Part shown: piece by piece, positions 1-64,000 of the stretch
How positions within the stretch are numbered: the stretch's first letter is position 1
How the letters are laid out: each line of letters starts with the position of its first letter
Virus record (IMG/VR): IMGVR_UViG_3300042286_000208
Span: 6,287 to 70,286 of that record
Length of the DNA stretch: 64,000 bases
Origin: a virus
Lineage: Duplodnaviria; Heunggongvirae; Uroviricota; Caudoviricetes
Direction: 5' to 3' (one strand)
Translations under genes and position numbers: made by a program
Notes under the pieces: generated by a model
Databases searched by the model: none
Told to the model about the DNA's origin: nothing
What the model saw: only the letters and a program-made list of their open reading frames with translations

Positions 1-198
1 TACAGGATCACTTAACCATAAGTTATAGTTTTCCTCTGTTGTAACACTGATGAGAGCATTTAAGTTTTCATCAGCCAAAGTCGTTTGATCGATCTCTAGA
101 AATTCCATACTCCCGGATCCCGAACCAACTCTTATAATTAATTCTTTACTTGATATAGTATTATACCACAGGTATAAACGTCCATTTTTAACTATCAT
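1..198 (-). CDS. Partial hypothetical protein (runs off left edge), probably virion/baseplate operon
   Basis: GGAGGT SD then ATG at 198; open frame MIVKNGRLYLWYNT... to position 1; not in ORF track. Confidence 0.6.
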   Translation of the reverse strand, partial: MIVKNGRLYLWYNTISSKELIIRVGSGSGSMEFLEIDQTTLADENLNALISVTTEENYNLWLSDPV

Positions 199-209
199 AT
201 CTATACCTC

Positions 210-785
210 CTAATAAAGATAAATAGTATATACTATTTTTTTTGTAGTTTGTGATTCAAAATAAATTGGGTCGAAGAACAGATGAGTTAGCATTGTGTTT
301 CCACTAAACACTCCTAGCTCACCTAATACATAAGTCACTGAATCATTATTTATCAACTCCGAAGTAAATGTAATTCTCATATTATCATAATCAAAGAGAA
401 TATTTAAATCCCTTGTGATATTTGCATTGATATATAAGTCTGTGTTTCCTTCGCTTGTTACGTTTGGTATTGGAGATACGAGTGTAGTATCATCTTTAGA
501 AGCCTTAGCCCCTAAAGATGAACTCGAACCTCTACCAAATTTAATGTCACTGATATAACCAACATTGCTTACTTCAGTACCTATAGCATCTACTGTATTT
601 AAACCGGCATTCGCTGCGTTACCGACAATATCGTTATATAGTTTATACATTAACATTTTTCTAAAAGTGTTGGTGATAGCATTATCTTTATCGAGAATAA
701 GCTTATCGCCATCATAAATTTTTACATTACCTCTAATGACGAATAGTCCATCACCGAAGTTCATATTTTCATTAAGGTTTAACAT
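210..785 (-). CDS. Baseplate/tail-fibre attachment-type virion protein (191 aa)
   Basis: C-terminal LGELGVFSG...LTHLFFDPIYFES..KKIVYTIY pattern resembles tail-collar/fibre proteins; GGAGG SD. Confidence 0.5.
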   Translation of the reverse strand: MLNLNENMNFGDGLFVIRGNVKIYDGDKLILDKDNAITNTFRKMLMYKLYNDIVGNAANAGLNTVDAIGTEVSNVGYISDIKFGRGSSSSLGAKASKDDTTLVSPIPNVTSEGNTDLYINANITRDLNILFDYDNMRITFTSELINNDSVTYVLGELGVFSGNTMLTHLFFDPIYFESQTTKKIVYTIYLY

Positions 786-786
786 A

Positions 787-3700
787 TTATTCCTCCATTT
801 CTATTATTTCTTCATCGAAGAACCAGTCGTCTTCTAATTTTAATTCTGATCAAATAACTAAATCTTCAGCAAATATCAATGTTTCTCTTGCATTACTTAA
901 ATCTAACTGATGACTTTCTTCATATAGAGTTACTTTATAGCTCATAAAGAAAGAAAGTAGAGAGATTAGGAAGTTCAGGTATTCTTCGTCAGAAAAGTTT
1001 TTGCTTATTGTATTGACAGTGTTTAATAGAGAATATTCTTCAGCACCTGTCATGAACGACAGAATTGTATTTAAACTATTCAATATCGAATTATATTTAG
1101 GCAAGTTCTCTATCTTTTCTGTCTCTGTTATTGTTTCTTGTCTCAACAAATCAACAAAATCTTGCATGAAGTCAGGTAAATCACTATAATTTGTTCCATG
1201 GGTGACTTCTGTCAATATTGTTTCCATCGTCTCATCGTTATAAACACTATCTGATCTTTCAAAGAAAGTTTCAATAACTAAATTAAGTATTCTAACAAAA
1301 GTATTGTTAATAGCTAAGGTATTTGTTACTGATGAATCTTTTAACGTATAATCTTCTTTAAATATTCTATTTTGTGTATAATCCAATAACATTTGTAATA
1401 AAGATCTTAGATTTACTGAATATAAATTACCTATATTAATTGTTTGAGATGAAATACCGTCTATAGCCATTAATTTTAAATATTTTGCCTTAGTTGCTAT
1501 ATAATCGGCTGTAGGTATCTCTATAATTGATATTAAGTTTGTAGATTCTAAAAGATCCAGAATAAATGTTGCTGAGTTTTGATAATCTATCGAGGAATAA
1601 CCAAAACCTAATAATAGTTTTCTTAGTTTATCACTAAAACTATTTTCAACTTTTCCGCTTTGTAATGTTCCATCTAATCTAGAAGTTAAATATGCTTTAC
1701 TTCCTGGAACTGCTTTCACATTATTGATATCTGTTTCATATGCATATCTATTCATAGAGAAAATTGTGCCTTCGATTGAATCATTACTAAGTAAATCGTT
1801 ATCAACTTTGTCTTTTAAGAATTCTTCAATTTCCTCCGGAGTTATATTTCCTATTATTTCTTTAATTTCAGTCTCGAAGTTAGCTAGTTTAGTACTCAAA
1901 TCTGTTAACTTAGGTAAACCATAAAATTTATCGTAAACTTCTCCAGACGTATCTTGTGGTTCTCAAGGCGATAGTACTTCCCCTAGATGTGCATTTATAA
2001 ATTTAATATATTTCACTATATCCGTGTATTTTATATTGGTTAATGAAATATAATCATCCGAATAGCTTTCAATTGTAAGATCGTATTTCATATTATCTAA
2101 CAAGTTATCTAAAATAGACATAATATACATATTCATTATCTTAGCTGTTTCCATATTGATGGATGCAGATATAGAAAGATATTTTGTTTTGGATATATTT
2201 AGGTTTAAACCGTCAGATCCATTTATAAATTCTTGGGTGATATCTTTACTTCAATAACCATCATCCTTTACAAATTCTTCATATCCCACTGTTGTATTTG
2301 AATCAACTCTGTTTTTAATACTCGTAATAGGTCTTGGTGTTCCTTCTGGTAAATTTATAAATACAGTCTCATCTTTAGTTGGGTCATATTTAACTATATT
2401 AATGATTTCTGGTGATGATGAAGGTATTGATTCATAAGGATTTATTATTTCTTGAGTTGTAAACACTGTGTTAGAGGGTGTTAATACCGATACATATTTT
2501 ATTTTTTCAGTAGTGTCATACCATGTGTATCCCACGGTATCGACAGATATGCCATCTTCATCAGTGTAATTATATGTTTCTGGTTCTGATGTAGGAAGAA
2601 CTATATTTTCTTCTACTCAAATAGTGCCGTTATGTGTGTATAAAATATGATTAACTGTATCATACCACATGTCTCCTTCGACTGGTTCGTTTATTACGGT
2701 TGAAGGAACACTCTCTCCCAAGTCCCAAGCACCATCTACATAGGTGTAAAGAGTTGTAGTTGCATTATTATATCATCTATAAGGGATAGGTTTCTCAACT
2801 GTATTTATTGGTGTTGGTTCTCATGAACCCACTTCTCCAACAACTGTTCAAGTATATACATTACCGTTATAATATCATTTATCTACATAATTAATTGAAT
2901 TTTTAGTAGATTTAGCTATGTAGTATTCATTGATAGCTATTTCATATTCATTACTAGATTCGTTAAGCATGTCTTCAATTAATTTCTTAACTCTTCTGGT
3001 TCCTTTGTTTTTAATTAAATTATTGTAATTTCTAATAACTGACATTTTATAGTCAAATGATCCATAGAAATTGTCATATCTATTAAGATCACTCAAACCA
3101 AAACTATTTAAGAAGTTATCAATATCTTCTGAACTATAGCTATCAAGATGTTTATGTTTCGATACTTTTTGATTAAAATATCTATCTAATGCCATTGTTA
3201 TTAAAAGAATAAACTCATATAGAGGGTACTCGTCATCATTAACTAATGATTTAAGTAGTAAATTTCTAAAATAATATTCTCTGACATCTTGATAGCTTCT
3301 AAGGAATAGTGCTATTTCTTGTTTATGCTCTGAATTAATACCATAGTAATATGTTTTGTGGCTATCAAGGTGGTAACCAACTATATCCATGTATTCTTTT
3401 TCTCTAAAGTTAATAACGTTACCCGTTAAAGATTTGACACTAGGGTAATAATGGTTGTTATCTACATCTAGTAATGTATAAGATGTTATATCTAGAGCGG
3501 TAGCTAATTCTCATGCGGATTCATTGAAGTTATTAATATAAATATTATTGAATAAAGAATTTATACTACCAGTTCTTGTTAGCCAGTTAGCTATATATGT
3601 CTCTACCTGATCTTGCATAAATAAATCATACACATCTTTGTTGAGTTCTTTATATTGGAAAGTAAGAGACAACATTCTTTCCCCTGTTATATCTAAGTCC

Positions 3701-5253
3701 TCTCCATTTATTTTTATTTTAAGAATATCGATCATATTTTGAAGTTTTGTTTTGATATCATTATTTACTTTATGTACAACATTAATATAATTAATTGGTC
3801 TGCTTTCAGATATTTGATTTATTTCATATGTATTAACAGCCTTATCTTTTTCTGCAGATATAGTCCCACTCAATGTTTTTATATCCATCAAAATAAAGAA
3901 TTTATACAGATAAATGTAGAGGTGACTTCTAATTACCTCTGACAAGCTATTTTTATAAGTTTCAAAACTGGTTGAATCATCAATAGCATCTGGTGAATCA
4001 CTTATGAAGAAATAGTTTGATACATCAACTTTAAAATCAACTAGTATATCTGGGTCTGTAATCGGATCTGTTCCGTTATATCATCTGAACATATCATTAA
4101 GAAAGCCTTCGAAAGTTGTTTCGTATGAGTCAGGAAAGTCACCTGCCACATAACTGTTTACTGAGTTTTTAAATATGATATGTAACTCATCAGTCTCAAT
4201 ACCTGTAAATTTAATTTGATCATTTACATGTTTTATAGCATCTCTAGCTAATTTTGATACATTGATATTTAGATTAGTAACGCTGTTGAAATAATTTACT
4301 GTGTTGTTTTGAGCATACTCAGTAAGATTTTTTAATATTATACCATTCAGTATGCCATTTGTTTTTATTTCCTCAAGTAAGTTTCTTAGATAACTTTTTT
4401 TAACAGAAAGAACTAGCTCTGTGTTCTCATCTATTTCTTCCTGATCATTTCCTGTTATCATACCCTTGTCGATTAATTTAGTCTTCGTCTCTTCCGATAT
4501 ATACATATTATCAATAAATCTATACATATCTCTTTCAAAGTTACTGATTATATTCGCAGAATATCCTTCAACGATATATTCTCTAGATTTATTATCCTCT
4601 GTCTCCACTAAATCAAGTTTTATTTTTGCTACGACTTGTCCATTATTTATCAGGTTATATTCTATAGGATTTGAACCATCATGTATAAGTAATTCAAAGT
4701 CCATGTTTAACACCATTGTGTTTCCGTTCAGACCTAGATTTAATATTTTACCATCCACGCTGAATTGATTACTCTTTAGTCTGAAAGATTTTACAAAATT
4801 TTCTCTATAGACATTATTAACATAAGGGATAGAAAAAGAATATGTTCTACTACTATCTTGATTTATGTTGTTAGGTGTATCAATAAGTGTTACAGTATAA
4901 GTAAACTTTTCTGATATATTAAAAATATTATATATAGCATTATCACCGATGTTAAAAACCATATATTTATTATATAGGATCATCATCTCAATAAGATCGA
5001 CAGTCGCTATAGGGTTAACAAACTGAGTGAAATATCTATAGGCATATTTATACATCATATTAGATAGATCGTTTTCTGTATAATCTTGTCTTTTTTTGAA
5101 TAAGATATTATGAGATATAAACTCAGTGAGGTTGTTTAAAGCAACCGCGTCAGAACCACTAACTTTGTAAGGCGATGTATAATTGCTCAGCGCCATTCTT
5201 ATTAAGTCTATTTTTTCATTTCTAGTTGCTTTTAAATTGTCAAAATTTGTCAT
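787..5253 (-). CDS. Large virion structural protein, probable baseplate wedge (~1488 aa, 10 TGA=Trp)
   Basis: Six track ORFs (850-5262) are in one frame and joined only by TGA; GAGGTG SD before ATG 5253; first TAA at 787-789; upstream of baseplate-type gene. Confidence 0.75.
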
Positions 5254-5274
5254 AATGCTCACCTCATTTATTTT

Positions 5275-5392
5275 TCTCTATAGTTATTAGTACTATATAT
5301 AGTTATTAGTATATATAGATATTATTAATTAATAAGTAATAAATATAATTATAACTATTATATAGATATTAATTAATAAATTAAATAATAAA
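5275..5392. repeat. Extremely AT-rich tract with short direct repeats
   Basis: TATAGTTATTAGTA x2 and TATATAGATATTA x2; almost no G/C. Confidence 0.7.
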
Positions 5393-5960
5393 AAACTTTA
5401 CCCTGTGCTGTTTCCAGGGTTATCCCTCTTTGAACAGTGAGTGACGGCAGCATTTATCCGGACATATCTGTATAGTGTTAAGTCTTCCACTAAAGCAGGA
5501 ACTCTCTTTGTAAACAATTCTGTAAACTAAAACTTTAAAACATCGTAAACCATTTTGTAAACTAAAGGTGAAGATTTTTTGATAGCACTTTTACATAAGA
5601 ACTAGATATAATCTAATCAGATCTGGTTTTGTGTCGAACCCGCTAGTGTTAGTAGCTTCATCCTCTCTCCGAATTCGAGGACTTCTTAGGAGATCTTGTA
5701 TCACAAACGTGATACACTTACTTTCAAGGATTCTCACCCTGATCTACTATATGACTTTAATCTTCTTCATATAGCTAGTTACTTCAAAGAGCAATAACTA
5801 TATGTATTCTTTCCACTGTGAATGATTACCAATTTCAGTGAGTTATATCGGGAACTCATTAACGGGATTTCTTCGAGAAATGTCCAAAGGCTAGTTAGGT
5901 TTGATATAGTTAGCACTTTTGATTTCAAAGTCACAAATAAATCATAGTTTGCTCGACTAT
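5393..5960 (-). ncRNA. Candidate large structured non-coding RNA (~565 nt)
   Basis: No ORF; many stems (GTATCAC/GTGATAC, ATTTCT/AGAAAT, TGAGTT/AACTCA, CTATATGA/TCATATAG); late motif at 5' end; ACCCTG/CAGGGT hairpin plus T run at 3' end. Confidence 0.5.
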
Positions 5961-5973
5961 AATTAATTATTCA
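5958..5973 (-). promoter_or_regulatory. Putative late promoter motif TGAATAATTAATTATA
   Basis: Exact copy of 16-mer found 17 times in intergenic positions. Confidence 0.75.
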
Positions 5974-6153
5974 AGGGGTTCAAAACAAAAAAATAAACTC
6001 AAGTATAAATCCATTTGATCAAAATAAATATATTATAAAAATAGTTTAAATTAAAACAAGGTTATTAAAAGCTTTGTTTTTTTCTTAACACCAGAGGTAA
6101 TTAATTACTAGTTGGAAAGATTTTTTCCAACTTTTTTTTTACTTAAAACCTAC

Positions 6154-6169
6154 TGAATAATTAATTATA
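6154..6169 (+). promoter_or_regulatory. Putative late promoter motif
   Basis: Exact 16-mer, heads the trigger-factor operon. Confidence 0.75.
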
Positions 6170-6176
6170 AAACATA

Positions 6177-6260
6177 AGTCATCATATTGAACGAAGAGTC
6201 TACTCAGTTTCCTCCTCCTTGATTGGGTGGATTCTTCGTTGAGTATGATGATTATAGACT
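6177..6260 (+). promoter_or_regulatory. Long leader hairpin with anti-SD loop TCCTCCTCCTT
   Basis: 20-bp stem 6190-6209/6221-6240 (with G-U pairs), loop 6210-6220, lower stem TCATCATA/TATGATGA. Confidence 0.7.
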
Positions 6261-6281
6261 AAAAAGGAGGATAAATATCAA

Positions 6282-6485
6282 ATGACTCAAATCAAAATTA
6301 TTAAAAACATCGATATTAATAAAATGGAAAACGATGTCAACTGATGATTGAAACAAAACGACTCAAAGATCAAAGTAAAGAGTGTCGAGGTTAGCTCAGT
6401 TAACAGTCAGCCACCTGCAGTAAAAGGGTTATTCATAACAACGATTACTTATGAAGAAGCATCTACGGTGATTTTACATGATTAG
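6282..6485 (+). CDS. Hypothetical protein (67 aa, 2 TGA=Trp)
   Basis: AAGGAGG SD, ATG 6282, tandem TGATGA in frame, TAG stop; missing from ORF track. Confidence 0.65.
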
Positions 6486-6497
6486 AAAAATTAAAAT

Positions 6498-7070
6498 ATG
6501 AAAGAAAAATTAGAAAGGGGTAATACCATGCCAAAAGAAAAAGAATTAGAAATGATTAGCAAAGAAACAAAACAAGCAATTGAGCTCTTTGAAAAAAGAG
6601 ATATATTAAACACACAAATGATTGAAGAGTTAGACAAACAATTAGTGTCGTCTAAATACGGTTCAGTAGGACATGTTAATAAAATCACAAGGCTATCTTC
6701 TCTAAGAAATTATAAGCTGAGACTTCAAGAAGTAATTGAGGCTTTCAAACAAATTGTCGACTATAAGTCTCTTGAAACAATTGAAGGTTACATTGTAAAA
6801 GTTCTTGAAGATTCAAAAACTAACTTAAAAACAAGCTCTACTTCTTTAGATTCTGTTGAAATATTCTCAAATGATTATATTAAATATGAAATCCTAGTTA
6901 AGACTTATAAAGAGTTAAGTGATCTATATAGCGAAGTTATTGAAGTCCTTAAAAAAATCAAAGAAACAGTAAGACCTGAGCAAGCACCTAAACAAGAACA
7001 AGAAGTACCACCAACACCCGAGCAAACCTCGGCAGTTGAACAAAAACAAACTAAAAAGGAGACAGCATAA
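6498..7070 (+). CDS. Coiled-coil hypothetical protein (start may be 6528)
   Basis: Helical E/K/L-rich ORF with Pro/Gln-rich tail; stop overlaps tig start. Confidence 0.75.
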   Translation: MKEKLERGNTMPKEKELEMISKETKQAIELFEKRDILNTQMIEELDKQLVSSKYGSVGHVNKITRLSSLRNYKLRLQEVIEAFKQIVDYKSLETIEGYIVKVLEDSKTNLKTSSTSLDSVEIFSNDYIKYEILVKTYKELSDLYSEVIEVLKKIKETVRPEQAPKQEQEVPPTPEQTSAVEQKQTKKETA

Positions 7071-8434
7071 TGAACGGAGAATTACAAGTTTATAAAAAAG
7101 ATGAATTTAATTACGTATATACAAAAACAGCAAGTCGTAAAGAATTCGCTAAAGAATTAGAAGAAATTTATAATAAACATTATAAAACAAATTATGAACA
7201 AGATGGTTTTAGAAAAGGAGAAGTACCTTTTAATCTAGCCATTCTTAATCCAAAGCTATCAGCTAGTATTTTAAAAACTGTAGCTTTAATAGATAGACAA
7301 ATTTTTGTTGAAGAAATTATTAAAGAGGTTTCAGATATTGGAAGTATCTATGATATTAAAGATGGTTCAGATCAAACTGACTTTGAAGGATTTGATCTAT
7401 CATTAGAAGATCCCGTCATTTTTCAATTAAATGTAGAATTGGCTTCGTTTGTTGATAATGTTAATTATGAAGATGCAAAAGTAGATAAAGAACTCATTAA
7501 ATCCAAACCATCAACAGAAAAAGAATTAGTTGCTCTATTTAAAGAATATAAGAAAGTAAAACAACAACAAAATAAAGCTACAAAAACATCTTATGTTGAT
7601 TTAACATTTGACGATGGCAGAGATAAAGAAAATTTAACATTCAATCTAGCTCAAAAATTTGGAGAAGATGATGAAGCTCTAAAAGTTCAAACTCATGCAG
7701 AAGTTACAGAATTAGTAATGGGTAAAAAAATCGGTGATGAATTCTCTTATGCGTTGACAGGTAAAGACGGCTCTAAACTAGATGTAAAAGCAACTATCAC
7801 TGACATTTATAGAATCAAAGAGTTAAAAGATGATGAATTTATTGAAATGTTAAAAGACCAAAGTAATGTTCCTGAAGAACAAAAAGAAGGTCTAGACATT
7901 GATAAAGTAAAGGTTATGTTTAAAGAACATCTTGAGAAGATATATCAAGATAACTACACTGAAGAAGTGCGTTCATTAACTTTTGCTGCACTCAACAATC
8001 TTACTGAAGGAATTCACTATAACGAAAACGAAATCACAAATCTGAAAAACCAGTTTACAGTCCAAGTACAAAAAATGGCAGATCAAGAAAAAACTTCATT
8101 TGCTGATTATGTAATTAAGAACTTTGGAAGTCAAAAACTGATGGAAGATTATGTAGATGCTAGTCAAAGAGCAAGAGTTCTTCAAGCAGCGATCTATAGA
8201 AAAATTGGAAAAGAAATGGGATTAGTTCCTACTTATATGCAATTAGAATCATTCGTTAAAACGTTCTTGTTCAAGTTTGATCCTACACAACTTATGGATG
8301 ATGCATTGGTACAACAAGTCAACCAACAAGTAACACAAGTACTAGCTGAACCACTTAACAGACAAAGAATTATTGAAAGTTGGGCTTCTGTTAAAGCAGA
8401 AGATATGATTAACGATCAAATCGGTTTACTTTAA
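7070..8434 (+). CDS. tig: Trigger factor (ribosome-associated chaperone)
   Basis: GFRKGEVP ribosome-binding signature near N-terminus, FKBP-like middle region, helical C-domain, 454 aa. Confidence 0.8.
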   Translation: MNGELQVYKKDEFNYVYTKTASRKEFAKELEEIYNKHYKTNYEQDGFRKGEVPFNLAILNPKLSASILKTVALIDRQIFVEEIIKEVSDIGSIYDIKDGSDQTDFEGFDLSLEDPVIFQLNVELASFVDNVNYEDAKVDKELIKSKPSTEKELVALFKEYKKVKQQQNKATKTSYVDLTFDDGRDKENLTFNLAQKFGEDDEALKVQTHAEVTELVMGKKIGDEFSYALTGKDGSKLDVKATITDIYRIKELKDDEFIEMLKDQSNVPEEQKEGLDIDKVKVMFKEHLEKIYQDNYTEEVRSLTFAALNNLTEGIHYNENEITNLKNQFTVQVQKMADQEKTSFADYVIKNFGSQKLMEDYVDASQRARVLQAAIYRKIGKEMGLVPTYMQLESFVKTFLFKFDPTQLMDDALVQQVNQQVTQVLAEPLNRQRIIESWASVKAEDMINDQIGLL

Positions 8435-8438
8435 TAAT

Positions 8439-8468
8439 AAAAAAGAAGACACATAGTCTTCTTTTTTT
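8439..8468. terminator. Bidirectional intrinsic terminator
   Basis: AAGAAGAC/GTCTTCTT stem flanked by A and T runs between convergent genes. Confidence 0.8.
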
Positions 8469-8973
8469 ATGGTTTTTCATTTTTTTCAGGTAAACCGCTC
8501 ATTGACATTCCTCGAACACCAGCAGTTAAATTAGATTTTCTATATCTAAATACAAATCTAGTTTGAAAAATGTTTTCTCCACGAACGATGGTTACAAATA
8601 AAACCAAAACAAAGTCATATCTAGTTGTTTCCATAAAATAATCTATAGCTACATTTCTATTATAACTTCTTCCGTTATTATATTTGTCTTGTATGTCTTT
8701 CACATAACTCAGAATATCAGCTTCTCTTAATGTGTCTCCGACCATTGATCTAAAGAACATCAAGTCATCTTTTAAATCCACTTCGTTTAAACAAAACTTA
8801 ACAATATCTAATTGAAGTCTTTGTTTCAATCTACCATACACGATAGAGTGTTCATCTGCATAAGTTACTTGTTTTTTTGATTTATCATCGACGTATATGA
8901 CCATCTCGTTAATAATTTTATTTATTTCATTACTACTTTTGTTTTCTTCTATAATCATTTTCATTAAAATCAC
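8467..8973 (-). CDS. Hypothetical protein, possibly gp25-like baseplate wedge
   Basis: 168-aa ORF downstream of gp53-like gene; weak resemblance only. Confidence 0.35.
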   Translation of the reverse strand: MILMKMIIEENKSSNEINKIINEMVIYVDDKSKKQVTYADEHSIVYGRLKQRLQLDIVKFCLNEVDLKDDLMFFRSMVGDTLREADILSYVKDIQDKYNNGRSYNRNVAIDYFMETTRYDFVLVLFVTIVRGENIFQTRFVFRYRKSNLTAGVRGMSMSGLPEKNEKP

Positions 8974-8979
8974 CGCCCA

Positions 8980-9636
8980 TTAAAATAGACTAGAAATAGA
9001 CTTATCTTTTCCCAGACCAACTCCTGTAGTGTTCCCTTCAATAAATCTATTAGTATTTGGAGTAGGTGTAGGTGATTCAGTTCTAATTATTGTAGAAGTA
9101 TTTGGTAATCTATTTTTTGAAGTTAAAGATAAGAGCTTTTCAGTTAAATTGGATGTATTTTTATATAAGTATCTTTCTTCGATAAAACCAGACTGTCTAC
9201 TAATGTCAATATTCTTACTTGTATATGCATCTGGGTTATTTTTGCTATTTTGGACCTCGCCTTTATACAAAGTTATGAGTTTATTCAAGTCATTTAGTAT
9301 ATTAACAGGTAAAACTTCTATGATAGGTAGGTTAAAGTCGATCGGATGAGAGACACCCGACACAAACAGGACCAACCACTCTAACTCAGAAGATCCATAA
9401 TAGTCAAGAGCAAAAAGATTAGGTTTTTGGTAATATTTTGGATCAAGGGTAATTTTTGTTGCATAGTATTTGAAAAAAGGAAGAAATCTCTGTAGAATTG
9501 TTGGTTTAGATACTAAGAACTTATCTTCATAAACCGTATAAGTTGATAAATTTCCTATATTAAATATATAACCATACAAACTATTTATATAACCATTTAC
9601 TGTTTGATCGAATTTGTTGGATGCAATAGTCTTCAT
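8980..9636 (-). CDS. Baseplate wedge protein, T4 gp53/LysM-like
   Basis: YYQKPNLFALDYYGSSELEWLVL matches the RPDxxAxxxYGxxxxxWxxL pattern; late motif upstream. Confidence 0.6.
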   Translation of the reverse strand: MKTIASNKFDQTVNGYINSLYGYIFNIGNLSTYTVYEDKFLVSKPTILQRFLPFFKYYATKITLDPKYYQKPNLFALDYYGSSELEWLVLFVSGVSHPIDFNLPIIEVLPVNILNDLNKLITLYKGEVQNSKNNPDAYTSKNIDISRQSGFIEERYLYKNTSNLTEKLLSLTSKNRLPNTSTIIRTESPTPTPNTNRFIEGNTTGVGLGKDKSISSLF

Positions 9637-9660
9637 AATATATCACCTTCCTTGCTTAAC

Positions 9661-9676
9661 TATAATTAATTATTCA
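9661..9676 (-). promoter_or_regulatory. Putative late promoter motif
   Basis: Exact 16-mer, divergent partner of 9729. Confidence 0.75.
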
Positions 9677-9728
9677 ATACGAACGGTATCGTTTTAAATT
9701 TAAGGCCGTTTTTTGTTCTAAACTATTT

Positions 9729-9744
9729 TGAATAATTAATTATA
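9729..9744 (+). promoter_or_regulatory. Putative late promoter motif
   Basis: Exact 16-mer just before GAGGTG SD. Confidence 0.75.
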
Positions 9745-9768
9745 TAAATAGAAATAGAGGTGGACGAT

Positions 9769-10833
9769 ATGGCTTACCAAAAATTTAACAGAGATAAAGC
9801 CCTTAATATCAGAATGGGTCAGCACTACGATAATCAAACTTTACTAGAGGAATCTGCTGCTCTAACTCAAGAAGAAAATAAAGATATTGAGATAAATATG
9901 TTAAGAGAGTCTATGACAAGTTATGTTAAGGCTGAAAATGCTGCCAACAATAATGTTATGAGAAGACAAAAATATCTTAATGAATCTAATTGATATGCTT
10001 TAAAAAGCTATATCACTAAACTTTCTATCGATCAAGCTAAGAGCCTTTACGATTTCAAAGCCTTAAAAGAAGAATACGGAATTGATCCAGAGGCTGAAAT
10101 TGAACAAGAAGTTGAAGAAACTCTGATGACAGAAATTCCTTTGACTATAAAAGGCGAAATGGGAACTATTATTCCTATTAAGATTGAAGTAACTCCAGAG
10201 ACAGCTGATGTTGTTCAAGCAGTTATTGGTATAATGGATAAGAATGTCGGGGCAGATAAAGCTCATATGGAAACAGAACAAATAGAAGTTGCTGCAGATG
10301 AAGCAATGTCTCAAGTTCCTGAAGATATGCCTCAAATGACTACAGCTGCTGATAAAATTTCAGACGAAACAATCGGTATCATTTCTAAAGATCAAGAACT
10401 TTTAGCAGATATGAAAGCTAAAATGGATGATTTAGAAGCAAGAGTCTCTGAAAATGAGCAAGTTCTTGGGTTGGCTGGAGAAGAAGAATATATCGAACCA
10501 GATCCAGGTACTACACCAGAAGATGCACCTGAGCTTATACAAGATCCTGAAACTGGTTTATTAGTTGATCCTGAAACTGGAGAAGTATACGATCCAGCAA
10601 CTGGAGAAATTATTAAAGAAGAACTACATAGAGAACATAGAGTTCAAACTATTCTAGAAGCATTAGCAGTTAGAAAAGCCACAAAAACAATAAAAGAAAA
10701 CTATAATGGATATAATAGAGATGTATCTATTGTAGGTGGTATTAACTCTTTAATTATTTTAGAAGCTTTCGACCATGTGTTTGGTAGAACGACTTCTTAT
10801 ACAGCATTAAAGAACAGGTTAAATATTAAATAA
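9769..10833 (+). CDS. Acidic prohead core/inner-head protein (~354 aa, 1 TGA=Trp)
   Basis: Track ORFs 9760-9993 and 10126-10833 join through TGA 9991; many L/I-x-E motifs; DPETG repeats. Confidence 0.6.
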
Positions 10834-10883
10834 CAACTGGGCTGGTCGAACACACCCCGGTCTAGTAGACCCTGGTCCACCAA

Positions 10884-10911
10884 CGACGGGGAATTTCCCC
10901 GTCATTTTTTT
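10884..10911 (+). terminator. Intrinsic terminator
   Basis: GACGGGG-AATTT-CCCCGTC followed by T7. Confidence 0.85.
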
Positions 10912-10938
10912 ATAAAATACTAATAGGAGGTAATCCAA

Positions 10939-12762
10939 ATGAAACTGGAAATACTAGATATAAATAAATTCATCAAAGAAAATGATGTGAAAGAAGTCAA
11001 TAACACTATTTTCTTCATAGGTAACCTCCCTCAACCAGGCGGATTATTTGATCCTGAAATATTTGGTTATTTTACCGAGGAAGAAAAATACAAATATGGA
11101 TATATTGATTTAAAAGATAACTATATTCACCCACTAGTTGTTATAAACCTAATGAGAATGGGTTCTCTTGGATCACTATTACTACAACATGATAGCATCA
11201 AAAAGAAATGAGCAAAAGTTGTAGACGGAAAGATAGTTTATGTCAAAAAGACAGAACCAGGAGCAGAAACGGGAAAAGAATTCTATTGAAACAACTTCGA
11301 TAAAATAGATTGGAATAAATCTCTAGGTTATGTCAGAGAAACAAAAGATGAGTACGAAGAAATAACAGATGAAGCAGCTACAGAAGATGTTGAAGAGCTA
11401 GAAAAATTCATAGATGAAGAAATGGATGATTTTTCAGTATCCAAAGCTGGTCGTATAAATTTTATAAAATCTTTAACAAAACAAGAGTTCTTTGTTAATA
11501 AATGGTTGGTCATTCCTAAAGGATATAGAAATATTTCTAGCGAAAGTAGAACATTGGGCTCAGATATAAACAAAGAGTACAGAAAACTATTAACAAATAT
11601 AAATGCTTTATCTAGATTCTCATCAAGTTCTATTTTTGGACTTACTCAAATCCAAGAATACTTAATTCAAAATGTTATTTTGGTAAACTTATTTAAAGAT
11701 ACGATCGGTTTTATAACAGGAAAAAGAGTAGATTTTGATAAATCAACAAACAAACCAGCCCCAACAACAGGTGTTGCCAAGAACTCTAATTTCCAAAATA
11801 AAATTATCGGCAAATCAATTGATTATAGCTCAAGAAATGTAATCATTGCTCCAACTATGGCAACGAAGAATACTTACAAAGAGGTTGATGCACTTGCTGG
11901 TTATTCGGGAATACCTCTTGCATCAATATGTTCATCATTCCTACCTTTCGTTTTAAAACATTCCTATGATATAATCAGGGATCTCGAAATGAACATCGAG
12001 AGACAAATGTTAAAATGAGATGAGACTTTTATTAGAGTAGAACCTTCTTCTAAATTATTTATAGAAAAGCTATTGAAGAGCTTTATTAAATCAGATAAAG
12101 GAAGGATGGATGGATACAATTTTATTCTTATATTTGAAGATGAGAACAAGAGACAGATAAGAAAAGATCACAAAATGGTAGTAAATGTCGCACACAGTAG
12201 AGAAGAATTTAAAAATAAAACTTATAAAAGAAGACATTTCACTGTAACAGATTTATTTTATCAAGCAGCAGCCAAATCTATTGTTGATAGACATGTGCTT
12301 CTGGTTAGATACCCTGTATTAAACCACTTAAATATATTCCCAACAGGTATTAATCTTCTTTCAACAAAAAAAGAAGACAAAGGAGTTTATTTATTATATA
12401 ATTTTAACGTAAACTGATTAGATTCAAACTTCCCTAACGAAGCAATGTTTTATTTCGATAAATATCCACTTATACCAAACTTTAAAGGCGATAGCATGGA
12501 AGTTTTTGAACCAACAACCGAGAACAACACATTTATAGATGCGTTGATACCTGGAAATAGTTCTCTAAAGAGCCTTAATGGTGACTATGATGGTGATACA
12601 TTATCAGTAATCGGGTTATTTTCAGAAGAAGCTAATAAAGAAGCGAGAGAATATATTAATAGTGCTGGTTATTTTGTTACCAGTACAAATAAAAATATTA
12701 GGTCAATTGACTCTATCGGTAAAGAATATGTTATGGGATTATATATGTTGACGAAGGATTAG
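10939..12762 (+). CDS. Phage multisubunit RNA polymerase beta-prime N-terminal subunit (607 aa, 4 TGA=Trp)
   Basis: Four track ORFs joined by TGA at 11209, 11287, 12016, 12415; catalytic LNGDYDGD (NADFDGD-type), GLFDPEIFG, GKSIDYSSRNVI, RYPV motifs. Confidence 0.9.
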
Positions 12763-12771
12763 GTGAAGGAT

Positions 12772-13296
12772 ATGTTAATTAAAGAAAGTTTTGTTAAAAA
12801 GATTCCTGTGAATCAAGTATTAAAAGAAAACGGGGATGCTATGGAGTATTATATGAATCATCCCGAAGAACATTGAAAAGTCCTAATCGATAAGTTTGAA
12901 GGAAGCAGAGTGAAATTCAAGAACTGATGTGAAAAAGCTTATTTAGGACCCAGAGGATCCAAAGGAGCAGATCAGGCGAAATACGATAAAGCGATGGCAT
13001 ATTTCGATAGTCAACAATCATCTTTAAATGAATCATTTCAATATGAAGATATTTTAAAGATGTCATATGACGATATTCTTACCAAAAACAATGGGAATCT
13101 GATGCAGACGCTAAGAGATTTAAATTCCTTTATGTCATCTATACAGGGAACTGATAATGATGAAGAAAGAAAAGCTTATTTTAAAGCTAAAAACTTTCAC
13201 GTCAGATTAGTCAGAGACACCAACGAAAAAGATCCACAAGAACTAAAAAAGAAAATAGATAAGAAAATTAAAAAAGCAGAGAAAAGAAATAGATAA
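12772..13296 (+). CDS. Hypothetical, probable head protein (174 aa, 2 TGA=Trp)
   Basis: ATG 12772 in frame with track ORF 12994 via two TGA; IKES/LKEN/LNES motifs. Confidence 0.6.
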
Positions 13297-13321
13297 CACT
13301 ATTTCTTTTTAACCGATAAAT

Positions 13322-13333
13322 TATATATTATTA
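13322..13333 (+). promoter_or_regulatory. Putative early promoter motif TATATATTATWA
   Basis: Recurs before clusters of small genes; heads the 13375-23839 cluster. Confidence 0.5.
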
Positions 13334-13374
13334 ATATGAAAATGTAGTGAAATATATTTGAGGAGGAAAAGCAA

Positions 13375-13656
13375 ATGAGAAAAAGAGAATTACAAAGAAT
13401 AGAACATGAAAAATATTTATTGAGATCAGCATGGTCTAGTTTAAGTTTGAGTGGGTTAAGTCAAGACCTTGATGATGATTTTAAAATTATAGAGAATTAT
13501 TTCATACATAATTCAGGTTCAATCGAAGATGCAAAAAGATCCCTTTATAATGTAAGAGATTATCTTGGTGGCATGGATATATACGTGTCCGAAGGATATG
13601 ATGAATGTTTTGATTATTTTATAAACACTATAAAGACTAAAGAAAGAGGTAACTAA
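13375..13656 (+). CDS. Hypothetical protein
   Basis: GAGGAGG SD, 93-aa ORF. Confidence 0.75.
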   Translation: MRKRELQRIEHEKYLLRSAWSSLSLSGLSQDLDDDFKIIENYFIHNSGSIEDAKRSLYNVRDYLGGMDIYVSEGYDECFDYFINTIKTKERGN

Positions 13657-14295
13657 ATGAAAGTAACTTTATTATCACATACACCAGAAGCTATTAAAGT
13701 GGCATTCACTGCAATAAGAACATGTTATTCAGCAAACGATCAAGATTATATTTGGAATGAAGAATTTGACAAATATAAGGAAAAGAATGATGATCACATT
13801 AGACTTATTAAACAAATTTTAAATCATGGACACACTTCCACACTAGAACATATAACTTTTAATTTTGCAGTCAATGGTGTTAGTAGATCGCTACTGGCAC
13901 AATTAACAAGACATAGAATTGGATTCAGCTATAGTGTTCAAAGTCAGAGATATGTAAAAATGTCTACCGATAGTAAACATGGAACATTTGAATTCGTTAC
14001 ACCTCCTGGTATTATGAGTGTAGATTCATTGTTGGTTTATGATCAAATAATGGAAGAAATACAAAAAGCTTATGATAAATTGGTAGACATGGGTATTCGA
14101 GCAGAGGATGCTAGATACGTTCTACCCAATGCAGCCACAACCAACATAACAATCTCTTTCAATCTCAGAGCATTCCTTGATTTTTACAGTAAAAGAAATC
14201 CAGAGACACACGCACAATGGGAGATTCAAGAACTGGCAGAGAGTTTTAGAAAAGAGATTGAAAAAGCGGAATCGTGGACTAAAGAACTGTTTTAG
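13657..14295 (+). CDS. thyX: Flavin-dependent thymidylate synthase
   Basis: RHRIGFSYSVQSQRY ThyX motif; GHTSTLEH; ARYVLPNA. Confidence 0.95.
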   Translation: MKVTLLSHTPEAIKVAFTAIRTCYSANDQDYIWNEEFDKYKEKNDDHIRLIKQILNHGHTSTLEHITFNFAVNGVSRSLLAQLTRHRIGFSYSVQSQRYVKMSTDSKHGTFEFVTPPGIMSVDSLLVYDQIMEEIQKAYDKLVDMGIRAEDARYVLPNAATTNITISFNLRAFLDFYSKRNPETHAQWEIQELAESFRKEIEKAESWTKELF

Positions 14296-14323
14296 AAAAT
14301 GAAAAAGAGGACGGTGTAAAGTA

Positions 14324-14563
14324 ATGCCAGATCTACATTATCATTATTATTTTAGCGTGAATAAACTATGCGAAACACCAGAGGGTAAATCAAAGTATAT
14401 AAAAAACAAAGCATATTTTGATAGTTTGAATTTAAAAACATGTTATCCAACAAGCTCCAAAGAAAACTGTTACTACTATTGTTTTATTACACCAGCAGGC
14501 CCAAATAGATTTAAACGAGTTACAAAATTGGGAGTTGTGTCACAAATTTATGGATACAACTAA
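14324..14563 (+). CDS. Hypothetical protein, paralog of next gene
   Basis: Shares YYFSVxKLCET...SSKENxYYYC with 14580-14810. Confidence 0.7.
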   Translation: MPDLHYHYYFSVNKLCETPEGKSKYIKNKAYFDSLNLKTCYPTSSKENCYYYCFITPAGPNRFKRVTKLGVVSQIYGYN

Positions 14564-14579
14564 TAATTAAAAAAAGGAG

Positions 14580-14810
14580 ATGTTTGTAATGCCAACACCA
14601 ATTTATTATTTTAGCGTAAAAAAATTATGTGAAACATTATATGGTACTTCAATGTATAAGAAGAATAAAGTATATTTTGATAGACTAGACGGCAGAAGAT
14701 GTTACAAACCAAGTTCAAAAGAAAATGGATACTACTATTGTTCTTTAAAAGCATGGTCAAGAGCAAAAAGAGTTACAAAATTAGCTATAAGAGTAGAATA
14801 TAACTACTAA
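14580..14810 (+). CDS. Hypothetical protein, paralog of previous gene
   Basis: Tandem duplicate; AAAGGAG SD. Confidence 0.7.
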   Translation: MFVMPTPIYYFSVKKLCETLYGTSMYKKNKVYFDRLDGRRCYKPSSKENGYYYCSLKAWSRAKRVTKLAIRVEYNY

Positions 14811-14894
14811 TAAGGAGAGATATAAAATATGAGAACAGTAGAACAAATAGAAATTATACATGAGTGTAAAAAACTCTTAAATGGGGGACAATAA

Positions 14895-16139
14895 ATGAGA
14901 AATTTAGCACATATTGAAAAAGTAAACGATATCAAACCGATTTTTCTAAAAGAAAATAACGTAGAGGCAGATGCAATTTGTCTTTATAGAGTTTTAGGAT
15001 GGTGGGTTGTTGGCAAGAAAGGAGAATACAGTATTGGTGATAACGTAGTGTACATTGAAATTGATTCAAAAGTACCTGCTACAGAAGATCCAAACGATTA
15101 TTTCTATTTCTTGGAGAAAAGAAACTTCAAAGTTAAAACAATGAAATTAAACAAGTTTTATTCCTCTGTGATGCCCGAAGCTGTTATCAGCCAGGGATTG
15201 CTTGTACCTATGGATGTAGTTATGCAAAAAGTAAGATGGGTTAAAGAACCTTCTGAAGGAACTGATGTTACCGATATTCTTAAAATTGAAAAAATTGAAG
15301 ACGAAACGAAAGAAATTCGTATAGTTGATCATTCAAAACAATTCTATAAAAAACATAGTAAATTCTTTAAAACAAAACTCGGAAAATGGTTGATGAAAAA
15401 AGAGTGGTTTAGAAATTTTATTAAAAAAATCACTACAAAAAAAGCACCAATAAAAAAATTCCCATCATATATTACTAAAACAGACGAAACACGTGTTCAA
15501 GCACTACCTAAGTTGTTTGAGCAATTAAGAGACAATAAGACAGTTTTACAAGTAGCAGAAAAACTTGATGGGACTTCATCCACATATGGATTAAGAAAAA
15601 ATGGAAGAAAATTTGATTTTGTTGTATCTTCTAGAAATATTATCCAGGCAGACGAAAGACAAAAAACTTGGTATTCTGATGCTAGCGTAAACTATTATTG
15701 GGAAATGGCAATCAAATATAACATCGAGGAATTATTAAAGAATTTATTCGTCCTTCTCGGTGCAAAAGATTTTGTCTATTTACAAGGAGAAACAATCGGA
15801 CCAGATATTCAGAGCAACAAGTATCATTTGAAAGAAAGAAAGTTATACGCTTTTAACCTTGTAGTGGACGGGAAGAAAATAAACTCCCTTGAAGCTAGAA
15901 TGGATTTACTGGCAGCACAAAAACAGATGAACATCTCTGATGAACAAGCAATGAGCTGGGTTCCTATTCTGGAGGAGAGTTATCTACTTCCAGATACAAT
16001 TGAAGAACTTATGACATATTCAACTGGTAAATCAGTATTATATGACACATTACGTGAAGGTATAGTATTAAGAGATGCAGAAAATACTGTATCTTTTAAA
16101 GCAGTATCTCCAGAATTTTTATTGAAACACAAATTATAG
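14895..16139 (+). CDS. RNA ligase, Rnl2/DRB0094-like
   Basis: EKLDGTS motif I, LQGETIG, REGIVLR, FKAVSPEFLLK; N-terminal OB-like module. Confidence 0.9.
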   Translation: MRNLAHIEKVNDIKPIFLKENNVEADAICLYRVLGWWVVGKKGEYSIGDNVVYIEIDSKVPATEDPNDYFYFLEKRNFKVKTMKLNKFYSSVMPEAVISQGLLVPMDVVMQKVRWVKEPSEGTDVTDILKIEKIEDETKEIRIVDHSKQFYKKHSKFFKTKLGKWLMKKEWFRNFIKKITTKKAPIKKFPSYITKTDETRVQALPKLFEQLRDNKTVLQVAEKLDGTSSTYGLRKNGRKFDFVVSSRNIIQADERQKTWYSDASVNYYWEMAIKYNIEELLKNLFVLLGAKDFVYLQGETIGPDIQSNKYHLKERKLYAFNLVVDGKKINSLEARMDLLAAQKQMNISDEQAMSWVPILEESYLLPDTIEELMTYSTGKSVLYDTLREGIVLRDAENTVSFKAVSPEFLLKHKL

Positions 16140-16160
16140 TTAAGAAAGGAAGTGTCGGTT

Positions 16161-16400
16161 ATGGATTTTAAAGAAGTATTAGAGGCACTTAAAGCAGGTC
16201 TTCCTGTTAAAAGAAAAGAATGGGATGGATATTGGATTCTCGAGAGTAAAAATAAAATTGTTATACATTTGAAAGAAGGAAACGATTTAAATTTACTTGA
16301 CACTGACGACATAATGTTCACTCTTTCACACACCACTAAAAATGATTGGGAGATTGCAACCCCAGAAAATTGCAAAAGATTGAGAGAGGATAAAGAATAG
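16161..16400 (+). CDS. DUF2829/Tad2-like protein (candidate anti-defence sponge)
   Basis: MDFKEVLEALKAGLPVKRKEW...NDWEI matches DUF2829 pattern. Confidence 0.65.
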   Translation: MDFKEVLEALKAGLPVKRKEWDGYWILESKNKIVIHLKEGNDLNLLDTDDIMFTLSHTTKNDWEIATPENCKRLREDKE

Positions 16401-16429
16401 GATAAAACCTATTCTTTATTATATCAATT

Positions 16430-17122
16430 ATGGAAAGAAAAAAATTTGAAGAAACTCAAAAACTAATATCTAGATACGTTATGGTTATAGCCGATGTCAA
16501 AAACTCAAAGGTTATTTTAAAAACACGAGATGGCAGAAAAGCTTTCCAACATTTATTAAATGACACAAGAGAAATATTAGAAAAACCTGAAGTTATTCAA
16601 TTTGAAGATTCTGGTGTTAAATTTAGATTAATAAGAAAAGGTGACTGTATAGGATTTGTTTTTGATAAAAACACAGACTATGACAACATATCTTCTATAC
16701 TAAACGAATGGGACGATTTACTTAAAAAGAGCGGACTAAAATTCCATAGAAATCAATGTGCCATACCTTCTTTAGATAACTATATGGAGCACTTCATTTA
16801 TCTAGAGAAAGATTCTAAGGAAGCAGATATTGAAAACACAGATACTACAAAAAACAAAACAATCAATATATCATTAGAAGTAGATGTAGAGGATTTCATT
16901 GAAGAAGACTACGTTAGAACGGAGATTGAGCATGCTATAAACAGTTATGATTGGCATGTGAATTCTATCAGTGTCAAGACTAATAAACAAAATATAACAA
17001 AAGAAGAAGTACATGAAGCAAGAGAAATTTTGTTTAAATTTGCAACAATAAGCGAGAAGCTTGATTTAATAGAAGGTCGTAAACTAAATAAAAAATTAGG
17101 TAAATTTATTGACGATAAATAA
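16430..17122 (+). CDS. Hypothetical protein with SatD/class III cyclase-like N-terminus
   Basis: VMVIADVKNS ... RKGDCI two-Asp spacing; weak. Confidence 0.35.
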   Translation: MERKKFEETQKLISRYVMVIADVKNSKVILKTRDGRKAFQHLLNDTREILEKPEVIQFEDSGVKFRLIRKGDCIGFVFDKNTDYDNISSILNEWDDLLKKSGLKFHRNQCAIPSLDNYMEHFIYLEKDSKEADIENTDTTKNKTINISLEVDVEDFIEEDYVRTEIEHAINSYDWHVNSISVKTNKQNITKEEVHEAREILFKFATISEKLDLIEGRKLNKKLGKFIDDK

Positions 17123-17133
17123 GGAGATCAATA

Positions 17134-17391
17134 ATGGAAAACAAAATTGAAGTAATAAATTATCAATATTATAACAGAAGTGAATCAGGGAGAACAGATG
17201 ATCAAAAGCTAGAGGTTGTCAAGATCGCTGAAACAAATGAAAAATCTTGTCTGAAGTGCGCACACTTTACAAGAGTAAGTCAAATTGATAACGGCAAATG
17301 CCATGTTCATTATAATAGACATGACGTACACGATGTATGCCCAAGATTCGAAACACCTGAACAATGGGCTAAAAGATTGTTTGGTAAATAA
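17134..17391 (+). CDS. Hypothetical Cys/His-rich protein
   Basis: AAGGAG SD; CLKCAHF...C...C..F. Confidence 0.7.
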   Translation: MENKIEVINYQYYNRSESGRTDDQKLEVVKIAETNEKSCLKCAHFTRVSQIDNGKCHVHYNRHDVHDVCPRFETPEQWAKRLFGK

Positions 17392-17392
17392 T

Positions 17393-18310
17393 ATGTTAAA
17401 AAGAACGCATAATTTCCCAGATAAAGTAACCATCGTATTAAAAACAAAAACAAACCAAGGTTTTATAGCTCTTGATAAAAAATCTATAGAATCCGGGATT
17501 TCTTGGGCTGGATATTATTATGGAAAAGGTGAAAAACCTTATGAAATAATAGAATATGATAATGGTAAATTTACACTGAAATTATCAAAAGCAGCAAGTG
17601 ATTCAAACCAAGGTAGTAAACTATCATTCTGGACACTAGAGGTGACAGCTCCTGACGGCAGAGTATTTGAAGTCGGAATTAACAGCGAGAGTTTAATAGA
17701 AACAATGATTCAAACAACAGTGGCAAACGGTGATATAGAAGGAGAATACTATCTCGGCCGAACAAATGGACAACAGTCTATAGCTAGAAAAGGGTCCACA
17801 TATTATAACGAATATCTTGAAGTCATAGAGACCAAAAAACAACCACTTACTAAAAATTATAAAGTAGGTAATATAATCATTAATAAGAGAGAGGAATATA
17901 TGTTTATAGGTGAATTCCCTTCACATATAAAAGCAACAGTTCCAGATAGCGGTAGTTATTTCAGTAGAGAAGTACTCATCTCTTTATCAAAAAATAAAAA
18001 ACCCACCATGAGATACTTTTATTTAAGAAAAGGATACAGGAAAGAAACATTTGAAGATGGATACATTGTATCCTATGACAATAAAATAGGTGGTAGAATT
18101 TCTGATGATACGGTTATTAGAGAAAAAAATCCCCATATGTTGAAGTATTTTCAATATTTAAAAGAAAAACTTTTAACATGGGAAAATCGCAATTTCTATT
18201 ATACTCAAGATTATTTAAGAGATTATTTTGCTGTAAGAGGAATTACTGAGATTGAGGATGCTGTCAAAGAAATGACTAAACTCAACATACAACATATGTT
18301 AAAAAAATAA
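17393..18310 (+). CDS. Hypothetical protein
   Basis: Long ORF abutting neighbours; ATG 17393 preferred over track start. Confidence 0.75.
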   Translation: MLKRTHNFPDKVTIVLKTKTNQGFIALDKKSIESGISWAGYYYGKGEKPYEIIEYDNGKFTLKLSKAASDSNQGSKLSFWTLEVTAPDGRVFEVGINSESLIETMIQTTVANGDIEGEYYLGRTNGQQSIARKGSTYYNEYLEVIETKKQPLTKNYKVGNIIINKREEYMFIGEFPSHIKATVPDSGSYFSREVLISLSKNKKPTMRYFYLRKGYRKETFEDGYIVSYDNKIGGRISDDTVIREKNPHMLKYFQYLKEKLLTWENRNFYYTQDYLRDYFAVRGITEIEDAVKEMTKLNIQHMLKK

Positions 18311-18331
18311 ATAGTGAAAAGAGGGAATACA

Positions 18332-19078
18332 ATGGACGTATTAGAAAAAATAATCAAACAAAAAAAATATCTAGAAAATTTAGGTTATAATGTTTTATAT
18401 ATGGGTCTATTTGGATCCCAAAACTATGGACTAGATAGTGAAGATAGCGATATTGATCTACGTGCCATTGTATTACCCACATTGGAACAGTTGATCAAAA
18501 AAGAAAGAATTAGCAAACAAATCGAGAATGATCTTGGTTTGATAGATGTTAAAGACATAATTGATTTCTATGAAGTGATAAATAAAGGAAATTTTGCTTA
18601 TATAGAGTCGATACAAACAAAATGGTTTATCGGAGATGAGTATATTAGGAATTTATTTGGTAAAATCAAAGTAAACCTGAGAAGTCTAAAAGGAGATATG
18701 TACACAAAAGCTAGAGTATTTAGATCTCCTTATTCTACGAAAGAGATGAAAAACGGATATGAATCCAAAGAACTTTATCATCTTTTTAGAATGCTATATC
18801 TGATCCAAAGTAGAGATGATAGTATATCATTTATTAATTATAGTGAAGACAAAAAAACAAAACAATATCTTTTAGACATTAAAAATAATAAAGATATGAT
18901 TATAGATTCTCTGGATTTTATTGATATTTCTTCGTTTGAAACAATAAAACCATGGATAGAGGAACAGACAGAAGAGTATATTCCAAGAGAATATAAATAT
19001 GAGCCTGAAGATATAATGGAAGAAGTTGTGGAATATACCAAACAAAAAATAATAAATTTATATATATTATCATCATAA
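18332..19078 (+). CDS. Pol beta-family nucleotidyltransferase
   Basis: GSQNYGLDSEDSDIDLR (GS...DxD) motif. Confidence 0.8.
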   Translation: MDVLEKIIKQKKYLENLGYNVLYMGLFGSQNYGLDSEDSDIDLRAIVLPTLEQLIKKERISKQIENDLGLIDVKDIIDFYEVINKGNFAYIESIQTKWFIGDEYIRNLFGKIKVNLRSLKGDMYTKARVFRSPYSTKEMKNGYESKELYHLFRMLYLIQSRDDSISFINYSEDKKTKQYLLDIKNNKDMIIDSLDFIDISSFETIKPWIEEQTEEYIPREYKYEPEDIMEEVVEYTKQKIINLYILSS

Positions 19079-19088
19079 GGAGAAAATT

Positions 19089-19646
19089 ATGAAACTAAAA
19101 AAAACGTATAAACATCCAGAAGCTGGTGATTATTTTACTTTTGAGACTGATGAAAAAATAGTTGTTCTTATTGGACCAAACGGTGCAGGAAAGACGACTA
19201 TGTTAGATAGTTTCAAGCAACAAATGGAAGAAAATTATAATATAATATATGACAATCCTCAAGAAATCGATGGAAATGTAAGTCACGACGCAATGTTTGA
19301 TCCGAAACATGTTAGTCATAGATGGACATCTGAAGGAGAGCGTATGAGCTACACTCTGGGGAACACTCTTAGAAGAGTAGGTGAATCAGTTCGAAACAAC
19401 AAACCCACAGTGGTTCTGTTTGATAGACTGGATAGTGGTCTTTCCTATGATAGGATAAAAGAAATGGCTGATGTTGTTATCGAATACGTATCAAAAGATG
19501 TTGATTTTATTGCTATAGCAGCAAACTCTTATGAGTTATGTTATGCATTAAAAGATGTCGCAAAATTTTATTGGGTTCCGACGAATGAATGGATAGATTT
19601 ACCTAATTTCGAAGATTTTATCGAAATGTATAAACTTCCTGAATAA
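19089..19646 (+). CDS. ABC-type/P-loop ATPase
   Basis: GPNGAGKT Walker A; VVLFDRLDSGL Walker B-like. Confidence 0.75.
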   Translation: MKLKKTYKHPEAGDYFTFETDEKIVVLIGPNGAGKTTMLDSFKQQMEENYNIIYDNPQEIDGNVSHDAMFDPKHVSHRWTSEGERMSYTLGNTLRRVGESVRNNKPTVVLFDRLDSGLSYDRIKEMADVVIEYVSKDVDFIAIAANSYELCYALKDVAKFYWVPTNEWIDLPNFEDFIEMYKLPE

Positions 19647-19668
19647 GATTGGAACAGAGAGGAGTTTT

Positions 19669-19869
19669 ATGGCTAGAAGATTTGTAATATTAAGTACAGG
19701 TAATGGTAATTTGCTCATCCCTGAAACAAAATATAATAAAAAAGAAGAATTACAAATACATCATGTAATTGGCTATGGAACAAAGAGACGCCTTAGAAAA
19801 GAAGGCTGGGACTTAAGAAAAAAAAACAAAGGAGAAATAAGATGGACGCAGAAAAATATATTGTTGTAA
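19669..19869 (+). CDS. Hypothetical basic protein
   Basis: GAGGAG SD, 66 aa. Confidence 0.6.
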   Translation: MARRFVILSTGNGNLLIPETKYNKKEELQIHHVIGYGTKRRLRKEGWDLRKKNKGEIRWTQKNILL

Positions 19870-20078
19870 AACAAGATGTAATAAAAACAGAATCAGGTGA
19901 AATTCTAACAGTGGTTGAACCATCAGATATCATGATTGTGGAATTTCATGATGGCTTCTTTAATGTTCAAAAACCTATATTTGCTTCTGAACTTGAAGAA
20001 TATCACACTCCTTTAGAGCTACTAAAAAGAAACCCTGATGGATTTTATGAAAGCTTTAAAGTTGAGAGAATGGTCTAA
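19842..20078 (+). CDS. Hypothetical protein
   Basis: AAAGGAG SD, 78 aa. Confidence 0.7.
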   Translation: MDAEKYIVVKQDVIKTESGEILTVVEPSDIMIVEFHDGFFNVQKPIFASELEEYHTPLELLKRNPDGFYESFKVERMV

Positions 20079-20081
20079 ATC

Positions 20082-20648
20082 ATGATTGAAATAAAAATAA
20101 AATATGGATCAGAAGGCTTAAACGGACTACAAACCATACAAGAATTTCTTGTTACTGGTCATGCTATGAATAATGAAGGAGCATCTAGAGAATTGTGTGC
20201 ATCAATATCAATAGCCACAACAATTACAGCAAACGCCATTGTTTTCTTAGCGCTTGAAGGAAATGTTGATGTAGAAAGAGCGTCTGGTTATTTTAGAATT
20301 AATGTTAAAAAAGAGAATCACGCAATTACAGCTTTATTGGAAAACCTTAGATTTACACTAGAGAGTTTAAAAGAACAATATCCTTCTCATGTCGAAGAAA
20401 TTGTTACGGAAGGCTTAATAGAATTGGACATTACAAGCGAACTAAACATGGAAGATCAACTTGATATGATACCAGAGATGGCATTATTAACTATAGGCAA
20501 CATTCCTTTAGAAATACCAAGTCATCCACATTTATCAATGTCAAAAGAGGATATACTAAAAATTCAAAAAGCATATAAGGTAGTTCAAAAAGCATTATCT
20601 GAGTTAAAGACGTTAAAAAAACAAATTGCAGAAAAAGAGGAAAAATAA
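20082..20648 (+). CDS. prp: Prp-like ribosomal-processing cysteine protease with C-terminal extension
   Basis: FLVTGHA...ELCASIS...LKEQYPSHV matches the Prp (DUF464/YsxB) His-Cys dyad pattern. Confidence 0.75.
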   Translation: MIEIKIKYGSEGLNGLQTIQEFLVTGHAMNNEGASRELCASISIATTITANAIVFLALEGNVDVERASGYFRINVKKENHAITALLENLRFTLESLKEQYPSHVEEIVTEGLIELDITSELNMEDQLDMIPEMALLTIGNIPLEIPSHPHLSMSKEDILKIQKAYKVVQKALSELKTLKKQIAEKEEK

Positions 20649-20649
20649 C

Positions 20650-20868
20650 ATGGAGTTTATTTTAACCAAAGAAGAAAAAAGAGTTTGTAAGTTCCTTTAT
20701 AATGCCATGAATGGTAGAAATGGTATTTGTGATTTAACAGATATAGGCGAGGAAGAAGATAAGATTCTTCGCGATCTGGAAGAAAAGGGATATCTTAAAA
20801 ACGATGTTAACTGTATTACGATTTCAAAAGATTTCAAAGATTTCTTAAATCAGACATTCGGAGAATAA
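20650..20868 (+). CDS. Hypothetical protein (possible winged helix)
   Basis: Short ORF, GAGGA SD. Confidence 0.65.
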   Translation: MEFILTKEEKRVCKFLYNAMNGRNGICDLTDIGEEEDKILRDLEEKGYLKNDVNCITISKDFKDFLNQTFGE

Positions 20869-20870
20869 CA

Positions 20871-21122
20871 ATGACAGATGTTCAAATATTTATATTATTG
20901 TTTTGGACATTGATGTCGATGATATTGTCTCTGTATATCTATGAAAAGAGAATTTTAGAAAAACTAAGTGTCTTTGGAAATGCTATGTTTTATCTAGTAT
21001 TTCTGCCAGTAACAATTTTATTTATAGTTGTTGTAATTATTTTTCATATTGGGTTTATTGGTCAATATATTATATTAAACAAAGATAATCGGTTAAGTTA
21101 CAGAAGATTTTTTAAAGAATAG
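20871..21122 (+). CDS. Hypothetical membrane protein (2 TM)
   Basis: Two hydrophobic segments. Confidence 0.7.
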   Translation: MTDVQIFILLFWTLMSMILSLYIYEKRILEKLSVFGNAMFYLVFLPVTILFIVVVIIFHIGFIGQYIILNKDNRLSYRRFFKE

Positions 21123-21129
21123 GAGAAAA

Positions 21130-21570
21130 ATGATGGATTGGGAAAATATGAGCGACATCAAAAAAAGACTAGTCGCAGCAATGATGATTGGTAAGATGTA
21201 CGAAGAAAATATGGGAATATTAGTGAAAAGAGACACTAAATTAATGCTTGAAGATAAAGAATTTCACTATGAAGGCACTGAATTTAGAGCTAAAAAAGGT
21301 GATATACTAGAGCTTGGTGCAACAGAAGAAGACAAAGAAGCATACGAAGTACTAGAGACATCAAACGATGATAACTCAGTTGTTTTGAAAAAGGTTATTT
21401 TCTTTAAAGCAAGGATAACCACATCTTATAATAGTATGGAAGAATTGTGTGTAGCAGGTTCTGATAGAACTGAAGCTATGAAAGCATTAAAGAATTATAT
21501 GAAAAACGGTGATTACACAAGAATCATATCGCTAAATCCTTCTAAGTTCTTTAAACCTTTAGTAAAATAA
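21130..21570 (+). CDS. Hypothetical protein
   Basis: AGGAG SD, 146 aa. Confidence 0.75.
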   Translation: MMDWENMSDIKKRLVAAMMIGKMYEENMGILVKRDTKLMLEDKEFHYEGTEFRAKKGDILELGATEEDKEAYEVLETSNDDNSVVLKKVIFFKARITTSYNSMEELCVAGSDRTEAMKALKNYMKNGDYTRIISLNPSKFFKPLVK

Positions 21571-21747
21571 ATGTCTAAAAAATATAAAATATTTCATGAG
21601 GGAAACTTTGTTAAAGAAGAAGACTACGAGTATTTGATAAGTTGTTCTGAAGAGAATGCGACACTATTCAATGAAAAAGTAGCTGAATCAGTCATGGAGT
21701 TTCTAGGTGGAGATGCTAAAAAAATAAAAGAGGAGGAAAATAAATAA
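21571..21747 (+). CDS. Hypothetical protein (58 aa)
   Basis: Fills gap exactly, ATG to TAA; below track cutoff. Confidence 0.55.
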   Translation: MSKKYKIFHEGNFVKEEDYEYLISCSEENATLFNEKVAESVMEFLGGDAKKIKEEENK

Positions 21748-21823
21748 TGAGAGAATGGTTTTGGATCATTGTGCATTTAGTTGCATTGCTATTATTAATT
21801 GGATTAAGGAGAGAGAATAAATT

Positions 21824-22378
21824 ATGGAAAACTTTCTAGTTGTTTACGAAGATCTTTGGGGGAATAAATTTTCATTTAATACTAATAAAATCGGTGATAC
21901 GATACTAAGTATAATGAATGACTACGAACTCAATCTAGGTCAAGGTGTAGAAATAACAAAAGAAGATATCGAGATGCTTAATAACGATTTCCCATATCAT
22001 TTGTATAAAACAAATAAGATTGGTGATACTATATTGAGTATACTAAAAAGATTTAATTTAAAACTAGAGGAAGATCAAGAATTAGATATTGAAAGACTAA
22101 ACAGTGATTATCCTTTTGAAGCAGGAACATTTGGCCCAGGTTTCTACGACATGTATCTTTACGATAATGACGAGGATGGGGAACCAAATGGAAAAATTAT
22201 GATTTTCTATATTGGTGAAAAAGACTTAGAAGTTGACCTCGCTCAAACAAAGAACAAATTAAAAAAAGCTATTCGGTTGATGCTAGATATCGAAACACTT
22301 CCATACACGAAAAAATATATTATGGATAGTCTAGAACTATCGGAAGAGGAATATAATTCTATTGTTGGGGAAGAATAA
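21824..22378 (+). CDS. Hypothetical protein with internal tandem duplication
   Basis: TNKIGDTILSI...LNxDxP repeated twice. Confidence 0.75.
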   Translation: MENFLVVYEDLWGNKFSFNTNKIGDTILSIMNDYELNLGQGVEITKEDIEMLNNDFPYHLYKTNKIGDTILSILKRFNLKLEEDQELDIERLNSDYPFEAGTFGPGFYDMYLYDNDEDGEPNGKIMIFYIGEKDLEVDLAQTKNKLKKAIRLMLDIETLPYTKKYIMDSLELSEEEYNSIVGEE

Positions 22379-22380
22379 GT

Positions 22381-22710
22381 ATGAAACTAAAAGTTGATAT
22401 CAATGTAGGAGGAAAACCTAAGCATATTGTAGAGATAGTTAAAAATGTTAACATGAGAGAGAACATTCTATCGATCAGAAAAAGAGGAAAAGAAAAAACC
22501 TATGTTTTGATTGAAATTGAAGTCGATGGATGTGAGCCGGAGACAAACTATGCTTTCATATGTGACGATGATGACTTCATCTATGCTTGTTCTGAGAAAA
22601 AACTAGCTGGAGCAATAGTCGAATTAAACTGGCTACATGAAGATGAGTATAGAGTCATAAATAAGAAAAACACAACTCTAACAATTAAGGAGAATACAGA
22701 TGGCGAATAA
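22381..22710 (+). CDS. Hypothetical protein
   Basis: 109-aa ORF in tight operon. Confidence 0.7.
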   Translation: MKLKVDINVGGKPKHIVEIVKNVNMRENILSIRKRGKEKTYVLIEIEVDGCEPETNYAFICDDDDFIYACSEKKLAGAIVELNWLHEDEYRVINKKNTTLTIKENTDGE

Positions 22711-23095
22711 GGATATTGTGATAAAAAGATTTAGTGAGGAATCAGTGAATCTGATTAAAAATGAGAAAAATATAAGCATCTATGTATGGAAAGAAGCTAT
22801 TATGCCATGGCATGAGGTCGAAGAGTTTATTGAACTAATAAAACTAAATAATATCGATGTAATCTATTTCGATGATAAAGAAAATTATCTCAATAAACCT
22901 CAGTGGGTCATAGTTGATAAAGACAATAATTATTGGACAGGAAGTTATGCCCAACATCCATTTGGTGGTAGGGCTAGACTATTTCTTCAATTCAAAAGTT
23001 ATGCAAAAAAATACTTTTCTAAAGAGATTGCTGAGAGATCCGCAAAAAAAATGGCCAATGGCAGAGAAGGAAAATACTTTGTCATATCCGCATAA
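22700..23095 (+). CDS. Hypothetical protein
   Basis: AAGGAG SD, 131 aa. Confidence 0.7.
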   Translation: MANKDIVIKRFSEESVNLIKNEKNISIYVWKEAIMPWHEVEEFIELIKLNNIDVIYFDDKENYLNKPQWVIVDKDNNYWTGSYAQHPFGGRARLFLQFKSYAKKYFSKEIAERSAKKMANGREGKYFVISA

Positions 23096-23096
23096 C

Positions 23097-23282
23097 ATGA
23101 AGAAAACAGACTGTAAACACTATCAAGAAGTAGTTGAAGGGTATCGTCGCCAAACAGGTGACGATACTTTCACTATCGAGCCTGAATTAATAGATGAGGT
23201 TTGTCATCTGGATCCAAATAACCCAAAACATCATAATGAATATGAATGTGAGGGGTGCCCATTTTATGAACAAAGAAAGTAG
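23097..23282 (+). CDS. Hypothetical Cys-rich protein
   Basis: ATG right after previous stop; CKHY...CH...CEGCPFY. Confidence 0.6.
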   Translation: MKKTDCKHYQEVVEGYRRQTGDDTFTIEPELIDEVCHLDPNNPKHHNEYECEGCPFYEQRK

Positions 23283-23290
23283 GTGTTCCG

Positions 23291-23839
23291 ATGAAAGAAC
23301 ATAATAAAAAAAGACTAAAATTTATAATTTTATGGTCAGTGATATTTGCGTTAGTGGTGGGGCTCTTGCCATGGTTAATTACCAGAGAGACTTCACTGTT
23401 TTACATAATACCTTTCGGTTTTATTTTTATACTTATTCTTCTTTTGTCGACATTAATGTATGAAACTCCAACCTATCCCGAAAGAAAGAGAAAAGAAAGC
23501 GAGTTCTATGTTCCTCATTTAGATAACATGGGAACACATATAAGAGAAAGAGCAGAAGAGATGTTAAAAAGGATCCATCCACTGATAAAATTAACAGACG
23601 AATGGGTATATGGTGATGTAGTTATAGAGATGCCTGCACATATCACCGGCAGTGGATTAACACAAGTTCATCACAGAAGATATAGGATTACTTTTGATAC
23701 ATATTATAAAAAAGTCAAATTTGATCTTTATAATGGAGACATGGATCCAAGACTTATATTATGTTTATCGTATATAATGGTAGGTTTAGGATGGATCACT
23801 AATATAGACAGTGAAGACTTCAATAATATAATAAAATAA
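23291..23839 (+). CDS. Hypothetical membrane protein (2 N-terminal TM)
   Basis: Hydrophobic N-terminus, 182 aa. Confidence 0.75.
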   Translation: MKEHNKKRLKFIILWSVIFALVVGLLPWLITRETSLFYIIPFGFIFILILLLSTLMYETPTYPERKRKESEFYVPHLDNMGTHIRERAEEMLKRIHPLIKLTDEWVYGDVVIEMPAHITGSGLTQVHHRRYRITFDTYYKKVKFDLYNGDMDPRLILCLSYIMVGLGWITNIDSEDFNNIIK

Positions 23840-23862
23840 AATCCATTTTTATTTAAATAAAA

Positions 23863-23874
23863 TATATATTATAA
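23863..23874 (+). promoter_or_regulatory. Putative early promoter motif
   Basis: TATATATTATAA. Confidence 0.45.
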
Positions 23875-24022
23875 TAGTGTAGTGAAAGTAGAGGTGATTC
23901 CATGAACGAAGCTCCTGTAACACCATCTAAAGGAGATGGAACTAAGACTTGATAAGTCACAAGTTGATCAGTTTTACAAAAAGGAACATATTTAACAGTT
24001 CCTTTTTTTTGGTTAAACCCTT

Positions 24023-24038
24023 TGAATAATTAATTATA
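24023..24038 (+). promoter_or_regulatory. Putative late/middle promoter motif
   Basis: Exact 16-mer, heads nrdJ operon. Confidence 0.75.
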
Positions 24039-24105
24039 TGGAACATATTATTTTGACATAATATGTTTATTATAAATCTAAAAATAAAAACACGGAGGTT
24101 TTGAG

Positions 24106-24681
24106 ATGAATTACAACATAAAACAGAGCTTTAAGCACACTGATTTACAGGTTGGAGATTTAATGTATGATGCATTAAATGATGTTATGGTTAGAGTTGC
24201 TTATATAGGTAGCGTTGTTAGACAAAAAGTAAAAGAATTAAAGATATCAGGGATGTTAGATATCTCATCAAAAACAACTGAAGTTGAAATAAGACAATAT
24301 GTTTTTGAAGATATGGAAGATAAAATTATTTTTATGATTAATGTTATCGGTAAAGACGGTTTGTTACCACAATTAGAAAATGGAAAACCTAGATTTAGAC
24401 ACTTGATGAGATCAATCGAACCAACGATAATTTGGCCTTCGAATCCACTTCCACTACAACCACAGCCAAATCCTATTTATCCAGCATACCCATCGACACC
24501 TACATATCCAGATCCTAACTATCCTTATTGGACTTGGTGTTCAGATAAATCAGACTCAAGTGATTTAACCGGAACGGTAACGACACAAGGCATGGTGCAA
24601 ATGGATATTTTTGGTGGTGGATTAGATCTAAATACAAATATAAGCATTGATAATTTATCACAACTTGATGCAAAAAACTAA
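24106..24681 (+). CDS. Hypothetical protein with Pro/Tyr-rich segment
   Basis: GGAGG SD; PIYPAYPSTPTYPDPNYP. Confidence 0.75.
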   Translation: MNYNIKQSFKHTDLQVGDLMYDALNDVMVRVAYIGSVVRQKVKELKISGMLDISSKTTEVEIRQYVFEDMEDKIIFMINVIGKDGLLPQLENGKPRFRHLMRSIEPTIIWPSNPLPLQPQPNPIYPAYPSTPTYPDPNYPYWTWCSDKSDSSDLTGTVTTQGMVQMDIFGGGLDLNTNISIDNLSQLDAKN

Positions 24682-24700
24682 GAAAGAGAGAAAATAATAG

Positions 24701-25744
24701 ATGAAGGTAATCAAAAGAAACGGAAAAGTAGAAGCATTTGACATCAGAAAGATTGCTGATGCACTATACAGAGTGTATCGTGAAACAGGGGATAGAACCA
24801 AAACAAAAAAAGTATGTAAAGAACAAGCAAAAGAAATATCTGTAAAATATTTAGAGAATAATGTAGATATTGATATAGAATCTATTCAAGACGATGTAGA
24901 AAATTACTTGATGGAAAATAAAGAATTTACTGCGGCTAGAGCATATATTAAATACCGTGAAAAACAAAAAGCCGATAGAGAAAATCCATGGTCTGACAAC
25001 GATGAAAGACAGGATTTAATCTTAGGTAAGTATTTAATCAAGGGAGAAACAAAGAGAGATTTCTTAAAAAGAATTTCTTTTGGTAATTCAAAATTAGAAA
25101 AGATATTCAGACATAGAGAAGGTATTTGGGGAGGTCGTAACCTTTATGCGATTGGCAGAGAAGGCAACATCACAGGATCTAATTGTTATGTTGCAACAGA
25201 TCCACAAGATTCTCTAGAAGATATTTATAGAGCAGATTTTGAAATTGCTCGTACCTACTCCTATGGTGGTGGACAAGGTATGAACTTGTCTAATATTCGA
25301 CCTAAAGGAGCTAAAGTAAATAATAGTTCAAACACAACACCGGGTGTTATGGTGTTTGCTGAGAAATACTCACACACAACACTTAATACTCAACAAGAAA
25401 GTAGACGTGGTGCATTGATGTTGGTTATGAACATTGATCACCCTGATGTTATTGACTTTATTACATCTAAGTTGGATCTTAATAAGATTAATGGTGCTAA
25501 TATTAGTTTAGCGATCACAGATGATTTTATGAAGGCATATAATGCTGATGAATTATGGACAATGACATTTGAAACAAAATACGAAACTATTAAGAAAACT
25601 ATGAAAGCTAGGGACTTAATGTCACTTGTTTCATATGCCGCTCATACAATGGGAGACCCTGGTGTGATATTTATAGATAGAATGAACGATTATCATCTAT
25701 TATCAGAATATGAAGATGTCGTATTCAGTGCAACAAATCCATGT
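24701..25744 (+). CDS. nrdJ: Class II ribonucleotide reductase, exon 1 (with ATP cone)
   Basis: MKVIKRNG ATP cone, GGGQGMNLS, RRGALM; ends at TNPC. Confidence 0.9.
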
Positions 25745-26669
25745 AAACAAACCCGCTGCATGGCATAAAAGAAATTTTATGAAATAATCGTTAGTGAATT
25801 GCTGGAAAACTCTTATATTAAATAAGAACAATCAGCAGCCAAGCTCTTCAAATAAGAGAAGGTTCAGAGATTAAAACGTAATAAAAATAAAAATATGAAA
25901 TTAGAAAGGATCTAATAATATGAAAAGTTCAGAGTTAAAAGGATATTTAACAGGACTAATACTTGGTGATGGTACTATCGATAAAGGTACAACAAAAAGA
26001 GCATTCAGAATAAAATCTATAAATTTTGATTTTATAGATAAAATAGAAAAGGATTTAAAAGATACAACAAATTGAGATATATTTGTAAAAGAATTTCAAG
26101 CCACAAATAAAGATGGGGTAAATAGAAAAGCATACAAGGAACTTGTTATTAAAGCAAATCCTTATTTTGCAAAAATATATCATTTCTTTTATGATGATTA
26201 TAAAAGAAGAGTGATATCTGAAAAGGCATTAAATTGGTTAAATCCAGAAGGGTTAGCTAATTGGTTTATGTCAGATGGATATATTACTCTAGTTGGAAAA
26301 ACAAAAGGTATTATAAAAGATAGAAGAGTTGAAATTAGTACAGATCGATATAAAAAAGAAGATCTATTAAAAATACAAAATTATTTTAAAACTAATTATG
26401 GATGAGATACTAGTATAATTGATAGAAAAAGAGGAAATCAATACAGAATTAGAATTTCACTATTATCAGCTCAACATTTTTTAACAATGATAGAACCTTA
26501 TGTTACAGAATCTTTTAAACATAAATTAAACTTGGCTTATGAAAATAAACCATACTGAATGACAGAAGAGTATTACCAAGTTATGTTACGAAGCGCTAAC
26601 CCCTTAACGGAATCTAATTAAGATAGACGAAGGTGAAGATATAATCCGATTGTGTTATAATAAACACAG
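25745..26669 (+). mobile_element. Group I intron 1 in nrdJ (925 nt) with homing endonuclease
   Basis: P1 CCATGT/GCATGG with U.G splice pair; GAATTGCTGGAAA, AATCAGCAGCCAAG, GTTCAGAGATTA and AAGATATAATCC core elements; terminal G. Confidence 0.9.
25920..26621 (+). CDS. Intron-encoded LAGLIDADG homing endonuclease (233 aa, 3 TGA=Trp)
   Basis: YLTGLILGDG and GLANWFMSDG motifs; open only if TGA=Trp. Confidence 0.85.
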
Positions 26670-26690
26670 GGCGAACAACCATTAATGGCT
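26670..26690 (+). CDS. nrdJ: nrdJ micro-exon 2 (21 nt, GEQPLMA)
   Basis: Restores TNPC-GEQPL-MANGS-CNLGS catalytic loop with canonical spacing. Confidence 0.9.
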
Positions 26691-26951
26691 TAACCAAACA
26701 CTTAAAAAGTGTAGGCCCTTCATGTAGTAATATATGAAGAAAACCCTTTGAATTGCTGGAAAATCTTACCAAGTAATGTTGAAGACAATCAGCAGCCAAG
26801 CCTCAATAAGAGGAAGGTTCAACGACTATCTCGAAAGAGAGTAGGGTCAAGTGACTCGAAGCGGAGGGAATCCTATTAAGGATTATGATATAGTCTGTTC
26901 TATATGGAAACATATAGAGATAAGAATAACGAACTTATCGCAACAATAAAG
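26691..26951 (+). mobile_element. Group I intron 2 in nrdJ (261 nt, no ORF)
   Basis: P1 GGCT/GGCC with U.G; GAATTGCTGGAAA, AATCAGCAGCCAAG, GTTCAACGACTA and GATATAGTC; terminal G. Confidence 0.9.
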
Positions 26952-28079
26952 AATGGAAGTTGTAATTTAGGAAGTATTAATTTTAATGCTTTTGTCAGAG
27001 AACCATTCACTGACAGGGCATATTTTGACTACGATCGATTTGAAAAAGTAGTCATGGAAATGACATGGGGATTAGACGAACTATTAACTATGTTAGGAGA
27101 CAGACATGCTCTTCAAGCACAAGTACAACATGTGCATGATTGGAGAGAAATAGGGCTCGGAATTATGGGCTTGGCCGACCTTGCTTTAAGCATGAAGCTT
27201 GGGTATGGAACACCAGAGTTTATTGCAGAAACACATAAAATTATGTCTTTCATGGCAAACAAAGCTGCTCAAGCGAGTGCTTTAAGAGCAAAAGAACTTG
27301 GTGTATTCCCACGATATAGCTTTGATAAGGTATCTAAATCTAGATTCTATCAAGAGGTATACACAGAAGAAACAAAAGATATGATTGAGAATTTCGGATT
27401 AAGAAACTCAAGATTGTTAAGTGTTGCACCAACTGGTTCTATTAGTAACATTTTAGGAGTTAGTGGGGGTGTTGAACCGTTTTTCATGTTGTCGTATAAT
27501 AGAACAATTAAATCTATGTTCGAAACAGAAAGAACAATTGAAGTTGTTGAAAAAACTCCGGCTAAACTTATGAAGGAAATGGGCGTCGAACATACATCTG
27601 AATTACCAGAATGGGCTAAAGTAACATCTCAAAATATTGACTTCCAAGACAGAGCTATTGTTCAATCAACAATTCAAAAATATGTAGACACAGCAATTAG
27701 TTCAACATTCAACCTTCACAATTCAGCTACAACTAAAGATGTAGAAAACATCTATACAACAGGTTGGGGTCTTGGGTTTAAAGGAGCAACTGTCTTTAGA
27801 GATAACTGTAAAAAGATTGGTATCTTAACAGGCGGTGGAGAATCATTTGATAAAAATCCCGCACCAAAACCAGGTTTTGAAATTCAAGAAGAGTGGTTCA
27901 ATAAGAAAACAAAAGAAATGAAGCGTTATATCACCTACATTACTGTTGATGATACAGATTATGTAGCTGAGAAAATTGAACGCGAAATGTGTCCTGTTTG
28001 TGGTGAACATCTTGTTAAACAAGGTGGTTGTACTAAATGTAGTAGTCCAGAATGTTACTATGAAAAATGTGCTATTTAA
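26952..28079 (+). CDS. nrdJ: Class II ribonucleotide reductase, exon 3
   Basis: NGSCNLGSINF, REIGLGIMGLAD, SVAPTGSIS, KGATVFRD, C-terminal Cys cluster. Confidence 0.9.
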   Translation, partial: NGSCNLGSINFNAFVREPFTDRAYFDYDRFEKVVMEMTWGLDELLTMLGDRHALQAQVQHVHDWREIGLGIMGLADLALSMKLGYGTPEFIAETHKIMSFMANKAAQASALRAKELGVFPRYSFDKVSKSRFYQEVYTEETKDMIENFGLRNSRLLSVAPTGSISNILGVSGGVEPFFMLSYNRTIKSMFETERTIEVVEKTPAKLMKEMGVEHTSELPEWAKVTSQNIDFQDRAIVQSTIQKYVDTAISSTFNLHNSATTKDVENIYTTGWGLGFKGATVFRDNCKKIGILTGGGESFDKNPAPKPGFEIQEEWFNKKTKEMKRYITYITVDDTDYVAEKIEREMCPVCGEHLVKQGGCTKCSSPECYYEKCAI

Positions 28080-28092
28080 TTAAGGTGTAAAC

Positions 28093-28392
28093 ATGGATAA
28101 ACAAAAGATTATAGAATTGAGTAAAGAAAAGACAATAGCCCTTGATTTTTACGCAGATTGATGTTCTTCATGTGTGATTATAAAACCGTGAGTAGAAGAA
28201 GCAGCGCAAGAATCAGGTGTTGAAACGCTATACATCAATATAGATGAATATGACAAAGATCAATTAAAGTCTAATTTTGGTGTTATAGCAATACCTAATA
28301 TTCAATTCTGACGAGATGGTAAAAAAGTAGATTTTTCCGTTGGAAAATTGCCTAAAGAAAAAATATTCGACAAATTTAACAAATATAAATAG
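28093..28392 (+). CDS. trxA: Thioredoxin (99 aa, 3 TGA=Trp)
   Basis: DFYAD(TGA)CSSC = WCxxC; AIPNI cis-Pro loop; next to nrdJ; missing from track. Confidence 0.9.
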
Positions 28393-28401
28393 AAAAGTTA
28401 C

Positions 28402-28434
28402 TAAAAGATGTGGATAATCTTTCACATCTTTTTA
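28402..28434 (+). terminator. Intrinsic terminator
   Basis: AAAAGATGTG/CACATCTTTT stem plus T run. Confidence 0.75.
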
Positions 28435-28458
28435 GTTTAACAAGGAAGGAGGGTCATC

Positions 28459-29175
28459 ATGAATGATCAATTAATAATCCTGTTCGTCTTAGCTTTTATG
28501 ATAATTGTTTCAACACAATTCGGTTACTATAGAAAGGTGTTTAAAATGATATTATTTGAGGATAGGATCGATTTATCTTTGGACAAGCCATTATTAGTCA
28601 GAGATTATAAAAAGCTATTTAAGAGAGAATTTGAGCCTTATTTGATGAACATGACAACAAGAATAAATGAGGATATATTCCTTAAATTTACTAAATTTTG
28701 CAAAGCTTTGGAGATGCTGGATTATAAACAACCTTCCTCATTCCACATTGTTTTTGTAAACAAAGTTGATGGTTACATTCGTGACTCTGAGAGCGAATTG
28801 TATGAGCTTATAGTTAAAAAAGATTTCATACCTTTTACAACCAGAGACTCAGAGAAAATAGAAATTATTGATAGAATAATGGATCTAAAATACAGAAAGA
28901 TTGAAGAATTTAATATTGAAGGAGTTATCAATATAAACAAAAAAAGCTACTTTTTGAGTAATTTAACATCAATATCCAGTTATGAGAATGTTATAAATAA
29001 CAGAACTTATTCGGATTTGGTTTTTAATTTTGGTCTAACAACAGAGACGTTACGATTTAATGACTTTAAAGAATCTTTTGACTATCTATTTAATAGTGAT
29101 AAATCTGATATAAGACTAATACAAAAAATAGCAAACGGCTCATTGATAAACTTTTCAAAAGGAGGAGATAAATAA
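28459..29175 (+). CDS. N-terminally anchored membrane protein
   Basis: Single N-terminal hydrophobic helix, 238 aa. Confidence 0.75.
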   Translation: MNDQLIILFVLAFMIIVSTQFGYYRKVFKMILFEDRIDLSLDKPLLVRDYKKLFKREFEPYLMNMTTRINEDIFLKFTKFCKALEMLDYKQPSSFHIVFVNKVDGYIRDSESELYELIVKKDFIPFTTRDSEKIEIIDRIMDLKYRKIEEFNIEGVININKKSYFLSNLTSISSYENVINNRTYSDLVFNFGLTTETLRFNDFKESFDYLFNSDKSDIRLIQKIANGSLINFSKGGDK

Positions 29176-29975
29176 TGTTGATACTATATATTATATTTTT
29201 TATAATGTTCTTAGACCTACTGTATCTGGCACATAACTTGAACTTAATTAAAAAAGTATACCTATCGCATAAAATGGCTCACATGGAAAAGTACTCTAAC
29301 AATGGAAAGTTTAATGAAGCTTATAATTTAGTGTCAGATCCATCGGATGATAAAACGTTTCATTTAAGACCTATTTTAGATACAGATGATGAAAAAATAA
29401 GAATGGTTTTATTTATGAACAACGTAAATTCCATTACATTAACAGCTGATCAGAGGTTGGCTTTTGACTTAAACTTAACATCAAAAGATCATATCTCTTA
29501 TTATTTTGTAACAGACAACTATAATGTTTCTGGTGGGCAAACCATAACCCAAAATATAATGACTAATAATTTCCCTAAGTTGTATGAAAATGACACAAGT
29601 CGCTATAATACTTTAAATTTAAAAGAATTAGGGTATACGTTAGATGTAAAGATAAAAACTGATGACATAGTCTGTATGATTTTTAATGGATCTATAAGAA
29701 CTTTAATAATAATAACAAATGACAGATATCAATCAGGATACTATATTAAATATAAAAGTAAAAAGGAAATGATATCAACTATAAAGGGAACATCTCTTTA
29801 CGCTCACATGATGCAGTGAGGTATCCCTGGATTTTCAGATGCTATGTTAACCTATATTGAGAATAGTAATACTGATTCAAATTCTGAAGACTCCTATAAG
29901 AGTATAGCAAAAGATATTATGAGCAGATTTCCTCAGGGAACGAGTACATATGTTGAAGAAAGGATATTAGAATAA
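29175..29975 (+). CDS. N-terminally anchored membrane protein (266 aa, 1 TGA=Trp)
   Basis: Read-through of TGA 29817 reaches TAA that overlaps next ATG. Confidence 0.75.
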
Positions 29976-30652
29976 TGGAAAAAATTAAAGAAATTATAAA
30001 CGAATTCATTTCTATCGATAACAACCTAATACTTCCTTTCACGATAGTAATTGCTCTTGTGTTTTTGCTTATTATATTTAATTATACGTGGACGTATAAA
30101 ACAAGACTCATGACAAAAATACTACAGTCACATGGTTTTGTAAATGAAAATGAAGAAGATTTCAACTCCCCACATTTTCACAACGTTGATTCATTAAGCG
30201 GGTCTTATGATATATCAAGAGATATACCGATAATACCGACAGAATGAGATAAAAAACATTTCCTTTTTATACCAACAAGCAAGATCAATACATTAGAGAA
30301 AAAAGGTCGTAAATTAACTCTATATTATAATGGTTACAGCTCCAGTGGAATTGTATTTAAAGTAAAAAAAATAAATAAAGGTTGAAAGAAGAGAGTAGTA
30401 TCCAAAGAGAAGATAACTAATTATAATGGAACCTTTATAATGTCAAATATGCTAGTTAAAACTATCAACCTCACATCGCTAGATATAAACCTAAAAGACA
30501 AAAAAGAAGCTGAATTAAAGTATCTTTTTGATAATGGTTCTATTAGAACACTAAGAATATCTAAAGAAGATTTCTTCACTGATATACTATACAAGGACAT
30601 CCCATATAACATTGCTTTTCTAAAACAATGTGAGGTTATCGAGCTATATTAG
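29975..30652 (+). CDS. N-terminally anchored membrane protein (225 aa, 2 TGA=Trp)
   Basis: Track ORFs 29975 and 30440 in frame via TGAs. Confidence 0.75.
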
Positions 30653-30725
30653 TTTATATATTATAAGAATAACAATCAGGTTATAATCAAATGGTATAAT
30701 TTTCGTTTTTTTACTTAAAACGCAC

Positions 30726-30741
30726 CGAATAATTAATTATA
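30726..30741 (+). promoter_or_regulatory. Putative late/middle promoter motif (CGAATAATTAATTATA variant)
   Basis: 15/16 match; heads recA operon. Confidence 0.7.
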
Positions 30742-30771
30742 ACATAAGAAAGGCATCGAAAGGTGAATAAC

Positions 30772-31065
30772 ATGTCAAACGAAACAATGCAAGATCAATG
30801 GGTAGTTATGGAAAACTTTAAAATATATGATAATGGACTGTGGGAAGTTAAAGACCCAACTAATCCGTTGTCGGAATTGGTTGAAGTTTCTAAATTAAAG
30901 TATCTTGGATTAGAAAAGGATGTCCATATATATTTATGTGAAGAACCTCCTGTTGAAGCAACTAGGTTAAGAGCAGAGATGCCTGAACTAGAAGATGATA
31001 ACCACTTATACATGGGTGTAGGGGTTGATGATGTTAATAAAAATGCTATGGTATGGCCATATTAA
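30772..31065 (+). CDS. Hypothetical protein
   Basis: AAGGTG SD, ATG 30772. Confidence 0.7.
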   Translation: MSNETMQDQWVVMENFKIYDNGLWEVKDPTNPLSELVEVSKLKYLGLEKDVHIYLCEEPPVEATRLRAEMPELEDDNHLYMGVGVDDVNKNAMVWPY

Positions 31066-31077
31066 GGAGAAAATCAA

Positions 31078-31323
31078 ATGGAAAAAGATTTATTCGAAAA
31101 ATTAAAAGAAATCCATGAGGTTAGTGAGTACACTAATATAAAGAGATGAGATAAAAAAACTTTAGACGCTGTTCAATCTAAAATATTAACATGAGCGGTG
31201 CTAAACATAGGCGGTCAAGAAGCCGCTAAAATTCTATTGGCTATTGATAAAATAGTAGAAGAAATGAAAAATGAACGTCTAAGGTCTGATGAAATCAAAT
31301 CGACCTATAATGAAGAAAAATAA
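31078..31323 (+). CDS. Hypothetical protein (81 aa, 2 TGA=Trp)
   Basis: AAGGAG SD; fills gap to recA only with TGA read-through. Confidence 0.65.
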
Positions 31324-31340
31324 AAAGGAGGAATTTCATA

Positions 31341-32546
31341 ATGGCAAATCTATTTAAAAAAGAAAAAGAAAAATTACCACAGTTGAGTACAGGTGCTGTT
31401 ATTTTCGACACACTTAATGGTAAAAAAGAAAAATACTCAACAGGTGAAATGAAAACACTATTAGGTGTTACAGCTTCAAGAATTTACAACTTTGCTGGTC
31501 CTACTTCAACAGGTAAAACATCTATGGCTATTGATTTAGCTTATAGAATTGTAAAACCATATGAAAACGGGCATATTTATCTAATGGACTACGAACATGC
31601 ATTTGAGCCTGTTCGTGTTCAACAATTAACAGGGTTATATATTGATGAGATCGAAGATAAGTTCACACTAACAGAAGATGTTGGTGCTAAAGGCTTATTC
31701 GATGAAAAACGTGAACCAATTACAGTAACATCTATTGGTAAACTAGTAGATCAAATTTATGAGTTCAAAATGGCTCACAAAGATGAACTTATGACAATCA
31801 TCGACGGTATCCCTACTTTCGAACCAACTGTTATTATTATTGATAGTATCGCTGCAACAATTACTGACAAACAACAAGAAGAAAGCGGTTCTAACAACAT
31901 GACAGGAGCAACTCGAGCAAAAGATTTAGGTGAAACGTTTAATATTTTAAATCCAAAATTGGCACCCGCTAATATCACTATGTTCTTGATTAATCACATT
32001 CATGATGCAGTTTCAACAGGAACTCCTCAAGCAGCAATGTTGAGAGATATGAAACAAGGTGAAACGATGCCAGGTGGTAAAGCATTGAATTATTTAATTG
32101 GTACAACAGTAGTTTTACGTAGAGGATCAAAACATATGGCAGAGAAATCACCTTATGGAATTGACGGTATGGAAGTTACAATGGTACTAGCTAAATCCAG
32201 AGGTGCTGCTACAGGTAAGATGAGAACACTAATCTTTATTCCTGAAAGAGGATTCTTATGGGATCTGAGTTTATTTGATTACCTGTCATCTAACGGAAAA
32301 CTAGAAGGCGGAACCAAGTTCACGATTCCAGGTTATGATAAACAAAAGGTTTCTCGTAAAATGGCTATGGAATTATGTGATACAGACCCTGAGTTTGTAG
32401 AGGCACTGAGAGCATATGGTACTGAAGTTTTATCAGAACTAATTCCAGAAGCATCAACTAGACCTATGAGTGCCGAAGAAGCCGCAGCCGAAGAAGCTAG
32501 AATCTTGGCTGAGTTTAAGGATGAAGTCGTAGAAGACGAAGAATAA
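31341..32546 (+). CDS. recA: RecA/UvsX-family recombinase
   Basis: AGPTSTGKT Walker A, MDYEHA, IIIDSIAA, PGGKALNY. Confidence 0.9.
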   Translation: MANLFKKEKEKLPQLSTGAVIFDTLNGKKEKYSTGEMKTLLGVTASRIYNFAGPTSTGKTSMAIDLAYRIVKPYENGHIYLMDYEHAFEPVRVQQLTGLYIDEIEDKFTLTEDVGAKGLFDEKREPITVTSIGKLVDQIYEFKMAHKDELMTIIDGIPTFEPTVIIIDSIAATITDKQQEESGSNNMTGATRAKDLGETFNILNPKLAPANITMFLINHIHDAVSTGTPQAAMLRDMKQGETMPGGKALNYLIGTTVVLRRGSKHMAEKSPYGIDGMEVTMVLAKSRGAATGKMRTLIFIPERGFLWDLSLFDYLSSNGKLEGGTKFTIPGYDKQKVSRKMAMELCDTDPEFVEALRAYGTEVLSELIPEASTRPMSAEEAAAEEARILAEFKDEVVEDEE

Positions 32547-32553
32547 GACAAAT

Positions 32554-32590
32554 AAAAAGAAGTAGTGTAATTTGCTCTACTTCTTTTTTT
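32554..32590 (+). terminator. Intrinsic terminator
   Basis: AAGAAGTAG/CTACTTCTT stem plus T run. Confidence 0.8.
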
Positions 32591-32630
32591 TCTTTAACAA
32601 ACAGAATACTTCAGTAAAAAGATAGTATTT

Positions 32631-32646
32631 TGAATAATTAATTATA
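32631..32646 (+). promoter_or_regulatory. Putative late promoter motif
   Basis: Exact 16-mer. Confidence 0.75.
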
Positions 32647-32665
32647 TTATGAATAACATAGTGAG

Positions 32666-33118
32666 GTGAGTGTAATGATGGAAAACCCTGTAAGCATATT
32701 AGATAAATTTATATTATACATCTTGGAGCTTTTAGATACACCGTTGATGTATTTAAAACCAATTGATATCCTTTTAATGGCTGCTTTTATGGTAGGAACA
32801 TATTATTTTGTTAAAGTTTTACTTAAAGCATTCATGAGATATGGATATAGTGGAGTTAAAATAGTCTATAGACCTTTTATCGTTTTATATGGGAAAAATA
32901 AACATCACAGAGAAAATAAAAGAACCTGTCATGTTTGTAAAAACTCTCTTCACAAATGTACATGTCCAAGCAACAGAGGAGTCTCTTATAAAGAAAGATT
33001 AGCTAAGTGGAAAAAAGTAGAGAGTGCAAATAAATTAGCTAGAAAACAAGCAGAACTTAAGAAAAAAGAGCAAAGCAGACCAGTAGAACTAAAAAGAAAG
33101 AAAAATGGAGGTAGATAA
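32666..33118 (+). CDS. Membrane protein with small Cys cluster
   Basis: One TM, CHVC...CTC, basic tail. Confidence 0.7.
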   Translation: MSVMMENPVSILDKFILYILELLDTPLMYLKPIDILLMAAFMVGTYYFVKVLLKAFMRYGYSGVKIVYRPFIVLYGKNKHHRENKRTCHVCKNSLHKCTCPSNRGVSYKERLAKWKKVESANKLARKQAELKKKEQSRPVELKRKKNGGR

Positions 33119-33120
33119 TT

Positions 33121-33792
33121 ATGATGACAAGACTTTATTCAAGAATTAGAAGCATGATCACAGATCTAGCTAATAAGAATATCTCCAAACAATTATTCAT
33201 CTCTACAGTCAGAGAAGAACTAATCGCATATTTCCCTAATAGAATTTTTAAAATTGTCGATACCTCTGATACAAGATATACAGAGCCTGTTCTTCATTTA
33301 CCTATTGTTTTTGTTGAAATAAATCCGAAGTCAGATGCTATCCAAACTGTTGAATATACTATCCTTGTTAACATAGATAGAATCGGAAACACGGATGTAA
33401 TCACACCTGATCTATTTATTGGTGCATTATCTTGGCAATTAGATAATTTAGACACAATTACTAAGTCATTTATGGAAAAACTAGACGGCGGTGTAACAAA
33501 TCACGTACCAGATTTCCAATATGTACTAAAATATTATTTAGAAAATTATTTAGATTTGATTAAATATTTAAGAGAACAACTACCTCATGATTTTGCTTTT
33601 GGGATGGTAAATGGTGTAACAGTATCACCGGCTGAAATTGAAACGTTGATAGATAGAATTGATTTCGATTACTTCTTGGACATTGATGAGGAACTAGTTA
33701 AAGTTTTAGGTTCAAAATATAGATTACCAATGAATTTCTTAAAATTAGTAAATAGGGTATACGATAACCATAAAACTGAAATTAGCGAATAA
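33121..33792 (+). CDS. Hypothetical protein
   Basis: GGAGG SD, 223 aa. Confidence 0.75.
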   Translation: MMTRLYSRIRSMITDLANKNISKQLFISTVREELIAYFPNRIFKIVDTSDTRYTEPVLHLPIVFVEINPKSDAIQTVEYTILVNIDRIGNTDVITPDLFIGALSWQLDNLDTITKSFMEKLDGGVTNHVPDFQYVLKYYLENYLDLIKYLREQLPHDFAFGMVNGVTVSPAEIETLIDRIDFDYFLDIDEELVKVLGSKYRLPMNFLKLVNRVYDNHKTEISE

Positions 33793-33872
33793 GTAAAAAA
33801 ATAAGAAGTAGATAAATGTCTCTACTTCTTTTTTCAGTCATTAAACATATAAAATAGAAAGAAGGTGGCAAA

Positions 33873-34772
33873 ATGGCCAAATTAAGCAGAACACACCTAA
33901 TTGGTGCAGAATATTTAGATGAACTAGAAGTGACTCAAGAATATGATGGTCTAGAGGATAATAATGAAAACTCTGTTACTAAGCATATTTTTGAATTAAA
34001 AGACCTTTTGTCTTACGATATATTAAAACAAGAATTAATCGATACTTTGGATATAGATGGAAAACCCCTATTTTTGGAAATGAACTCAAGAAATATCGTC
34101 AGAATATTTTCTGATAATATAAATAATCTACAACTAGAAAATTCTGAAGATAAGTTTTACCTAGATACTTTTAAAGAGGAAATAAGACAAATCGTATTAG
34201 CTCATCTAGAACAAAACTATCAAATAACATACAACATAAACGAAGCAGAGGAGTTCATAGATTTAGAGCCAATTGCTGACCTATATGAGTTTTTTGTTTT
34301 AAGAAAATTAAACAACATATTTAAATACTACTATTCTATTATAAATATGTCGTTCTTTGATAAAGTCATAACAGAAGAAAAACAAAGAATAGAAGCAGTG
34401 AAAGAATTAAAAGAATATTTGATCAGTATCAATGAAAAACTAAGCATAGCCGAAGAAGATATATCAAATAATGAAATCACTATGGAGATCTTAAGTGATT
34501 TCTTTAATAATAGATTTAAAATCGTAAACTCAGAAATAATGAATGTGATCGGAATGTCATCCTTCCTTAACTTTATTGTAAATCATGACGACGGTGAGTT
34601 GGTTTCTGATAGAATCAGAGAAATGTTTTATAATTTCGGTGGATTTGGTGGTATTGAATTTGATGATACCGAATCATTTAGAAATTACTTTGAGTGTTTG
34701 GTTGAACTTGAGAATGCTAATGAACTTTTAGTTATATTGGCCTCAAAAGTATTCGAATCACAAAATCAGTAA
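33873..34772 (+). CDS. Hypothetical acidic protein
   Basis: AAGGTGG SD, 299 aa. Confidence 0.75.
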   Translation: MAKLSRTHLIGAEYLDELEVTQEYDGLEDNNENSVTKHIFELKDLLSYDILKQELIDTLDIDGKPLFLEMNSRNIVRIFSDNINNLQLENSEDKFYLDTFKEEIRQIVLAHLEQNYQITYNINEAEEFIDLEPIADLYEFFVLRKLNNIFKYYYSIINMSFFDKVITEEKQRIEAVKELKEYLISINEKLSIAEEDISNNEITMEILSDFFNNRFKIVNSEIMNVIGMSSFLNFIVNHDDGELVSDRIREMFYNFGGFGGIEFDDTESFRNYFECLVELENANELLVILASKVFESQNQ

Positions 34773-34783
34773 CAGGTGATAAG

Positions 34784-35794
34784 ATGAGTAAGCCATTTAA
34801 AATAAACGATGAACTCTCTATATATATTGTTAAAGATGTTGGTGATTCACTTCTACATAAAGGTTTCTTCACTGATTTATACAATAATGTATTTAGTGAT
34901 GAAGAAAACAACATAAAAGCCGGAATTAAAGGTATGAACACTCTCGAGGATGTAATATCAAGAATTAAGACATGGTTAGGTGCAGAGACGTCACCGTACA
35001 TGTTCTTTCTTTTTAAGGGAAATGATGTAATAGGGACTACACAGGCGTTTAGGTCAAGAATGTTTGATCCTAACACATTAAGTCTTGGTTATATAGTTTC
35101 ACCATCACATCAAGGCAAAGGGTATGGAACGATAATGTTAAAGTTTGTTTCAGAGTATTTACATAGTGATAAACTATGATTTGACCTTGTTTTAGGGTTT
35201 AGGGATGGGAATTTTGCGTCTGAAAAAATAGCTGCAAAAAATAATTACAAATATCACATGAGAACAAACGTTCCTGATTCAGATGGTTTCAACAGACCAA
35301 TGACGTATTATAAATATGAAGGAAGACCGTCACTCAACGAAAATTACAGTGTGATACCACAAAAAAAAGTACTCACTACAAATCAATGAATTGAGGATTC
35401 GGATAGAGTTATATCTAGAGTGAATCCAAAAATGTTGAGTTTTGAAGAGTATATATACATGACCACTTCTGCAAATAAGCCTGTAGTTCTAGATGAGACT
35501 TATTTTGTATTCTCATCAGCACATTATGATCTTATGGATAAACTTAGAAAAGAAAAAATAAAAACAATTAGTTTTGGTATGAGCGATAGATCAGCAAAAA
35601 GAATGTTCGATCCCTCTAAAAAAGGCGATATTGTACTAAAAGAGTTTTACAGCTTGGTTGAGGGAAATCTTAAAATATTAGATATTAACAAGGAAAAAAC
35701 TTCTATGATACTGGGAAATGACATTGGTGAAATTAAGATTAAGATTGCAAAAAACGTCATGTTAGTAGAAGATTTCATATTAAATAAAAAATAA
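34784..35794 (+). CDS. GNAT (RimJ/RimL-like) acetyltransferase fusion (336 aa, 2 TGA=Trp)
   Basis: LGYIVSPSHQGKGYGT acetyl-CoA motif, NFASEKIA; joins 35420 ORF via TGAs. Confidence 0.75.
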
Positions 35795-35834
35795 TATTTA
35801 CTCTACTGTACCGGAGATAAATATAATCCTCATT

Positions 35835-35861
35835 AAAAAAGAACCTTTCGGGGTTCTTTTT
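35835..35861 (+). terminator. Intrinsic terminator
   Basis: AAAAGAACC-TTTC-GGGGTTCTTTT. Confidence 0.8.
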
Positions 35862-35865
35862 ACTT

Positions 35866-35881
35866 TGAATAATTAATTATA
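35866..35881 (+). promoter_or_regulatory. Putative late promoter motif
   Basis: Exact 16-mer. Confidence 0.75.
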
Positions 35882-35912
35882 AAAGAATAAGTAAAAAAAC
35901 GGAGGTGTGGAC

Positions 35913-37577
35913 ATGGCAAAAGGTACATACGAAAGAAAAGTATTGAATACTCATATAGAAAACTTTCAAGAGCAACTTGAGAGAAGCTATAGTCAATACC
36001 AAGAAGGCAGTTATATACCAGTAATATATTATCAAATAGATAGCGGTAGATCCAGAGTTGATGGATCTTTAGACGCTGCTCAAAATATCATCGGTTCATC
36101 AACATCTAAGAAATATAAAAAGATAGTAGGAGTACCTATGTATGGTGTTTCTAATGGTATCAACTATGAATTAGAGATGACAGATACATCATTTAGAAAC
36201 ATGTCTTCAGGACAAGGTTATTTGGCTCCAGGTACAATCAAACCTAACGCTGATGACTTCTTTGTTATAGATAGACAGGGTCTCTCAAATCATTTATTTA
36301 AGGTAACTAACATTGATTTCAATACAGCAAATCCTAACAAATACTACCAAGTTAGTTTTGAACTTTATCAAAATTCAGCATCAGAAATAACAGGAAATGT
36401 TTCTAGTGAATATAAATTCTTAATAGAGAATATGGGATCAAATCAAAATACTATTATCAAAACCGCGGATGACTATTTAATGCAAAAAGCTAAAGATGTT
36501 GTCGACACACTAATTGATAAATATGTTTTTTCATTTTATGATTATGCGTATGACACATTCACTCTAAGAACTAAATATTCGGCCGTGGTTGATGGAGCAA
36601 AAGTATGAAACCCTTATCTGATTAGATTTCTCCATGACAAAGATATCATAACTAAATATGATTACGATTTAATGACAGAGATATATGTACCTCAGTATTT
36701 TGAGGGTGGTTACAGTATATGATTTAAAGATGATATATGAATGGATTCTTTATACAATAAAATTATAACTAAGCAACCAATAACACCTATTGATCTTTTC
36801 ACTACAGTAGATGTTACGAATAGTCTAGATAGATGAATTAAACTACCTTTTTATCAAACAGCAGAGACAATATTTTTAGACTCATTTGCTAACGAATATA
36901 CTAAAAATTATCTGTCTTTACCTGCTAGTGCAATATCTATTTTGCCTGATTCTCAGAAACAATATTATATGAACCTAAAAACTATATTTGATAAAGAAGT
37001 ATATTTACCTGGTCAACAAACGATGATGTCATATCTAGATTCAAAATATCTAATGGAATTGGAATACTTTAGCACAAACGCAAAAGCCATCTGGGATTCA
37101 AGCAAAACTGGCGATATGTACTACGTATATAACCTAAACTCAGGAAACATAGATAATGTTTACCAAGTGGTTGGAACACCAGGAGAAGTACAAATTGGAG
37201 ACGATGAAGATATATTCGAATCTAACAGATATTTTAATCTTTTAGATACATTCGCACAAACAACACCTATAGGAAAAACTTTCTGCTTCTTTGATAGTGA
37301 AATGAACCTACACTCATCATGATCAATAATATCTGATGGCACAAATAGATTCTTTGGTAGAAAAGATGGATTGATGTTTATGGATACCAATGTTCAAATA
37401 ACAAGTGACGTTGTTGATTTGATTAGAAATTATCATAGCGGCAACAAAACAGTAACGGAGACGCTATTGGATCAGCTAAACGTATTGAATATAAGAAGAG
37501 ACTCAACAGAATCTTACTATTTGATACCATTGGTTATATTCATATTAAAAGAATATATAGATTGAATTCAAAGATAA
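35913..37577 (+). CDS. Virion structural protein, possibly neck (554 aa, 6 TGA=Trp)
   Basis: Track ORFs 35907, 36942, 37371 are in one frame joined by TGA; late motif; IKPNADDFF...LFKVT pattern. Confidence 0.65.
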
Positions 37578-37603
37578 AAAAAGAAGCACAATGCTTCTTT
37601 TTA
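37576..37603. terminator. Bidirectional terminator
   Basis: AAAAGAAGCA/TGCTTCTTTT between convergent genes. Confidence 0.8.
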
Positions 37604-37606
37604 TTG

Positions 37607-38389
37607 TTAAAATTTGTTGGGTCTGAAGGCTCTAGCGGGTTTTTTAACCACGGCTTCAGCAACATCTTGCTCTGGGACATTATTAGTGATCACTGGAGCT
37701 ATTTCTGATTCACTCAAAGTTTCAACTGTATCGTCATCTTCAACGGGCGGTTTTCAAGCGTTCTCATCTATAGCTTTCTTTAAGGTCTCTCTATCAACAT
37801 TAATAATTGTAGAAAGTTCATTGAACGTTTCATATATTTCGTATATTAGATTATCAGGATCACCACTTTTTTCCATAGGAGTTTCCCCAATGAGACTATC
37901 TCCATCCAGATCGATACCTATTCTCTTTTCTATACTAACTATTCTACCTTTACTATTCATAGATAAATTTGATTTTTGTAAAATTGTCTTCAGTATTACA
38001 TTCTTATCTATCATATAGTAAGAAACCCTCTTCATTTTACTAGAGGCATAACCAATACTCCATAATAAAGTGAATATACCTGTTATAGAACCAAACATGG
38101 TATAGAAATCACTGTCTCCTATTTCTAAAAACTCTTGCAGGCTATCTTTAACAGCATAAGAGAAGGTCCCGAGAATCGGTAAAGTAGGAGGTATAAGACC
38201 TGTCACGGTAAATGCCATCAATATTACAATAGACATTACAACAATAGTGAAAGCATTTTTCATAAACCACACGCGTATTAATAAAAATCTTAATCTTATT
38301 ATTGCTCTATCTTCAGCTCTTTTTTCTTTTCTTTGTTTCTTTAGTGTTTCTTTATCAACTATATTAGTGTTAATGTTTGTATCTTCCAT
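37607..38389 (-). CDS. Late membrane protein (2 TM, DxDxD motif, 1 TGA=Trp); holin candidate
   Basis: Hydrophobic helices, IGIDLDGDSLIG; continues through TGA 37754 to TAA 37607; GGAGGTG SD. Confidence 0.6.
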
Positions 38390-38408
38390 TATAAACACCT
38401 CCCGCATA

Positions 38409-38424
38409 TATAATTAATTATTCA
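38409..38424 (-). promoter_or_regulatory. Putative late promoter motif
   Basis: Exact 16-mer. Confidence 0.75.
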
Positions 38425-38440
38425 ATTTCAAAAAAAGAAG

Positions 38441-38842
38441 CTATTTAAAGACTTCTTTATTTTTAACTAGAGCGTCAATACCTGGTATATACTCACTATT
38501 CATTTCTTCCAAAACAGATACTAATTCTTTTTTGTTCATCTCTCTGTCATGCATTCTACGGAAGACTTCTTTTAATGTCTTTTGATCCCACTTTTTAACA
38601 GCTCTATCGACGTCATTGACAGAATTATCTAGTAAGAATGATTCCTTATTATTTTCTTTTGAGAGAAAGAGGATATCTTCTCCACCATATAAAGTTCTTC
38701 TGTATAATTCTGCTCTTTTATATAGAACTAAGTTGTTGTAGAAATCAACCGCTTTCATATATTTCACAAAACTTTTTGAGAATGTTTTTAAATTCCCGTT
38801 GACATCCTGTTCAGTCCAATTAACTATAAATCTAAAATACAT
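38441..38842 (-). CDS. Hypothetical protein
   Basis: AAGGAGG SD; early motif upstream. Confidence 0.75.
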   Translation of the reverse strand: MYFRFIVNWTEQDVNGNLKTFSKSFVKYMKAVDFYNNLVLYKRAELYRRTLYGGEDILFLSKENNKESFLLDNSVNDVDRAVKKWDQKTLKEVFRRMHDREMNKKELVSVLEEMNSEYIPGIDALVKNKEVFK

Positions 38843-38871
38843 ATGCTTCCTCCTTGTATATCATTATATTT

Positions 38872-38883
38872 TAATAATATATA
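38872..38883 (-). promoter_or_regulatory. Putative early promoter motif
   Basis: TATATATTATTA on minus strand. Confidence 0.45.
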
Positions 38884-38893
38884 ATTATAAGAT

Positions 38894-38923
38894 AAAAAAG
38901 AGAACTATGTTAGTTCTCTTTTA
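38894..38923. terminator. Terminator after major capsid gene
   Basis: AAAAGAGAACTA/TAGTTCTCTTTT. Confidence 0.8.
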
Positions 38924-38942
38924 ATTGTTAGTTTATCAAATC

Positions 38943-40655
38943 TTAGTAGTTAAATCCTTGATATACTGGTGAACCAGCGTTATTTCTAACGATTACTGCA
39001 CCGATAGCAGGGATGTTTCTTTCAAATGTATGACGTCTGATGAACGTAACACTTGGAACGTTTGAGTGTTCAGCATCACGATATCCGTTACCAGTTTCAA
39101 GACCGAAGTAGTAAGGATAGTATCTTAAAGTCATAACATCTGCTTCACTTGGAGTTAATAAAACCCAAATAATTTGTTCTTGAATACGTTGTGAAGAGAT
39201 TAGTTTGTAAGATTTACCAGCAGAACGGAATGTACCCATACCGTAGTCAGCAACGATGTCGCCTTCGCCAGCTTCACCTTGTTCAAACACCCAATCAACA
39301 CCATGTAGTAAATCAGCAGATAATGGATTAGCAAATAATGTAACTTTACCGTATTTAATATACCATTCTTTTTCAAGAGTAGTAGTAACTAAACGGATCA
39401 TGTCTTTAAGCATGTTTGCTCTCCATTGTACTAAGTCACCCATGTAACCAACTTGTGGCATAGTATTAAAGACTTTGATTGGAGTTACAGTATCAGTGTC
39501 ATCTTGGAATGCGTCCCCTGCAAGAGCAGCATCTAATGCACCAGGATAAGCAGCATCTAAAGTAGATTTGAAGAAATTGACACCTTGAATATCGAAAGCA
39601 TCAGCAAATAGCATTCTCATACCATTACCGAATTCGCTAGCAGCGTCTAATTGGTATAAAGCTTTAATATCTTGAACTAATTCCACAGGAAGTGGAGCAC
39701 TAACTCTTTTACCATCTGGGATAGTAATTGAGAAGTTTTCAGTTTGATATTCAAATGACCATTGATTTTCATTCCATTTTTCAGTAACTGAACCAGCGAC
39801 TGTAGCAACAAGATTGTCAGCCACTAAAGCGATACCTTGACCTGCAGTAGCAGTTCCATGAAGAACTTCTCTAACAGAACCTGTTAAGATAGCTTGAACA
39901 GTACCAGCTTCTAGATCAGGAATTAAAATAATGTTACCAGTCAAGAATAAGTCAGCAGTACCTGTACCAGCAGTTACGTCTCCAGCGATTTGTTGATCAG
40001 CAAATGTCATAACGATATTCTTACCTGTGTTCCAACCATGTTTAGGAATTGCAAGAGCAAAGTCTCCTAAAGTAAGTGAAGTAACTTGGATATCAGTAGT
40101 TAAACCTTTAACAGGTTGTCCACCAATCATAAATGATGTTGGAACAGCGAATGCAGATAAAACACCAGCATTATTAGTGATTGCAGCGCTTAAACTTGCA
40201 GAAGCTAATTCACCATTAGGTTGGTCAGCAATAACTGCAGAGTTCTTTGGTAATTCAAGTCTTACTTTTTCACCACCAACAGTTTTTACTAAATAGTAAT
40301 GTTTGCTAGTGATAAGGAAAGTAGGAGCAGTAGCAACGATAGTTTGGATACCGTCTTTTAATGAGTTATAAGGCCATAATACTCTTAGTAATGGAAGAGA
40401 TAGAGCTTGGAATGGACTTAAAGTATCATAAGATTCTTGGATAACTGCTTGTTTTACAGTTTGTTCCATAAGTGCAGATAATGTTTCTCTGTGGTCTGCG
40501 TTGAAGCCTTCAGTTAACTTTTGAATGTACTCTCTAGTTAATAGAGGGTCTGCGATAATATTTTTGAACCCTTGTTTAGTAAGGATGTTTTTATCACCAG
40601 TAACGCCAGATACGTAAGAAGCAGATTCTGTCAAAACTTTTGTTAAATTTTTCAT
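38943..40655 (-). CDS. Major capsid protein (jumbo phage, 570 aa)
   Basis: Highly biased codon usage, follows scaffold-like genes under late motif, cleavable-looking N-terminus (VLTES, KLTEG, VIQES), LRYYPY...RRH..E C-terminus. Confidence 0.8.
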   Translation of the reverse strand: MKNLTKVLTESASYVSGVTGDKNILTKQGFKNIIADPLLTREYIQKLTEGFNADHRETLSALMEQTVKQAVIQESYDTLSPFQALSLPLLRVLWPYNSLKDGIQTIVATAPTFLITSKHYYLVKTVGGEKVRLELPKNSAVIADQPNGELASASLSAAITNNAGVLSAFAVPTSFMIGGQPVKGLTTDIQVTSLTLGDFALAIPKHGWNTGKNIVMTFADQQIAGDVTAGTGTADLFLTGNIILIPDLEAGTVQAILTGSVREVLHGTATAGQGIALVADNLVATVAGSVTEKWNENQWSFEYQTENFSITIPDGKRVSAPLPVELVQDIKALYQLDAASEFGNGMRMLFADAFDIQGVNFFKSTLDAAYPGALDAALAGDAFQDDTDTVTPIKVFNTMPQVGYMGDLVQWRANMLKDMIRLVTTTLEKEWYIKYGKVTLFANPLSADLLHGVDWVFEQGEAGEGDIVADYGMGTFRSAGKSYKLISSQRIQEQIIWVLLTPSEADVMTLRYYPYYFGLETGNGYRDAEHSNVPSVTFIRRHTFERNIPAIGAVIVRNNAGSPVYQGFNY

Positions 40656-40687
40656 ATTAAAATCACCTCTCGTAAATTTTTTATTTT

Positions 40688-41224
40688 TTATAATTTTTTT
40701 GCTTGTTTTTGAAGAAGTTTTACGATTAATTTAAGCTCTTCCATAAAACTTAAATAAACGTACAACGCTCTTTCGTACTTATCAGACTCATATTGGTCTT
40801 CAATGTACTTAGATATTTTACTCTTTAACTCTTCAAGGTTAAATTGTAATTGTGACGCGCCAATAACCATATTACTAGATACAACCGAATCGAAAGAAAG
40901 TGAATCAATATGATCTATAACGATTGTTACTTTATTGAGTAACTTATCAAAATAATCTACTAACATTATTTTCTTCTGTTCAATGCTATTCGATTCAAAA
41001 TTAAGAGCCGGATCTAACATTAAATTTGGGTCATCTACGACCATTTCACCACCGTCGATCAGTTCTTCGTCTTCAGATGGCATTGCCGGTTCATTGATCA
41101 AGTCAGTTTCTTGAGCATAGTTATCGCTTGACACAGGTTGAAGTTCTTCGCTTAAATATACTTTATCTTTAAGCTCTTTATCTTCCTTTAATAAGCGGAA
41201 GACTTCCTTCATAGTACTATTCAT
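40688..41224 (-). CDS. Acidic prohead core-like protein
   Basis: Between scaffold-like gene and capsid gene; LxE motifs. Confidence 0.55.
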   Translation of the reverse strand: MNSTMKEVFRLLKEDKELKDKVYLSEELQPVSSDNYAQETDLINEPAMPSEDEELIDGGEMVVDDPNLMLDPALNFESNSIEQKKIMLVDYFDKLLNKVTIVIDHIDSLSFDSVVSSNMVIGASQLQFNLEELKSKISKYIEDQYESDKYERALYVYLSFMEELKLIVKLLQKQAKKL

Positions 41225-41263
41225 GATCTACTACCCCCAGACCAACATTATTGGAAATTAATT

Positions 41264-41785
41264 TTACTTTTTTCCCTCAGTTAAAGTTTTTTTACTTGCA
41301 ATGATTTTTGCAGCTTCTGTAAGAATACGTGCATTAACTTTATTGATGACGCTTTCAGTAAACACCATTCTTGCTTGAAGCTTAGCTTTTAGAGCAGTTG
41401 CTTCTTCGATGACTTTATCAAGTTCTTCTACTTCTTTAGCATCTTCTTCTTTTACTTCTTCTAATGCTTCAACTTCGCCTTCAAGTTCTTCAGCTGGTAA
41501 TTCTTCTACCATTTGATCAACTTGTTCAGGTGTAATTGGATCTTCAGCAGTTAAATCATCAACAATCGAGTGACCTTCGCCAGCTACTACTTCATTATCA
41601 ATAGGATCAACTGCAGGTGCTTCAGGAACAACTTCACCATCATTAGTTCCAGCAGGAACTTCTGGCAATGTTAAATCTGTAGTTTCAACAGCTTCAGCAG
41701 CTACTTCTAATTCTTCTTTAAGTAGTTTTGCTAATTCTTTAGCTAGAGAAGGGTTTGCGTTTAAGATTTTTTGGATATCTTTCAT
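41264..41785 (-). CDS. Prohead core/scaffolding protein
   Basis: E/A/V/P-rich, ends ILTEAAK...TLTEGKK; GAGAGGTGA SD before ATG 41785. Confidence 0.65.
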   Translation of the reverse strand: MKDIQKILNANPSLAKELAKLLKEELEVAAEAVETTDLTLPEVPAGTNDGEVVPEAPAVDPIDNEVVAGEGHSIVDDLTAEDPITPEQVDQMVEELPAEELEGEVEALEEVKEEDAKEVEELDKVIEEATALKAKLQARMVFTESVINKVNARILTEAAKIIASKKTLTEGKK

Positions 41786-41898
41786 AATATATTCACCTCT
41801 CGTAAATTTGAATTTTTTCATAAATTAGGTGACCCCTTTTGCTAAATGAAAATTTGTGGGTAGTCGGTTATTCATTTAGTTCCGGTAAATCGCCCATT

Positions 41899-41914
41899 TA
41901 TAATTAATTATTCA
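41899..41914 (-). promoter_or_regulatory. Putative late promoter motif (capsid operon)
   Basis: Exact 16-mer. Confidence 0.8.
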
Positions 41915-42124
41915 AATGTAAGCATTATGAAAATGTAACAATGGCTATATTAAGCCATTTCTTTAATAATAAATTATAATTTTTATACATTTTTAATTTA
42001 AAAAATCTTCTGAATAGAATTTTTTTGAATTCAAGGACCCGTTTATCTAGCGATTTACTGCTCACTTTTATATATAAAAAGTTAAAATTATCCATCTTTT
42101 TTTCGTTTGACATCGATAACTTTT

Positions 42125-42140
42125 TGAATAATTAATTATA
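42125..42140 (+). promoter_or_regulatory. Putative late promoter motif
   Basis: Exact 16-mer. Confidence 0.75.
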
Positions 42141-42151
42141 AATATAGGTAG

Positions 42152-42829
42152 GTGATGAACATGGATGAGAAAAAAATGATAGAAAATGTTGAACAAGATA
42201 TATTTTCTGCAGATGAAAGACCAGAGGACGATCCAATGGATATTATTAGAAATGGAATATCTTTCGGTGAAACAGTGGAGTCTGTTCAAAGAGTTGAGAA
42301 CAAATCTATGGAAAAAGAAAACCCACCAAAACAGAATCCCACAGTTCCGACACATAAACCAATTAAGATCGGGGAAGATGTACAGAGAGATATTAACCAA
42401 GAAGATACATCGGTAGTTCAAAAAATGGCAGATAGTTTTAAAGAAGCTAACTCAAATCTAGTCAAAAAGAAAATTGAAAATATTCAGATAGGTCATCTCG
42501 TAACGGCGATATACGGGGATTTTAGCAATCAAAAAGTCATAAATGGTAAAGTTGTTAGTGTTATAGACAAAGGTATTACCATACTGTCTATTGATAAAGA
42601 GATGGTTGATCCTGTTGTTGTTCCGTTTGATACAATAATAGATATTTTTGAAGTAAAAAAATTCAAAAAGAAAAAGAATGATATTTCTATGTTTAAGATC
42701 AACAAAGCCATTAGAGAATTCTTTAGTGGAAACGAAGAAGAGCTCAAACATGCTTACGAACAAAAGATTTCTGTCAAGAAGTTAAGACAAGAACTCAAAA
42801 GAAAAGAGAATGAAAAAAATAAAGATTAG
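42152..42829 (+). CDS. Hypothetical protein
   Basis: 225-aa ORF under late motif. Confidence 0.75.
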   Translation: MMNMDEKKMIENVEQDIFSADERPEDDPMDIIRNGISFGETVESVQRVENKSMEKENPPKQNPTVPTHKPIKIGEDVQRDINQEDTSVVQKMADSFKEANSNLVKKKIENIQIGHLVTAIYGDFSNQKVINGKVVSVIDKGITILSIDKEMVDPVVVPFDTIIDIFEVKKFKKKKNDISMFKINKAIREFFSGNEEELKHAYEQKISVKKLRQELKRKENEKNKD

Positions 42830-42850
42830 AATAATTTCTAATCTTTTTAT

Positions 42851-42862
42851 TATATATTATAA
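42851..42862 (+). promoter_or_regulatory. Putative early promoter motif
   Basis: TATATATTATAA. Confidence 0.5.
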
Positions 42863-42901
42863 TACTGATGATATAAGAATATTTTAAAAGAGGAGAAAAA
42901 T

Positions 42902-43198
42902 ATGAAAAGATTATTTTTAGTATTATTACTTTTAGTTTTGGTTTTTTCAATATCAGGATGTGAAGACAATCCACATATGATACCAGAAGACGAAAGAAGA
43001 TTTGAGATCGTATATGATACGTTTGATTTAAGCAATTCCGGAAGCTATGCTTTATACACAACAATTTTTGTTGATAAAGAAACTGGTATTGCTTATATTT
43101 TTGTCAGAGGGGATTCTCCTTCTGGTAGCAGTGGTCTAACTGTTATGTTGGATGAAGATGGAAATCCATTAATTTGGGACACCCATAAAGGTAGATAA
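42902..43198 (+). CDS. Small lipoprotein
   Basis: MKR + hydrophobic core + ISGC lipobox; FVDKETGIAY...GLTVMLDEDGNP. Confidence 0.75.
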   Translation: MKRLFLVLLLLVLVFSISGCEDNPHMIPEDERRFEIVYDTFDLSNSGSYALYTTIFVDKETGIAYIFVRGDSPSGSSGLTVMLDEDGNPLIWDTHKGR

Positions 43199-43212
43199 AG
43201 GAGAAATTTATC

Positions 43213-43590
43213 ATGAGTAAAATATTTGGTGTATGGGAAGCAATTATGAAGACTACTATGTCTGATTCAATGATGAGAGCTTTTGAAGAAATGCAAATGC
43301 CTATTGATGAAAGAATATCAAAAAGAAAAAAAGAGCTTGAAGAAAACAAAACACTCTATGAGAGTCTAGATACATTTTTAAATACAGAAGACAAGAGCGT
43401 GTTTGATTTAGAAGGCATGGAAGAGATAGCAGATGATATTTTATCAGCTGATAATTTCGAGAATGTCAAAAAGCCTGATAATCTCATCGGGAAAATAGAA
43501 GTAATAAAAGATAGAGTCAACCATATAGTTCAACTGAATGAACTTCTTCTATCGATGGAAGAAAGAGAAAAAGAATTGAAGCAGTCTTAA
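43213..43590 (+). CDS. Hypothetical protein
   Basis: AAGGAG SD, 125 aa. Confidence 0.75.
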   Translation: MSKIFGVWEAIMKTTMSDSMMRAFEEMQMPIDERISKRKKELEENKTLYESLDTFLNTEDKSVFDLEGMEEIADDILSADNFENVKKPDNLIGKIEVIKDRVNHIVQLNELLLSMEEREKELKQS

Positions 43591-43630
43591 GATTGTTTCT
43601 TTTTCAAACAAAAATAAAAGGAGGGTAATA

Positions 43631-44389
43631 ATGCAATTCACAACATGGTCACAAACAACTTCTTCTGATACAAGATACAGAAATAATGATGAAGACTACA
43701 TTGACTTTCCAGATCTAGGCACTTACCAGTCCAGAGATCTGACAAGAATAAGAAATAAATTCCTAGAATATATAAATGAAGAAAGAGAAGACATAGATAC
43801 TTACAAAAGATATCTAATGATAAGCGTATCAGGAGATGAGATACATAAGATATCAAACGGTATACAAGAGTCTTTGTTAAGAAAAAATTTACCTAGTTGG
43901 GTAATGGATGATTTAAAGGAAGGTAAAAAGGTTGAAGCCCTAGCATATGTTCGCTGGGAAGGACCTACATATTTCAAATACGGATCAGATGGACAAACAG
44001 TATTGACCACAAGAAAAAATACGCGCATACCCAGATTTGACGGAGTAAATGATATAGTTGTTTTAAACAATAGTTTATGTGGTATATTAGAAATAACGAA
44101 TGTAATTGAGACAAGAGTGGATAGACAAGGTGTTTATGATAAAAACATAAATGAAATTTCAGAAAAATTGAACAAACCGGTTAATGAAATTGATAAATAT
44201 GGAAAAATAAAACCTATATATTTGATTAAGACAAAAGATCTAACCCTTTTTCCTGAGTGGTTTGATATGAGAATCTTTATGACTTCATTTACTGTGGAGA
44301 AAAAGGAAACCGGAAATGGAACTGAATACAAACCCGTGCCATCAAAGATATGTAGACAATGTAAAAATATGGTAACGGTTTGGATTTAA
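43631..44389 (+). CDS. Hypothetical protein
   Basis: AAGGAGG SD, 252 aa. Confidence 0.75.
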   Translation: MQFTTWSQTTSSDTRYRNNDEDYIDFPDLGTYQSRDLTRIRNKFLEYINEEREDIDTYKRYLMISVSGDEIHKISNGIQESLLRKNLPSWVMDDLKEGKKVEALAYVRWEGPTYFKYGSDGQTVLTTRKNTRIPRFDGVNDIVVLNNSLCGILEITNVIETRVDRQGVYDKNINEISEKLNKPVNEIDKYGKIKPIYLIKTKDLTLFPEWFDMRIFMTSFTVEKKETGNGTEYKPVPSKICRQCKNMVTVWI

Positions 44390-44415
44390 TAAATAAAAAT
44401 AAAGAGGTGTTAAGT

Positions 44416-44742
44416 ATGTTAAATGTTATTGATGTTAAAGATATACAAGAGTATAATGAGATAGTCTCTAAAGGGAAAGTGATTGTTATTGTCTATGCCA
44501 CTTGGTGTGGACCATGCAGATTTACTATGCCTATTTTAGAGGAAGTAAGTCAAGAAGAGGATGTAAAACATATAAGCTTTTACAAAATGGACTCTGATAA
44601 ACATAAAGACATAACAAAAGAATTAAGAAACAGAGGCATTCCTATGATGATTTTCTATGAAGATGGTATAGAATTGAGAAGAATTGTTGGAATGAGAACA
44701 AAAGAAGAAATTAAAAAATGGATAGAAGATCCATTGTATTAA
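44416..44742 (+). CDS. trxA: Thioredoxin (second copy, TGG-encoded)
   Basis: YATWCGPC, GIPMM. Confidence 0.9.
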   Translation: MLNVIDVKDIQEYNEIVSKGKVIVIVYATWCGPCRFTMPILEEVSQEEDVKHISFYKMDSDKHKDITKELRNRGIPMMIFYEDGIELRRIVGMRTKEEIKKWIEDPLY

Positions 44743-44789
44743 AATAGACGTGCTATAATGCATGTCTTTTTTTAAAATAGTCTATAATT

Positions 44790-44805
44790 TGAATAATTAA
44801 TTATA
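44790..44805 (+). promoter_or_regulatory. Putative late promoter motif
   Basis: Exact 16-mer 4 nt before GGAGGTGA. Confidence 0.75.
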
Positions 44806-44813
44806 AACCGGAG

Positions 44814-45098
44814 GTGATCACCATGTCTTTAATGAAGAAAAAGTATACCAATAGCAGTGGAACTATATCTAAAACTTTTAAAATAGGTAAAAATAGATTA
44901 ACTATAGACAATGAAGTCGATGGTTCACTAAGGTTTTCTCTGTATGACTCCCAAGGGGTTTTGACTGAATGGAAATTAAATAGCGATGATAAGTCCATAG
45001 AATTTCCAACAGGAGATAAGATTATAGCTTCACAATTACTAGAAAGACTCGATCTTATTGAGCAGAGATTGACAGCTATTGAAAATATTGAAGAATAA
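44814..45098 (+). CDS. Small late protein (possible tail-fibre/chaperone-type)
   Basis: C-terminal coiled coil LERLDLIEQRLTAIE. Confidence 0.65.
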   Translation: MITMSLMKKKYTNSSGTISKTFKIGKNRLTIDNEVDGSLRFSLYDSQGVLTEWKLNSDDKSIEFPTGDKIIASQLLERLDLIEQRLTAIENIEE

Positions 45099-45143
45099 AG
45101 TAGGTTTATCCTACTTTTTTAACCATCTAAACTTGATAATTAT

Positions 45144-45155
45144 TATATATTATAA
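45144..45155 (+). promoter_or_regulatory. Putative early promoter motif
   Basis: TATATATTATAA. Confidence 0.35.
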
Positions 45156-45205
45156 CTTAAAAGTGGGAATCAAAACAAATATTCGTTTTTTTGTTTGATG
45201 TCCAT

Positions 45206-45221
45206 TGAATAATTAATTATA
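45206..45221 (+). promoter_or_regulatory. Putative late promoter motif
   Basis: Exact 16-mer. Confidence 0.75.
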
Positions 45222-45261
45222 GAATGTTGATTCTTAAAAAGAAGGAAAGAGGTGACCTATT

Positions 45262-46575
45262 ATGATAATTAATGAGGGAAAACTATCAGAATTAAATGAA
45301 AAATATAAAGAATTAATAGAACAGAATCCAGAGTGGATAAAAGCAGCAGACAGAAGAAACAGACAACATATAATAGGCGTGCAGACTTTTGCCAAAAAAA
45401 TAGGTTATGCTTTTGAAGATCATGACGCTGATAAATTTGAATCACTATATGTTCCTTATGTTTTGATATCTATCGGTTATAATAGAGATTTTAATAAAGA
45501 TTTAACAATAGATGAAGAAATGGATAGCTTCATGAGATGGGCCACTTATAGTCATGTTACAAATAATTCACATCATCCTGAACATTGAGATTTGGAATCA
45601 GCAAGAATTAACAGTGCTATATCCTATAAAAACCGTGACGGAGCCAGAAATAGTATTATTGATGCTTCAAAAATGGATGAAAAATCAATTATAGAAATGT
45701 GCTGTGACTGGGCATCAGTGGGAGCTGAACGTGGAAATTCCCCGCAATCTTGGTTTGAGATAGGATTGAAGGATAAGTGGAAATTCACAGAAGAACAACA
45801 AGATCTTATCTGGAAAACTCTAGAAAAATTATGGCCAGGTGGTCGAAAAGAAACTGCAAAAGTAGAACATGAAGAAAGATACTTCAATGATAGAATATGG
45901 GAAATGTTAAATAAAGCATGGGATGAGTATAACAGCTCTAAAAAAAACAGTTTAGAAGAATCTTATAATTTTAGTGATTTTGAAAATGCTATAAATATAT
46001 TTTCTCAGGAAAAAGATAAGTTCTCTGATGTTATGGGGACCTTAAAGCAAAGAGGATATGAACCGGTGGTTACACTTCCAGGAGTAGGATCTCTTCAAGC
46101 TATATCTTTTCTCTTCTCTCCAGCAGTTACTAATTATGTTTTAAATCTTTTAGATTCAATTATAAACAAGAGTTACACGGTAACAGGCAGTGATAGCATA
46201 GTTAAATCAATGAATTTAGATAAAATTGAGCTAGGTGGTCAATACGGAACAAAATCTAAAATTTCAAGCAACTTTGCTAATGGAATCATGAGATCTCTAG
46301 AGAAAATAAATCAAAGTAAATTAAAAAATAAAGTTCTATTGGTCACTAAGTTTGTGAAAGATCTAAAAAGACATGCAAAAACAATAAGTGATAAAGTAGA
46401 AAAAGAAGAATATTTGGAAGATGTTAAAGCATTCATGAAGGTTATTGGTATTGTCAAAAACATAATCAACAATAGAAATCATTTTGCAAACGTTTTACAA
46501 AAAACACTTTTATTACAAGAAAGTGGAGAAGAAATAATAAGTGAATCGTTCCTAAATATATACGAGGGAATATAA
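45262..46575 (+). CDS. DUF5662/HD-like metal-binding protein with LxE motifs (437 aa, 1 TGA=Trp)
   Basis: HVTNNSHHPEH(TGA) and IIEMCCDW; two track ORFs join in frame. Confidence 0.65.
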
Positions 46576-46632
46576 TGAATATACTAGATAGGAACACCAT
46601 CTAGTTTATTATTTTAGAAAAGGAGAACACTG

Positions 46633-47589
46633 ATGGCTAAAACAATTAAAGAAATAAGAGATAGAGATCAATTCTTTACCAAAGAAGAAGTCAGTTTGAA
46701 CTGTATAGAAATAACCAATAGATATGTTAATTTAATAAAGCCTTCATTGGGATTCACTTTCTATGTGGAACCATCTGCGGGTAACGGAGATTTCTATAGA
46801 AACCTACCATCTGAGAGAACAATAGCCTTCGACATAGAGAAGCCAACACATGTTGATGATTTATATACAAGTTATGTAGAAACTGATTTTCTTGGCGTTG
46901 GACCTCTGATAGAAAACGGGATATACATAGGGAATCCGCCGTTTGGTAAACGAGGTAAAAAGGCTTTTGATTTTATTTTAAAATGTATTGATCTGGATGC
47001 AGCAATTATTGCTTTTATACTTCCTCCAAATATAAATACAAAGTTGAGATTAACCACCATAAGAGAAAAAGGATATGAAATTGTTCATATTGATGCTTTA
47101 AAACCAAATAGTTTTTATTTCTACAACGGAGAAGAAATATCCGATGTATCTGCAGAGTCAAATTTTCAAATATATATGAGAAAAGATCTAGTAGAAAAGA
47201 CTAACAACGATATAATAGTAGATGTAAATCTTAAAAATAATAATTTTGTTCAGGTATATACAATAAATGATAATGAAATTTTCAATACAGGCAGAGATAC
47301 AAAAGATAAAAAATTTGTTCAAAAAGGCATTGGTACGAAATGAATAGGGAAGTGCGACTTCTATATTCCCCTCAGAGTGTTTAACTCAGCCGGGAAGCCA
47401 ACATATAAAGATTCATTTATGGATAATTTTTTCTCTAACATAGGATTTGGGGTAATATGTCAGGATAAAGACATAAAAAATAAAATAAACATTGAAAACT
47501 GTTATACAGTTGGAATAAATAAAGTAAGAATAGCCAAAAAACAACTTATTTTAAAGGAAATAATGAGAGTTAAAGGGCTTGAAAGGTAG
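46633..47589 (+). CDS. DNA adenine methyltransferase (318 aa, 1 TGA=Trp)
   Basis: VEPSAGNG SAM motif I and IGNPPFG motif IV; read-through at 47341. Confidence 0.8.
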
Positions 47590-47598
47590 TGATTAAAA

Positions 47599-48795
47599 AT
47601 GAATAAATATAAGTGAAATAAATATGGGTTGCCAGCAATTGCGGCATTAGCAATACTGGCAGCTATATATATGATACAGCTAAACTTCGGTGACTATTTG
47701 GCACAAATATGAGATGCCTTTAAATCAGTAGCCATTCCGGCTGCTTTAGCGGTATTTATATCTTATCTAATACGACCTATGTATCGAAAAATGGTGGATA
47801 GGGGATTAAATAAATCTTTATCCGCACTATTATCAATGTTAGTGTTCATTCTGATATTTGGTGGCTTCATGACACTTGTTGTTGTGATGGTAACTATACA
47901 AATAAAAGAGCTAACACAGAGTGGATTATCAATAGTAAATGTAGATTTGAGCTGGGTATTTGGATTGATGCCAGAAGAAGTAGTTGTGGCAATAACAAAT
48001 ACATCAGGCCAACTGGATTTAATGAAGACATTTAATTATCTTGTCGAAACTGGAAAAATTAATCTATCAACAAATATATTTACAACCACAGTCAATAGTG
48101 TGGTGGGTATTATTTATTGGTTAATTGTTATTATTATGATGCCAGTATTTCTATTCTTCTTTTTAAAAGAAGGAGATACTATTGCAAAATCTATAATATC
48201 TTTCATACCAAAGAAATTTCACAGGGAAGACTTTGATGTAATGTTTCAGCTTGCGCATGTATCTACTGAAAAATATATGAGAGGAAAAATAATTTCAATA
48301 GGCTTTTTGGCCGGTTTCTTCTCAGTATCGTTTACTATTGCACTATTATTTTTTACACCAATAAGTATAATATCTGCGATTCTTTATGGATTACTATTTG
48401 GATCTATTATAGCTATACTCGATCTAGTGCCATATATTGGCCCGGGTATAGGTATAATCCTTCCATTATTATTTATTTTAATTTCATCAGCAAATTTCAC
48501 ACAGTTTCTAATATTTGGGCTAGTTTTCATCGCTATTGATATAATCGGTCAAAACTTGCAGAAAATGTTAATAGAGCCTATGGTCATGAGCAAGGAGATT
48601 GAAATACATCCATTAGCAATATTCTCTGGGCTGCTGTTTTTCGGAGCTCTATTTGGACTAGTCGGTTTAATAGTGGCTACACCTATTGTTGCGACACTTA
48701 GAAGTATATATAGATATCTAAATGGTAAATATAACGATGAGGCTATAGAGACAATAATAAATAAAGATTTAGATAAAGATGGAGAAATAGGTTAA
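47599..48795 (+). CDS. AI-2E family (PerM/TqsA-like) transporter (398 aa, 2 TGA=Trp)
   Basis: ISYLIRP, LVPYIGP, IHPLAI...GALFGLVGLIVATP; ATG 47599 in frame via TGAs. Confidence 0.85.
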
Positions 48796-48837
48796 AATAA
48801 CAATTTCTCAAAAATTTAAAGAAAAGGAGAATTAAAA

Positions 48838-49473
48838 ATGCCATATAATATTTTAAATAAAAAAGCATGGCTAGCTGAATTAGATAAACTTTCAGATACA
48901 TACATAGATTTTATAAATCAACTAACCAAAAGCAAAAATGAAACAGAGTTAGATATAAAATTATCTAAAAAGTATAAGTCTAATGACTTAGTGTTTACTG
49001 GGCAGGAGATACTTGATAATATTCAAAAGAAATTATCTGATGATATTAGTTATAAGTATGAGTTCAGAATTACAGATAATAAACCAACTGTTAAGAAAAT
49101 ATATAGAATTGCTTTCGATGATCAACAAAAACAAATAATCGGGAAAAGTAATCTCGAAAATGAAAATGCTATTGTTACCATAGAAGAGCTAAAATCAAAA
49201 CATATTGAAGCTATCATGAAAATAGCCGAATTATCTGAGATAATTGAAAAAAGAGAAGCCGACAATTTTGATATGTTTAAAGATATCATTGATGCACTAG
49301 GCGGACTTTACAATTACGCTTCTAAAAAGAAACTGATACTTATGCTTAGCAAAACATTAAAAGAAAATAATTTCTATGATAGTGAAAAAGGTACTCAATA
49401 CTCTTATGAAGGACTATCAAATAAAAATAAAGACAAGGTAATTATCGATTTATTTAAGAAAATCTATAAATAA
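48838..49473 (+). CDS. Hypothetical protein
   Basis: AAGGAG SD, 211 aa. Confidence 0.75.
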   Translation: MPYNILNKKAWLAELDKLSDTYIDFINQLTKSKNETELDIKLSKKYKSNDLVFTGQEILDNIQKKLSDDISYKYEFRITDNKPTVKKIYRIAFDDQQKQIIGKSNLENENAIVTIEELKSKHIEAIMKIAELSEIIEKREADNFDMFKDIIDALGGLYNYASKKKLILMLSKTLKENNFYDSEKGTQYSYEGLSNKNKDKVIIDLFKKIYK

Positions 49474-49493
49474 CAAATAACGGGAGGTTTTGA

Positions 49494-50930
49494 ATGAGAC
49501 TATACAAATACAATTCTTACTATGAGATAACAGATATACAGCAAAACTCCCCTTTATTTAACAAAATAGACTGGACGTTTAGTTGTTTTAACTTCAAGAC
49601 AAAGGAAAGATATGGTAGACTATATCTAAATATAGGTTCTACAGTCCGTATTCCAAGTAGTGTGTCTGAAGAATTTATGAAAGAAACATTTCAGTTATCT
49701 CCTATAAATAAAGAGATAGAAATGCCAGTGCAAGAAGATTTTTATACGATGAAAAACTTTCCTAGAGACGGCCTTCAAGAGAGAGCAATAGCATACCTAT
49801 GTGAAAGCGGAAATCATAAAGTTCTATCTTTAAACACAAATGCGGGCAAAACATATATATCTATAAACGCAATATCAAGATTAAAATCTAATGTTATTAT
49901 TCTAGTCGATACAATAGCTTTAGGAGAACAATGGCAGGAAGAATTTAAAAAACACACCAATATAAGTAATGTGCAATTAATAGACGCTACAGATATCGAG
50001 AACGATTTGGTCGAGGATGGAAATGCATTCATTATTACTGAGCAAAGTATAGGATCTCTCATGCTAAGAGACTATCATAAATTAGAAGAATTCATACGAG
50101 AAAAACAAATAGGAATTAAGATATTTGATGAAAGCCATACGCGCTTCCATGATTTAACAAGAATCAATAATATATTCAATACCGCTAGGACAATATACCT
50201 AACAGCGACATTCGATAGAACATATACGGAAGTCAAACAATGGAAAGAAATATTCAGTGGTGTAAAGAAAATGATTGAAAAAACTGAAGAACGCTATAGA
50301 GAGGTTCATTTAGTTAGATTTAAAACCGGATCAAGTGCATCTGAATATGAATTTAATCATGTTGTGGGTCTTAGAGGACCTTCATCAATTCTATGGGGAA
50401 AATATGTGATATCTAAAGAAGATAAACTTAGAAGACCTTTATTATCTCCGGTTATAGATAATATAATAGATTATTATAAAATTAAACCAAGAAATAACAA
50501 GACTATGTGTATTATAGTTCCCATGAATGAGATGATTGAGAGACTTAAAGATCACTTTGTAGAAAAAGGATATTCTGTCGGTGTATATACATCATCAGAG
50601 TCAAAGAAATACACAACCAAAGATATTTTTAATAATCAAATAGTTTTAACAAACAGCTCTATGTTTTCTAAGGGTATAGACATTCCAAATCTTAAATGGT
50701 TAGTTAATTTTACTTCTGTCAGCAGCTTGATATCACTTGAACAAGTTGTCGGTAGATTAAGAGGAAAAGAATCTGATAAAGAAAATGGTGTTTATATTGA
50801 TTGTGTTGATGTGTCTTTTGGAGATGCCTTTATCAAGCAACAAAAAACTAGAAAAAGATATTATAAGACAATAACAACAGATTTAGAATTATTAAAGGAA
50901 AAAAATGTAGTAAATCTATACGAAGAATAA
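49494..50930 (+). CDS. SF2 DNA helicase (UvsW-like)
   Basis: NTNAGKT, IFDESH, LTAT, SKGIDIP, QVVGRLR. Confidence 0.85.
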   Translation: MRLYKYNSYYEITDIQQNSPLFNKIDWTFSCFNFKTKERYGRLYLNIGSTVRIPSSVSEEFMKETFQLSPINKEIEMPVQEDFYTMKNFPRDGLQERAIAYLCESGNHKVLSLNTNAGKTYISINAISRLKSNVIILVDTIALGEQWQEEFKKHTNISNVQLIDATDIENDLVEDGNAFIITEQSIGSLMLRDYHKLEEFIREKQIGIKIFDESHTRFHDLTRINNIFNTARTIYLTATFDRTYTEVKQWKEIFSGVKKMIEKTEERYREVHLVRFKTGSSASEYEFNHVVGLRGPSSILWGKYVISKEDKLRRPLLSPVIDNIIDYYKIKPRNNKTMCIIVPMNEMIERLKDHFVEKGYSVGVYTSSESKKYTTKDIFNNQIVLTNSSMFSKGIDIPNLKWLVNFTSVSSLISLEQVVGRLRGKESDKENGVYIDCVDVSFGDAFIKQQKTRKRYYKTITTDLELLKEKNVVNLYEE

Positions 50931-50955
50931 TTAACAGAAAGGCGATGATTTATTA

Positions 50956-51240
50956 ATGCGTAATAATTTTAAACGCAAAAATAACGGTAATAAAAAAATA
51001 GAAGAAATTAAAGAGTTTGTAAGAAAAGAACAGTATACTATTCACGAACATTTCAAAAAAAGATTCGATGAAAGAGAGTTTACACACAGGGATGTCAGAA
51101 GAATTATATTTGATGGCAATCCGGTTTTTGATTTTCATAGTAGAGTGAGATTCGAATGGAAAAAACATTCTGTTGTTATAGAATTTAAAGACAAAGAGAA
51201 TGGAAAAGTTACCGACATAACCCTTGTAACTATATTTTAA
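50956..51240 (+). CDS. Hypothetical protein, DUF4258-like
   Basis: HEHFKKRFDERE...DVRRII..G pattern. Confidence 0.45.
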   Translation: MRNNFKRKNNGNKKIEEIKEFVRKEQYTIHEHFKKRFDEREFTHRDVRRIIFDGNPVFDFHSRVRFEWKKHSVVIEFKDKENGKVTDITLVTIF

Positions 51241-51253
51241 AAAGAGGTGTAAA

Positions 51254-51628
51254 ATGTATGAAAAATTCGCACTAGTAAGTGCATATAAATCTGATACAAC
51301 TAGAAATAGAAGAATTGAAGTATCTGATGATGACCATATGGTTGTCGTTGTGGCCATTAAAGTCGAATATAAATTAATCGAAGATAATTTTGATCACGTA
51401 CACTACAGCAGCGATAATGACAAAGTGGTTCTGAAAACTCTTTATAGAGATAAGGATAAAAAAATTTACTATAAAGGTGCTGGAAAGTATAGCAATTATA
51501 AAACAAAAGAAGCTAATAGTGATAAAACCTATTTGAATGAAGAACAAATGAAAGAATTAAGAGATTATTTGTCTCGATATTATCAACAAAAGTATCAAAA
51601 AATTATAGACAGAGATGCCATTATCTAA
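51254..51628 (+). CDS. Hypothetical protein
   Basis: GAGGTG SD, 124 aa. Confidence 0.75.
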   Translation: MYEKFALVSAYKSDTTRNRRIEVSDDDHMVVVVAIKVEYKLIEDNFDHVHYSSDNDKVVLKTLYRDKDKKIYYKGAGKYSNYKTKEANSDKTYLNEEQMKELRDYLSRYYQQKYQKIIDRDAII

Positions 51629-51641
51629 AGTTTAAAACAAT

Positions 51642-51653
51642 TATATATTATAA
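51642..51653 (+). promoter_or_regulatory. Putative early promoter motif
   Basis: TATATATTATAA. Confidence 0.45.
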
Positions 51654-51686
51654 TATTGTATAGGCTAAAGAAACGAGGAAAAAAGT

Positions 51687-51926
51687 ATGGCTCATATGAA
51701 AAGACTTCAAGGAAGAGAATGGCAAAATGTCAAAGAAAATGTTAGAACAATAGGTTATTTTGAAAACAAAAATAACGGACGCATAAAAATATTTACAAAA
51801 GTAAATGTTAAAGGTGGGATGATCATCTATCATTGACTAAACGATGCAGAAAAAGTTGAATTTGAGAAGATTAAACACGAATATCCTGTTATGGATGATA
51901 GAGCACGTATCGTAAAAGAAACTTAG
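51687..51926 (+). CDS. Hypothetical protein (79 aa, 1 TGA=Trp)
   Basis: GAGGA SD; open to TAG 51926 with one TGA. Confidence 0.6.
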
Positions 51927-51939
51927 GAGGATACTAGAA

Positions 51940-52389
51940 ATGAGAACAAGAGTATTAAATAGACTATTGATCATTGGTGGAATAGTTTTAATGATTTTAT
52001 TATCATTAATGTTGGGAATGTATGTTGATGTTGATGAATGGTATATCAAAGTTTTATTATACTTATCAATACCGATATTATTTGTGATTTGGTTCATCGG
52101 ACTTCAAATCATTGATATTGTTGTTTTGGGAATCATAAACCTTAAAGGTTTAGTTGATAAACAAGATGAGGAAAATAATTCATATATTAAACATTTATCA
52201 AATACAGATGATGATTTAGAATTTGTGTCTAAGCATAATGCTGCTAAATACACTCTTTTGGAAGAAAAAAGATTGAAAAATATTGAGGAACTTGAGCAAA
52301 ATATTACTTTGACTCAAAGCACAATCGATAAATTCACAAAACAATTATTTGAATTAGAGAGTCTAAAAAAACAATACGAAGAAAAATAA
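51940..52389 (+). CDS. Membrane protein (2 TM plus coiled coil)
   Basis: AGGAGG SD; hydrophobic N-half. Confidence 0.75.
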   Translation: MRTRVLNRLLIIGGIVLMILLSLMLGMYVDVDEWYIKVLLYLSIPILFVIWFIGLQIIDIVVLGIINLKGLVDKQDEENNSYIKHLSNTDDDLEFVSKHNAAKYTLLEEKRLKNIEELEQNITLTQSTIDKFTKQLFELESLKKQYEEK

Positions 52390-52404
52390 TCTCCTATTTT
52401 TGCA

Positions 52405-52510
52405 GTAATAAGAGATAGCAATTGAGCTATCTCTTATACTAGGAGGATCATGGAAAGGAGTAACCATGACAGCAAATGTTGATATAGTAGGAAAGGAGTA
52501 AACCTACTAT
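52405..52510 (-). ncRNA. Candidate small RNA with anti-SD loops
   Basis: Hairpins ATAGTAGG-TTTACTCCTTT-CCTACTAT and TCATGG-TTACTCCTTT-CCATGA, linker TCCTCCT, 12-bp terminal hairpin; late motif at 5' end and no minus-strand gene. Confidence 0.6.
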
Positions 52511-52523
52511 AATTAATTATTCA
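52508..52523 (-). promoter_or_regulatory. Putative late promoter motif, antisense to local genes
   Basis: Exact 16-mer on minus strand. Confidence 0.75.
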
Positions 52524-52554
52524 AAATTTATTTTATAAAAGGAGATGTTATTCA

Positions 52555-53493
52555 GTGGGTAAAAAGATTCCAATCACCCCAAATTTTAATATACTAATTG
52601 ATTCACAAAACTTACTGAGATTAGACGATGAATTAAAAAAAATAAACACATATGTCGAGGAAAAACCTTTGGGTGATAGAATGAAAGAATACGAATCACT
52701 TACTCGATTTAAACTATCCAAAGAATATCCGATGATCATACGTCTTGACGGTAACGCATTCCATACCTTTACAAGAGGATTTGAGAAACCATTTGATAAA
52801 ATACTGAGAGAAGCAATGGAAGAAACAGCAAAGTTTCTATTAGAAAACATCCCAGGATCTCAATGTGCTTATCATCAATCAGATGAAATATCAATATTAG
52901 TAACAAACTATCAACTTAGCAATAGAGAACCTTGGTTTGATAACAATATTAATAAAATTGTTTCCATAACTTCATCCATGGCAACTTTAGCCTTCAATAG
53001 ATCTTTTCTAAAGAAGATTAAGGAAAGAATCGGTATTGTTGATTACAACGAAGCAAGAATATATGCCGAAGACAGTTTTGTAGCAAAAATGGATGCGATC
53101 GAGAATGGAGCTCTATTTGACTCAAGAGTGTTTATTTTACCAAAAGACGAAGTGGTTAATTACTTCATTTGGAGACAACAGGACGCGATCAAAAATTCAA
53201 TCTCTATGGTGGCTCAATCACTATTTAGTCACAAATCACTTCAGGGCTTAAATGGTCCACAAATGATTAAAAGAATGAAAGATGAAAAAGGTATCGACTA
53301 TGATAAAAAATATACCGTCATCGAAAGAAGAGGCAGTATTACTCATAGATTAAAACCGATGGAACAGACCAAAGTTATAAGAATGAAAAACGGTATAGAA
53401 AAAGAAATAAGATTTACAAGATCTAATTGGGGTATAGATGATAATATTCCAGTGTTTAAGGACGAAAGAGACTATATCGAAAAATTTATTTAA
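52555..53493 (+). CDS. thg1: tRNA(His) guanylyltransferase / Thg1-like 3'-5' polymerase
   Basis: RLDGNAFHTFT, QSDEIS, FDSRV, YFIWRQQDAIKNSISM. Confidence 0.92.
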   Translation: MGKKIPITPNFNILIDSQNLLRLDDELKKINTYVEEKPLGDRMKEYESLTRFKLSKEYPMIIRLDGNAFHTFTRGFEKPFDKILREAMEETAKFLLENIPGSQCAYHQSDEISILVTNYQLSNREPWFDNNINKIVSITSSMATLAFNRSFLKKIKERIGIVDYNEARIYAEDSFVAKMDAIENGALFDSRVFILPKDEVVNYFIWRQQDAIKNSISMVAQSLFSHKSLQGLNGPQMIKRMKDEKGIDYDKKYTVIERRGSITHRLKPMEQTKVIRMKNGIEKEIRFTRSNWGIDDNIPVFKDERDYIEKFI

Positions 53494-53520
53494 AAGATTT
53501 TAAAAGATTATATTAAAAAT

Positions 53521-53660
53521 CTCTTGATTAATTCAAGAAATGTTATGAAATATAACATTTAAAATAGGGCGAAGATATGCGGCGTCCTTGAATCGAGGAC
53601 GCCCAGCTCCGATGTTATAATAATGTGCCGCGCCGGTCGCGATCATTATTATAACATTAA
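53521..53660. repeat. Cluster of four inverted repeats with GC-rich cores
   Basis: TCTTGA/TCAAGA, AAATGTTAT/ATAACATTT, GGCGTCCT/AGGACGCC, ATGTTATAATAATG/CATTATTATAACAT. Confidence 0.8.
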
Positions 53661-53741
53661 ATAATTATTTACAATAATTATCATTTTAATATAAATATTA
53701 TAATTTTTACGAATCACCTAATAAAATAAAAACAATAGTTT

Positions 53742-53757
53742 TGAATAATTAATTATA
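53742..53757 (+). promoter_or_regulatory. Putative late promoter motif
   Basis: Exact 16-mer. Confidence 0.75.
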
Positions 53758-53784
53758 AACTATTAAGTAAAATAGGTGATTACT

Positions 53785-54669
53785 ATGAGAAAACTGACTA
53801 CTGATGAATTTGTGTTAAGAGCAAAAGATGTACACAATGATCTTTATACATACACCAAAACAACATATATAAATACATCTACTAAGTGTATTATTACATG
53901 CAAAAAACATGGTGACTTTATACAAACACCCAGAAATCATCTTCAGGGACAGGGATGTCCTGTGTGTGAAAAAAAAAGAAGGAAGAGCTGAAATAAAGAT
54001 AAGATCATTGAAAAAAATGTTTACATTGATAGAGTTAAAGATTCATGTGAGATTAATAACCTTAAATTTATTGAACTATCTAAAAAAAATAAATGGGGAG
54101 CCATAGTTCAGTGTAATAAGTGTGGTTATAAATATGACGTTTATTCATATGATATAGATAGATTTGGATGCCCTAAGTGTGCAAACAAAAGAAGATCTGA
54201 ATTTCAAAAAAGAACGGGATTATGAAAGAAAAATTTGAAAACAAATGGTGAATTCAAACACTTACTGGCATCGAGGACACAATATGAGGGATTGGAATAT
54301 AAAAGGTCTTCGTATGAAGATGATATATATAATTATGTTTCTTTATTTGTTGGTGAAGAGATTATATTGATCAATGACAGAAGTGTTTTATATCCATATG
54401 AGTTAGATATTTATTTACCTAATTTAAAAATTGCTTTAGAGTTCAACGGAACCTATTGACACAATAAGGATGTTTGAGAAGAATATAAATCTAAAGAAAA
54501 TTGCGAATATGACCAATGTAGAGAACAATACAAGTATTTAGAATGCAAAAAAAGAGACATAAAATTAATACATGTATGAGAAGATGATTGGTTGAAGGAT
54601 AGTGACAGTATTCTTAAAAATATAAAAAAGGAGATAATTTATGCCAGAGAAAAAAACATCAGAGGCTAG
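53785..54669 (+). CDS. Free-standing Zn-ribbon + DUF559/PD-(D/E)xK-like endonuclease (5 TGA=Trp)
   Basis: CKKHGDF, CPVC, CNKC, CPKC; YELDIY...ALEFNGTY(TGA)H and LIHV(TGA)EDDW. Confidence 0.8.
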
Positions 54670-56879
54670 AACTGTTAAGAAAACCTCTAGTAATACTAAG
54701 ACAGTAACAAAAAAAACACAAGTAAAACCTTCTAGTGTTAAAAAAAGTATCACTCCCAAAACAAAAGGTTCAGTCTCATCGTCAAAAAAAACAAAGACAC
54801 AAACTGGAAATAAGAATGGAGGTTTAAGATCCTCAGCTATGAAAACAGGCAAAGACCTAATCATAGTTGAGTCTCCCTAACAAGGTTAAAACTATTTCAA
54901 AAATATTAGGTAATAAATTTAATGTTATGGCATCTGCCGGACATGTTATGAGAATTGCAGACAAAGGTTATAAAAACTTAGGTATTAATGTTCAAGATGG
55001 AACTTTTGATATTTCTTATGATAAAATCACTGGAAAGTCAGATATCATCAGAAATCTTAAGCTATCAGTTCAGGATGCAAATGTTGTATATCTTGCAAGT
55101 GACTTAGACCGCGAGGGAGAGTTAATAGCTAAGACATTAAAAGATACATTAAAACTAAAAGAAGGAAAATACAGACGTATAACCTTTAACGAAATCACAG
55201 AAAAAGCAATATTAGAAGCCATAGAAAATCCAAGAGGCATCGACTACCAATTGGTTGATGCGGCTGAGTCAAGAGGTATTGAAGACAAAGTTATTGGTTA
55301 TCTTCTCTCTGGTATAGCAAGAAGAAATGTCGGTGCTCCTTCTGTAGGTAGAGTTCAATCAGCAAGTTTAATCATTGTATGCGAAAGAGAAAATGAAATA
55401 AATAACTTCATACCCAAGAAGTATTATGAAATATTTATACAAATAATTAAAGATGGGAAACCATTCTTAGCAAAATATGTCGGTACTATTGACAAGAAAA
55501 ATAAAGAACTAAATGACGAAGATTTAGTAAAATCTATTATTGAAGCTTGTAGACTTAGTAACGAATATGTTGTAATGGAAAAATCAACAAAACCTAAGAA
55601 AATTGCTCCACCTAAACCTTTAATCACTACATCAATGCAAACAGAAGCAAGTTCTAAACTAGGATTGAATCCAAGTGAAACTATGTCATTAGCTCAACAA
55701 CTATTTGAGGGGCCTAACGTGACTGGTATCACACACGGTTTAATTACTTATATTAGAACTGATAAAGCTGAATATAGTGAAGAATTTGGTAAAGAAGCAG
55801 AATCTTTTATCATTCATAGCTTCGGTCGAGAATTCCTCGGTAACTCAAAAGATATAAAGGCTAAAAAGGTAGAGGGTGCTCAAGAAGCTCATGAGGGGAT
55901 ACATCCGACTGATCTATCGATAACACCTGATTTCTTGAAAGGTAAAGTCCCTAATGATTTATATAGACTTTATAAAATGATTTATGATCGATCTATTGCT
56001 TCATATATGAAAGAGAAAGAACTGGCTTCTACCACAATGCTGATCAATAATTTATCTCATGTGTTTAAATACAATTACTCAGAGTTAGTTTTTGAAGGCT
56101 TCTCTAAAATGTATGAATCTGCTAAAGATGATGACGACGATGAAGAAGAAGTTATTGACAGACTAGATTTAAATGAAGGTGATAAAGTCGATGTTAAAGA
56201 CATATATTCTGTATTGAAAGAGACTAAACCACCAAAAAGATTTACAGAAGCCGGTCTAATTAAGAAACTTGAGTCATCAGGTATTGGTAGACCTTCCACC
56301 TATTCATCAACAATGAAAACATTAAAGGATAGAAACTATACAGAGATCAATCAAAGAACAATAAGACCTACTGTTCTAGGGATGAAGTTATATGATTTCC
56401 TTAATAAAAACTTCAGTGAAATCATAAACGTAGAATATACTTCCAATATGGAATCTGACCTCGATGCTATAGCCAAGGGTGAAGTTAAAAAACTAGATGT
56501 ATTGAAACCATTCTACGAAAACATAACTAATAACATTTCATCTTTTAATAAAGAAAATAAAGACAATAAACCAGCTGATGAACCAGTTGGAAGAAAATGT
56601 CCTGATTGTGGAGAAGAGCTAATATATAAAGTTAGTGCAAAAGGTACTAGATTTATTGGTTGTTCGGGATATCCTAAATGTAAACATGTTGAGTGGATAA
56701 ACAATGTGGACAAATCAGTTAAATGTCCGGAGTGTGATAATGGATACATAGTCCCAAAAACATATACAGACAAAACAACAAAAAAGAAAAAAACTATGTA
56801 TGCTTGTTCAGCATATCCAAACTGCACACATATCATGGAAGAAAAAACATACAAAGAACTAAAATCGAAGTCTGAATAA
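54641..56879 (+). CDS. topA: DNA topoisomerase IA with basic N-terminal extension; +1 frameshift at CCC-TAA 54875-54880
   Basis: LIIVESP|NKVKTI TOPRIM motif split across frames; DLDREGE, SVGRVQS, ITYIRTD, QEAHEGIHP, GIGRPSTY, C-terminal Zn ribbons. Confidence 0.9.
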
Positions 56880-56909
56880 GACTTCTTTTTTTGTTTTGAG
56901 TGTAACCAT

Positions 56910-56925
56910 TGAATAATTAATTATA
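56910..56925 (+). promoter_or_regulatory. Putative late promoter motif
   Basis: Exact 16-mer. Confidence 0.75.
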
Positions 56926-56945
56926 ATTGAAATGAGGTGACTACT

Positions 56946-57386
56946 ATGAGATTTGTAGCAGGCGACGTGGTATTTACAGATAACGCTAAACAACTATTAC
57001 CGGATATCAGTATATTCGATAGAATAATAAAAAGTGAACCAACTATATTAGAAAATAAGATGTGAAGAAAACAAATAGGTCTCACTACTAGCGGCATAAG
57101 TTCTGGTTCAATAGGATCTACAATAGATAATATATTCTATAGAAGTTGTTACCTAATATACAAAAGTGGAAGCAATATACAGAGCAGTAATGTAAGTTTT
57201 ACTGTCACAAATATTGTTTCTGGGGAGGCTATACCTTCTGAAGAGTTTAAGAATTGAGGTTTGGTCCAAATAGATGAAGGATTATACTTATTGTTTATAT
57301 GAATAGATATAGAACAAAGGTATACATTCAATTTAAATACCAATGTTTTTAATTCAGAAGATTGGTTTATTCAGGTGGTGATATAA
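56946..57386 (+). CDS. Hypothetical late protein (146 aa, 3 TGA=Trp)
   Basis: GAGGTGA SD; TAA overlaps next ATG; missing from track. Confidence 0.7.
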
Positions 57387-58288
57387 TGGAAAAGAGACAT
57401 TATTTAGAAGTATCTAATGCAGATATATCATCTATAAACTCTATAAATAGAGTTGTTTCTGTTGGTGGTCAAGTGACTGGTTATTTGATAAATAACAATA
57501 ACTACAATTTACAATTAGATGAACAATATGAACTATTGGTAACTTTACCAGCAAATCAACCATATAGTGGTGTCATAGCACATTCAGATACAACAGAGAC
57601 ATGGACAAAAGATGGCCTATATCTGCATAATAGTGGTCTAGAAGGATCAGTTGGTTTCAAAAAGGTATATATTAAAGACTTTTTGGAATCAATACCTGAG
57701 AGCTATCAATCTAAAATGATAAATGATTTATTGAATGATCCCTCAGTTTTAGATGGAATGGCTTCAAGTTTAATAAATAACACGATATATCCTAAAGAAT
57801 TTAGCATAATATATATAAATGATAACCAATGAGGAATACAAGACCAAATAGTTGCCTATGTGAGTAATATTTATTATATAAACAGTATGAATGACTATGT
57901 CCCTTATCAAAATACAAGTAATTTATATAATTCAGCTTGGGCCGTGCCTGATACTATATATGATCCAGATGCAAAAACTGCAGGTCTATTAAGTAATGGG
58001 ATAAGAAAAGACATGGTTATAAAATCAAAAAAATTGATTTATGTTGTTAGATACGAGGGAATGTTGATTACGGATACCACTAATTATTTTGGAGATACAG
58101 GTTTAGTATATCTAAACACAACAGAAATAGGTGGATTAGCATATCAGATGTATCTTAATCCTAAGTTTCTATACGATGTAAATGGTGAAATGATCGATCC
58201 ATTGGTTCAATCGGCGTGTCAAACTATATATATAGAAGATGCATTTAAACACGAAAATCTTAAAGGAAAGATTTTAAAGGTGTGGTAA
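57386..58288 (+). CDS. Hypothetical late protein (300 aa, 1 TGA=Trp)
   Basis: Track ORFs 57362 and 57860 in frame via TGA 57830. Confidence 0.7.
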
Positions 58289-58289
58289 T

Positions 58290-58571
58290 ATGAAAAAATT
58301 TATTAAAGACGAAATGAACATAAAAGACATTATTAATTCGGTAGACCTTAATAAGGTCCTGTATACAACAGATGCGACAGCTCTGGATATAGGAGTTCCC
58401 TTAGGCAATGTTATTGTTGTTGAATACGATGAAAGCACGGTATTAGATTTAGCAGAGCTTAATGGGCTAAATTATTTTGATAACGAATATGTTGTTCTGT
58501 CAATAACAGAAGTTATAGACAACAAGAGATATATTTATTTAAAAGAAATTCCTATGATACAAGCAACTTAA
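58290..58571 (+). CDS. Hypothetical protein
   Basis: 93-aa ORF closing the operon. Confidence 0.7.
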   Translation: MKKFIKDEMNIKDIINSVDLNKVLYTTDATALDIGVPLGNVIVVEYDESTVLDLAELNGLNYFDNEYVVLSITEVIDNKRYIYLKEIPMIQAT

Positions 58572-58574
58572 CTT

Positions 58575-58590
58575 TGAATAATTAATTATA
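58575..58590 (+). promoter_or_regulatory. Putative late promoter motif
   Basis: Exact 16-mer. Confidence 0.75.
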
Positions 58591-58623
58591 AAATAAAAAG
58601 AATAAAACAGGTAGGTGGTTAAT

Positions 58624-59790
58624 ATGACAGACTATAAAAATAGAGAAGAATTACAAAAAGCTATTAACGAAGGCTATTTTAATGTAAATAGTTATGAAAA
58701 AATTAGTAGCAAAGGTCTTTTACTTGAAAAAATACTAAACATGGCTAAAAATGATAAAGACGAGATATTTAAACAATTAGAGATCCTTGTCGAAGAAGTT
58801 ATCGAAGATGAAGCCGAGTTATCTCAGTCTGTTGATGTTGACTCTTTTATCGATAAAGCCAAAACAGAAGAAAACCTAAAATCTGCGGTTTTGGACAAAC
58901 TACCGATAACTACCTTAGCTATTAAGAAATTAGATGGAGAAAACGTAGAATCTCTAAAATGGCTTTTAGTTAAAAAACTAGAAGGTGTTTTCGATAAGAG
59001 AAAAATCTTTGAGCTTAATGACAGTGAGTTTAAGAAAATGTTGTGTTCTTTACTGAAAGGTGAAGAATCTGAAGAACTAAAAGACAACGAAGAAGACTTC
59101 ACAGACAAAGCAATAGAGGATAATACGGTTGAACCTTTAGTTGAAAGCTTTATTAAATATGCAGGAAAATCAATCAGAGAAGAACTTGAAGAATTAGCTA
59201 ATGATGACGATGAAAATAACTATTATTATTTAATCAAAAAACAAATTGACACGCTTGGTGATGTAAAACTTAAAGAAAAGATCGAAAAAGCATATGAAAC
59301 TATTTCTTTAGATTCATTAGAAAAAGATCCTATTGATATGATCGATGAGGTACCAGCTGTAATCAAAGATAAAGTTCAATTAGCTTATGTAAAAGATGCA
59401 ATAAAAAGAGGCAGCGACGACGAAGATGAAGAAGATGACGACGATCTAGATACAGATGAAGATCAAGAATTTTCTGAGATTGCAGATGAAGATGAAAAAT
59501 TAGATTCAGAAATGTTGAGTGCTGAAGAGCAGATCGAAAGACAAGAGAAACTAACCGAAGAGCTAAAACAATTATATATTATTAAAGGGACTAAAGATCG
59601 AATTATGTTAGAAAGTAGTTCCGTTTTAAAAGATATTAACTACAAAAAAACATTATTGACAAGAACATTATTATATGAAGAAGCTATGGGTAATAGAGAA
59701 AATAAAAAATATTGTGAAAAATTAATGAAAGTCAATACTCTCGTAGAATGTTTAGTTAGAAAATATTTACCAGTAATTCTATCAGAATAA
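58624..59790 (+). CDS. Acidic prohead core/inner-head-like protein
   Basis: D/E-rich; INEG, LVES, LESS, ILSE motifs; late motif. Confidence 0.55.
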   Translation: MTDYKNREELQKAINEGYFNVNSYEKISSKGLLLEKILNMAKNDKDEIFKQLEILVEEVIEDEAELSQSVDVDSFIDKAKTEENLKSAVLDKLPITTLAIKKLDGENVESLKWLLVKKLEGVFDKRKIFELNDSEFKKMLCSLLKGEESEELKDNEEDFTDKAIEDNTVEPLVESFIKYAGKSIREELEELANDDDENNYYYLIKKQIDTLGDVKLKEKIEKAYETISLDSLEKDPIDMIDEVPAVIKDKVQLAYVKDAIKRGSDDEDEEDDDDLDTDEDQEFSEIADEDEKLDSEMLSAEEQIERQEKLTEELKQLYIIKGTKDRIMLESSSVLKDINYKKTLLTRTLLYEEAMGNRENKKYCEKLMKVNTLVECLVRKYLPVILSE

Positions 59791-59882
59791 CAGAATTAAA
59801 TTTATAAAGAAATGGTGTTCCATTTCTTTATTTATCTGAAAAACAAAAATATCAAAAAAAGAAAACAATTGGAGGTTAATTA

Positions 59883-60197
59883 ATGAAAGCATATGTATTA
59901 GTAAAAGATACCATACCACTAGGAAAAGCTATAAATTCCTGTGTTCATGCAGGAGCCTTGATAAATGTTCATTTCCCAAGAGATAATGACCCCATCATGG
60001 AAGAATGATGGAATGATAGCTTTAGAAAAGTAACTTGTAAAGTATCAGAACAAATGTTTGAGAAAGCAAAAGAATTTAAAGACTGGTTCGCAGTTACAGA
60101 ATTAACTTTAAATAAAAAAGAAACAATATTGGTTTTTAAACCAAGACCAGATGAAGAATGGCCCACATTTTTTAAATATTTAACATTATATAAATAA
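59883..60197 (+). CDS. Peptidyl-tRNA hydrolase 2 (Pth2)-like protein (104 aa, 1 TGA=Trp)
   Basis: KAYVLVKDTIPLGKAINSCVHA...EE(TGA)WNDSFRKVTCKV...TILVFKP...LTLYK follows the Pth2 pattern; missing from track. Confidence 0.6.
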
Positions 60198-60213
60198 AAA
60201 AGGAGAAAAGACT

Positions 60214-60591
60214 ATGAAATGATTTAAAAAACCTATTGAAGTAAGATTTGAAATTTATGATAAATCTGGTGTAGAGAACACTAGAGAAGGAGAAGCACCT
60301 TACGAAGCAGGAGACTATAAAATGACTGGCGTCGAGGGTGAAATCTGGCCTATGAAGCCAGAAGTCTTTAACAAAAACTACGAAGTAATAGACGAAGAAG
60401 AAGGAATTGCTAAAAAGAGAAAAGTGCTTGTGGATGTTAAGTTTGCTTCCGAAGATACAAAAGTAACAACAGCTTGGGGCGCTTTGTTAACGGCAAAAAA
60501 AGGAGATGCTATTGTATCTGCTAGTGCCGAAGATAGATGGGTTGTTTCAAGAAGTATATTTGACGAAACATATTTACCAGAGGAGGATTAG
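60214..60591 (+). CDS. Duplicated PGDYG-like domain protein (125 aa, TGA at codon 3)
   Basis: TREG...AGDYKMTGVEGEIWP...FNKNY and TAWG...KGDAIV...RWVV...FDETY. Confidence 0.6.
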
Positions 60592-60592
60592 C

Positions 60593-60853
60593 ATGTATAA
60601 ATTAGTATACACTTCCAACCCTAAAATGGAACACCATCTTCAAGAAGAATTTGATGTTTATATAAATTCAAGTCTACTGGCGGTAAATAAAGAGGGAAAG
60701 GGTTTTTCAACAAGTAAAGTAATAGACACTTCCGCAATGATGGAAGCGGGTATTATAGTGAAAACAAAAAACTCAGTTTATATATTTGCCTATATAAACA
60801 ATAAAGTCGTATCAGAATTCTCTGGGTTCGGGTTTCTGAAAAGAGAGAATTAA
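60593..60853 (+). CDS. Hypothetical protein
   Basis: GAGGAGG SD, 86 aa. Confidence 0.7.
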   Translation: MYKLVYTSNPKMEHHLQEEFDVYINSSLLAVNKEGKGFSTSKVIDTSAMMEAGIIVKTKNSVYIFAYINNKVVSEFSGFGFLKREN

Positions 60854-60857
60854 AAAT

Positions 60858-61292
60858 ATGACACCGAATAAATATAATGTTGATCTAGAAACAATTACAT
60901 CTGTGGATGAAATGTTTCTAGCTCATAAAATAAAAGGAATTAAATGCAACCGCAGCATTCAACCAAACGAATGATCTTGTGATGAATGGAATAGACTTGG
61001 CTATGAGAGCAAGAATGAGTGTTTGATAAAACAAGAAGTTGATTTAACATTTTATTGAACAGGTCATGATGAAAACGGAGATTACTTCTCAACTTGAGTT
61101 TGTTTTGATTTTGATAAAAAAACATGGTTTGGGAATACAATAGATAAACACACTATGGAGTGAATGAGATTGGATGAAGACAGTATTGAGCATTATGTAA
61201 ATTATCATTGTAATACGGGTAGTGTTTTTGATATGGATATATCAAAACTAATATTTCTGAAATTGCAAGAATTAGGATGGTTAAAAATATAA
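60858..61292 (+). CDS. Hypothetical protein (144 aa, 4 TGA=Trp)
   Basis: Fills gap exactly; stop overlaps next ATG. Confidence 0.7.
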
Positions 61293-61762
61293 TGATTATA
61301 TCAGGATTTGCTGGAATAGGAAAAACAACTTTGGCATCTAAAGAAGAGGGTGTTGTTGATTTAGAGTCAGGTAATTTTAAATGACTGATAACAGAAGAAC
61401 AATCAAATCTTTCTGCTGAAGAAAGAAAAGGCTTGACAAAAGAACAGAATCCAGAATGACCAGAAAACTATATTTCTGAAATGGTAAGATTAAATAAAGA
61501 AGGAAAAATGGTATTAATATCTATGGACCCTCAAGTTAGACAAATTTTACAAGACAGAGGGATAGATTTCATATTAGCCTATCCTAAAAAATCATCTAAA
61601 GAAATATTTGTGCAGAGGATGAAAAATAGAGGTAATAATGAAAAATTTATTGAATTAATAGAAGGTCATTTTGAAGAGTGAATTGATGATTTGGACAAGC
61701 AAACACAATTTAAAATAATATTGGATGGAAATGAATATTTATCTGATAGATTTCAAAAATAA
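61292..61762 (+). CDS. P-loop nucleotide kinase-like protein (156 aa, 3 TGA=Trp)
   Basis: IISGFAGIGKTT; DLESGNFK(TGA); NPE(TGA)PENYI. Confidence 0.75.
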
Positions 61763-61772
61763 GGAGATAATT

Positions 61773-62252
61773 ATGAGCAAAAAAAGAATATTTATTGACA
61801 TGGACGGAGTCTTAGCTGACTGGTATAAAGGAGTCCAAGATCTACCAAAGGACATATATGATGAATATGCTTATAGACATGACGAAGTTCCTGGCTTATA
61901 TCTCAATTTGCCGATTATAGAGGGATCAGTAGAAGCTGTTCTAGAATTAAATAAACATTTTGATTTATTTATATTATCCACAGCATCGTGGGGAAGCTCT
62001 AGTAGTTTAACGGAAAAAGTGGAATGGATCAAGAAACTATACGGTAGTGAACAAGATTCCCCTTTTTATAAAAAGGTTATATTAACACACAGAAAGGACC
62101 TTCTTATCGGAGACTACTTGATTGATGATAGAGAGGTCAATGGAGCTAAAGAGTTCACAGGAGAATTGATACAATTTGGTACTTCTGGGTTCGAAACTTG
62201 GGCGGATGTTGTAAAATATATTTTATCTAAAGAAGGAATTGAGTCATCGTAA
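61773..62252 (+). CDS. 5'(3')-deoxyribonucleotidase (HAD, NT5C-like)
   Basis: IFIDMDGVLAD; HRKDLLIGDYLIDDR. Confidence 0.9.
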   Translation: MSKKRIFIDMDGVLADWYKGVQDLPKDIYDEYAYRHDEVPGLYLNLPIIEGSVEAVLELNKHFDLFILSTASWGSSSSLTEKVEWIKKLYGSEQDSPFYKKVILTHRKDLLIGDYLIDDREVNGAKEFTGELIQFGTSGFETWADVVKYILSKEGIESS

Positions 62253-62272
62253 ACATTTCATAATAAGAATAT

Positions 62273-62284
62273 TATATATTATTA
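62273..62284 (+). promoter_or_regulatory. Putative early promoter motif
   Basis: TATATATTATTA. Confidence 0.5.
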
Positions 62285-62305
62285 AATGAGAAGGTGGTGC
62301 TAAGT

Positions 62306-62785
62306 ATGAAAATAGCAGTTATAGGAACAAGAAGTTTGAGAAATCAAAAAGATGTACTTACTAATATTGTAGAGTATCTCAAAGAAAATGGACTAAATGT
62401 CCATGTGGTTCGATCTGGTAATGCTTTGGGCACGGATCAGGTGTCGAATAGTTTTGCAAAAATCGATAGAATAAATGTTATTCATTATCTACCATGGGAA
62501 AGTTACAATAAGGATTTACAAATAAAAAAAGATAATGTATACTATATATGCAAGTCGACACATAAGTTTGACAAGGACATACTTGACATGTTTCCTCATA
62601 TGAATAATATGAAACCTGGAATATGGTCTCTTATTAGAAGAAACTTTCAGATCATATTGGGCACTGAAGGAAATGATCCTGTTGATATTGTATTTTGGCA
62701 TACGATAGATGGAAAATTAACAGGAGGCACCCGATATGGTGTCATGCTTGCAAGAAAATTAGGAATAAAAGATATAAGTGTATAA
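62306..62785 (+). CDS. SLOG-superfamily (DprA/YspA-like) nucleotide-binding protein
   Basis: KIAVIGTRS, RSGNALGTD, RRNFQIILG, GGTRY. Confidence 0.7.
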   Translation: MKIAVIGTRSLRNQKDVLTNIVEYLKENGLNVHVVRSGNALGTDQVSNSFAKIDRINVIHYLPWESYNKDLQIKKDNVYYICKSTHKFDKDILDMFPHMNNMKPGIWSLIRRNFQIILGTEGNDPVDIVFWHTIDGKLTGGTRYGVMLARKLGIKDISV

Positions 62786-62808
62786 ACTAGTTAAAAGGAG
62801 ATGAGTAG

Positions 62809-64000
62809 ATGGAAAAATTAACTATAGATAATAACGAATTAATATTTAATAGACTTAAAAATGAAATAGTAAAAGACATATCTTCTAGAAAAGAATTGAT
62901 AACTTTCAATTTTAACGGAGAGGATATCACATTACAGAAAATATTTTGGATATATAATACTTTGCTCCTAACCATGGTAAAGGATTTTGAGAAGGTAAAC
63001 ACAAGGGATTTGATCACTGACACTTTCAATAGCAAGATATTTGAAAAATTTGTAAATAAGTTTCTTGATGTAGACAACAAACATCAAGTCGCAAAAATAT
63101 TGACTGAGTTTTCAAAATTATCGGTAATCGGTAATAATAAACTAGACACAGGTCTTTCTCTGAAGAATATTATTGATGGGTATCTTAAATATGAAGATTT
63201 TAGGAATATTATTGACAATATAGATTCAGATGGTAATCCTATATTAAATGGTGATGAAGATATATATGAAGTTGAACGCAAGTTCGCAGAAGGTATCGTC
63301 AATATGAGAAAAGTTTTGTCAAACAAACCGGATTTATGGTTCTACGACTTCGTTAAAAATGGAGAAGGATTAAACTTTAAGCAGTTATTTCAAACAATAG
63401 GGTTTGTTGGATCAAAACCTGTTGTTAACTTTGATTTTAGAAATAACGGAGTTAACTCTGATTTTATAAAAAGCAACTTTATAAGAGGGACTGAGACAGA
63501 ACAAGAATATTATATCAACTGTATGTCTGCAAGAAAAGCACAAACTGTTAACCGCATGTTAATTCAGCCTTCAGGTTATTTTATGAGACGTTTATCGCTA
63601 TTAACAATTGATACAACACATAATAATAAAGAAGAGGATTGTGGTACAGATAAGGGAGTTATAGTTCATGTCAACTCGAGTAAAGAGTTATCCATGATTG
63701 ATGGTAGACACTACATAACTGAAAAAGGAATCGAAACAATTGATGCTGAAAAAGACATACATCTCATCGGTGAAACTTTAACAGTTAGGTCACCTATAAC
63801 ATGTAAACATTCTCATACGACTGGTGTTTGTAGAACATGCTTTGGTAAAGATCTGGCTAGTAAATTACAAGATTTCAATAGTGGTATGTTGGCTGTGTTA
63901 AACTTTACAGAACAACTAACACAGAATATGTTAAATGCTAAACACTTCAGTTCTACAAGTGCTGAAAAAGTTGACTTTAGTAAAGAGTTCTATAGCATAT
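62809..64000 (+). CDS. Phage multisubunit RNA polymerase beta-prime middle subunit (partial, runs off right edge)
   Basis: SGYFMRRL bridge helix, EEDCGT, RSPITC...C..CFG Zn site, EQLTQNMLNAKH trigger-loop-like; no TGA in ~397 codons; missing from track. Confidence 0.88.
   Translation, partial: MEKLTIDNNELIFNRLKNEIVKDISSRKELITFNFNGEDITLQKIFWIYNTLLLTMVKDFEKVNTRDLITDTFNSKIFEKFVNKFLDVDNKHQVAKILTEFSKLSVIGNNKLDTGLSLKNIIDGYLKYEDFRNIIDNIDSDGNPILNGDEDIYEVERKFAEGIVNMRKVLSNKPDLWFYDFVKNGEGLNFKQLFQTIGFVGSKPVVNFDFRNNGVNSDFIKSNFIRGTETEQEYYINCMSARKAQTVNRMLIQPSGYFMRRLSLLTIDTTHNNKEEDCGTDKGVIVHVNSSKELSMIDGRHYITEKGIETIDAEKDIHLIGETLTVRSPITCKHSHTTGVCRTCFGKDLASKLQDFNSGMLAVLNFTEQLTQNMLNAKHFSSTSAEKVDFSKEFYSI

Follow-up and report, generated by a model that had tools for sequence, protein, structure and literature searches.

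Whether TGA ends genes or encodes tryptophan in a phage, and whether such a code belongs to the phage or to its host, is the question raised by a 64,000-nucleotide stretch of viral DNA (IMGVR_UViG_3300042286_000208:6287-70286), here termed the window. A preliminary description had counted about 60 in-frame TGAs in about 24 genes between positions 787 and 61,762 and read them as tryptophan codons joining fragments into full proteins.

Genome context

The source of the window is a wastewater jumbo phage. We assembled in silico a genome of 258,470 bp from the 134-kb half that contains the window and a second half. The two share an overlap of 127 nt at 100% identity, a separate assembly spans the join (12,309 nt, 100% identical), and CheckV assigns them completeness values of 47% and 48%.

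The phage is distantly related to Bacillus phage AR9, whose named relatives include phiR1-37 and Staphylococcus and Listeria jumbo phages. Its genome is of similar size (about 258 kb), and the capsid protein is homologous to that of AR9/PBS1 (25% identity over 99%, E = 3e-34). Like AR9/PBS1, the phage has both a virion (vRNAP) and a non-virion (nvRNAP) RNA polymerase (RNAP), each with split beta and beta-prime subunits; AR9_g089 (nvRNAP beta-C) and AR9_g145 (vRNAP beta-prime-N) each have an ortholog among them. The AR9_g145 ortholog, encoded at 10939–12762 of the window, is similar to rpoC1/gamma chains of PDB structures and contains an NGDYDGD metal motif; its top phage matches are rpoC1 genes of AR9-group phages, which, judging by the coordinate offset between Goe21 and AR9, appear to correspond to AR9_g145, annotated as a virion RNAP subunit. 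The genome to which the window belongs is that of an AR9-like jumbo phage of 258 kb, which has two multisubunit RNAPs and two promoter words.

Open reading frames across TGA

Curated from codon positions, the count between positions 787 and 61,762 came to 61 in-frame TGAs, spread over 23 credible genes and in close agreement with the preliminary figures; five small antisense ORFs were excluded, as was any TGA lying before the probable true start of its gene; a crude greedy ORF call of the window gave 71–72 TGAs over 27 ORFs. The genes relevant here are the following:

787–5262, minus strand: 1491-aa late gene of a family without match (large virion or tail-like protein); 10 TGA, 5 TGG
6282–6485, plus strand: 67-aa late ORF with two TGAs in tandem (N-W-W-L), late motif at 6155
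9760–10833, plus strand: 357-aa late gene; 1 TGA
10939–12762, plus strand: vRNAP beta-prime N-terminal subunit (phrog_2986, 1.5e-53); 4 TGA, 2 TGG
12763–13296, plus strand: 177-aa late gene with NHPEEH-W; 2 TGA
13375–23095, plus strand: about 22 genes in an early-promoter block, one of them an RNA ligase (phrog_968), early motif at 13322; 0 TGA, about 40 TGG
25920–26621, plus strand: LAGLIDADG homing endonuclease (PF03161, 2e-22); 3 TGA
28093–28392, plus strand: thioredoxin (PF00085, 2.7e-16), codon 23 being the W of WCxxC; 3 TGA, 0 TGG
29175–30652, plus strand: two genes of 266 and 225 aa, with TGA or TGG at matching sites in relatives; 1 and 2 TGA
31078–31323, plus strand: 81-aa gene; 2 TGA
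34784–35794, plus strand: GNAT acetyltransferase-like gene (PF13302, PF00583); 2 TGA
35907–37577, plus strand: virion structural or head-tail joining protein (PF24214, phrog_3013); 6 TGA, 1 TGG
37607–38407, minus strand: 266-aa late gene; 1 TGA
38943–40655, minus strand: major capsid protein in a late-promoter operon (phrog_20655); 0 TGA, 8 TGG
45262–46575, plus strand: DUF5662 protein with HHPEH-W (PF18907); 1 TGA, 9 TGG
46633–48795, plus strand: 318-aa gene and AI-2E family transporter (PF01594, 1.3e-40); 1 and 2 TGA
53776–54669, plus strand: zinc-ribbon plus nuclease-like endonuclease, late motif 33 nt upstream; 5 TGA, 2 TGG
56937–58288, plus strand: two late genes of 149 and 308 aa; 3 and 1 TGA
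59883–61762, plus strand: four small genes, the last with an AAA_18-like kinase fold; 1, 1, 4 and 3 TGA

Gene prediction under codes 4 and 11, proposed as a check in the preliminary description, favors code 4: the best non-overlapping ORF set covers 90.7% of the window with a median of 187 aa and 10 strand switches, versus 81.8%, 145 aa and 18 switches under code 11. Taking TAG or TAA as sense instead gives a coverage of 84–87% with 26–29 strand switches. Code 4 yields full-length genes without fusing genes. The fragments do join as had been described; the gene at 787–5262, for example, changes from five code 11 pieces into one 1491-aa ORF, for which Pfam and PHROG searches gave no match. The earlier statement that genes end at TAA or TAG also held, as none of the window genes requires a TGA stop and every TGA-free gene terminates at TAA or TAG. 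Across the whole 258-kb genome, TGA lies within 12 codons of the ORF end in only 8 of 288 ORFs and is therefore at most a rare stop.

Tryptophan at TGA positions in homologs

Three independent lines of evidence bear on the amino acid: interchange of TGA and TGG among relatives, tryptophan columns in distant homologs, and family matches that extend across TGAs. At window TGA sites, eight related loci carry 39 TGA, 20 TGG and 23 other codons (TGA masked); conversely, the same loci show 140 TGG and 28 TGA at window TGG sites. Individual genes follow this pattern: across seven relatives, the six TGA sites of the gene at 35907–37577 are occupied by 27 TGA, 10 TGG and 5 other codons, and codon 202 of the GNAT-like gene is TGG in 5/5 relatives.

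The preliminary description had placed several TGAs at invariant tryptophans, and these assignments were borne out. In the thioredoxin, the TGA at nucleotide 28159 is codon 23; solved thioredoxins have the W of their WCGPC motif at this position, and relatives have TGA or TGG. The two other TGAs, codons 33 and 73, align in the PDB with I and with F or K, respectively. Codon 109 of the DUF5662 gene (HHPEH-W) is nearly invariant, being W in 11/12 aligned sequences when its own TGA is counted as W, and relatives carry TGG or TGA there. In the endonuclease at 53776–54669, W-dominated columns occur at two of three TGA sites in the C-terminal domain (ca. 145 homologs): masked as X, the TGA of EFNGTY-W-H aligns with W in 131/144 diverse homologs (91%) and that of HV-W-EDDW in 100/145 (69%), while the sole further W-dominated column is encoded by TGG in the window. 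The tally of homologous residues, likewise proposed beforehand, comes out mainly as TGA or TGG in relatives, with W dominant in distant homologs. Pfam matches extend across several in-frame TGAs; the PF03161 match, for instance, covers residues 10–185 of the homing endonuclease with two TGAs inside. Together, these lines support the main claim of the preliminary description, that in-frame TGA is translated as tryptophan, as judged from sequence comparison.

That TGA is still a stop, the fragments being short genes or pseudogenes or being bridged by low-level readthrough by host tRNA-Trp(CCA), we consider very improbable. Each fragment is an ORF under code 11, and in Bacillus tRNA-Trp is known to read through UGA at a low level. 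Yet single-domain family matches run over TGAs, TGA and TGG swap freely among relatives while frames stay open, genes with 10 to 18 TGAs are beyond low-level readthrough, and a dedicated tRNA(UCA) is present (see below). We give next to no credence to a reading as cysteine, selenocysteine or glycine, the last of which would be code 25 with a host such as Absconditabacteria or Gracilibacteria. These bacteria are common in wastewater, from which the phage originates, and ARAGORN under code 11 tags any UCA anticodon as SeC; the homolog columns, however, are W, and the tRNA(UCA) differs from tRNA-Sec in that its acceptor stem has 7 bp and its variable loop is short. Since GGN, TGT and TGC never align with TGA in the eight related loci, all three readings are unsupported, and code 25 was rejected on the lack of GGN at any TGA site.

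Promoter words and the distribution of TGA

Two recurrent words divide the genes into promoter classes, with the following copies in the window (minus strand where marked (-)):

35867–35880, plus strand: late-promoter core GAATAATTAATTAT, one of 17 window copies
5959(-), 6155, 9662(-), 9730, 24024, 30727, 32632, 38410(-), 41900(-), 42126, 44791, 45207, 52509(-), 53743, 56911, 58576: starts of the other late cores
13322–13331, plus strand: early-promoter core TATATATTAT, equal to the core of the AR9 early consensus
23863, 30655, 38883(-), 42851, 45144, 51642, 62273: further intergenic copies of TATATATTAT

The AR9 early promoter consensus is AAATATATATTAT-6N-G (PMC5312081), and its core TATATATTAT-6N-G is identical in the two phages; among 38 sites of the core, a G 6 nt downstream is enriched (22/38). 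The putative late-promoter 16-mer TGAATAATTAATTATA is the commonest word of the contig, with 22 to 23 copies, and lies 20–60 nt upstream of genes, e.g., 40 nt upstream of that at 35907–37577. It includes AATA-6N-TA, one mismatch in sequence from the AR9 late motif AACA-6N-TA/G, and is a strict 16-mer that only resembles the AR9 motif.

Recoding is concentrated in late-promoter genes. Tryptophan is encoded by 187 TGA and 245 TGG in the late-promoter class (43% TGA) versus 23 TGA, several of which are start-codon artefacts, and 186 TGG in the early class (11%; Fisher 8e-18). Among other A/G codon pairs, those of Lys, Glu, Gln and Leu are 75–84% A-ending in late and early genes alike; the corresponding shares for Trp are 42% in late and 7% in early genes. 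With the other pairs equal between the classes, this late-versus-early bias suggests a code switch that the phage imposes over time on a host with the standard code. The split is strong, not absolute, as a few early-class genes contain internal TGAs, and the late-promoter genes are heterogeneous, some being without TGA (p = 1.5e-6). The nvRNAP ortholog of AR9_g089 has 0 TGA, and vRNAP subunits have 4 and 5. In the major capsid gene, Trp codons across eight relatives are TGG in 62/64 cases and TGA in 0/64. The under-use of TGA in late genes and its absence from the capsid gene suggest a cost of suppression or a competition with host RF2; the base that follows is no different for TGA and TGG (p = 0.43), which gives no direct sign of such competition.

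Alternatively, the host itself might use code 4 (Mycoplasmatales-like, without RF2) and the phage simply match it, with tRNA(UCA) and a tryptophanyl-tRNA synthetase (TrpRS) forming part of an ordinary translation set. Several observations fit: the phage tRNAs span all 20 amino acids, the +4 context is the same for TGA and TGG, and TGA is essentially never a stop, early genes included. Mollicutes sit within Bacilli in GTDB, the class of most known hosts of the phage's relatives. Searches for RF1 and RF2 (PF00472, PF03462) found neither in either half, of a genome of which ca. 5% may be missing according to CheckV. We nevertheless judge a host-matched code unlikely. In Mycoplasma-type genomes, TGA would be the major Trp codon in every gene class, whereas its share here is 0.07–0.11 in early and 0.43 in late genes, both far below the ca. 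80% A-ending share of the other A/G pairs, a level to which a host-matched code 4 genome with this G+C content should come close. The TGG codons kept in the capsid gene also argue against it, and the TGA-free nvRNAP and TrpRS genes fit translation before a switch.

A predicted split tRNA(UCA) and a phage TrpRS

A likely toolkit for TGA recoding lies outside the window, consisting of an intron-split UGA-reading tRNA and a phage TrpRS. The other half of the genome encodes 27 ordinary tRNAs; a tRNA-Trp(CCA) is encoded there, and the phage has about 29 tRNAs in all. A further tRNA gene in this half contains a group I intron of 223 nt, inserted between positions 34 and 35; splicing in silico predicts a product of 74 nt that folds into a normal cloverleaf with the anticodon UCA. 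The intron matches Rfam RF00028 (56.4 bits versus a gathering score of 50, E = 4e-13), a match listed only with permissive filters and absent from a default gathering run over 24 kb. Its conserved P1 U.G pair falls exactly at the exon end ...GGUCUU|, the only splice choice that also leaves an intron ending in G; the resulting loop is CUUCAAA. Because the intron interrupts the tRNA, standard tRNA finders miss or miscall it: ARAGORN identifies tRNA-Trp(tca) in the predicted spliced product and, when run with introns allowed, tRNA-Val(tac). The nearest phage tRNA is tRNA-Trp(CCA), at 72% identity, a consensus AR9-type early promoter core followed by 6N-G lies 45 nt upstream, and a homologous intron-split tRNA(UCA) is present in another large phage contig. 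Two features call for caution. The tRNA carries A73, not G73, the usual bacterial Trp identity element, so that Trp charging is not assured; and because the phage tRNAs cover all 20 amino acids, tRNA(UCA) could be a mere part of a full set.

The TrpRS gene (combined coordinates 147752–148747) lies about 19–20 kb from the tRNA(UCA), which is located near 167,800. It matches TIGR00233 with 232 bits (cutoff 176.75), every one of its top PDB matches is a tryptophanyl-tRNA synthetase, and it is TGA-free and of the early class.

We propose that TGA is probably read as Trp through a programme brought by the phage into a host that reads TGA as stop. A search for the host found none, and it is the codon statistics that suggest its use of the standard code. 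The injected vRNAP would transcribe the tRNA(UCA) precursor early, the precursor would self-splice, and phage TrpRS and/or host TrpRS would charge the product with Trp. Early genes, translated before the switch, would avoid TGA; by the time nvRNAP produces late mRNAs, their TGAs would be readable.

Relation to known systems

Recoding of this kind is already known from phages; some of its details here are new. The preliminary description had noted that TGA-to-Trp recoding in phages is not new, which agrees with the literature: a time-dependent code switch of the same sort is published for Jade and Agate phages, and Jade clade gut phages use code 4 with a 'code change module' of tRNA-UCA, TrpRS and RF1 that forms one operon adjoining lysis genes (Borges et al., bioRxiv 10.1101/2021.08.26.457843). 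Jade and the window phage share TGA as Trp, enriched in structural, late and homing-endonuclease genes, TGA-free code-change genes, a phage-encoded UGA-reading tRNA and TrpRS, a large genome (about 200–260 kb) and a presumed standard-code Firmicutes-type host. They differ in that no RF1 was found in the 258 kb, the tRNA and TrpRS genes stand apart rather than in an operon, a group I intron splits the tRNA, whose base 73 is A73, and the phage comes from wastewater rather than gut microbiomes.

In crAss-like and Lak phages, TAG is recoded to Gln, for which proteomic proof exists (PMC7886860, PMC9523058). They share with the window phage the reassignment of a stop in late genes and a phage suppressor tRNA, but codon, amino acid and phage lineage all differ. 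AR9 itself has one tRNA versus about 29 here, and genes are annotated as intact in the AR9-group records compared. We know of no report of recoding in AR9-group phages. Uracil in place of thymine is a further trait of AR9/PBS1-like phages, one that leaves no trace in sequence data.

Mycoplasma and Spiroplasma likewise read UGA as Trp with a tRNA-Trp(UCA) beside tRNA-Trp(CCA). There, code 4 is the cell's own, RF2 is missing and most Trp codons are TGA whatever the gene, whereas in the window phage TGA is a minority codon split by expression time. Cyanobacterial and plastid tRNA-Leu(UAA) are known to carry group I introns in the anticodon loop; like the phage intron, these are of the self-splicing type, lie between positions 34 and 35, follow a U and end in G, but the phage intron interrupts a tRNA that reads a stop codon.

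In-frame TGA codons and their meaning

In the window, which has a G+C content of 31%, many long frames are fragmented under code 11 (TGA as stop) and rejoined under code 4 (TGA as tryptophan). Under code 4, greedily chosen genes cover 90.7% of the window with a median length of 187 amino acids and 10 strand switches, as against 81.8%, 145 amino acids and 18 switches for code 11; the comparison of gene predictions proposed in the preliminary description thus came out in favor of code 4. With TAG or TAA read as sense, coverage fell below that of code 4 and strand switches were more numerous. The hand count of about 60 in-frame TGAs in about 24 genes agrees with the curated figure of 61 in 23 genes between positions 787 and 61762, which excludes TGAs located 5' of likely true starts as well as five small antisense ORFs. 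All TGA-free genes terminate in TAA or TAG, as had been stated for gene ends, and throughout the joined genome described below a TGA lies 12 or fewer codons from the ORF end in only 8 of 288 ORFs. Gene calls made under code 11 are wrong for roughly one third of the genes in this phage and its relatives, among them those for the virion RNA polymerase (vRNAP), tail proteins and endonucleases. At window 6282-6485 (+ strand), directly 3' of a late promoter, lies a short late ORF in which one TGA codon immediately follows another; a naive ORF picker chose the antisense frame here.

Relatives were found with the TGA-free capsid protein as query (54-87% identity), and eight loci around them were fetched. 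When the TGAs of the window were masked as X in tblastn searches against these loci, the codons aligned opposite them were TGA (39 times), TGG (20 times) and others (23 times, mostly AAA), while GGN, TGT and TGC did not occur at these positions. Opposite TGG codons of the window, the same loci carry TGG 140 times and TGA 28 times. This free exchange of TGA and TGG in open frames is the pattern expected of synonymous tryptophan codons. The residues found at TGA positions in more distant homologs likewise favor tryptophan. Several TGAs had been placed at invariant tryptophans in three genes:

28093-28392, thioredoxin
45262-46575, DUF5662 protein
53776-54669, endonuclease

These placements hold. 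The TGA at 28159 is codon 23 of the thioredoxin gene, corresponding to the W of WCGPC, and the TGA in HHPEH-W is W109 of the DUF5662 protein, a column with W in 11 of the 12 sequences aligned if the window's own TGA, translated as W, is included. In the endonuclease, two TGA columns are 91% and 69% W among ca. 145 cluster representatives of the C-terminal domain obtained by a library search, and the only three W-dominated columns of this domain are the two phage TGAs and one TGG. Searches of PDB and Pfam gave no clear assignment of the endonuclease family, whereas the library search did.

A joined genome related to AR9

Identity of the capsid protein to those of AR9/PBS1, phiR1-37, and Staphylococcus and Listeria jumbo phages is 25%. 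A 607-amino acid protein of the window is a beta-prime N-terminal RNA polymerase subunit with best matches to rpoC1 of AR9-group phages; by way of the Goe21-AR9 coordinate offset, we infer that these matches correspond to AR9_g145, a subunit of the vRNAP. Elsewhere on the 134-kb contig, a 685-amino acid protein is the ortholog of AR9_g089, the beta-C subunit of the non-virion RNA polymerase (nvRNAP; PMC5449584).

The IMG/VR record containing the window (134,286 bp) is 47% complete according to CheckV, and the same DNA is present in wastewater metagenomes of several studies. A reverse transcriptase gene at its right end recurs on an independent Logan contig that extends 10 kb further, and a second IMG/VR record (G001; 124,311 bp, 48% complete) encodes a protein from this extension at 100% identity. 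The two records overlap by exactly 127 nt at 100% identity, and across the junction the joined sequence and the Logan contig agree at 100% over 12,309 nt, which yields a genome of 258,470 bp. The assembly break (G000:C1:133820-134286 on the first record and the start of G001, reverse strand) lies in G+C-richer non-coding DNA 3' of the retron-type reverse transcriptase. Megablast of 24 kb against phage records returned no match, and capsid-based scans of IMG/VR and GTDB genomes found nothing. A 1.26-Mb "contig" with a capsid homolog (GCA_900198705.1, FZPS01000205.1) was rejected as a host clue because it consists of 1- to 5-kb pieces chained by runs of 100 N, in which phage genes are mixed with Fibrobacter-like genes.

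TGA use follows promoter class

Upstream of genes, two words prevail: the 16-mer TGAATAATTAATTATA, taken here to mark the late class, and TATATATTAT, which forms the core of the early promoter AAATATATATTAT-6N-G mapped in AR9. A G is enriched exactly 6 nt 3' of this core. Recoding is thereby tied to a transcription scheme mapped experimentally in AR9, so that early and late genes can be separated by promoter words. With these words in place of guessed functions, a code switch during infection becomes sharply testable.

Tryptophan-position codons by promoter class, each gene being assigned by its nearest upstream intergenic motif; several of the 23 early-class TGAs lie 5' of probable true starts
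Late promoter class: TGA 187, TGG 245, TGA share 0.43
Early promoter class: TGA 23, TGG 186, TGA share 0.11

The TGA share differs between late and early genes with an odds ratio of 6.2 (Fisher 8e-18). Since 75-84% of the codons in other A/G pairs end in A in early and late genes alike, TGA is near-absent in early genes and under-used in late ones. Paralogs provide a control, with 0 TGA and 6 TGG codons in the early nvRNAP subunit and 4 and 5 TGAs in the late vRNAP subunits. A host that natively uses code 4 would account neither for this early/late partition nor for the low overall TGA share, and we consider it improbable. It keeps a small probability because the base after TGA does not differ from that after TGG, a null result that is therefore uninformative on RF2 competition.

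Within the late class, one operon is free of TGA:

38441-41821, - strand, capsid operon behind a late promoter, 0 TGA
38943-40655, - strand, capsid gene within it

At the tryptophan codons of the capsid gene, the eight relatives have TGG in 62 of 64 aligned cases and TGA in none; in the adjoining virion gene, TGA and TGG are swapped freely among relatives. This pattern suggests that TGA is selected against in the late gene with the highest expression.

A probable split suppressor tRNA and a phage TrpRS

ARAGORN detected no tRNA in the window, and ARAGORN and Rfam searches of the 134-kb contig yielded none except a tRNA-Met(CAT). Domain searches found no RF1 or RF2 in either genome half and no TrpRS on the 134-kb contig. 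The second half harbors a 20-kb island of 27 ordinary tRNAs that cover all 20 amino acids and include tRNA-Trp(CCA), and this island holds no uninterrupted tRNA(UCA). One weak tRNA match in this half (G001:90361-90657, 297 nt) proved to be a tRNA gene interrupted by a group I intron, for which Rfam RF00028 gives 56.4 bits (gathering score 50, E = 4e-13) with permissive filters; a run with default filters did not list it. The conserved P1 U.G pair of the model lands at the exon end ...GGUCUU, and in silico a tRNA is regained only by cutting at this 5' site and letting the intron end in G. Splicing there is predicted to give a product of 74 nt with the loop CUUCAAA, which ARAGORN calls tRNA-Trp(tca). 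Owing to the intron, default tRNA finders miss this UGA-reading tRNA, which may partly explain why published surveys report suppressor tRNAs in only about one third of TGA-recoded phages.

Other readings were discarded. The tRNA-Val(tac) call that ARAGORN made for the split gene with introns allowed is a miscall, a normal acceptor stem and short variable loop rule out tRNA-Sec, and a Hirsh-type reading, in which tRNA-Trp(CCA) with U11-A24 misreads UGA, is superfluous given tRNA(UCA). Within this phage, the closest tRNA is tRNA-Trp(CCA), at 72% identity. The discriminator base is A73; tRNA-Trp(CCA) has G73, as is expected of bacterial tRNA-Trp. On an unrelated 179-kb metagenome contig there is a tRNA(UCA) homolog whose intron, at the same position, is 629 nt long. 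An exact scan of IMG/VR with the 5' exon returned the same record only, and a metagenome scan with the 668-amino acid protein adjoining the tRNA found nothing.

The second half also encodes a TrpRS (TIGR00233, 232 bits against a cutoff of 176.75) whose best PDB matches are all tryptophanyl-tRNA synthetases and which is ca. 40% identical to TrpRS of Staphylococcus- and Listeria-labelled records. Its gene contains 0 TGA and belongs to an early unit. A consensus early promoter of its own precedes the tRNA(UCA) gene, the predicted start lying 45 nt upstream, and tRNA-Trp(CCA) lies behind two late motifs.

A proposed timed code switch

These facts fit the published model in which a suppressor tRNA from the phage changes the code of a standard-code host in the course of infection. 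For TGA-recoded gut phages, this model holds that early genes are compatible with the host code and that the recoded stop builds up in late genes (bioRxiv 10.1101/2021.08.26.457843). Within host reprogramming, we tentatively propose a self-contained, timed switch. The injected vRNAP would transcribe the UGA-reading tRNA from a canonical early promoter, and the precursor would have to self-splice before reading UGA. Charged mainly by the divergent phage TrpRS, the A73 tRNA would form with it a natural quasi-orthogonal pair that does not require a phage RF1. TGA in late genes might then act as a lock, making virion and endonuclease synthesis depend on the finished early programme.

Jade phages carry suppressor tRNA, TrpRS and RF1 in one operon (bioRxiv 10.1101/2021.08.26.457843). 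Here, in contrast, no RF1 was found, tRNA and TrpRS are separated by ca. 20 kb, and an intron splits the tRNA; a 2026 jumbo-phage survey mentions introns in tRNAs of recoded phages (PMC13037316). Phage TGA-to-Trp recoding, which the preliminary description rightly called known, is already published together with its late-gene bias and the phage TrpRS and suppressor tRNA. Added here are the link to AR9 transcription, the early promoter on the suppressor tRNA, A73, the lack of RF1 and the TGA-free capsid gene.

Further features of the tRNA genes

Directly 3' of tRNA(UCA), two ORFs of 64 and 257 amino acids (G001, reverse strand, 34674-35663) contain 4 and 2 TGAs and no TGG; situated in the tRNA island in an early-promoter unit, they are an exception to the early/late rule. 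The lone tRNA-Met(CAT) (G000:C1:99932-100008) lies ca. 70 nt behind an early-promoter core, distant from the island. On four metagenome contigs (L068, L089, L110 and L075), tRNAs have behind the UCA anticodon arm an additional hairpin, a copy of the anticodon arm of Trp CCA; in L075 the gene is moreover interrupted by an intron of 629 nt. Such an extra arm is missing from the tRNA(UCA) described here. Adjoining tRNA-Val, a c-di-GMP-I-GGC riboswitch aptamer was matched with 62.4 bits, the gathering score being 59:

L031:11657-11736 (a piece of G001) = G001:94657-94736, - strand, RF03167 match in the tRNA island

Follow-up and report, generated by a model that had tools for sequence, protein, structure and literature searches.

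Do the early and late genes of this phage address the ribosome through different parts of the Shine-Dalgarno (SD) sequence, and could such a difference act as a translation-level switch? The original prediction, made by eye on the 64,000 nucleotides analysed here (the window), held that early-cluster genes mostly use AAGGAG, that genes directly behind the late motif mostly use (G)AGGTGA, and that the loops of an anti-SD small RNA distinguish the two. We find two SD dialects in one giant phage, divided by promoter class and strongest on the first cistron. In the 16S anti-SD, CUCCUUU forms the outer, 3'-terminal part and AUCACC the inner part. The AAGGAG or AAAGGAG of early genes and most internal cistrons is predicted to pair with the former, the AGGTGA(T) or GAGGTGA of the first cistrons of late transcripts with the latter, and the aligned spacing is the same. 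No description of a register split between temporal classes was found in the literature searched.

Genes behind the motif TGAATAATTAATTATA were assigned to the late class and those behind TATATATTAT to the early class. The early motif shares its core with the experimentally mapped AR9 early consensus, AAATATATATTAT-6N-G (PMC5312081). Genes with in-frame TGA make up 69/164 of those in late units versus 10/105 in early units, so that the register split accompanies TGA recoding, as had been proposed; a search of 258 kb (both contigs) found no UCA suppressor tRNA. The class labels are sound, given the AR9-like early core and the concentration of TGA codons in late units: early genes form the virion RNA polymerase class, and late transcripts the non-virion polymerase class. 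Each SD was matched exactly to AGAAAGGAGGTGATC at positions -21 to -4 of the start, and the 3' end of the best match decided its type: R (reaching GGTG), M (ending GGAGG(T)) or L (ending GGAG or earlier). The full count covers 274 genes on two contigs, the 134-kb contig holding the window and a 124-kb contig (G001) that probably supplies the remaining half of this phage's genome.

The late-side sites in the window are as follows.

5259..5265, minus strand: GAGGTGA SD of start 5253, a 1488-aa gene with 10 in-frame TGA
6263..6270, plus strand: exception, AAAGGAGG SD of start 6282, late motif at 6154, long (112-nt) structured leader
9642..9648, minus strand: AGGTGAT SD of start 9636, 24 nt behind late motif 9661-9676
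9757..9762, plus strand: GAGGTG SD of start 9769, behind late motif 9729-9744
24094..24099, plus strand: exception, GGAGGT SD of start 24106, 67 nt behind late motif at 24023
30761..30766, plus strand: AGGTGA SD of start 30772, behind one-mismatch late motif 30726-30741
32663..32669, plus strand: GAGGTGA SD of start 32675, behind late motif 32631-32646
35901..35907, plus strand: GGAGGTG SD of start 35913, head-tail joining gene with 6 TGA, late motif 35866-35881
38396..38402, minus strand: GGAGGTG SD of start 38389, behind late motif 38409-38424
41793..41799, minus strand: GAGGTGA SD of start 41785, 113 nt behind late motif 41899-41914
42150..42156, plus strand: AGGTGAT SD of start 42161, behind late motif 42125-42140
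44810..44819, plus strand: GGAGGTGATC SD of start 44823, behind late motif 44790-44805
45249..45255, plus strand: GAGGTGA SD of start 45262, behind late motif 45206-45221
53774..53780, plus strand: AGGTGAT SD of start 53785, gene with 5 TGA, behind late motif 53742-53757
56934..56940, plus strand: GAGGTGA SD of start 56946, gene with 3 TGA, behind late motif 56910-56925
58613..58617, plus strand: AGGTG(G) SD of start 58624, behind late motif 58575-58590

The early-side sites are as follows.

13361..13366, plus strand: AGGAGG SD of start 13375, first gene behind early motif ~13322
14573..14579, plus strand: AAAGGAG SD of start 14589, internal early-cluster gene
17121..17126, plus strand: AAGGAG SD of start 17134, internal early-cluster gene
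19077..19082, plus strand: AAGGAG SD of start 19089, behind early motif ~19061
19828..19834, plus strand: AAAGGAG SD of start 19842, internal early-cluster gene
21806..21811, plus strand: AAGGAG SD of start 21824, internal early-cluster gene
22687..22692, plus strand: AAGGAG SD of start 22700, internal early-cluster gene
38849..38855, minus strand: AAGGAGG SD of start 38842, behind early motif ~38873
42891..42895, plus strand: (AG)AGGAG SD of start 42902, behind early motif ~42851
43197..43203, plus strand: AAAGGAG SD of start 43213, early-unit gene
62292..62296, plus strand: exception, AAGGTGGTG SD of start 62306, behind early motif ~62273

The sites named originally are all borne out, with small corrections. 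AAGGAG or AAAGGAG stands before the early-cluster starts 14589, 17134, 19089, 19842, 21824, 22700 and 43213, and (G)AGGTGA or GGAGGTGATC before 5253, 9636, 32675, 40655, 41785, 44823, 45262, 53785 and 56946; the exceptions are likewise as described, with AGGTG at 23291, GAGGTG at 44416 and GGAGG at 785. Most of the late sites lie directly behind the late motif as stated, but 5253 and 40655 do not; the former is the first protein gene after a late motif at 5958, from which non-coding sequence separates it. The SDs assigned to starts 32666 and 44814 are present, but these positions are in-frame GTG codons that lie within the SD; the true starts are the ATG codons 9 nt downstream (32675 and 44823). 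The start once given as 14580 is that at 14589. The relatives' gene calls confirm start 41785, and the GAGGTGA of start 32675 is identical in three relatives despite a differing leader.

Counted per promoter class, SD register shows a significant association where none would have spoken against the idea, and one stronger than first claimed. Among first genes of both contigs, R-type SDs are found in 38/50 late versus 2/25 early cases (OR 36, p=1.3e-8), and L-type SDs in 16/25 early versus 7/50 late cases (p=2.8e-5). The bias extends to all genes (73/164 in late units versus 11/105 in early units; p=1.4e-9) and to internal genes (35/114 late versus 9/80 early; p=0.0016). Within the window alone, the corresponding R counts are 13/16 versus 1/6 for first genes (p=0.011) and 22/52 versus 3/32 for all genes (p=0.0013). 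These counts are slightly conservative, because a tie rule scores start 30772 as L although it reads AGGTGA by eye. Since the two contigs are probably one genome and the relatives are orthologous, the counts are not evolutionarily independent replicates.

We assign only a negligible chance to the split being random or an artefact of start choice, and reject this explanation on the k-mer test, the spacing and the full count. The start score does include full anti-SD pairing and could favor long, G-C rich matches. However, a k-mer test that uses no start calls agrees: the 60 nt behind the late motif contain GGTG in 17/23 and 22/28 cases, the 75 nt behind the early motif in 3/24 and 0/14, against a background rate of 0.12 per 60 nt. 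Aligned spacing is tight (a value of 8 in 49/86 R sites), the relatives' independent gene calls match the chosen starts, and p-values reach 1e-8 to 1e-9. The late register is also a true shift rather than a mere extension of the SD, as GGAG is absent from 29/38 late first-gene R sites and present in nine.

Five fragmentary relatives show the split as well. Where the homologue of the 570-aa protein (38943-40655) is 67-85% identical, relatives have retained the late motif and the GGTG sites, with 30 sites dividing into 23 R, 5 M and 2 L. In AR9, whose promoters are experimentally mapped, the split is nearly absent: R sites precede 10/71 late versus 0/30 early genes, a weak GGTG trend. Short leaders alone do not explain the split, because the late leaders of AR9 are just as short, at 17-35 nt, and yet only those 10/71 are R. 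SD strength alone does not explain it either: in the bin from -13 to -10.5 kcal/mol, the R share is 76% for late first genes but 24% when every other gene is taken together and 10% for early-unit genes.

The register signal lies mainly on the first cistron, with R shares of 76% at rank 1 of late operons, followed by 38%, 42% and 17%. Internal late genes include 41/114 L-type (36%) and 35/114 M-type cases, and some carry in-frame TGA. Those far from an upstream stop are not enriched for R (27% vs 32%), and therefore rescue by translational coupling is not evident.

The candidate effector named originally is encoded within the window.

52508..52523, minus strand: perfect late motif driving the small RNA
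52398..52507, minus strand: predicted small RNA, ~105 nt, fold z-score -6.7, five homologues

Its homologues and fold z-score mark the anti-SD small RNA as a real, conserved gene, as anticipated. The predicted fold comprises two 5-7 bp hairpins with CUCCUUU in their loops; UCCUCCU lies unpaired in the linker, and the RNA ends in a hairpin of ~15 bp and then UUAUUA. Across the five homologues (84% column identity), CUCCUUU in both loops and AUCCUCCUA (UCCUCCU) in the linker are invariant while adjacent loop bases vary. The alignment contains one compensatory pair, and G-U pairs are possible only on the minus strand. All five homologues, from relatives, stand behind a late motif, with another gene between the small RNA and thg1 in 2/5; no Rfam family matches. 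The small-RNA motif reproduces the eight bases that precede the final U in the Bacillota 16S tail assumed here. With this tail, which may differ in the host, AAAGGAG is bound about equally by the loops and the 16S tail (-7.6 vs -7.5 kcal/mol) and AGGUGA poorly by the loops (-2.4 vs -7.4 kcal/mol), in agreement with the pairing originally proposed. Compared with the small-RNA motifs, the 16S tail has a median advantage of -6.1 kcal/mol at late first genes and of -0.8 at early first genes (p=4e-7). In absolute terms, loop-SD energies are similar in the two classes (p=0.1), and early genes are not over-represented among the top predicted loop targets.

We tentatively favor, at clearly less than even chances, the view that the purpose of the split is to let de novo initiation on the first cistrons of late mRNAs escape the late-made small RNA. 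By displaying CUCCUUU twice in loops and UCCUCCU once in the linker, this RNA might rival the ribosome for AAGGAG and GGAGG sites and not for GGUGA sites. It would block the first cistron of early, and probably also host, messages and so silence those operons, leaving late operons open at the first cistron; internal late cistrons might be read by ribosomes already on the message, or be partly damped. The nine late first-gene R sites with GGAG could pair with the linker. Thus the register split and the pairing on which the proposed decoy was built hold up and the model is plausible, but its global form conflicts with the internal late genes: many are L-type (36%), and therefore a decoy silencing every AAGGAG-led message would hit them too. 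The phage's late bS21 may act at the same interface, and either effector could exploit the split as a translation-level early-to-late switch.

It is possible, if rather doubtful, that there is no switch, and that late first cistrons, whose leaders are very short, simply need de novo initiation that is strong and accurate. A start-codon-proximal AGGNGAT SD would then be the best site in an AT-rich Bacillota setting and the cheapest gain of G-C pairs, while early enzymes, needing less output, would keep the default GGAG in an A-rich context. Late first-gene SDs do bind the (assumed) 16S tail more tightly (mean -13.4 vs -10.4 kcal/mol), among late first genes the leader is shorter where the SD is of R type (p=0.006), and the R share declines with operon rank. 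Yet R remains enriched in equal-strength bins, most late first-gene R sites give up the GGAG core rather than extending it and so sacrifice binding energy, and the late genes of AR9, whose leaders are as short and whose output is high, rely on GGAGG(T) or AAGGAG. This explanation also leaves unaccounted for a conserved late RNA bearing exactly the complementary anti-SD half. A RegB-like nuclease that cuts the GGAG SDs of early messages, with late sites avoiding GGAG, is highly improbable. Early SDs do resemble the T4 RegB consensus GGAGRAYARAA (PMC3014915) in joining GGAG to an A-rich stretch, and the loss of GGAG from most late first-gene R sites would fit, but neither contig contains a family match even at E<=1, and GGAG persists in the nine R sites and in many internal late sites.

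A re-tuned ribosome is unlikely. The phage bS21, absent from the original prediction, fits about as well as the small RNA as effector. A 76-aa bS21 variant made from a late operon would enter the host 30S beside the SD-anti-SD helix, alter which portion of the anti-SD can be used, and favor GGUGA sites on late messages. The homologue matches profile PF01165 (E=1.2e-9, above the curated cut-off); its best structural relatives are Bacillota bS21 proteins, and it is longer at both ends. Its gene is second behind a late motif at window coordinate 108478, a terminator-like hairpin and T run lie ahead of this motif, and the operon partners of bS21 carry TGA. It is kept at 74-86% identity in 11 related clusters with the same gene context, and the first gene of its operon has an AAGGAG-type SD in both genomes seen, which fits a factor needed before the switch. 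AR9 lacks both bS21 and the GGTG bias. Phage bS21 has been proposed to select late phage transcripts (PMC9723584), and bS21 has been placed where start-codon-proximal pairing would be affected (PMC13009471). However, the latter work suggests that a long-tailed bS21 hinders rather than helps such pairing, the co-occurrence amounts to one clade versus one outgroup, internal late genes are mostly not R, and entry of the phage protein into ribosomes is an assumption.

Bacillota small RNAs such as RsaE/RoxS and RNAIII pair C/U-rich loops with the SDs of many mRNAs. The RNA described here resembles them in being short, with its own promoter and terminator and pyrimidine-rich loops complementary to ribosome-binding sites, but is phage-encoded and driven by the phage late polymerase. 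In T4, too, temporal classes differ in their SDs and an effector keyed to GGAG, RegB, removes early messages while late messages are immune (PMC3014915); here there is no RegB homologue, the candidates are a small RNA and a ribosomal protein instead of a nuclease, and the difference lies in which half of the anti-SD is paired. The phages of Chen et al. 2022 (PMC9723584) share a bS21 gene in a late operon and a distinct late initiation signal, but infect Bacteroidota, whose ribosomes ignore the SD; the present bS21 is of Bacillota type, the host presumably uses SDs throughout, and the register is shifted rather than the SD being present or absent. With AR9/PBS1 (PMC5312081), this phage shares the early promoter core, short leaders, split polymerase subunits and a late promoter ending in TA then A or G, although AR9 is without bS21 and recoding and shows only the weak GGTG trend. 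TGA genes behind late promoters recall gut phages with stop-codon recoding of late genes (bioRxiv 10.1101/2021.08.26.457843). Finally, AGGNGAT pairing to the AUCACC part of the anti-SD, near the start codon and in an AT-rich Bacillota setting, is also found in Staphylococcus aureus (PMC13009471), where it is a species-wide habit, whereas here it separates temporal classes within one genome.

The register of Shine-Dalgarno (SD) pairing separates early from late leaders in this phage, and the split is solid. The original prediction held that genes of the early clusters mostly use AAGGAG and genes directly behind the late motif mostly GAGGTGA; its listed sites and three exceptions are all as described, and a full count gives a significant association between SD register and promoter class, both over two contigs and in the window alone.

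The window covers bases 6287-70286 of G000, a single virus contig of 134,286 bp and 30% G+C, whose k-mer spectrum is dominated by two words, TGAATAATTAATTATA (late) and TATATATTAT (early). The late motif is present in 22 exact copies plus one copy with a single mismatch; the base after it is always A, G or T, and a gene usually follows within 17-40 nt. Of the early core, G000 has 24 copies; most lie between genes and face a gene, and the seventh base downstream is often G. This is the same core as in the early (virion polymerase) consensus of phage AR9, mapped by experiment as AAATATATATTAT-6N-G, whereas the late motif lacks the AACA of AR9 late promoters (AACA-6N-TA/G, with TA then A or G at the start site) and has only the terminal TA(A/G) in common with them (PMC5312081). 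Judged by its sequence, the late motif is a variant and not the AR9 late element. On the strength of the shared early core and the TA(A/G) ending of AR9 late promoters, we took the two words as "early" and "late". Gene functions speak for this (ThyX, RNA ligase and Thg1 behind early motifs, a head-tail joining protein behind one late motif), and so does TGA content: 69/164 genes in late units contain 190 in-frame TGA codons, compared with 12 in 10/105 genes of early units. Such a concentration in late genes is also seen in stop-codon-recoded phages. A suppressor tRNA with anticodon UCA was not found by ARAGORN in G000 or in the second contig, G001; the tRNAs that it reports number one in G000 (tRNA-Met) and 27 in G001, including Trp(CCA). 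The G001 tRNA bank (85145-104239, minus strand) includes tRNAs for nearly every amino acid.

Split beta/beta' RNA polymerase subunit genes are common to this phage and AR9/PBS1-like jumbo phages. The split beta' subunit encoded at 10939-12759 (607 aa under code 4) is 27-30% identical, with E down to 2e-52, to the beta' subunits of AR9, PBS1, Staphylococcus jumbo phages and Listeria phage LPJP1. The gap just upstream of this gene contains an Rfam DUF3800-XI RNA match (54.9 bits, 10838-10900, plus strand). A single-protein search with the polymerase subunit found no related loci. G001 (IMG/VR contig 3300042286_000220, 124,311 bp, loci L113-L119) was reached through the late motif; otherwise, a scan of IMG/VR for the exact motif gave mostly chance matches in AT-rich contigs. 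Apart from its last 127 nt, which match the reverse complement of G000's end exactly, G001 shows no nucleotide similarity to G000. Each contig is rated about 47-48% complete. For these reasons G001 was rejected as an independent replicate. The two are probably halves of one ~258-kb jumbo phage genome, so that G001 doubles the sample and does not represent an independent lineage.

Genes were called under code 4. Many frames that look broken become continuous once TGA is taken for an amino acid; one such frame, at 787-5262, spans 1491 aa and includes 10 TGA. Two gene pieces flank a group I intron at 26682-26917 on the plus strand (Rfam RF00028, 101 bits). Starts were chosen by coding potential and by pairing to the full tail GAUCACCUCCUUUCU, a register-blind scoring; this tail is of the Bacillota 16S type and may not be the host's. 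For every SD we located the best exact match to AGAAAGGAGGTGATC within -21 to -4 and classed the site by where that match ends on its 3' side: R sites reach GGTG, M sites end at GGAGG(T), and L sites end at GGAG or earlier. The centre of pairing computed with duplexfold had been tried as a measure of register and was dropped in favor of exact-match classes, as bulges and A-rich pairing blurred it. At 41785 we adopted the originally predicted start over the script's call, and the gene calls of relatives agree. Seven GGTGA-type sites with a 5-nt gap (32666, 44814, 5262, 9760, 53776, 56937 and 58615) contain an in-frame GTG that precedes the true ATG by 9 nt. As a result, programs that take the longest ORF place the start of such late genes three codons too far upstream, a practical point for users of ORF finders.

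Genes with R sites, as a fraction of the genes counted in late and early units
First genes behind a motif, both contigs: late 38/50, early 2/25 (odds ratio 36, p=1.3e-8)
Internal genes, both contigs: late 35/114, early 9/80 (p=0.0016)
All genes, both contigs: late 73/164, early 11/105 (p=1.4e-9)
First genes behind a motif, window only: late 13/16, early 1/6 (p=0.011)
All genes, window only: late 22/52, early 3/32 (p=0.0013)

Conversely, L-type sites make up 64% of early first genes versus 14% of late ones. The same contrast appears when start calls are not needed: 17/23 and 22/28 late motifs are followed by GGTG within 60 nt, versus 3/24 and 0/14 early motifs within 75 nt, against a background of 0.12 per 60 nt. 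Aligned spacing of R sites is tight (8 in 49/86), as expected of true SDs. Since GGAG is absent from 29/38 R sites of late first genes, the register is shifted and not only extended. The R excess is kept in matched strength bins, with 76% for late first genes versus 24% for all other genes and 10% for early-unit genes.

Within late operons, R sites fall from 76% at the first position to 38% at the second, 42% at the third and fourth, and 17% at the fifth or beyond, and they are not commoner in internal late genes with long upstream gaps. Thus, the GGTGA register is a property of the first cistron of late transcripts, and late genes overall are only moderately enriched. The lack of any gain at long gaps also leaves translational coupling unsupported as a rescue of internal late genes with AAGGAG. 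SD-to-ATG spacing is fixed in late leaders, whereas the motif-to-SD distance varies from 6 to 29 nt; with intervening sequences that by eye are unrelated, we rejected duplication of a promoter-leader cassette. Late first genes without R sites have longer leaders (p=0.006). In the few with AAGGAG-type sites, the leader is long and forms strong hairpins; one such leader is at 6154-6282 (plus strand) and a second in G000 beyond the window, at window coordinate 80740-80822. One hairpin loop reads UCCUCCUCCUU, and another stem is formed by GCTTCCACC/GGTGGAAGC. These structured leaders may represent separate cis control. The late unit behind the motif at 6154 includes a 454-aa protein (7070-8434, plus strand) with the N-terminal domain of trigger factor (E=2e-6), a ribosome-associated chaperone.

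To follow the register in relatives, we took contigs from several unrelated samples that carry a 67-85% identical homologue of the 570-aa protein at 38943-40655. They have an identical late motif, and their 30 late first genes comprise 23 R, 5 M and 2 L sites, versus 1/6 R in early ones. Orthologous leaders have kept the SD while the flanks drifted. An NCBI scaffold of 1.26 Mb bearing a homologue has runs of N and mixed gene content. In AR9 (KU878088.1), with classes taken from published transcription start tables, the bias exists in a weak form: GGTG sites precede 10/71 late-start genes versus 0/30 early ones (p=0.03). Most AR9 late genes have GGAGG(T) or AAGGAG behind leaders that are equally short, which argues against short leaders as the cause. 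By this comparison, the strong GGTG bias is a derived trait of the present TGA-recoding clade, and a consequence neither of short leaders nor of a two-polymerase program as such.

The first candidate effector is a small RNA of ~105 nt on the minus strand (52398-52507), whose loops resemble the anti-SD. Its promoter word is as follows.

52508-52523, minus strand: late motif of the small RNA, a perfect copy

The small RNA has a fold much more stable than those of shuffled sequences (z-score -6.7). Four homologues (L149, L153, L154 and L155), each directly behind a late motif, came from scanning metagenomes and from look-ups guided by Thg1. Two of the four have a further gene separating the RNA from thg1, which argues against a mere antisense by-product; with several pairs that switch between G-U and A-U, possible on the minus strand only, this weakens a role as cis-antisense of the thg1 leader. 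CUCCUUU is invariant in 10/10 loops while adjacent loop bases vary, AUCCUCCUA is invariant in the linker, and the terminal stem has one compensatory change. Identity to L149 is 82% over the RNA region, versus about 70% for the neighboring thg1 gene. Rfam gives no match at gathering thresholds at this locus, and a scan of IMG/VR for the two-loop pattern returned only two unrelated coding repeats. Thg1 homologues of the clade are mostly 284-297 aa, covering 94% of the 312-aa frame at 52555-53493 (plus strand), and thg1 probably begins 15-20 codons or so further downstream than the GTG at 52555. Another contig, L152 (JGI Ga0265293_10000123, 180.8 kb, labelled a Bacilli MAG at NCBI), encodes a Thg1 of 62% identity in phage-like surroundings of another kind, has neither the late motif nor the small RNA, and may be usable as an outgroup.

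Computed energies bear out the predicted pairing preference of the loops. AAAGGAG pairs with the loops at -7.6 kcal/mol and with the Bacillota-type 16S tail, which may differ from that of the host, at -7.5 kcal/mol; AGGUGA barely pairs with the loops (-2.4 versus -7.4 kcal/mol for 16S). The computed median margin of 16S over the small RNA is -6.1 kcal/mol for late first genes and -0.8 kcal/mol for early first genes, and among internal genes it is -2.0 (late) and -0.8 (early) kcal/mol. In this model, the margins fit a competitor that late first cistrons could outbid and early leaders could not.

Screening G000 and G001 for translation factors revealed a second candidate effector.

115735-115965 of the G000 genome (L150:1736-1966): phage bS21 homologue, 76 aa (PF01165, 35.4 bits, cut-off 27 bits)

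This gene would be at 109449-109679 if window coordinates were extended, and so lies beyond the window. The protein aligns to Bacillota bS21 chains and is longer at both ends. Its gene is the second of an operon behind a late motif (window coordinate 108478), itself preceded by a terminator-like hairpin with a T run; neighboring genes carry TGA, and the operon partners are a Metallophos nuclease and DnaB helicase. The protein is kept in 11 related protein clusters at 74-86% identity with the same neighbors. AR9 has no bS21, and tblastn of the phage protein in the GenBank phage collection found no match. Phage bS21 has been proposed to favor late phage transcripts (PMC9723584), and published work puts bS21 next to the SD helix, at its start-codon-proximal end (PMC13009471).

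How the split might act can be read in several ways. The original prediction was a decoy that shuts off early and host messages. This mechanism is coherent and is now backed by a conserved RNA; nonetheless, a global form of the switch clashes with the many internal late genes led by AAGGAG. A narrower version, in which the decoy spares the "gatekeeper" first cistrons of late operons, is one that we hold tentatively from the sequence. That no switch exists, and that the sites are simply optimized for high-output first cistrons, seems only slightly less likely than this; against it, the R excess persists in matched strength bins. Retuning of ribosomes by phage bS21 we consider unlikely. In both genomes seen, the bS21 operon opens with a gene that has retained an AAGGAG-type SD. 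What probability remains falls to a nuclease or something unseen. A RegB-like nuclease was rejected, as PF10715 matches nothing in either G000 or G001 even at E<=1, each contig being a fragment about 47-48% complete.

The decoy and bS21 readings are compatible and not exclusive. Combined, they would amount to a private late translation channel with partly orthogonal ribosome-mRNA pairing, an idea that we regard as rather unlikely. The late polymerase would make an RNA sponge copying only the outer half of the anti-SD, and might also make a bS21 variant. Together these would lower initiation on host and early messages led by AAGGAG and GGAGG, while the gatekeeper cistrons of late operons, moved to the inner anti-SD half (GGUGA), would remain translatable. 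If true, this would be a natural, partly orthogonal ribosome-mRNA pair acting together with TGA recoding.

Explanations of temporal control in phages usually invoke transcription. Clear class-specific translation signals are, to our knowledge, rare in phages, T4 RegB being the textbook case. Here one genome joins a conserved early/late difference in anti-SD pairing, a late small RNA with only the "early" half, and a phage bS21. Its GGTGA leaders provide a concrete cis-element for the idea that phage bS21 biases ribosomes toward late messages, and the same element bears on the idea that phages shut off host and early translation by small RNAs. In its architecture, the candidate RNA resembles trans-acting RNAs of the RsaE/RoxS type, being a small RNA with its own promoter and terminator and a stable fold in whose loops the motif is exposed.

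What the first reader, a model, noticed from the sequence alone, without database searches (positions are those of the whole stretch)
5393..5973. Candidate ~565-nt ornate non-coding RNA with its own promoter and terminator
An ORF-free region richer in G/C than its flanks, packed with hairpins and alternative pairings (CATATAG can pair on either side; TAGCACTTTT occurs twice). It is bounded by a late motif and an ACCCTG/CAGGGT hairpin plus T run. As at 52510, a 5' hairpin (ATAGT/ACTAT) begins exactly at the motif's final ATA, hinting at the start site. Its size recalls large phage ncRNAs such as ROOL or GOLLD, but I cannot assign it. Some wobble pairs favour the plus strand, so orientation is uncertain.
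Basis: partly seen in the sequence, partly recalled or inferred. Interest (0 to 1): 0.75.

Follow-up and report, generated by a model that had tools for sequence, protein, structure and literature searches.

The report
New large late jumbo-phage RNA
A gene-free gap in an uncultured giant phage holds a conserved gene for an intricately folded RNA of about 570 bases that matches no catalogued family, and two small phages that appear to parasitise such giants carry a copy of its core, so it probably does something useful late in infection.

Summary
Real, and on the minus strand. The gap starts at an exact copy of this AR9-like phage's late promoter (23 copies in the genome; predicted +1 at 5960) and ends at a hairpin plus U-run near 5390. 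Six related jumbo phages keep the whole RNA at the same locus (552-660 nt; core 75-84% identical, flanking proteins about 50-74%). A 102-pair model is 98.5% paired with 29 compensatory pairs: a 375-nt multi-junction core, a variable linker, and a 3' domain whose 'terminator' loop forms a kissing loop. No Rfam family matches; ROOL and GOLLD fail (ROOL with a positive control). Two complete 33-34 kb phages, TGA-recoded, with exact copies of the jumbo late promoter and no polymerase found, carry the core ahead of an HNH gene; they are probably satellites. The RNA's promoter is also the only late promoter before an 11.5-kb virion operon. No transcript data were obtained. Best guess: an abundant ROOL/GOLLD-like scaffold or decoy RNA; main rival: a cis-acting leader. 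The scan noted other large jumbo-phage RNAs on other DNA; none came up for this sequence.

The parts
5958..5973 (-). Phage late promoter TGAATAATTAATTATA; predicted +1 at 5960 by the AR9 register
   Evidence: 23 exact oriented copies, 0.006 expected; invariant in all 9 homologs; AR9 consensus in PMC7598289
5390..5960 (-). Large structured non-coding RNA, about 570 nt (ends inferred, not measured)
   Evidence: Alignments A5-A7; pair counts
5752..5933 (-). Domain I, closed by P1 (UGACUUU / AAAGUCA); holds hairpins P2 (5856-5841), P3 (5839-5815, nearly invariant 17-nt loop) and P4 (5800-5772)
   Evidence: P4 has 5 compensatory pairs, P2 one, P3 is invariant
5864..5893 (-). Nearly invariant segment with three candidate long-range partners: CUUUGG with 5433-5428, UCUC with 5669-5666, CCC with 5641-5639
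   Evidence: the first has two one-sided changes, the other two are invariant and so untested by covariation
5582..5750 (-). Domain II: three-way junction (P5, T-loop hairpin P6 5742-5724, P7), gap-free four-way junction (P7 5721-5717/5599-5595, P8 5716-5697, P9, P12 5618-5600), three-way junction (P9, P10 5681-5661, P11 5656-5642)
   Evidence: P7 has two independent double changes in otherwise invariant sequence (L071, L222); P8 7 of 7 pairs compensatory, absent in the small phages
5631..5639 (-). tRNA-like T-loop string G-UUCRAYA-C, kept in 9 of 9
   Evidence: likeness to the tRNA T-loop is from my own knowledge
5471..5581 (-). Variable linker, 90-205 nt in homologs, 32-67% identical
5390..5470 (-). 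3' domain: hairpin P13 whose loop (5452-5448) kisses the loop of the terminal hairpin (5410-5406); YYAAAG at 5433-5428; terminal hairpin 5420-5400; U-run 5395-5390
   Evidence: kissing helix has 2 compensatory pairs of 5 and is 100% paired; L018 changes one stem pair on both sides
5263..5389 (.). Very AT-rich TATAG-repeat spacer (10% GC); composition, not sequence, is kept in relatives
787..5262 (-). 1491-aa gene with 10 TGA-Trp codons, part of it matching a virion structural family; first gene of an operon of at least 11.5 kb that has no late promoter but the RNA's

Best explanation
It is a gene for a new family of large ornate phage RNAs. Shown: conserved locus, late promoter motif, strand, secondary structure, no conserved coding frame, no Rfam family. 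Inferred: the phage's non-virion RNA polymerase starts at 5960 late in infection; most transcripts end at the hairpin and U-run near 5390, and a fraction reads on into the virion operon. The released RNA folds into a compact core held by T-loops, stacked junctions and kissing loops, with the 3' domain docked on the 5' segment across a loose linker, as in ROOL. My commitment on function, which is inferred only: it acts in trans as an abundant scaffold or decoy, probably multimeric through loop-loop contacts, that binds a host RNA-binding or defence factor during the late phase. Small dependent phages took the core because it serves them in the same cell. I put the RNA gene itself at about 0.9 and this function at 0.4.
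For: Full-length homologs at the same locus in 7 jumbo phages, core 75-84% and 3' domain 81-97% identical to the window, against proteins at 50-64% and 50-74%. 102 pairs, 98.5% paired, 29 with double changes, 0 of 500 shuffles, 1-3 in slid controls; 9-sequence core 97.1%, 29 double changes; pairs with both columns variable are 96.6% paired against 66.8 +/- 3.2% for matched random partners. Promoter and U-run kept in all full-length copies. The terminal loop is under pairing selection, which a pure terminator does not need. Many invariant unpaired bases point to tertiary or ligand contacts. ROOL has a similar size, multi-junction layout, pseudoknots and an unconserved linker, and forms RNA-only cages (10.1101/2024.12.08.627333; PMC5737381).
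Against: Only 9 related sequences, and my model was chosen on them, so the controls overstate significance. Three long-range pairings rest on invariant or one-sided columns. In all 9 cases the RNA lies directly 5' of a protein operon on the same strand, which a cis role predicts as well. The small phages keep the core without the 3' domain or a U-run. No partner or target was found.
Confidence: 0.4

Rival explanations
1. Cis-acting leader: the folded core controls read-through or translation of the operon behind it. AAAG near the 3' end pairs either with the core's CUUUGG or with the U-run, so core folding could weaken the terminator, or the core could modify the phage polymerase in the manner of antiterminator RNAs.
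For: The late motif is strict (23 exact copies, four with 1-2 mismatches, none in the spacer), and none other precedes the 1491-, 191-, 228- and 1904-aa genes; no early-type motif in the spacer either. An extended hairpin with AAAGAG paired to the U-run is the best fold in 5 of 6 tails and excludes the pairing to the core. The small phages place the core as the leader of their own late operon with no terminator; a trans RNA could be borrowed from the helper.
Against: The 375-nt core is far larger than known antiterminator leaders (my knowledge of HK022 put and Bacillus EAR; the paper search found nothing). The long virion operons of the small phages lack it. The genes behind it are unrelated in jumbo and small phages.
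Confidence: 0.27
2. Helper of the late code switch: a tRNA- or rRNA-like surface binds release factor 2, ribosomes or an anticodon nuclease, so that TGA is read as Trp.
For: Every carrier tested reads TGA as Trp; many jumbo genes avoid TGA entirely while genes behind late promoters use it; tRNA-like T-loop in 9 of 9; no suppressor tRNA found in the 47% of the genome held or in the small phages. Borges et al. leave room for novel RNA types in recoded phages (10.1101/2021.08.26.457843).
Against: All carriers are kin or co-infecting, so co-occurrence is not independent. No tRNA or tmRNA fold is called. The anticodon-like UCA/CUA/CCA variation in the 3' domain does not track the code.
Confidence: 0.13
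3. Origin element: the transcript, or the single-stranded DNA, primes replication at the AT-rich tract that follows it.
For: The tract is the top TATAG-rich window of the contig and follows the RNA in each jumbo; each small phage has one such tract. The size is near that of the ColE1 primer RNA (own knowledge).
Against: Late promoter; in the small phages the tract lies about 1 kb upstream and the core is transcribed away from it; GC-skew turns coincide with gene-strand switches.
Confidence: 0.08
4. Mobile or catalytic element: an intron-derived or HEARO-like RNA that travels with an HNH nuclease, which the jumbo copies lost.
For: HNH (plus NUMOD1 in one) genes follow the core in both small phages; the jumbo linker lies where such an ORF would sit.
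Against: No nuclease in 7 of 7 jumbo copies; the two HNH proteins are 31% identical while their RNA cores are 91% identical; the conserved 3' domain is not found after the ORF; no intron family match although cmscan finds a group I intron elsewhere in the window; the RNA starts at the promoter, leaving no 5' exon.
Confidence: 0.07

Closest known systems
ROOL RNA (Rfam RF03087)
   Same: About 580 nt, phage-borne, several multistem junctions and pseudoknots, an unconserved linker between conserved parts, function unknown (PMC5737381; 10.1101/2024.12.08.627333).
   Different: No match at E<=10, while the same search finds ROOL on pMP118 at 130 bits. No profile match to that ROOL copy. ROOL's two ends pair in a long closing helix; here they do not. 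No tRNA gene in the window or in the homolog loci scanned. This RNA has many more invariant bases and a phage-polymerase late promoter.
GOLLD RNA (Rfam RF02032)
   Same: Large ornate phage RNA with 5' and 3' domains, raised during lysis, forms cages through kissing loops (10.1101/2024.12.08.627333).
   Different: No match at E<=10; GOLLD often exceeds 800 nt and lies near tRNA islands.
HEARO RNA (HNH endonuclease-associated RNA and ORF)
   Same: A structured RNA next to an HNH gene, in the two small phages only.
   Different: No Rfam match; the jumbo copies have no ORF; the RNA lies on one side of the ORF; the nucleases carry HNH_3 and NUMOD1 domains, as homing endonucleases do. HEARO's layout is from my own knowledge.
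PLE satellites of phage ICP1, and capsid-forming satellites generally (for the 33-kb carriers)
   Same: Small elements that lean on a virulent helper (PMC7567579 is listed; not read). Small RNA use by PLE is from my own knowledge.
   Different: These encode terminase, portal and capsid, carry exact copies of the helper's late promoter, use its recoded TGA, and carry a homolog of a helper RNA. Dependence is inferred from sequence only.

Membership tests
ROOL (RF03087) | Scores above the Rfam gathering threshold (99.1 bits) | tested here: not met
   No hit at E<=10 in G000, G001, G002; positive control 130.4 bits
ROOL (RF03087) | Long helix pairing the 5' and 3' ends | tested here: not met
   ROOL consensus against helix scan and model
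ROOL (RF03087) | About 580 nt, multistem junctions, pseudoknots, variable linker | tested here: met
   552-660 nt, four junctions, one covarying kissing helix and three candidate pseudoknots
ROOL (RF03087) | Often near tRNA genes | tested here: not met
ROOL / GOLLD kind | RNA-only multimeric cage | not testable with these tools
   needs mass photometry or cryo-EM
GOLLD (RF02032) | Match to the covariance model | tested here: not met
   (no true positive control run); cmscan
Group I intron | P3-P7 core with R and S elements in order, flanked by exons | tested here: not met
   No RF00028 hit here, while one is found at 26682; the GAC/GUC helix P9 lacks a conserved bulge and the J8/7 string
Group II intron | 5' GUGYG and catalytic domain V | tested here: not met
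   No Rfam hit; neither motif seen in alignments A5, A7
RNase P, tmRNA, tRNA, OLE, raiA, 6S, SRP | Match to the family model | tested here: not met
   cmscan at gathering and at E<=10 in the window, E<=1 in five homolog loci; ARAGORN
HEARO | RNA that encloses an HNH ORF | tested here: not met
AR9-type late transcription unit | A(-11)ACA-6N-UA(+1)-like promoter read by the non-virion polymerase | tested here: inconclusive
   The motif fits as AATA-6N-TA and precedes TGA-rich and virion genes; no start-site mapping
Intrinsic terminator | GC-rich hairpin followed at once by a U-run | tested here: inconclusive
   Hairpin and U-run conserved in 8 of 8 jumbo loci but 3-6 nt apart; not called by the scan

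The most novel reading that the evidence does not exclude
The core is a functional module of the jumbo phage's late programme, either engaging its non-virion RNA polymerase or helping the TGA-to-Trp switch. A previously undescribed class of capsid-encoding satellites of AR9-like jumbo phages has captured it together with the late promoter, to use or to jam the helper.
Probability: 0.25. Interest if true: 0.9.

Novelty: new variant of a known kind. Interest (0 to 1): 0.72.

Why it matters
Large ornate bacterial and phage RNAs are rare, and the functions of ROOL and GOLLD are unknown. This family adds a natural truncation: the small phages keep the 5' core at 68-78% identity but drop P8, the linker and most of the 3' domain, which separates what the core does from what the tail does. 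It can be made in vitro at once for probing and cryo-EM. It also points to probable satellites of polymerase-encoding, code-switching jumbo phages, which I found in none of the papers searched.

Tried and rejected
Rfam at gathering and relaxed thresholds: nothing in the RNA. BLASTN of cultured phages and of plasmids: nothing real. Single-protein scans of IMG/VR found no relatives; DNA-pattern scans of metagenomes and genomes gave only chance hits. No second copy in the contig. No antisense target beyond chance. The anticodon idea for the UCA/CUA/CCA variation was rejected: all carriers are TGA-recoded. Remembered likenesses to RNase P, 23S domain III, T-box and group IIC strings were dropped; they reduce to common T-loop words. 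The plus-strand reading was rejected; the 47 G-U against 4 A-C count agrees but leans on a model built for the minus strand.

Full report
Context. The window is part of a 134-kb, about 47% complete virus record. Its polymerase subunit is closest to those of AR9, PBS1, SA1 and LPJP1 at 24-32% identity. It reads TGA as Trp: 787-5262 becomes one 1491-aa frame and the polymerase gene one 607-aa frame, and TGA aligns to W in all but one of the ten relatives tested (L222 has few aligned TGA codons). Many genes have no TGA but 4-10 TGG, which fits a code switch in late infection.

Observation. The GC contrast, absence of a conserved ORF, motif and hairpin are as described. The hairpin density alone proves nothing: both strands fold like shuffles. 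The motif TGAATAATTAATTATA occurs 23 times, oriented with the next gene and mostly 16-101 nt before it. The copy at 5973-5958 points to the minus strand.

Homologs. Relatives of the two flanking proteins gave syntenic contigs. A profile search found the full RNA in L019, L021, L064, L070/L071 and L074, the 3' end in L018, and the 5' core in two IMG/VR records, L022 and L050; L222 aligns over the full length. Lengths are 552-660 nt; the core is 75-84% and the 3' domain 81-97% identical to the window, while the linker is 90-205 nt and 32-67% identical. Indels ignore codon phase.

Structure. A helix scan and RNAalifold gave a model that I counted directly: 102 pairs, 98.5% of cells paired, 29 pairs with double changes, against 13.7 in shuffles and 1-3 in slid controls; the 9-sequence core gave 97.1% and 29. 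The model was derived from these sequences and they are related, so these are not probabilities. The clearest single case is P7, where two different genomes each change both sides of a pair in otherwise invariant sequence. Domain I is closed by P1. Domain II is a three-way, a gap-free four-way and a three-way junction, with a T-loop hairpin and a tRNA-like T-loop string. In the 3' domain the loop of the terminal hairpin pairs with the loop of P13, with two compensatory pairs. CUUUGG pairs with YYAAAG through one-sided changes only; two more pseudoknots are invariant and so unproven.

The 3' end. The U-run is conserved but sits 3-6 nt after the stem, and the terminator scan does not call it. 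AAAGAG can pair with the U-run in an extended hairpin or with the core, not both. Downstream lie 1491-, 191-, 228- and 1904-aa genes, with 27 TGA codons in all, and no other late motif or early-type motif in the spacer. Unless an unrecognised promoter hides in the AT-rich spacer, some transcripts must read through.

The small phages. L022 and L050 lie in complete 33.4 and 34.0 kb records with terminase, portal and capsid genes. I found no DNA or RNA polymerase, integrase or tRNA among the roughly 25 proteins scanned from one of them. Each has two exact copies of the 14-nt late motif, where 0.02 is expected, one heading the virion operon and one heading the RNA core; a third fragment has one. 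They use TGA as Trp throughout, and one shares a 306-aa segment at 53% with the jumbo's 1904-aa protein. I infer satellites of such a jumbo; a code-4 host with its own use of the motif is not formally excluded. Their cores are 91% identical to each other and 68-78% to the jumbo copies; the tree does not fix the direction of transfer. They lack P8 and the conserved 3' domain but keep a CCUGAA...GCAGG hairpin like the terminal one, a pattern found once in the jumbo contig, at the RNA's end. An HNH gene follows; the two nucleases are only 31% identical, so they look like passengers.

Comparison. No Rfam family matches. ROOL fails with a working positive control and has a closing helix that this RNA lacks; GOLLD fails. 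What it resembles is the kind: size, junctions, pseudoknots and linker. It is absent from cultured relatives at the sensitivity available.

Mechanism. Shown: promoter motif, strand, conservation, secondary structure. Inferred: expression, ends, read-through, tertiary fold, function. I favour a free, abundant scaffold or decoy RNA (0.4), because the core is large and rich in invariant loops and the 3' end is both conserved and folded back. A cis leader (0.27) is the serious rival, since the RNA precedes an operon in every case and the small phages use it without a terminator. A role in the code switch (0.13), an origin (0.08) and a mobile ribozyme (0.07) follow.

Verdict. A new family of large phage RNA, of a known broad kind, with an unusual second home in probable satellites. 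Earlier scan notes describe other large jumbo-phage RNAs, some also taken up by small elements; the sequence look-up returned none of them, and I did not test those notes. Interest 0.72.

Noticed in passing
G001 (L226, L227), G002 (L228, L229), L240: 33-34 kb TGA-recoded phages with their own head genes, exact copies of the jumbo late promoter and no polymerase found: probable satellites of AR9-like jumbo phages.
   Followed up: partly
L227:6590-6650 (minus); G002 near 17860-17900; L240 near 700-760: The leader of the small phages' virion operon carries a CCUCCUUUU-like anti-Shine-Dalgarno string in a hairpin, like the jumbo's 6177-6253 leader.
   Followed up: no
window 6029-6140 (+): An early-type motif (TATATTATAA) precedes a conserved hairpin with a T9 run at 6110-6140, just upstream of the late promoter at 6154; a variant late-like palindrome lies at 6097-6108. 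Probably an insulator between the divergent late promoters.
   Followed up: partly
window 6177-6253 (+): Long conserved hairpin with a C/U-rich loop behind the divergent late promoter, present in all jumbo relatives examined; already reported as e1-5433957.
   Followed up: partly
G001 23333 and 24293; G002 16907 and 15893: A CCUGAAC...GCAGG hairpin sits a few bases before the ribosome-binding site of two different genes in each small phage.
   Followed up: partly
L064:2945-3589, L074:711-1691, L021:8998-9144: The gap between the two divergent late promoters is an insertion site for unrelated small genes in relatives; it is empty in this window.
   Followed up: no
window 10838-10900 (+): DUF3800-XI RNA motif above the gathering score, just upstream of the polymerase beta-prime gene.
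   Followed up: no
window 13657-14295; L072:7536-8453: This phage has ThyX; a close relative has a ThyA-type gene at a similar place. Both suggest thymine DNA, unlike AR9.
   Followed up: no
window 5525-5566 (RNA linker): Short GUUUACA repeats in the linker, shared with L064, L071 and L074; a 25-nt linker string recurs in L222 in a different linker position.
   Followed up: no

Follow-up and report, generated by a model that had tools for sequence, protein, structure and literature searches.

A conserved leader hairpin with an anti-Shine-Dalgarno loop upstream of a trigger-factor-like operon in an uncultured TGA-recoded phage

Introduction

Phages redirect transcription in stages. For translation initiation, staged control is much less well documented; examples are T4 RegB, which cuts GGAG sites, and the proposed selection of late messages by phage bS21 (PMC9723584). 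The locus analyzed here raises the question why the leader of a phage operon folds into a long hairpin whose loop resembles the 3' tail of 16S rRNA, just upstream of a ribosome-binding site complementary to that loop. The locus lies in a 64,000-nt stretch of viral DNA (hereinafter, the window, to which all coordinates refer) taken from a 134-kb IMG/VR virus record, ~47% complete according to CheckV and with a G+C content of ~30%. The source genome is an uncultured jumbo phage with TGA recoding, and strong Shine-Dalgarno (SD) usage along with a gene for a Cse60-like protein suggests a host from the Bacillota. A sequence-only reading of the window had described a 20-bp hairpin at this position and proposed that its loop acts either in cis, via a pseudoknot or a translational switch, or in trans, as an anti-SD RNA.

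Organization of the locus and structure of the hairpin

The locus includes the following features, in the order of their positions:

6110..6141, plus strand: terminator-like hairpin and T run (10-bp stem at 6110-6132, then T9), just 5' of the promoter
6154..6169, plus strand: putative late-promoter 16-mer TGAATAATTAATTATA, in forward orientation
6177..6253, plus strand: complete conserved RNA hairpin (32 bp, 11-nt loop)
6177..6188, plus strand: A/U-rich 5' arm of the lower stem, pairing with 6242-6253; compensatory changes at most pairs; -16.1 kcal/mol
6189, plus strand: invariant mismatch G, with partner G6241, in the context UUGAA / UUGAG; candidate recognition or cleavage site
6190..6209, plus strand: 5' arm of the upper stem, pairing with 6221-6240; sequence conservation in the 12 bp beside the mismatch, covariation in the apical 7-8 bp
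6210..6220, plus strand: apical loop UCCUCCUCCUU, anti-Shine-Dalgarno, resembling the 16S rRNA 3' tail
6221..6253, plus strand: hairpin 3' arm, made up of 6221-6240 (upper), G6241 and 6242-6253 (lower)
6264..6271, plus strand: Shine-Dalgarno sequence AAGGAGGA serving the first gene, with complementarity to 8 loop nt; the ATG is at 6282
6282..6485, plus strand: first gene, coding for a 67-aa protein predicted to be Cse60-like from profile relatives and an AF2 model
6528..7070, plus strand: second gene, 180 aa, matched to no known family but syntenic in all relatives
7070..8434, plus strand: trigger-factor-like gene, 454 aa (Pfam Trigger_N, E 2.3e-6)

The positions of the late motif, the loop, the upper stem and the SD sequence had all been given correctly in the sequence-only reading. 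The 20 pairs of the stem that it reported hold as well, but the helix is longer than it recognized: beyond the G6189.G6241 mismatch, 12 further pairs follow, for a total of 32 bp. According to nearest-neighbor estimates, which apply to all folding and duplex energies given here, the plus-strand RNA of 6177-6253 has a minimum free energy (MFE) of -45.4 kcal/mol (z -6.62; 0 of 200 shuffles are as good), compared to -21.5 kcal/mol and z 0.00 for the minus strand. The stem includes seven G-U pairs, so that the hairpin exists on the plus strand only and represents an RNA-level feature; the earlier suggestion to that effect is borne out by these values and by the covariation described below.

The G.G mismatch is located 12 bp above the base of the helix and 20 bp below the loop, that is, approximately one helical turn on one side versus two on the other. 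The lower 12 bp and this invariant mismatch, both of which the earlier reading missed, point to a protein or nuclease partner. The SD sequence AAGGAGGA is unpaired in the MFE fold. There is no U tract 3' of 6253, nor in the relatives; the interpretation of the hairpin as an intrinsic terminator or attenuator was rejected, given that no U tract directly follows the stem, and so was the interpretation as an RNA thermometer.

Conservation and covariation of the hairpin

Relatives were obtained through the protein homologues of the trigger-factor-like gene product (14 homologues, 49-82% identity) and, subsequently, the contigs that encode them, on which the gene order of the operon is the same. 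The same hairpin precedes the orthologous small gene in eight other metagenomic loci, wherever the upstream DNA is present, and the nine hairpin loci (the window, L002, L005, L007, L014, L015, L013, L010 and L020, with L006 about equivalent to L005) comprise a single clade. DNA and protein searches of GenBank phages matched no relatives, and none were found when IMG/VR was scanned by protein, protein alignment and DNA patterns. The sole match of the DNA patterns in metagenomes (L017) was discarded as a chance match inside a purine-repeat region.

In an alignment of seven sequences, from which L010 and L020 were held out, compensatory changes affecting both sides are observed at 21 of the 31 pairs. 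Paired cells amount to 92.6%; sliding the partners by 1-3 columns lowers this to 36-46%, and every covariation measure exceeds the values from all 500 column shuffles. Thus, the stem, on whose conservation the sequence-only reading had made its proposal depend, is kept as a covarying structure in the eight other loci. A covariance model trained on the seven aligned hairpins (R1) scores 92.5 bits on the plus strand and 36.5 bits on the minus strand, a preference of more than 50 bits. This model detects exactly one copy of the hairpin per genome, with no second copy found in the phage or in the other loci, and recovers the held-out hairpins of L020 (E 5e-6) and L010 (E 0.011), both at the syntenic spot.

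These results bear on the trivial explanation, namely, that the element is a DNA palindrome, such as a protein-binding site or a cruciform, or else a chance hairpin. This explanation could draw on the palindromic core of the promoter 16-mer and on the abundance of inverted repeats in the region. However, the seven G-U pairs correspond to A-C mismatches on the other strand, where the z score is 0.0, and the pairs preserved by covariation are compatible with G-U pairing on the plus strand alone, as the difference between the strands in model scores shows. The outcome of the 500 shuffles likewise speaks against it, and we regard a DNA-level or accidental origin as extremely improbable.

Sequence conservation is unevenly distributed along the hairpin. 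Pairwise identity is 0.15-0.27 in the tails and 0.32-0.33 in the apical 7 bp, where all seven pairs are changed on both sides, compared to 0.75 in the loop and 0.73-0.79 in the 12 bp beside the mismatch. Both mismatch G columns show an identity of 1.0 in all seven sequences, and their context is found also in the held-out L020. The helix is 27-35 bp long across the loci, and in all nine of these CCUCCU is unpaired in the loop, while the loop lengths (~7-18 nt) and the flanks differ. The persistence of CCUCCU in nine of nine loci, while the apical stem diverges to 32% identity and covaries, implies that the anti-SD loop is the selected feature. Taken together, the alignments indicate that two sequence-specific features are kept on a generic long helix, the anti-SD loop and the pseudo-symmetric UUGAA/UUGAG G.G site, and that the hairpin is, judging by this comparative evidence, a well-supported new structured RNA family.

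Promoter, operon and gene products

The motif TGAATAATTAATTATA is present in 23 copies in the 134-kb record, and the forward copies are followed, ~15-45 nt downstream, by a ribosome site and a start codon; we infer from these sequences that it is a late promoter. The motif is also found 5' of the hairpin in L002, L005, L006, L007, L014, L015 and L020. The stem starts 7-10 nt past the motif in the window, L002, L005 and L007, directly at the motif end in L014 and L015, and ~100 nt past the motif in L010, whereas in L013 a 91-aa gene intervenes between the promoter and the hairpin. The terminator-like hairpin at 6110..6141 would insulate the leader from upstream transcription; the layout consisting of TAATTAATTA plus hairpin also occurs in L002, L007, L014 and L015.

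As stated in the sequence-only reading, a TGA-containing gene opens the trigger-factor operon. In the alignment, the in-frame TGA TGA (6342-6347) coincides with the Trp conserved in VN.WL, for which L002 and L007 have TGG, and TGA is thereby identified as a Trp codon; the assignment of the last gene follows from its Pfam match. A profile search with the 67-aa protein yielded 323 relatives, several of which, among those checked, match Pfam Spore_Cse60, and the AF2 model of this protein (pLDDT 85) resembles Cse60/DUF4177 clusters. By profile and predicted structure, this product can be placed in the Cse60 family as a remote relative. It also weakly matches Alba-like PDB structures (E 0.02-0.1, TM ~0.5); these matches were not counted as a sign of RNA binding. 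Searches of Pfam and PHROGs with the 67-aa, 180-aa and neighboring proteins gave nothing significant. The trigger-factor-like homologues share a GFRxGxxP-type motif, which we take to be the ribosome-docking signature of trigger factor; G46, F47, R48 and G50 are invariant in this motif and P53 is nearly so.

Pairing between the loop and the ribosome-binding site

As the sequence-only reading had noticed for the SD at 6264-6271, the loop can form 8 contiguous base pairs with AAGGAGGA, at a computed energy of -12.5 kcal/mol, and across the loci the pairing between loop and site involves 8-10 contiguous pairs at -10 to -17 kcal/mol. An AGGAGG-type ribosome site is kept before the small gene in all orthologous loci, which is unusual behind the late motif (AGGAG in 5 of the 21 first genes, see below), and the hairpin is located 1-20 nt from this site in nine of nine loci, even where the promoter is displaced, as in L013 and L010. 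The combination of this proximity with the retained AGGAGG site suggests some cis-linked role. Specifically, the loop could pair with the ribosome site that precedes the Cse60-like gene on the same molecule, as a pseudoknot or a switch that throttles or times translation of the operon, possibly with the lower stem breathing or being opened by a factor. We consider this explanation, the main rival of the one favored below, unlikely, mostly for reasons of geometry and energy. The linker between the stem and the site is 1 nt in L002, 3 nt in L005, 4 nt in L014, 7 nt in L015 and 9 nt in the window, and linkers of 1-9 nt reach at most 13-65 A, against the 81-98 A of the helix, in five of the seven loci; the 19-20 nt linkers of L007 and L013, alone among the seven, could reach the loop. 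Opening the lower stem costs 16.1 kcal/mol versus 12.5 kcal/mol gained, with the pseudoknot penalty not included. Furthermore, the hairpin is complete before the site is transcribed, and the linker length varies between 1 and 20 nt, unlike in true pseudoknots.

A cross table of loops by sites, compiled for locus-specific covariation, shows no diagonal signal and hence no advantage for the cognate combination; given this result, the table cannot separate cis from trans or single out a target. The cis alternative of the earlier reading did not withstand the linker and energy calculations: a cis pseudoknot on the intact hairpin is unlikely, and with both geometry and energy against cis pairing in most loci, intermolecular pairing is left. 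At the same site, pairing with the ribosome (-12.2 kcal/mol) and with the loop (-12.5 kcal/mol) would be in about equal competition.

Comparison with known RNAs and alternative functions

At gathering thresholds, Rfam 15 has no match at the hairpin, the matches within the window being a group I intron and DUF3800-XI, both elsewhere; with permissive settings, the top-scoring models at this position come from plant miRNAs and reach 15-18 bits, compared to gathering thresholds of 70-230. No Rfam family, paper or database record describing the leader hairpin was found. Nevertheless, each of its components has known counterparts, be it the anti-SD loop, the long helix of processing type or the location in a leader.

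In thermometers, riboswitch expression platforms and cis anti-SD hairpins, similarly to the present case, an anti-SD sequence is found just upstream of a complementary ribosome site. However, in all these elements the site is one strand of the helix, whereas the leader hairpin carries its anti-SD unpaired, in the loop that caps an independent 32-bp helix, and the ribosome site is neither sequestered in the MFE fold nor within reach in five of the seven loci.

The long helix itself is most reminiscent of processing sites. T7 R0.3-R1.3 and the early mRNAs of Bacillus phage SP82 carry RNase III processing hairpins. These phage hairpins have a single internal irregularity, are located in leaders or between cistrons, set the ends of mRNAs and affect translation and stability. 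The leader hairpin is similarly long, with a single internal irregularity, and contains 27-35 bp in all loci, above the ~20-22 bp of near-perfect double-stranded RNA that an RNase III substrate requires at the least. The differences are that the T7 and SP82 sites occur several per genome, whereas the leader hairpin is present once, and that, to our knowledge, those sites lack a conserved anti-SD loop.

The hairpin could serve processing or stability only, as an RNase III site, a 5' stabilizer or both, with the loop being a determinant for a protein or nuclease rather than a pairing element. Such a role would account for the near-perfect helix, given that 8-10 bp would be enough for loop display, for the invariant G.G with about one helical turn below and two above, and for the mid-stem sequence identity, which exceeds the needs of pairing. 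Small hairpins also start other late transcripts, among them those following 24023 and the motif copy that lies past the window end, at ~80,743 if the window numbering is continued; 5' hairpins are known to stabilize Bacillus mRNAs. What a processing or stabilizing role leaves unexplained is the exact CCUCCU in nine of nine loops that vary in length, and the stem, which begins 7-10 nt past the motif in the majority of loci and is remote from a promoter in L010 and L013, would be a poor 5'-terminal protector unless processed. Accordingly, we doubt that processing or stability is the whole function. No RNase III or dsRBD family is represented in the 134-kb record (~47% complete), so that a host enzyme must be assumed.

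Operons for ribosomal proteins are classically autoregulated by rRNA mimics beside the ribosome site. By analogy, the hairpin might be a protein operator, with the loop mimicking the 16S tail and the G.G serving as the binding point of a dimer, for autoregulation or sequestration; the candidate partners are a phage bS21, an operon product such as the Cse60-like protein, or a host protein that binds the 16S tail. A dimer would fit the conserved, pseudo-symmetric UGA/UGA G.G site, and the operon encodes a chaperone of a ribosome-binding type. Moreover, the phage does encode a bS21 homologue, outside the window (35.4 bits, above the Pfam cut-off). Yet the bS21 gene is ~100 kb away from the hairpin and has no similar leader, the 67-aa protein gives no more than weak Alba-like matches and belongs to a Cse60 family without known function, and the flanks of the loop vary and do not include the GAUCA found just before CCUCC in 16S rRNA. 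In view of these discrepancies, a protein operator appears rather improbable. In the ribosome, bS21 adjoins the anti-SD region of the 30S subunit (PMC9723584; PMC7797042), and phage bS21 has been proposed to enter host ribosomes and favor late phage messages (PMC9723584).

The stem of Salmonella IS200 itself sequesters the tnpA ribosome site, whereas the phage ribosome site is outside the stem, and the two hairpins differ in organism and in sequence. What makes IS200 relevant is that the processed 5' hairpin of its transposase mRNA (5'tnpA) acts in trans as a small regulatory RNA (PMC12594629). Both are long stable leader hairpins, with the difference that 5'tnpA is cut out, whereas here processing can only be presumed.

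The closest analogs of the loop are found among regulatory RNAs of Bacillota, namely, S. aureus RNAIII, RsaE/RoxS and SprX, in which, as here, a pyrimidine- or C-rich motif is located in an apical loop. RNAIII, a dual-function molecule that is both a regulatory RNA and the mRNA for a small protein, employs C-rich hairpin loops to block ribosome-binding sites and hence 30S loading, often with the involvement of RNase III (PMC8383071). The phage hairpin has no sequence or Rfam relationship with these RNAs, reproduces the 16S tail in full in its loop, as CCUCCU(U) instead of UCCC, and has a far longer stem (~30 bp). In addition, it is a single hairpin at the 5' end of a three-gene mRNA, without a terminator of its own. 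Thus, with respect to trans-acting anti-SD RNAs in general, the motif is displayed in the apical loop of a stable hairpin in all nine loci, but a separate transcript is not apparent: the promoter motif is there, but neither a terminator nor a U tract separates the hairpin from the ribosome site.

Companion elements and Shine-Dalgarno registers

The phage has another element of this kind, the existence of which near 52405 was correctly noted in the sequence-only reading; it is read on the minus strand from a reversed copy of the same promoter:

~52405-52524, minus strand: second anti-SD element; the reversed TGAATAATTAATTATA copy at 52509-52524 would drive the RNA

The RNA of 52405-52524 is predicted to form two short hairpins with ACUCCUUU in the loops, followed by free AUCCUCCUAG. 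It shares the promoter 16-mer with the leader hairpin and likewise presents CUCCU motifs within hairpin loops, but differs from it in that it appears to stand alone, has stems of 5-7 bp and three motifs, and is undetected by R1.

Ribosome-binding regions (-22..-3) were classified in a rough call of 165 genes, from which two spurious ORFs near 5779-6436 were removed and to which the gene at 6282 was added by hand, for a total of 164. The GGTG register is found in 15 of the 21 first genes behind the late motif versus 25 of the 143 other genes (Fisher p 1.2e-6), and the gene behind the hairpin is among the exceptions with AGGAG. Genes differ also in their content of in-frame TGA (1.64 versus 0.38 per gene, the higher value being that of the GGTG class). 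The GGTG register pairs with the CACC part of the 16S tail.

The mean predicted pairing energy with the loop is -10.05 kcal/mol for the AGGAG class (n=66) versus -6.74 kcal/mol for the GGTG class (n=39; Mann-Whitney p 1e-9), whereas a model 16S tail shows the reverse preference (-12.33 for the GGTG class versus -10.55 for the AGGAG class). Given the stronger pairing with the AGGAG class, a trans-acting loop would tell the two classes apart. Intergenic CCUCC/CUCCU occurrences were also listed across the genome, but this list consists mostly of reverse complements of ribosome sites on the opposite strand and was excluded from the statistics.

A hypothetical mechanism

We tentatively favor, at somewhat less than even confidence, the possibility that the leader hairpin is a trans-acting display of an anti-ribosome-site sequence, probably released by a double-strand-specific RNase. 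Trans display is favored by the presence of a second RNA with the same promoter and CUCCU loops, and by the precedents of RNAIII (PMC8383071) and 5'tnpA (PMC12594629). The mechanism that we propose combines the computed structure, strand, conservation, invariance, geometry and pairing selectivity with a presumed start site, cleavage and trans pairing. The late promoter would yield an mRNA whose leader folds into the hairpin, and the ~30-bp helix would present the loop, the core of which, CCUCCU(U), copies the 3' tail of 16S rRNA. A double-strand-specific endonuclease, most simply the host RNase III, could then recognize the helix and the G.G site. Cleavage at this site would free a hairpin RNA of ~50-55 nt (6190-6240) and leave an mRNA with a short open leader. 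The loop of the released RNA would pair with the AGGAGG-type sites of sister copies of the mRNA and of AGGAG-class, mostly non-late messages, masking them, whereas the GGTG-register sites of the late genes would be spared. The masking by the loop would add to the effect of the anti-SD small RNA of 52405-52524. With an AGGAGG site of its own, the operon would be self-limiting.

More speculatively, and in our estimate improbably, the hairpin could be part of a late translation-takeover kit, along with the anti-SD small RNA, bS21 and the trigger-factor-like chaperone. In such a takeover, the anti-SD RNAs would mask the AGGAG-register sites of host and early phage messages, while the phage bS21 and the trigger-factor-like chaperone would refit the ribosome; the late genes with TGA codons, relying as they do on the GGTG register of the same 16S tail, would escape. 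Should this be the case, the SD register would work as a code that addresses messages in time, with RNA mimics of the 16S 3' end enforcing it.

The more modest implications concern the RNA family itself. It displays the docking sequence of the ribosome in a phage that also has a second anti-SD RNA, a bS21 and a trigger-factor-like gene, and in the same phage the use of two SD registers goes along with late promoters and TGA recoding. Were the loop to mask AGGAG-type sites, the virus could sort messages by the part of the 16S tail with which they pair. Even as a plain processing or stability hairpin, it represents a covariation-supported motif suitable for Rfam-type curation and a marker for a clade of jumbo phages. 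The hairpin is short and self-contained, and can be easily moved into Bacillus reporters.

Shine-Dalgarno registers and further anti-SD elements

Across the whole record, the Shine-Dalgarno (SD) sites fall into two registers, GGTG-type and AGGAG-type. The GGTG-type is found in 15 of the 21 first genes behind the late motif vs. 25 of the 143 other genes, and the genes with such sites contain 1.64 in-frame TGA per gene vs. 0.38; away from the late-motif first genes and the TGA-rich genes, AGGAG-type sites predominate throughout the record.

Two further elements combine hairpins with SD or anti-SD motifs:

52405-52524, minus strand: candidate anti-SD RNA, with a reversed late 16-mer and loop motifs
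~G000:C1:91510-91570 (full-record numbering, outside the window), plus strand: SD/anti-SD hairpin before the gene at window-numbered 85281

The first of these is the companion anti-SD element of the sequence-only reading, a putative minus-strand RNA. A late 16-mer in reversed orientation, at 52509-52524, would drive this RNA, which contains two short hairpins with ACUCCUUU loops, an unpaired AUCCUCCUAG stretch and a 10-bp hairpin at the end. In the second element, the hairpin arms are the SD-like AGGGAGGA and the anti-SD UCCUCCCU, with the true ribosome site, AAGGAAGGAGGG, located just downstream; the entire arrangement looks like a three-part decoy/anti-SD/SD switch. There is a second such case at window-numbered ~123041, where GGAGAAGA is buried in a stem with UCUCCUCC.

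Promoter surroundings and start codon

Just upstream of the real promoter lies an additional element:

6097-6141, plus strand: imperfect promoter-core copy and terminator hairpin

The core copy, GTAATTAATTAC, adjoins the terminator hairpin, and the same arrangement is present in four metagenomic loci with a related operon (L002, L007, L014 and L015). A reversed late 16-mer is located at 5958-5973 (region 5393-5973, minus strand), and the ~700 nt between it and the 1488-aa gene starting at 5253 are gene-free.

In two other such loci, L005 (386-400) and L006, the conserved N-terminus of the Cse60-like gene lacks ATG, GTG or TTG. The frame seems to begin at AUC or AUU, 7 nt past GGAGGA; in that case, a strong ribosome site would be followed by a non-canonical start codon.

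Translation-related proteins

7070-8434, plus strand: phage-encoded trigger-factor-like protein (Pfam match)
G000:C1:115735-115965 (L021:1441-1671, outside the window), plus strand: 76-aa homologue of ribosomal protein bS21 (Pfam Ribosomal_S21)

The Pfam match of the trigger-factor-like protein is limited to the N-terminal ribosome-binding domain, and a GFR.G..P-type motif is invariant among 14 homologues. Given that no match was detected in PHROGs or GenBank phages, this protein appears to be restricted to this uncultured phage clade. The bS21 homologue scores 35.4 bits against Ribosomal_S21 (cut-off 27); its gene has a weak ribosome site, and no hairpin resembling the leader hairpin at 6177-6253 is found upstream.

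Rfam matches

Two matches in the window score above the gathering score:

26682-26917, plus strand: group I intron, 101 bits
10838-10900, plus strand: DUF3800-XI RNA, 54.9 bits
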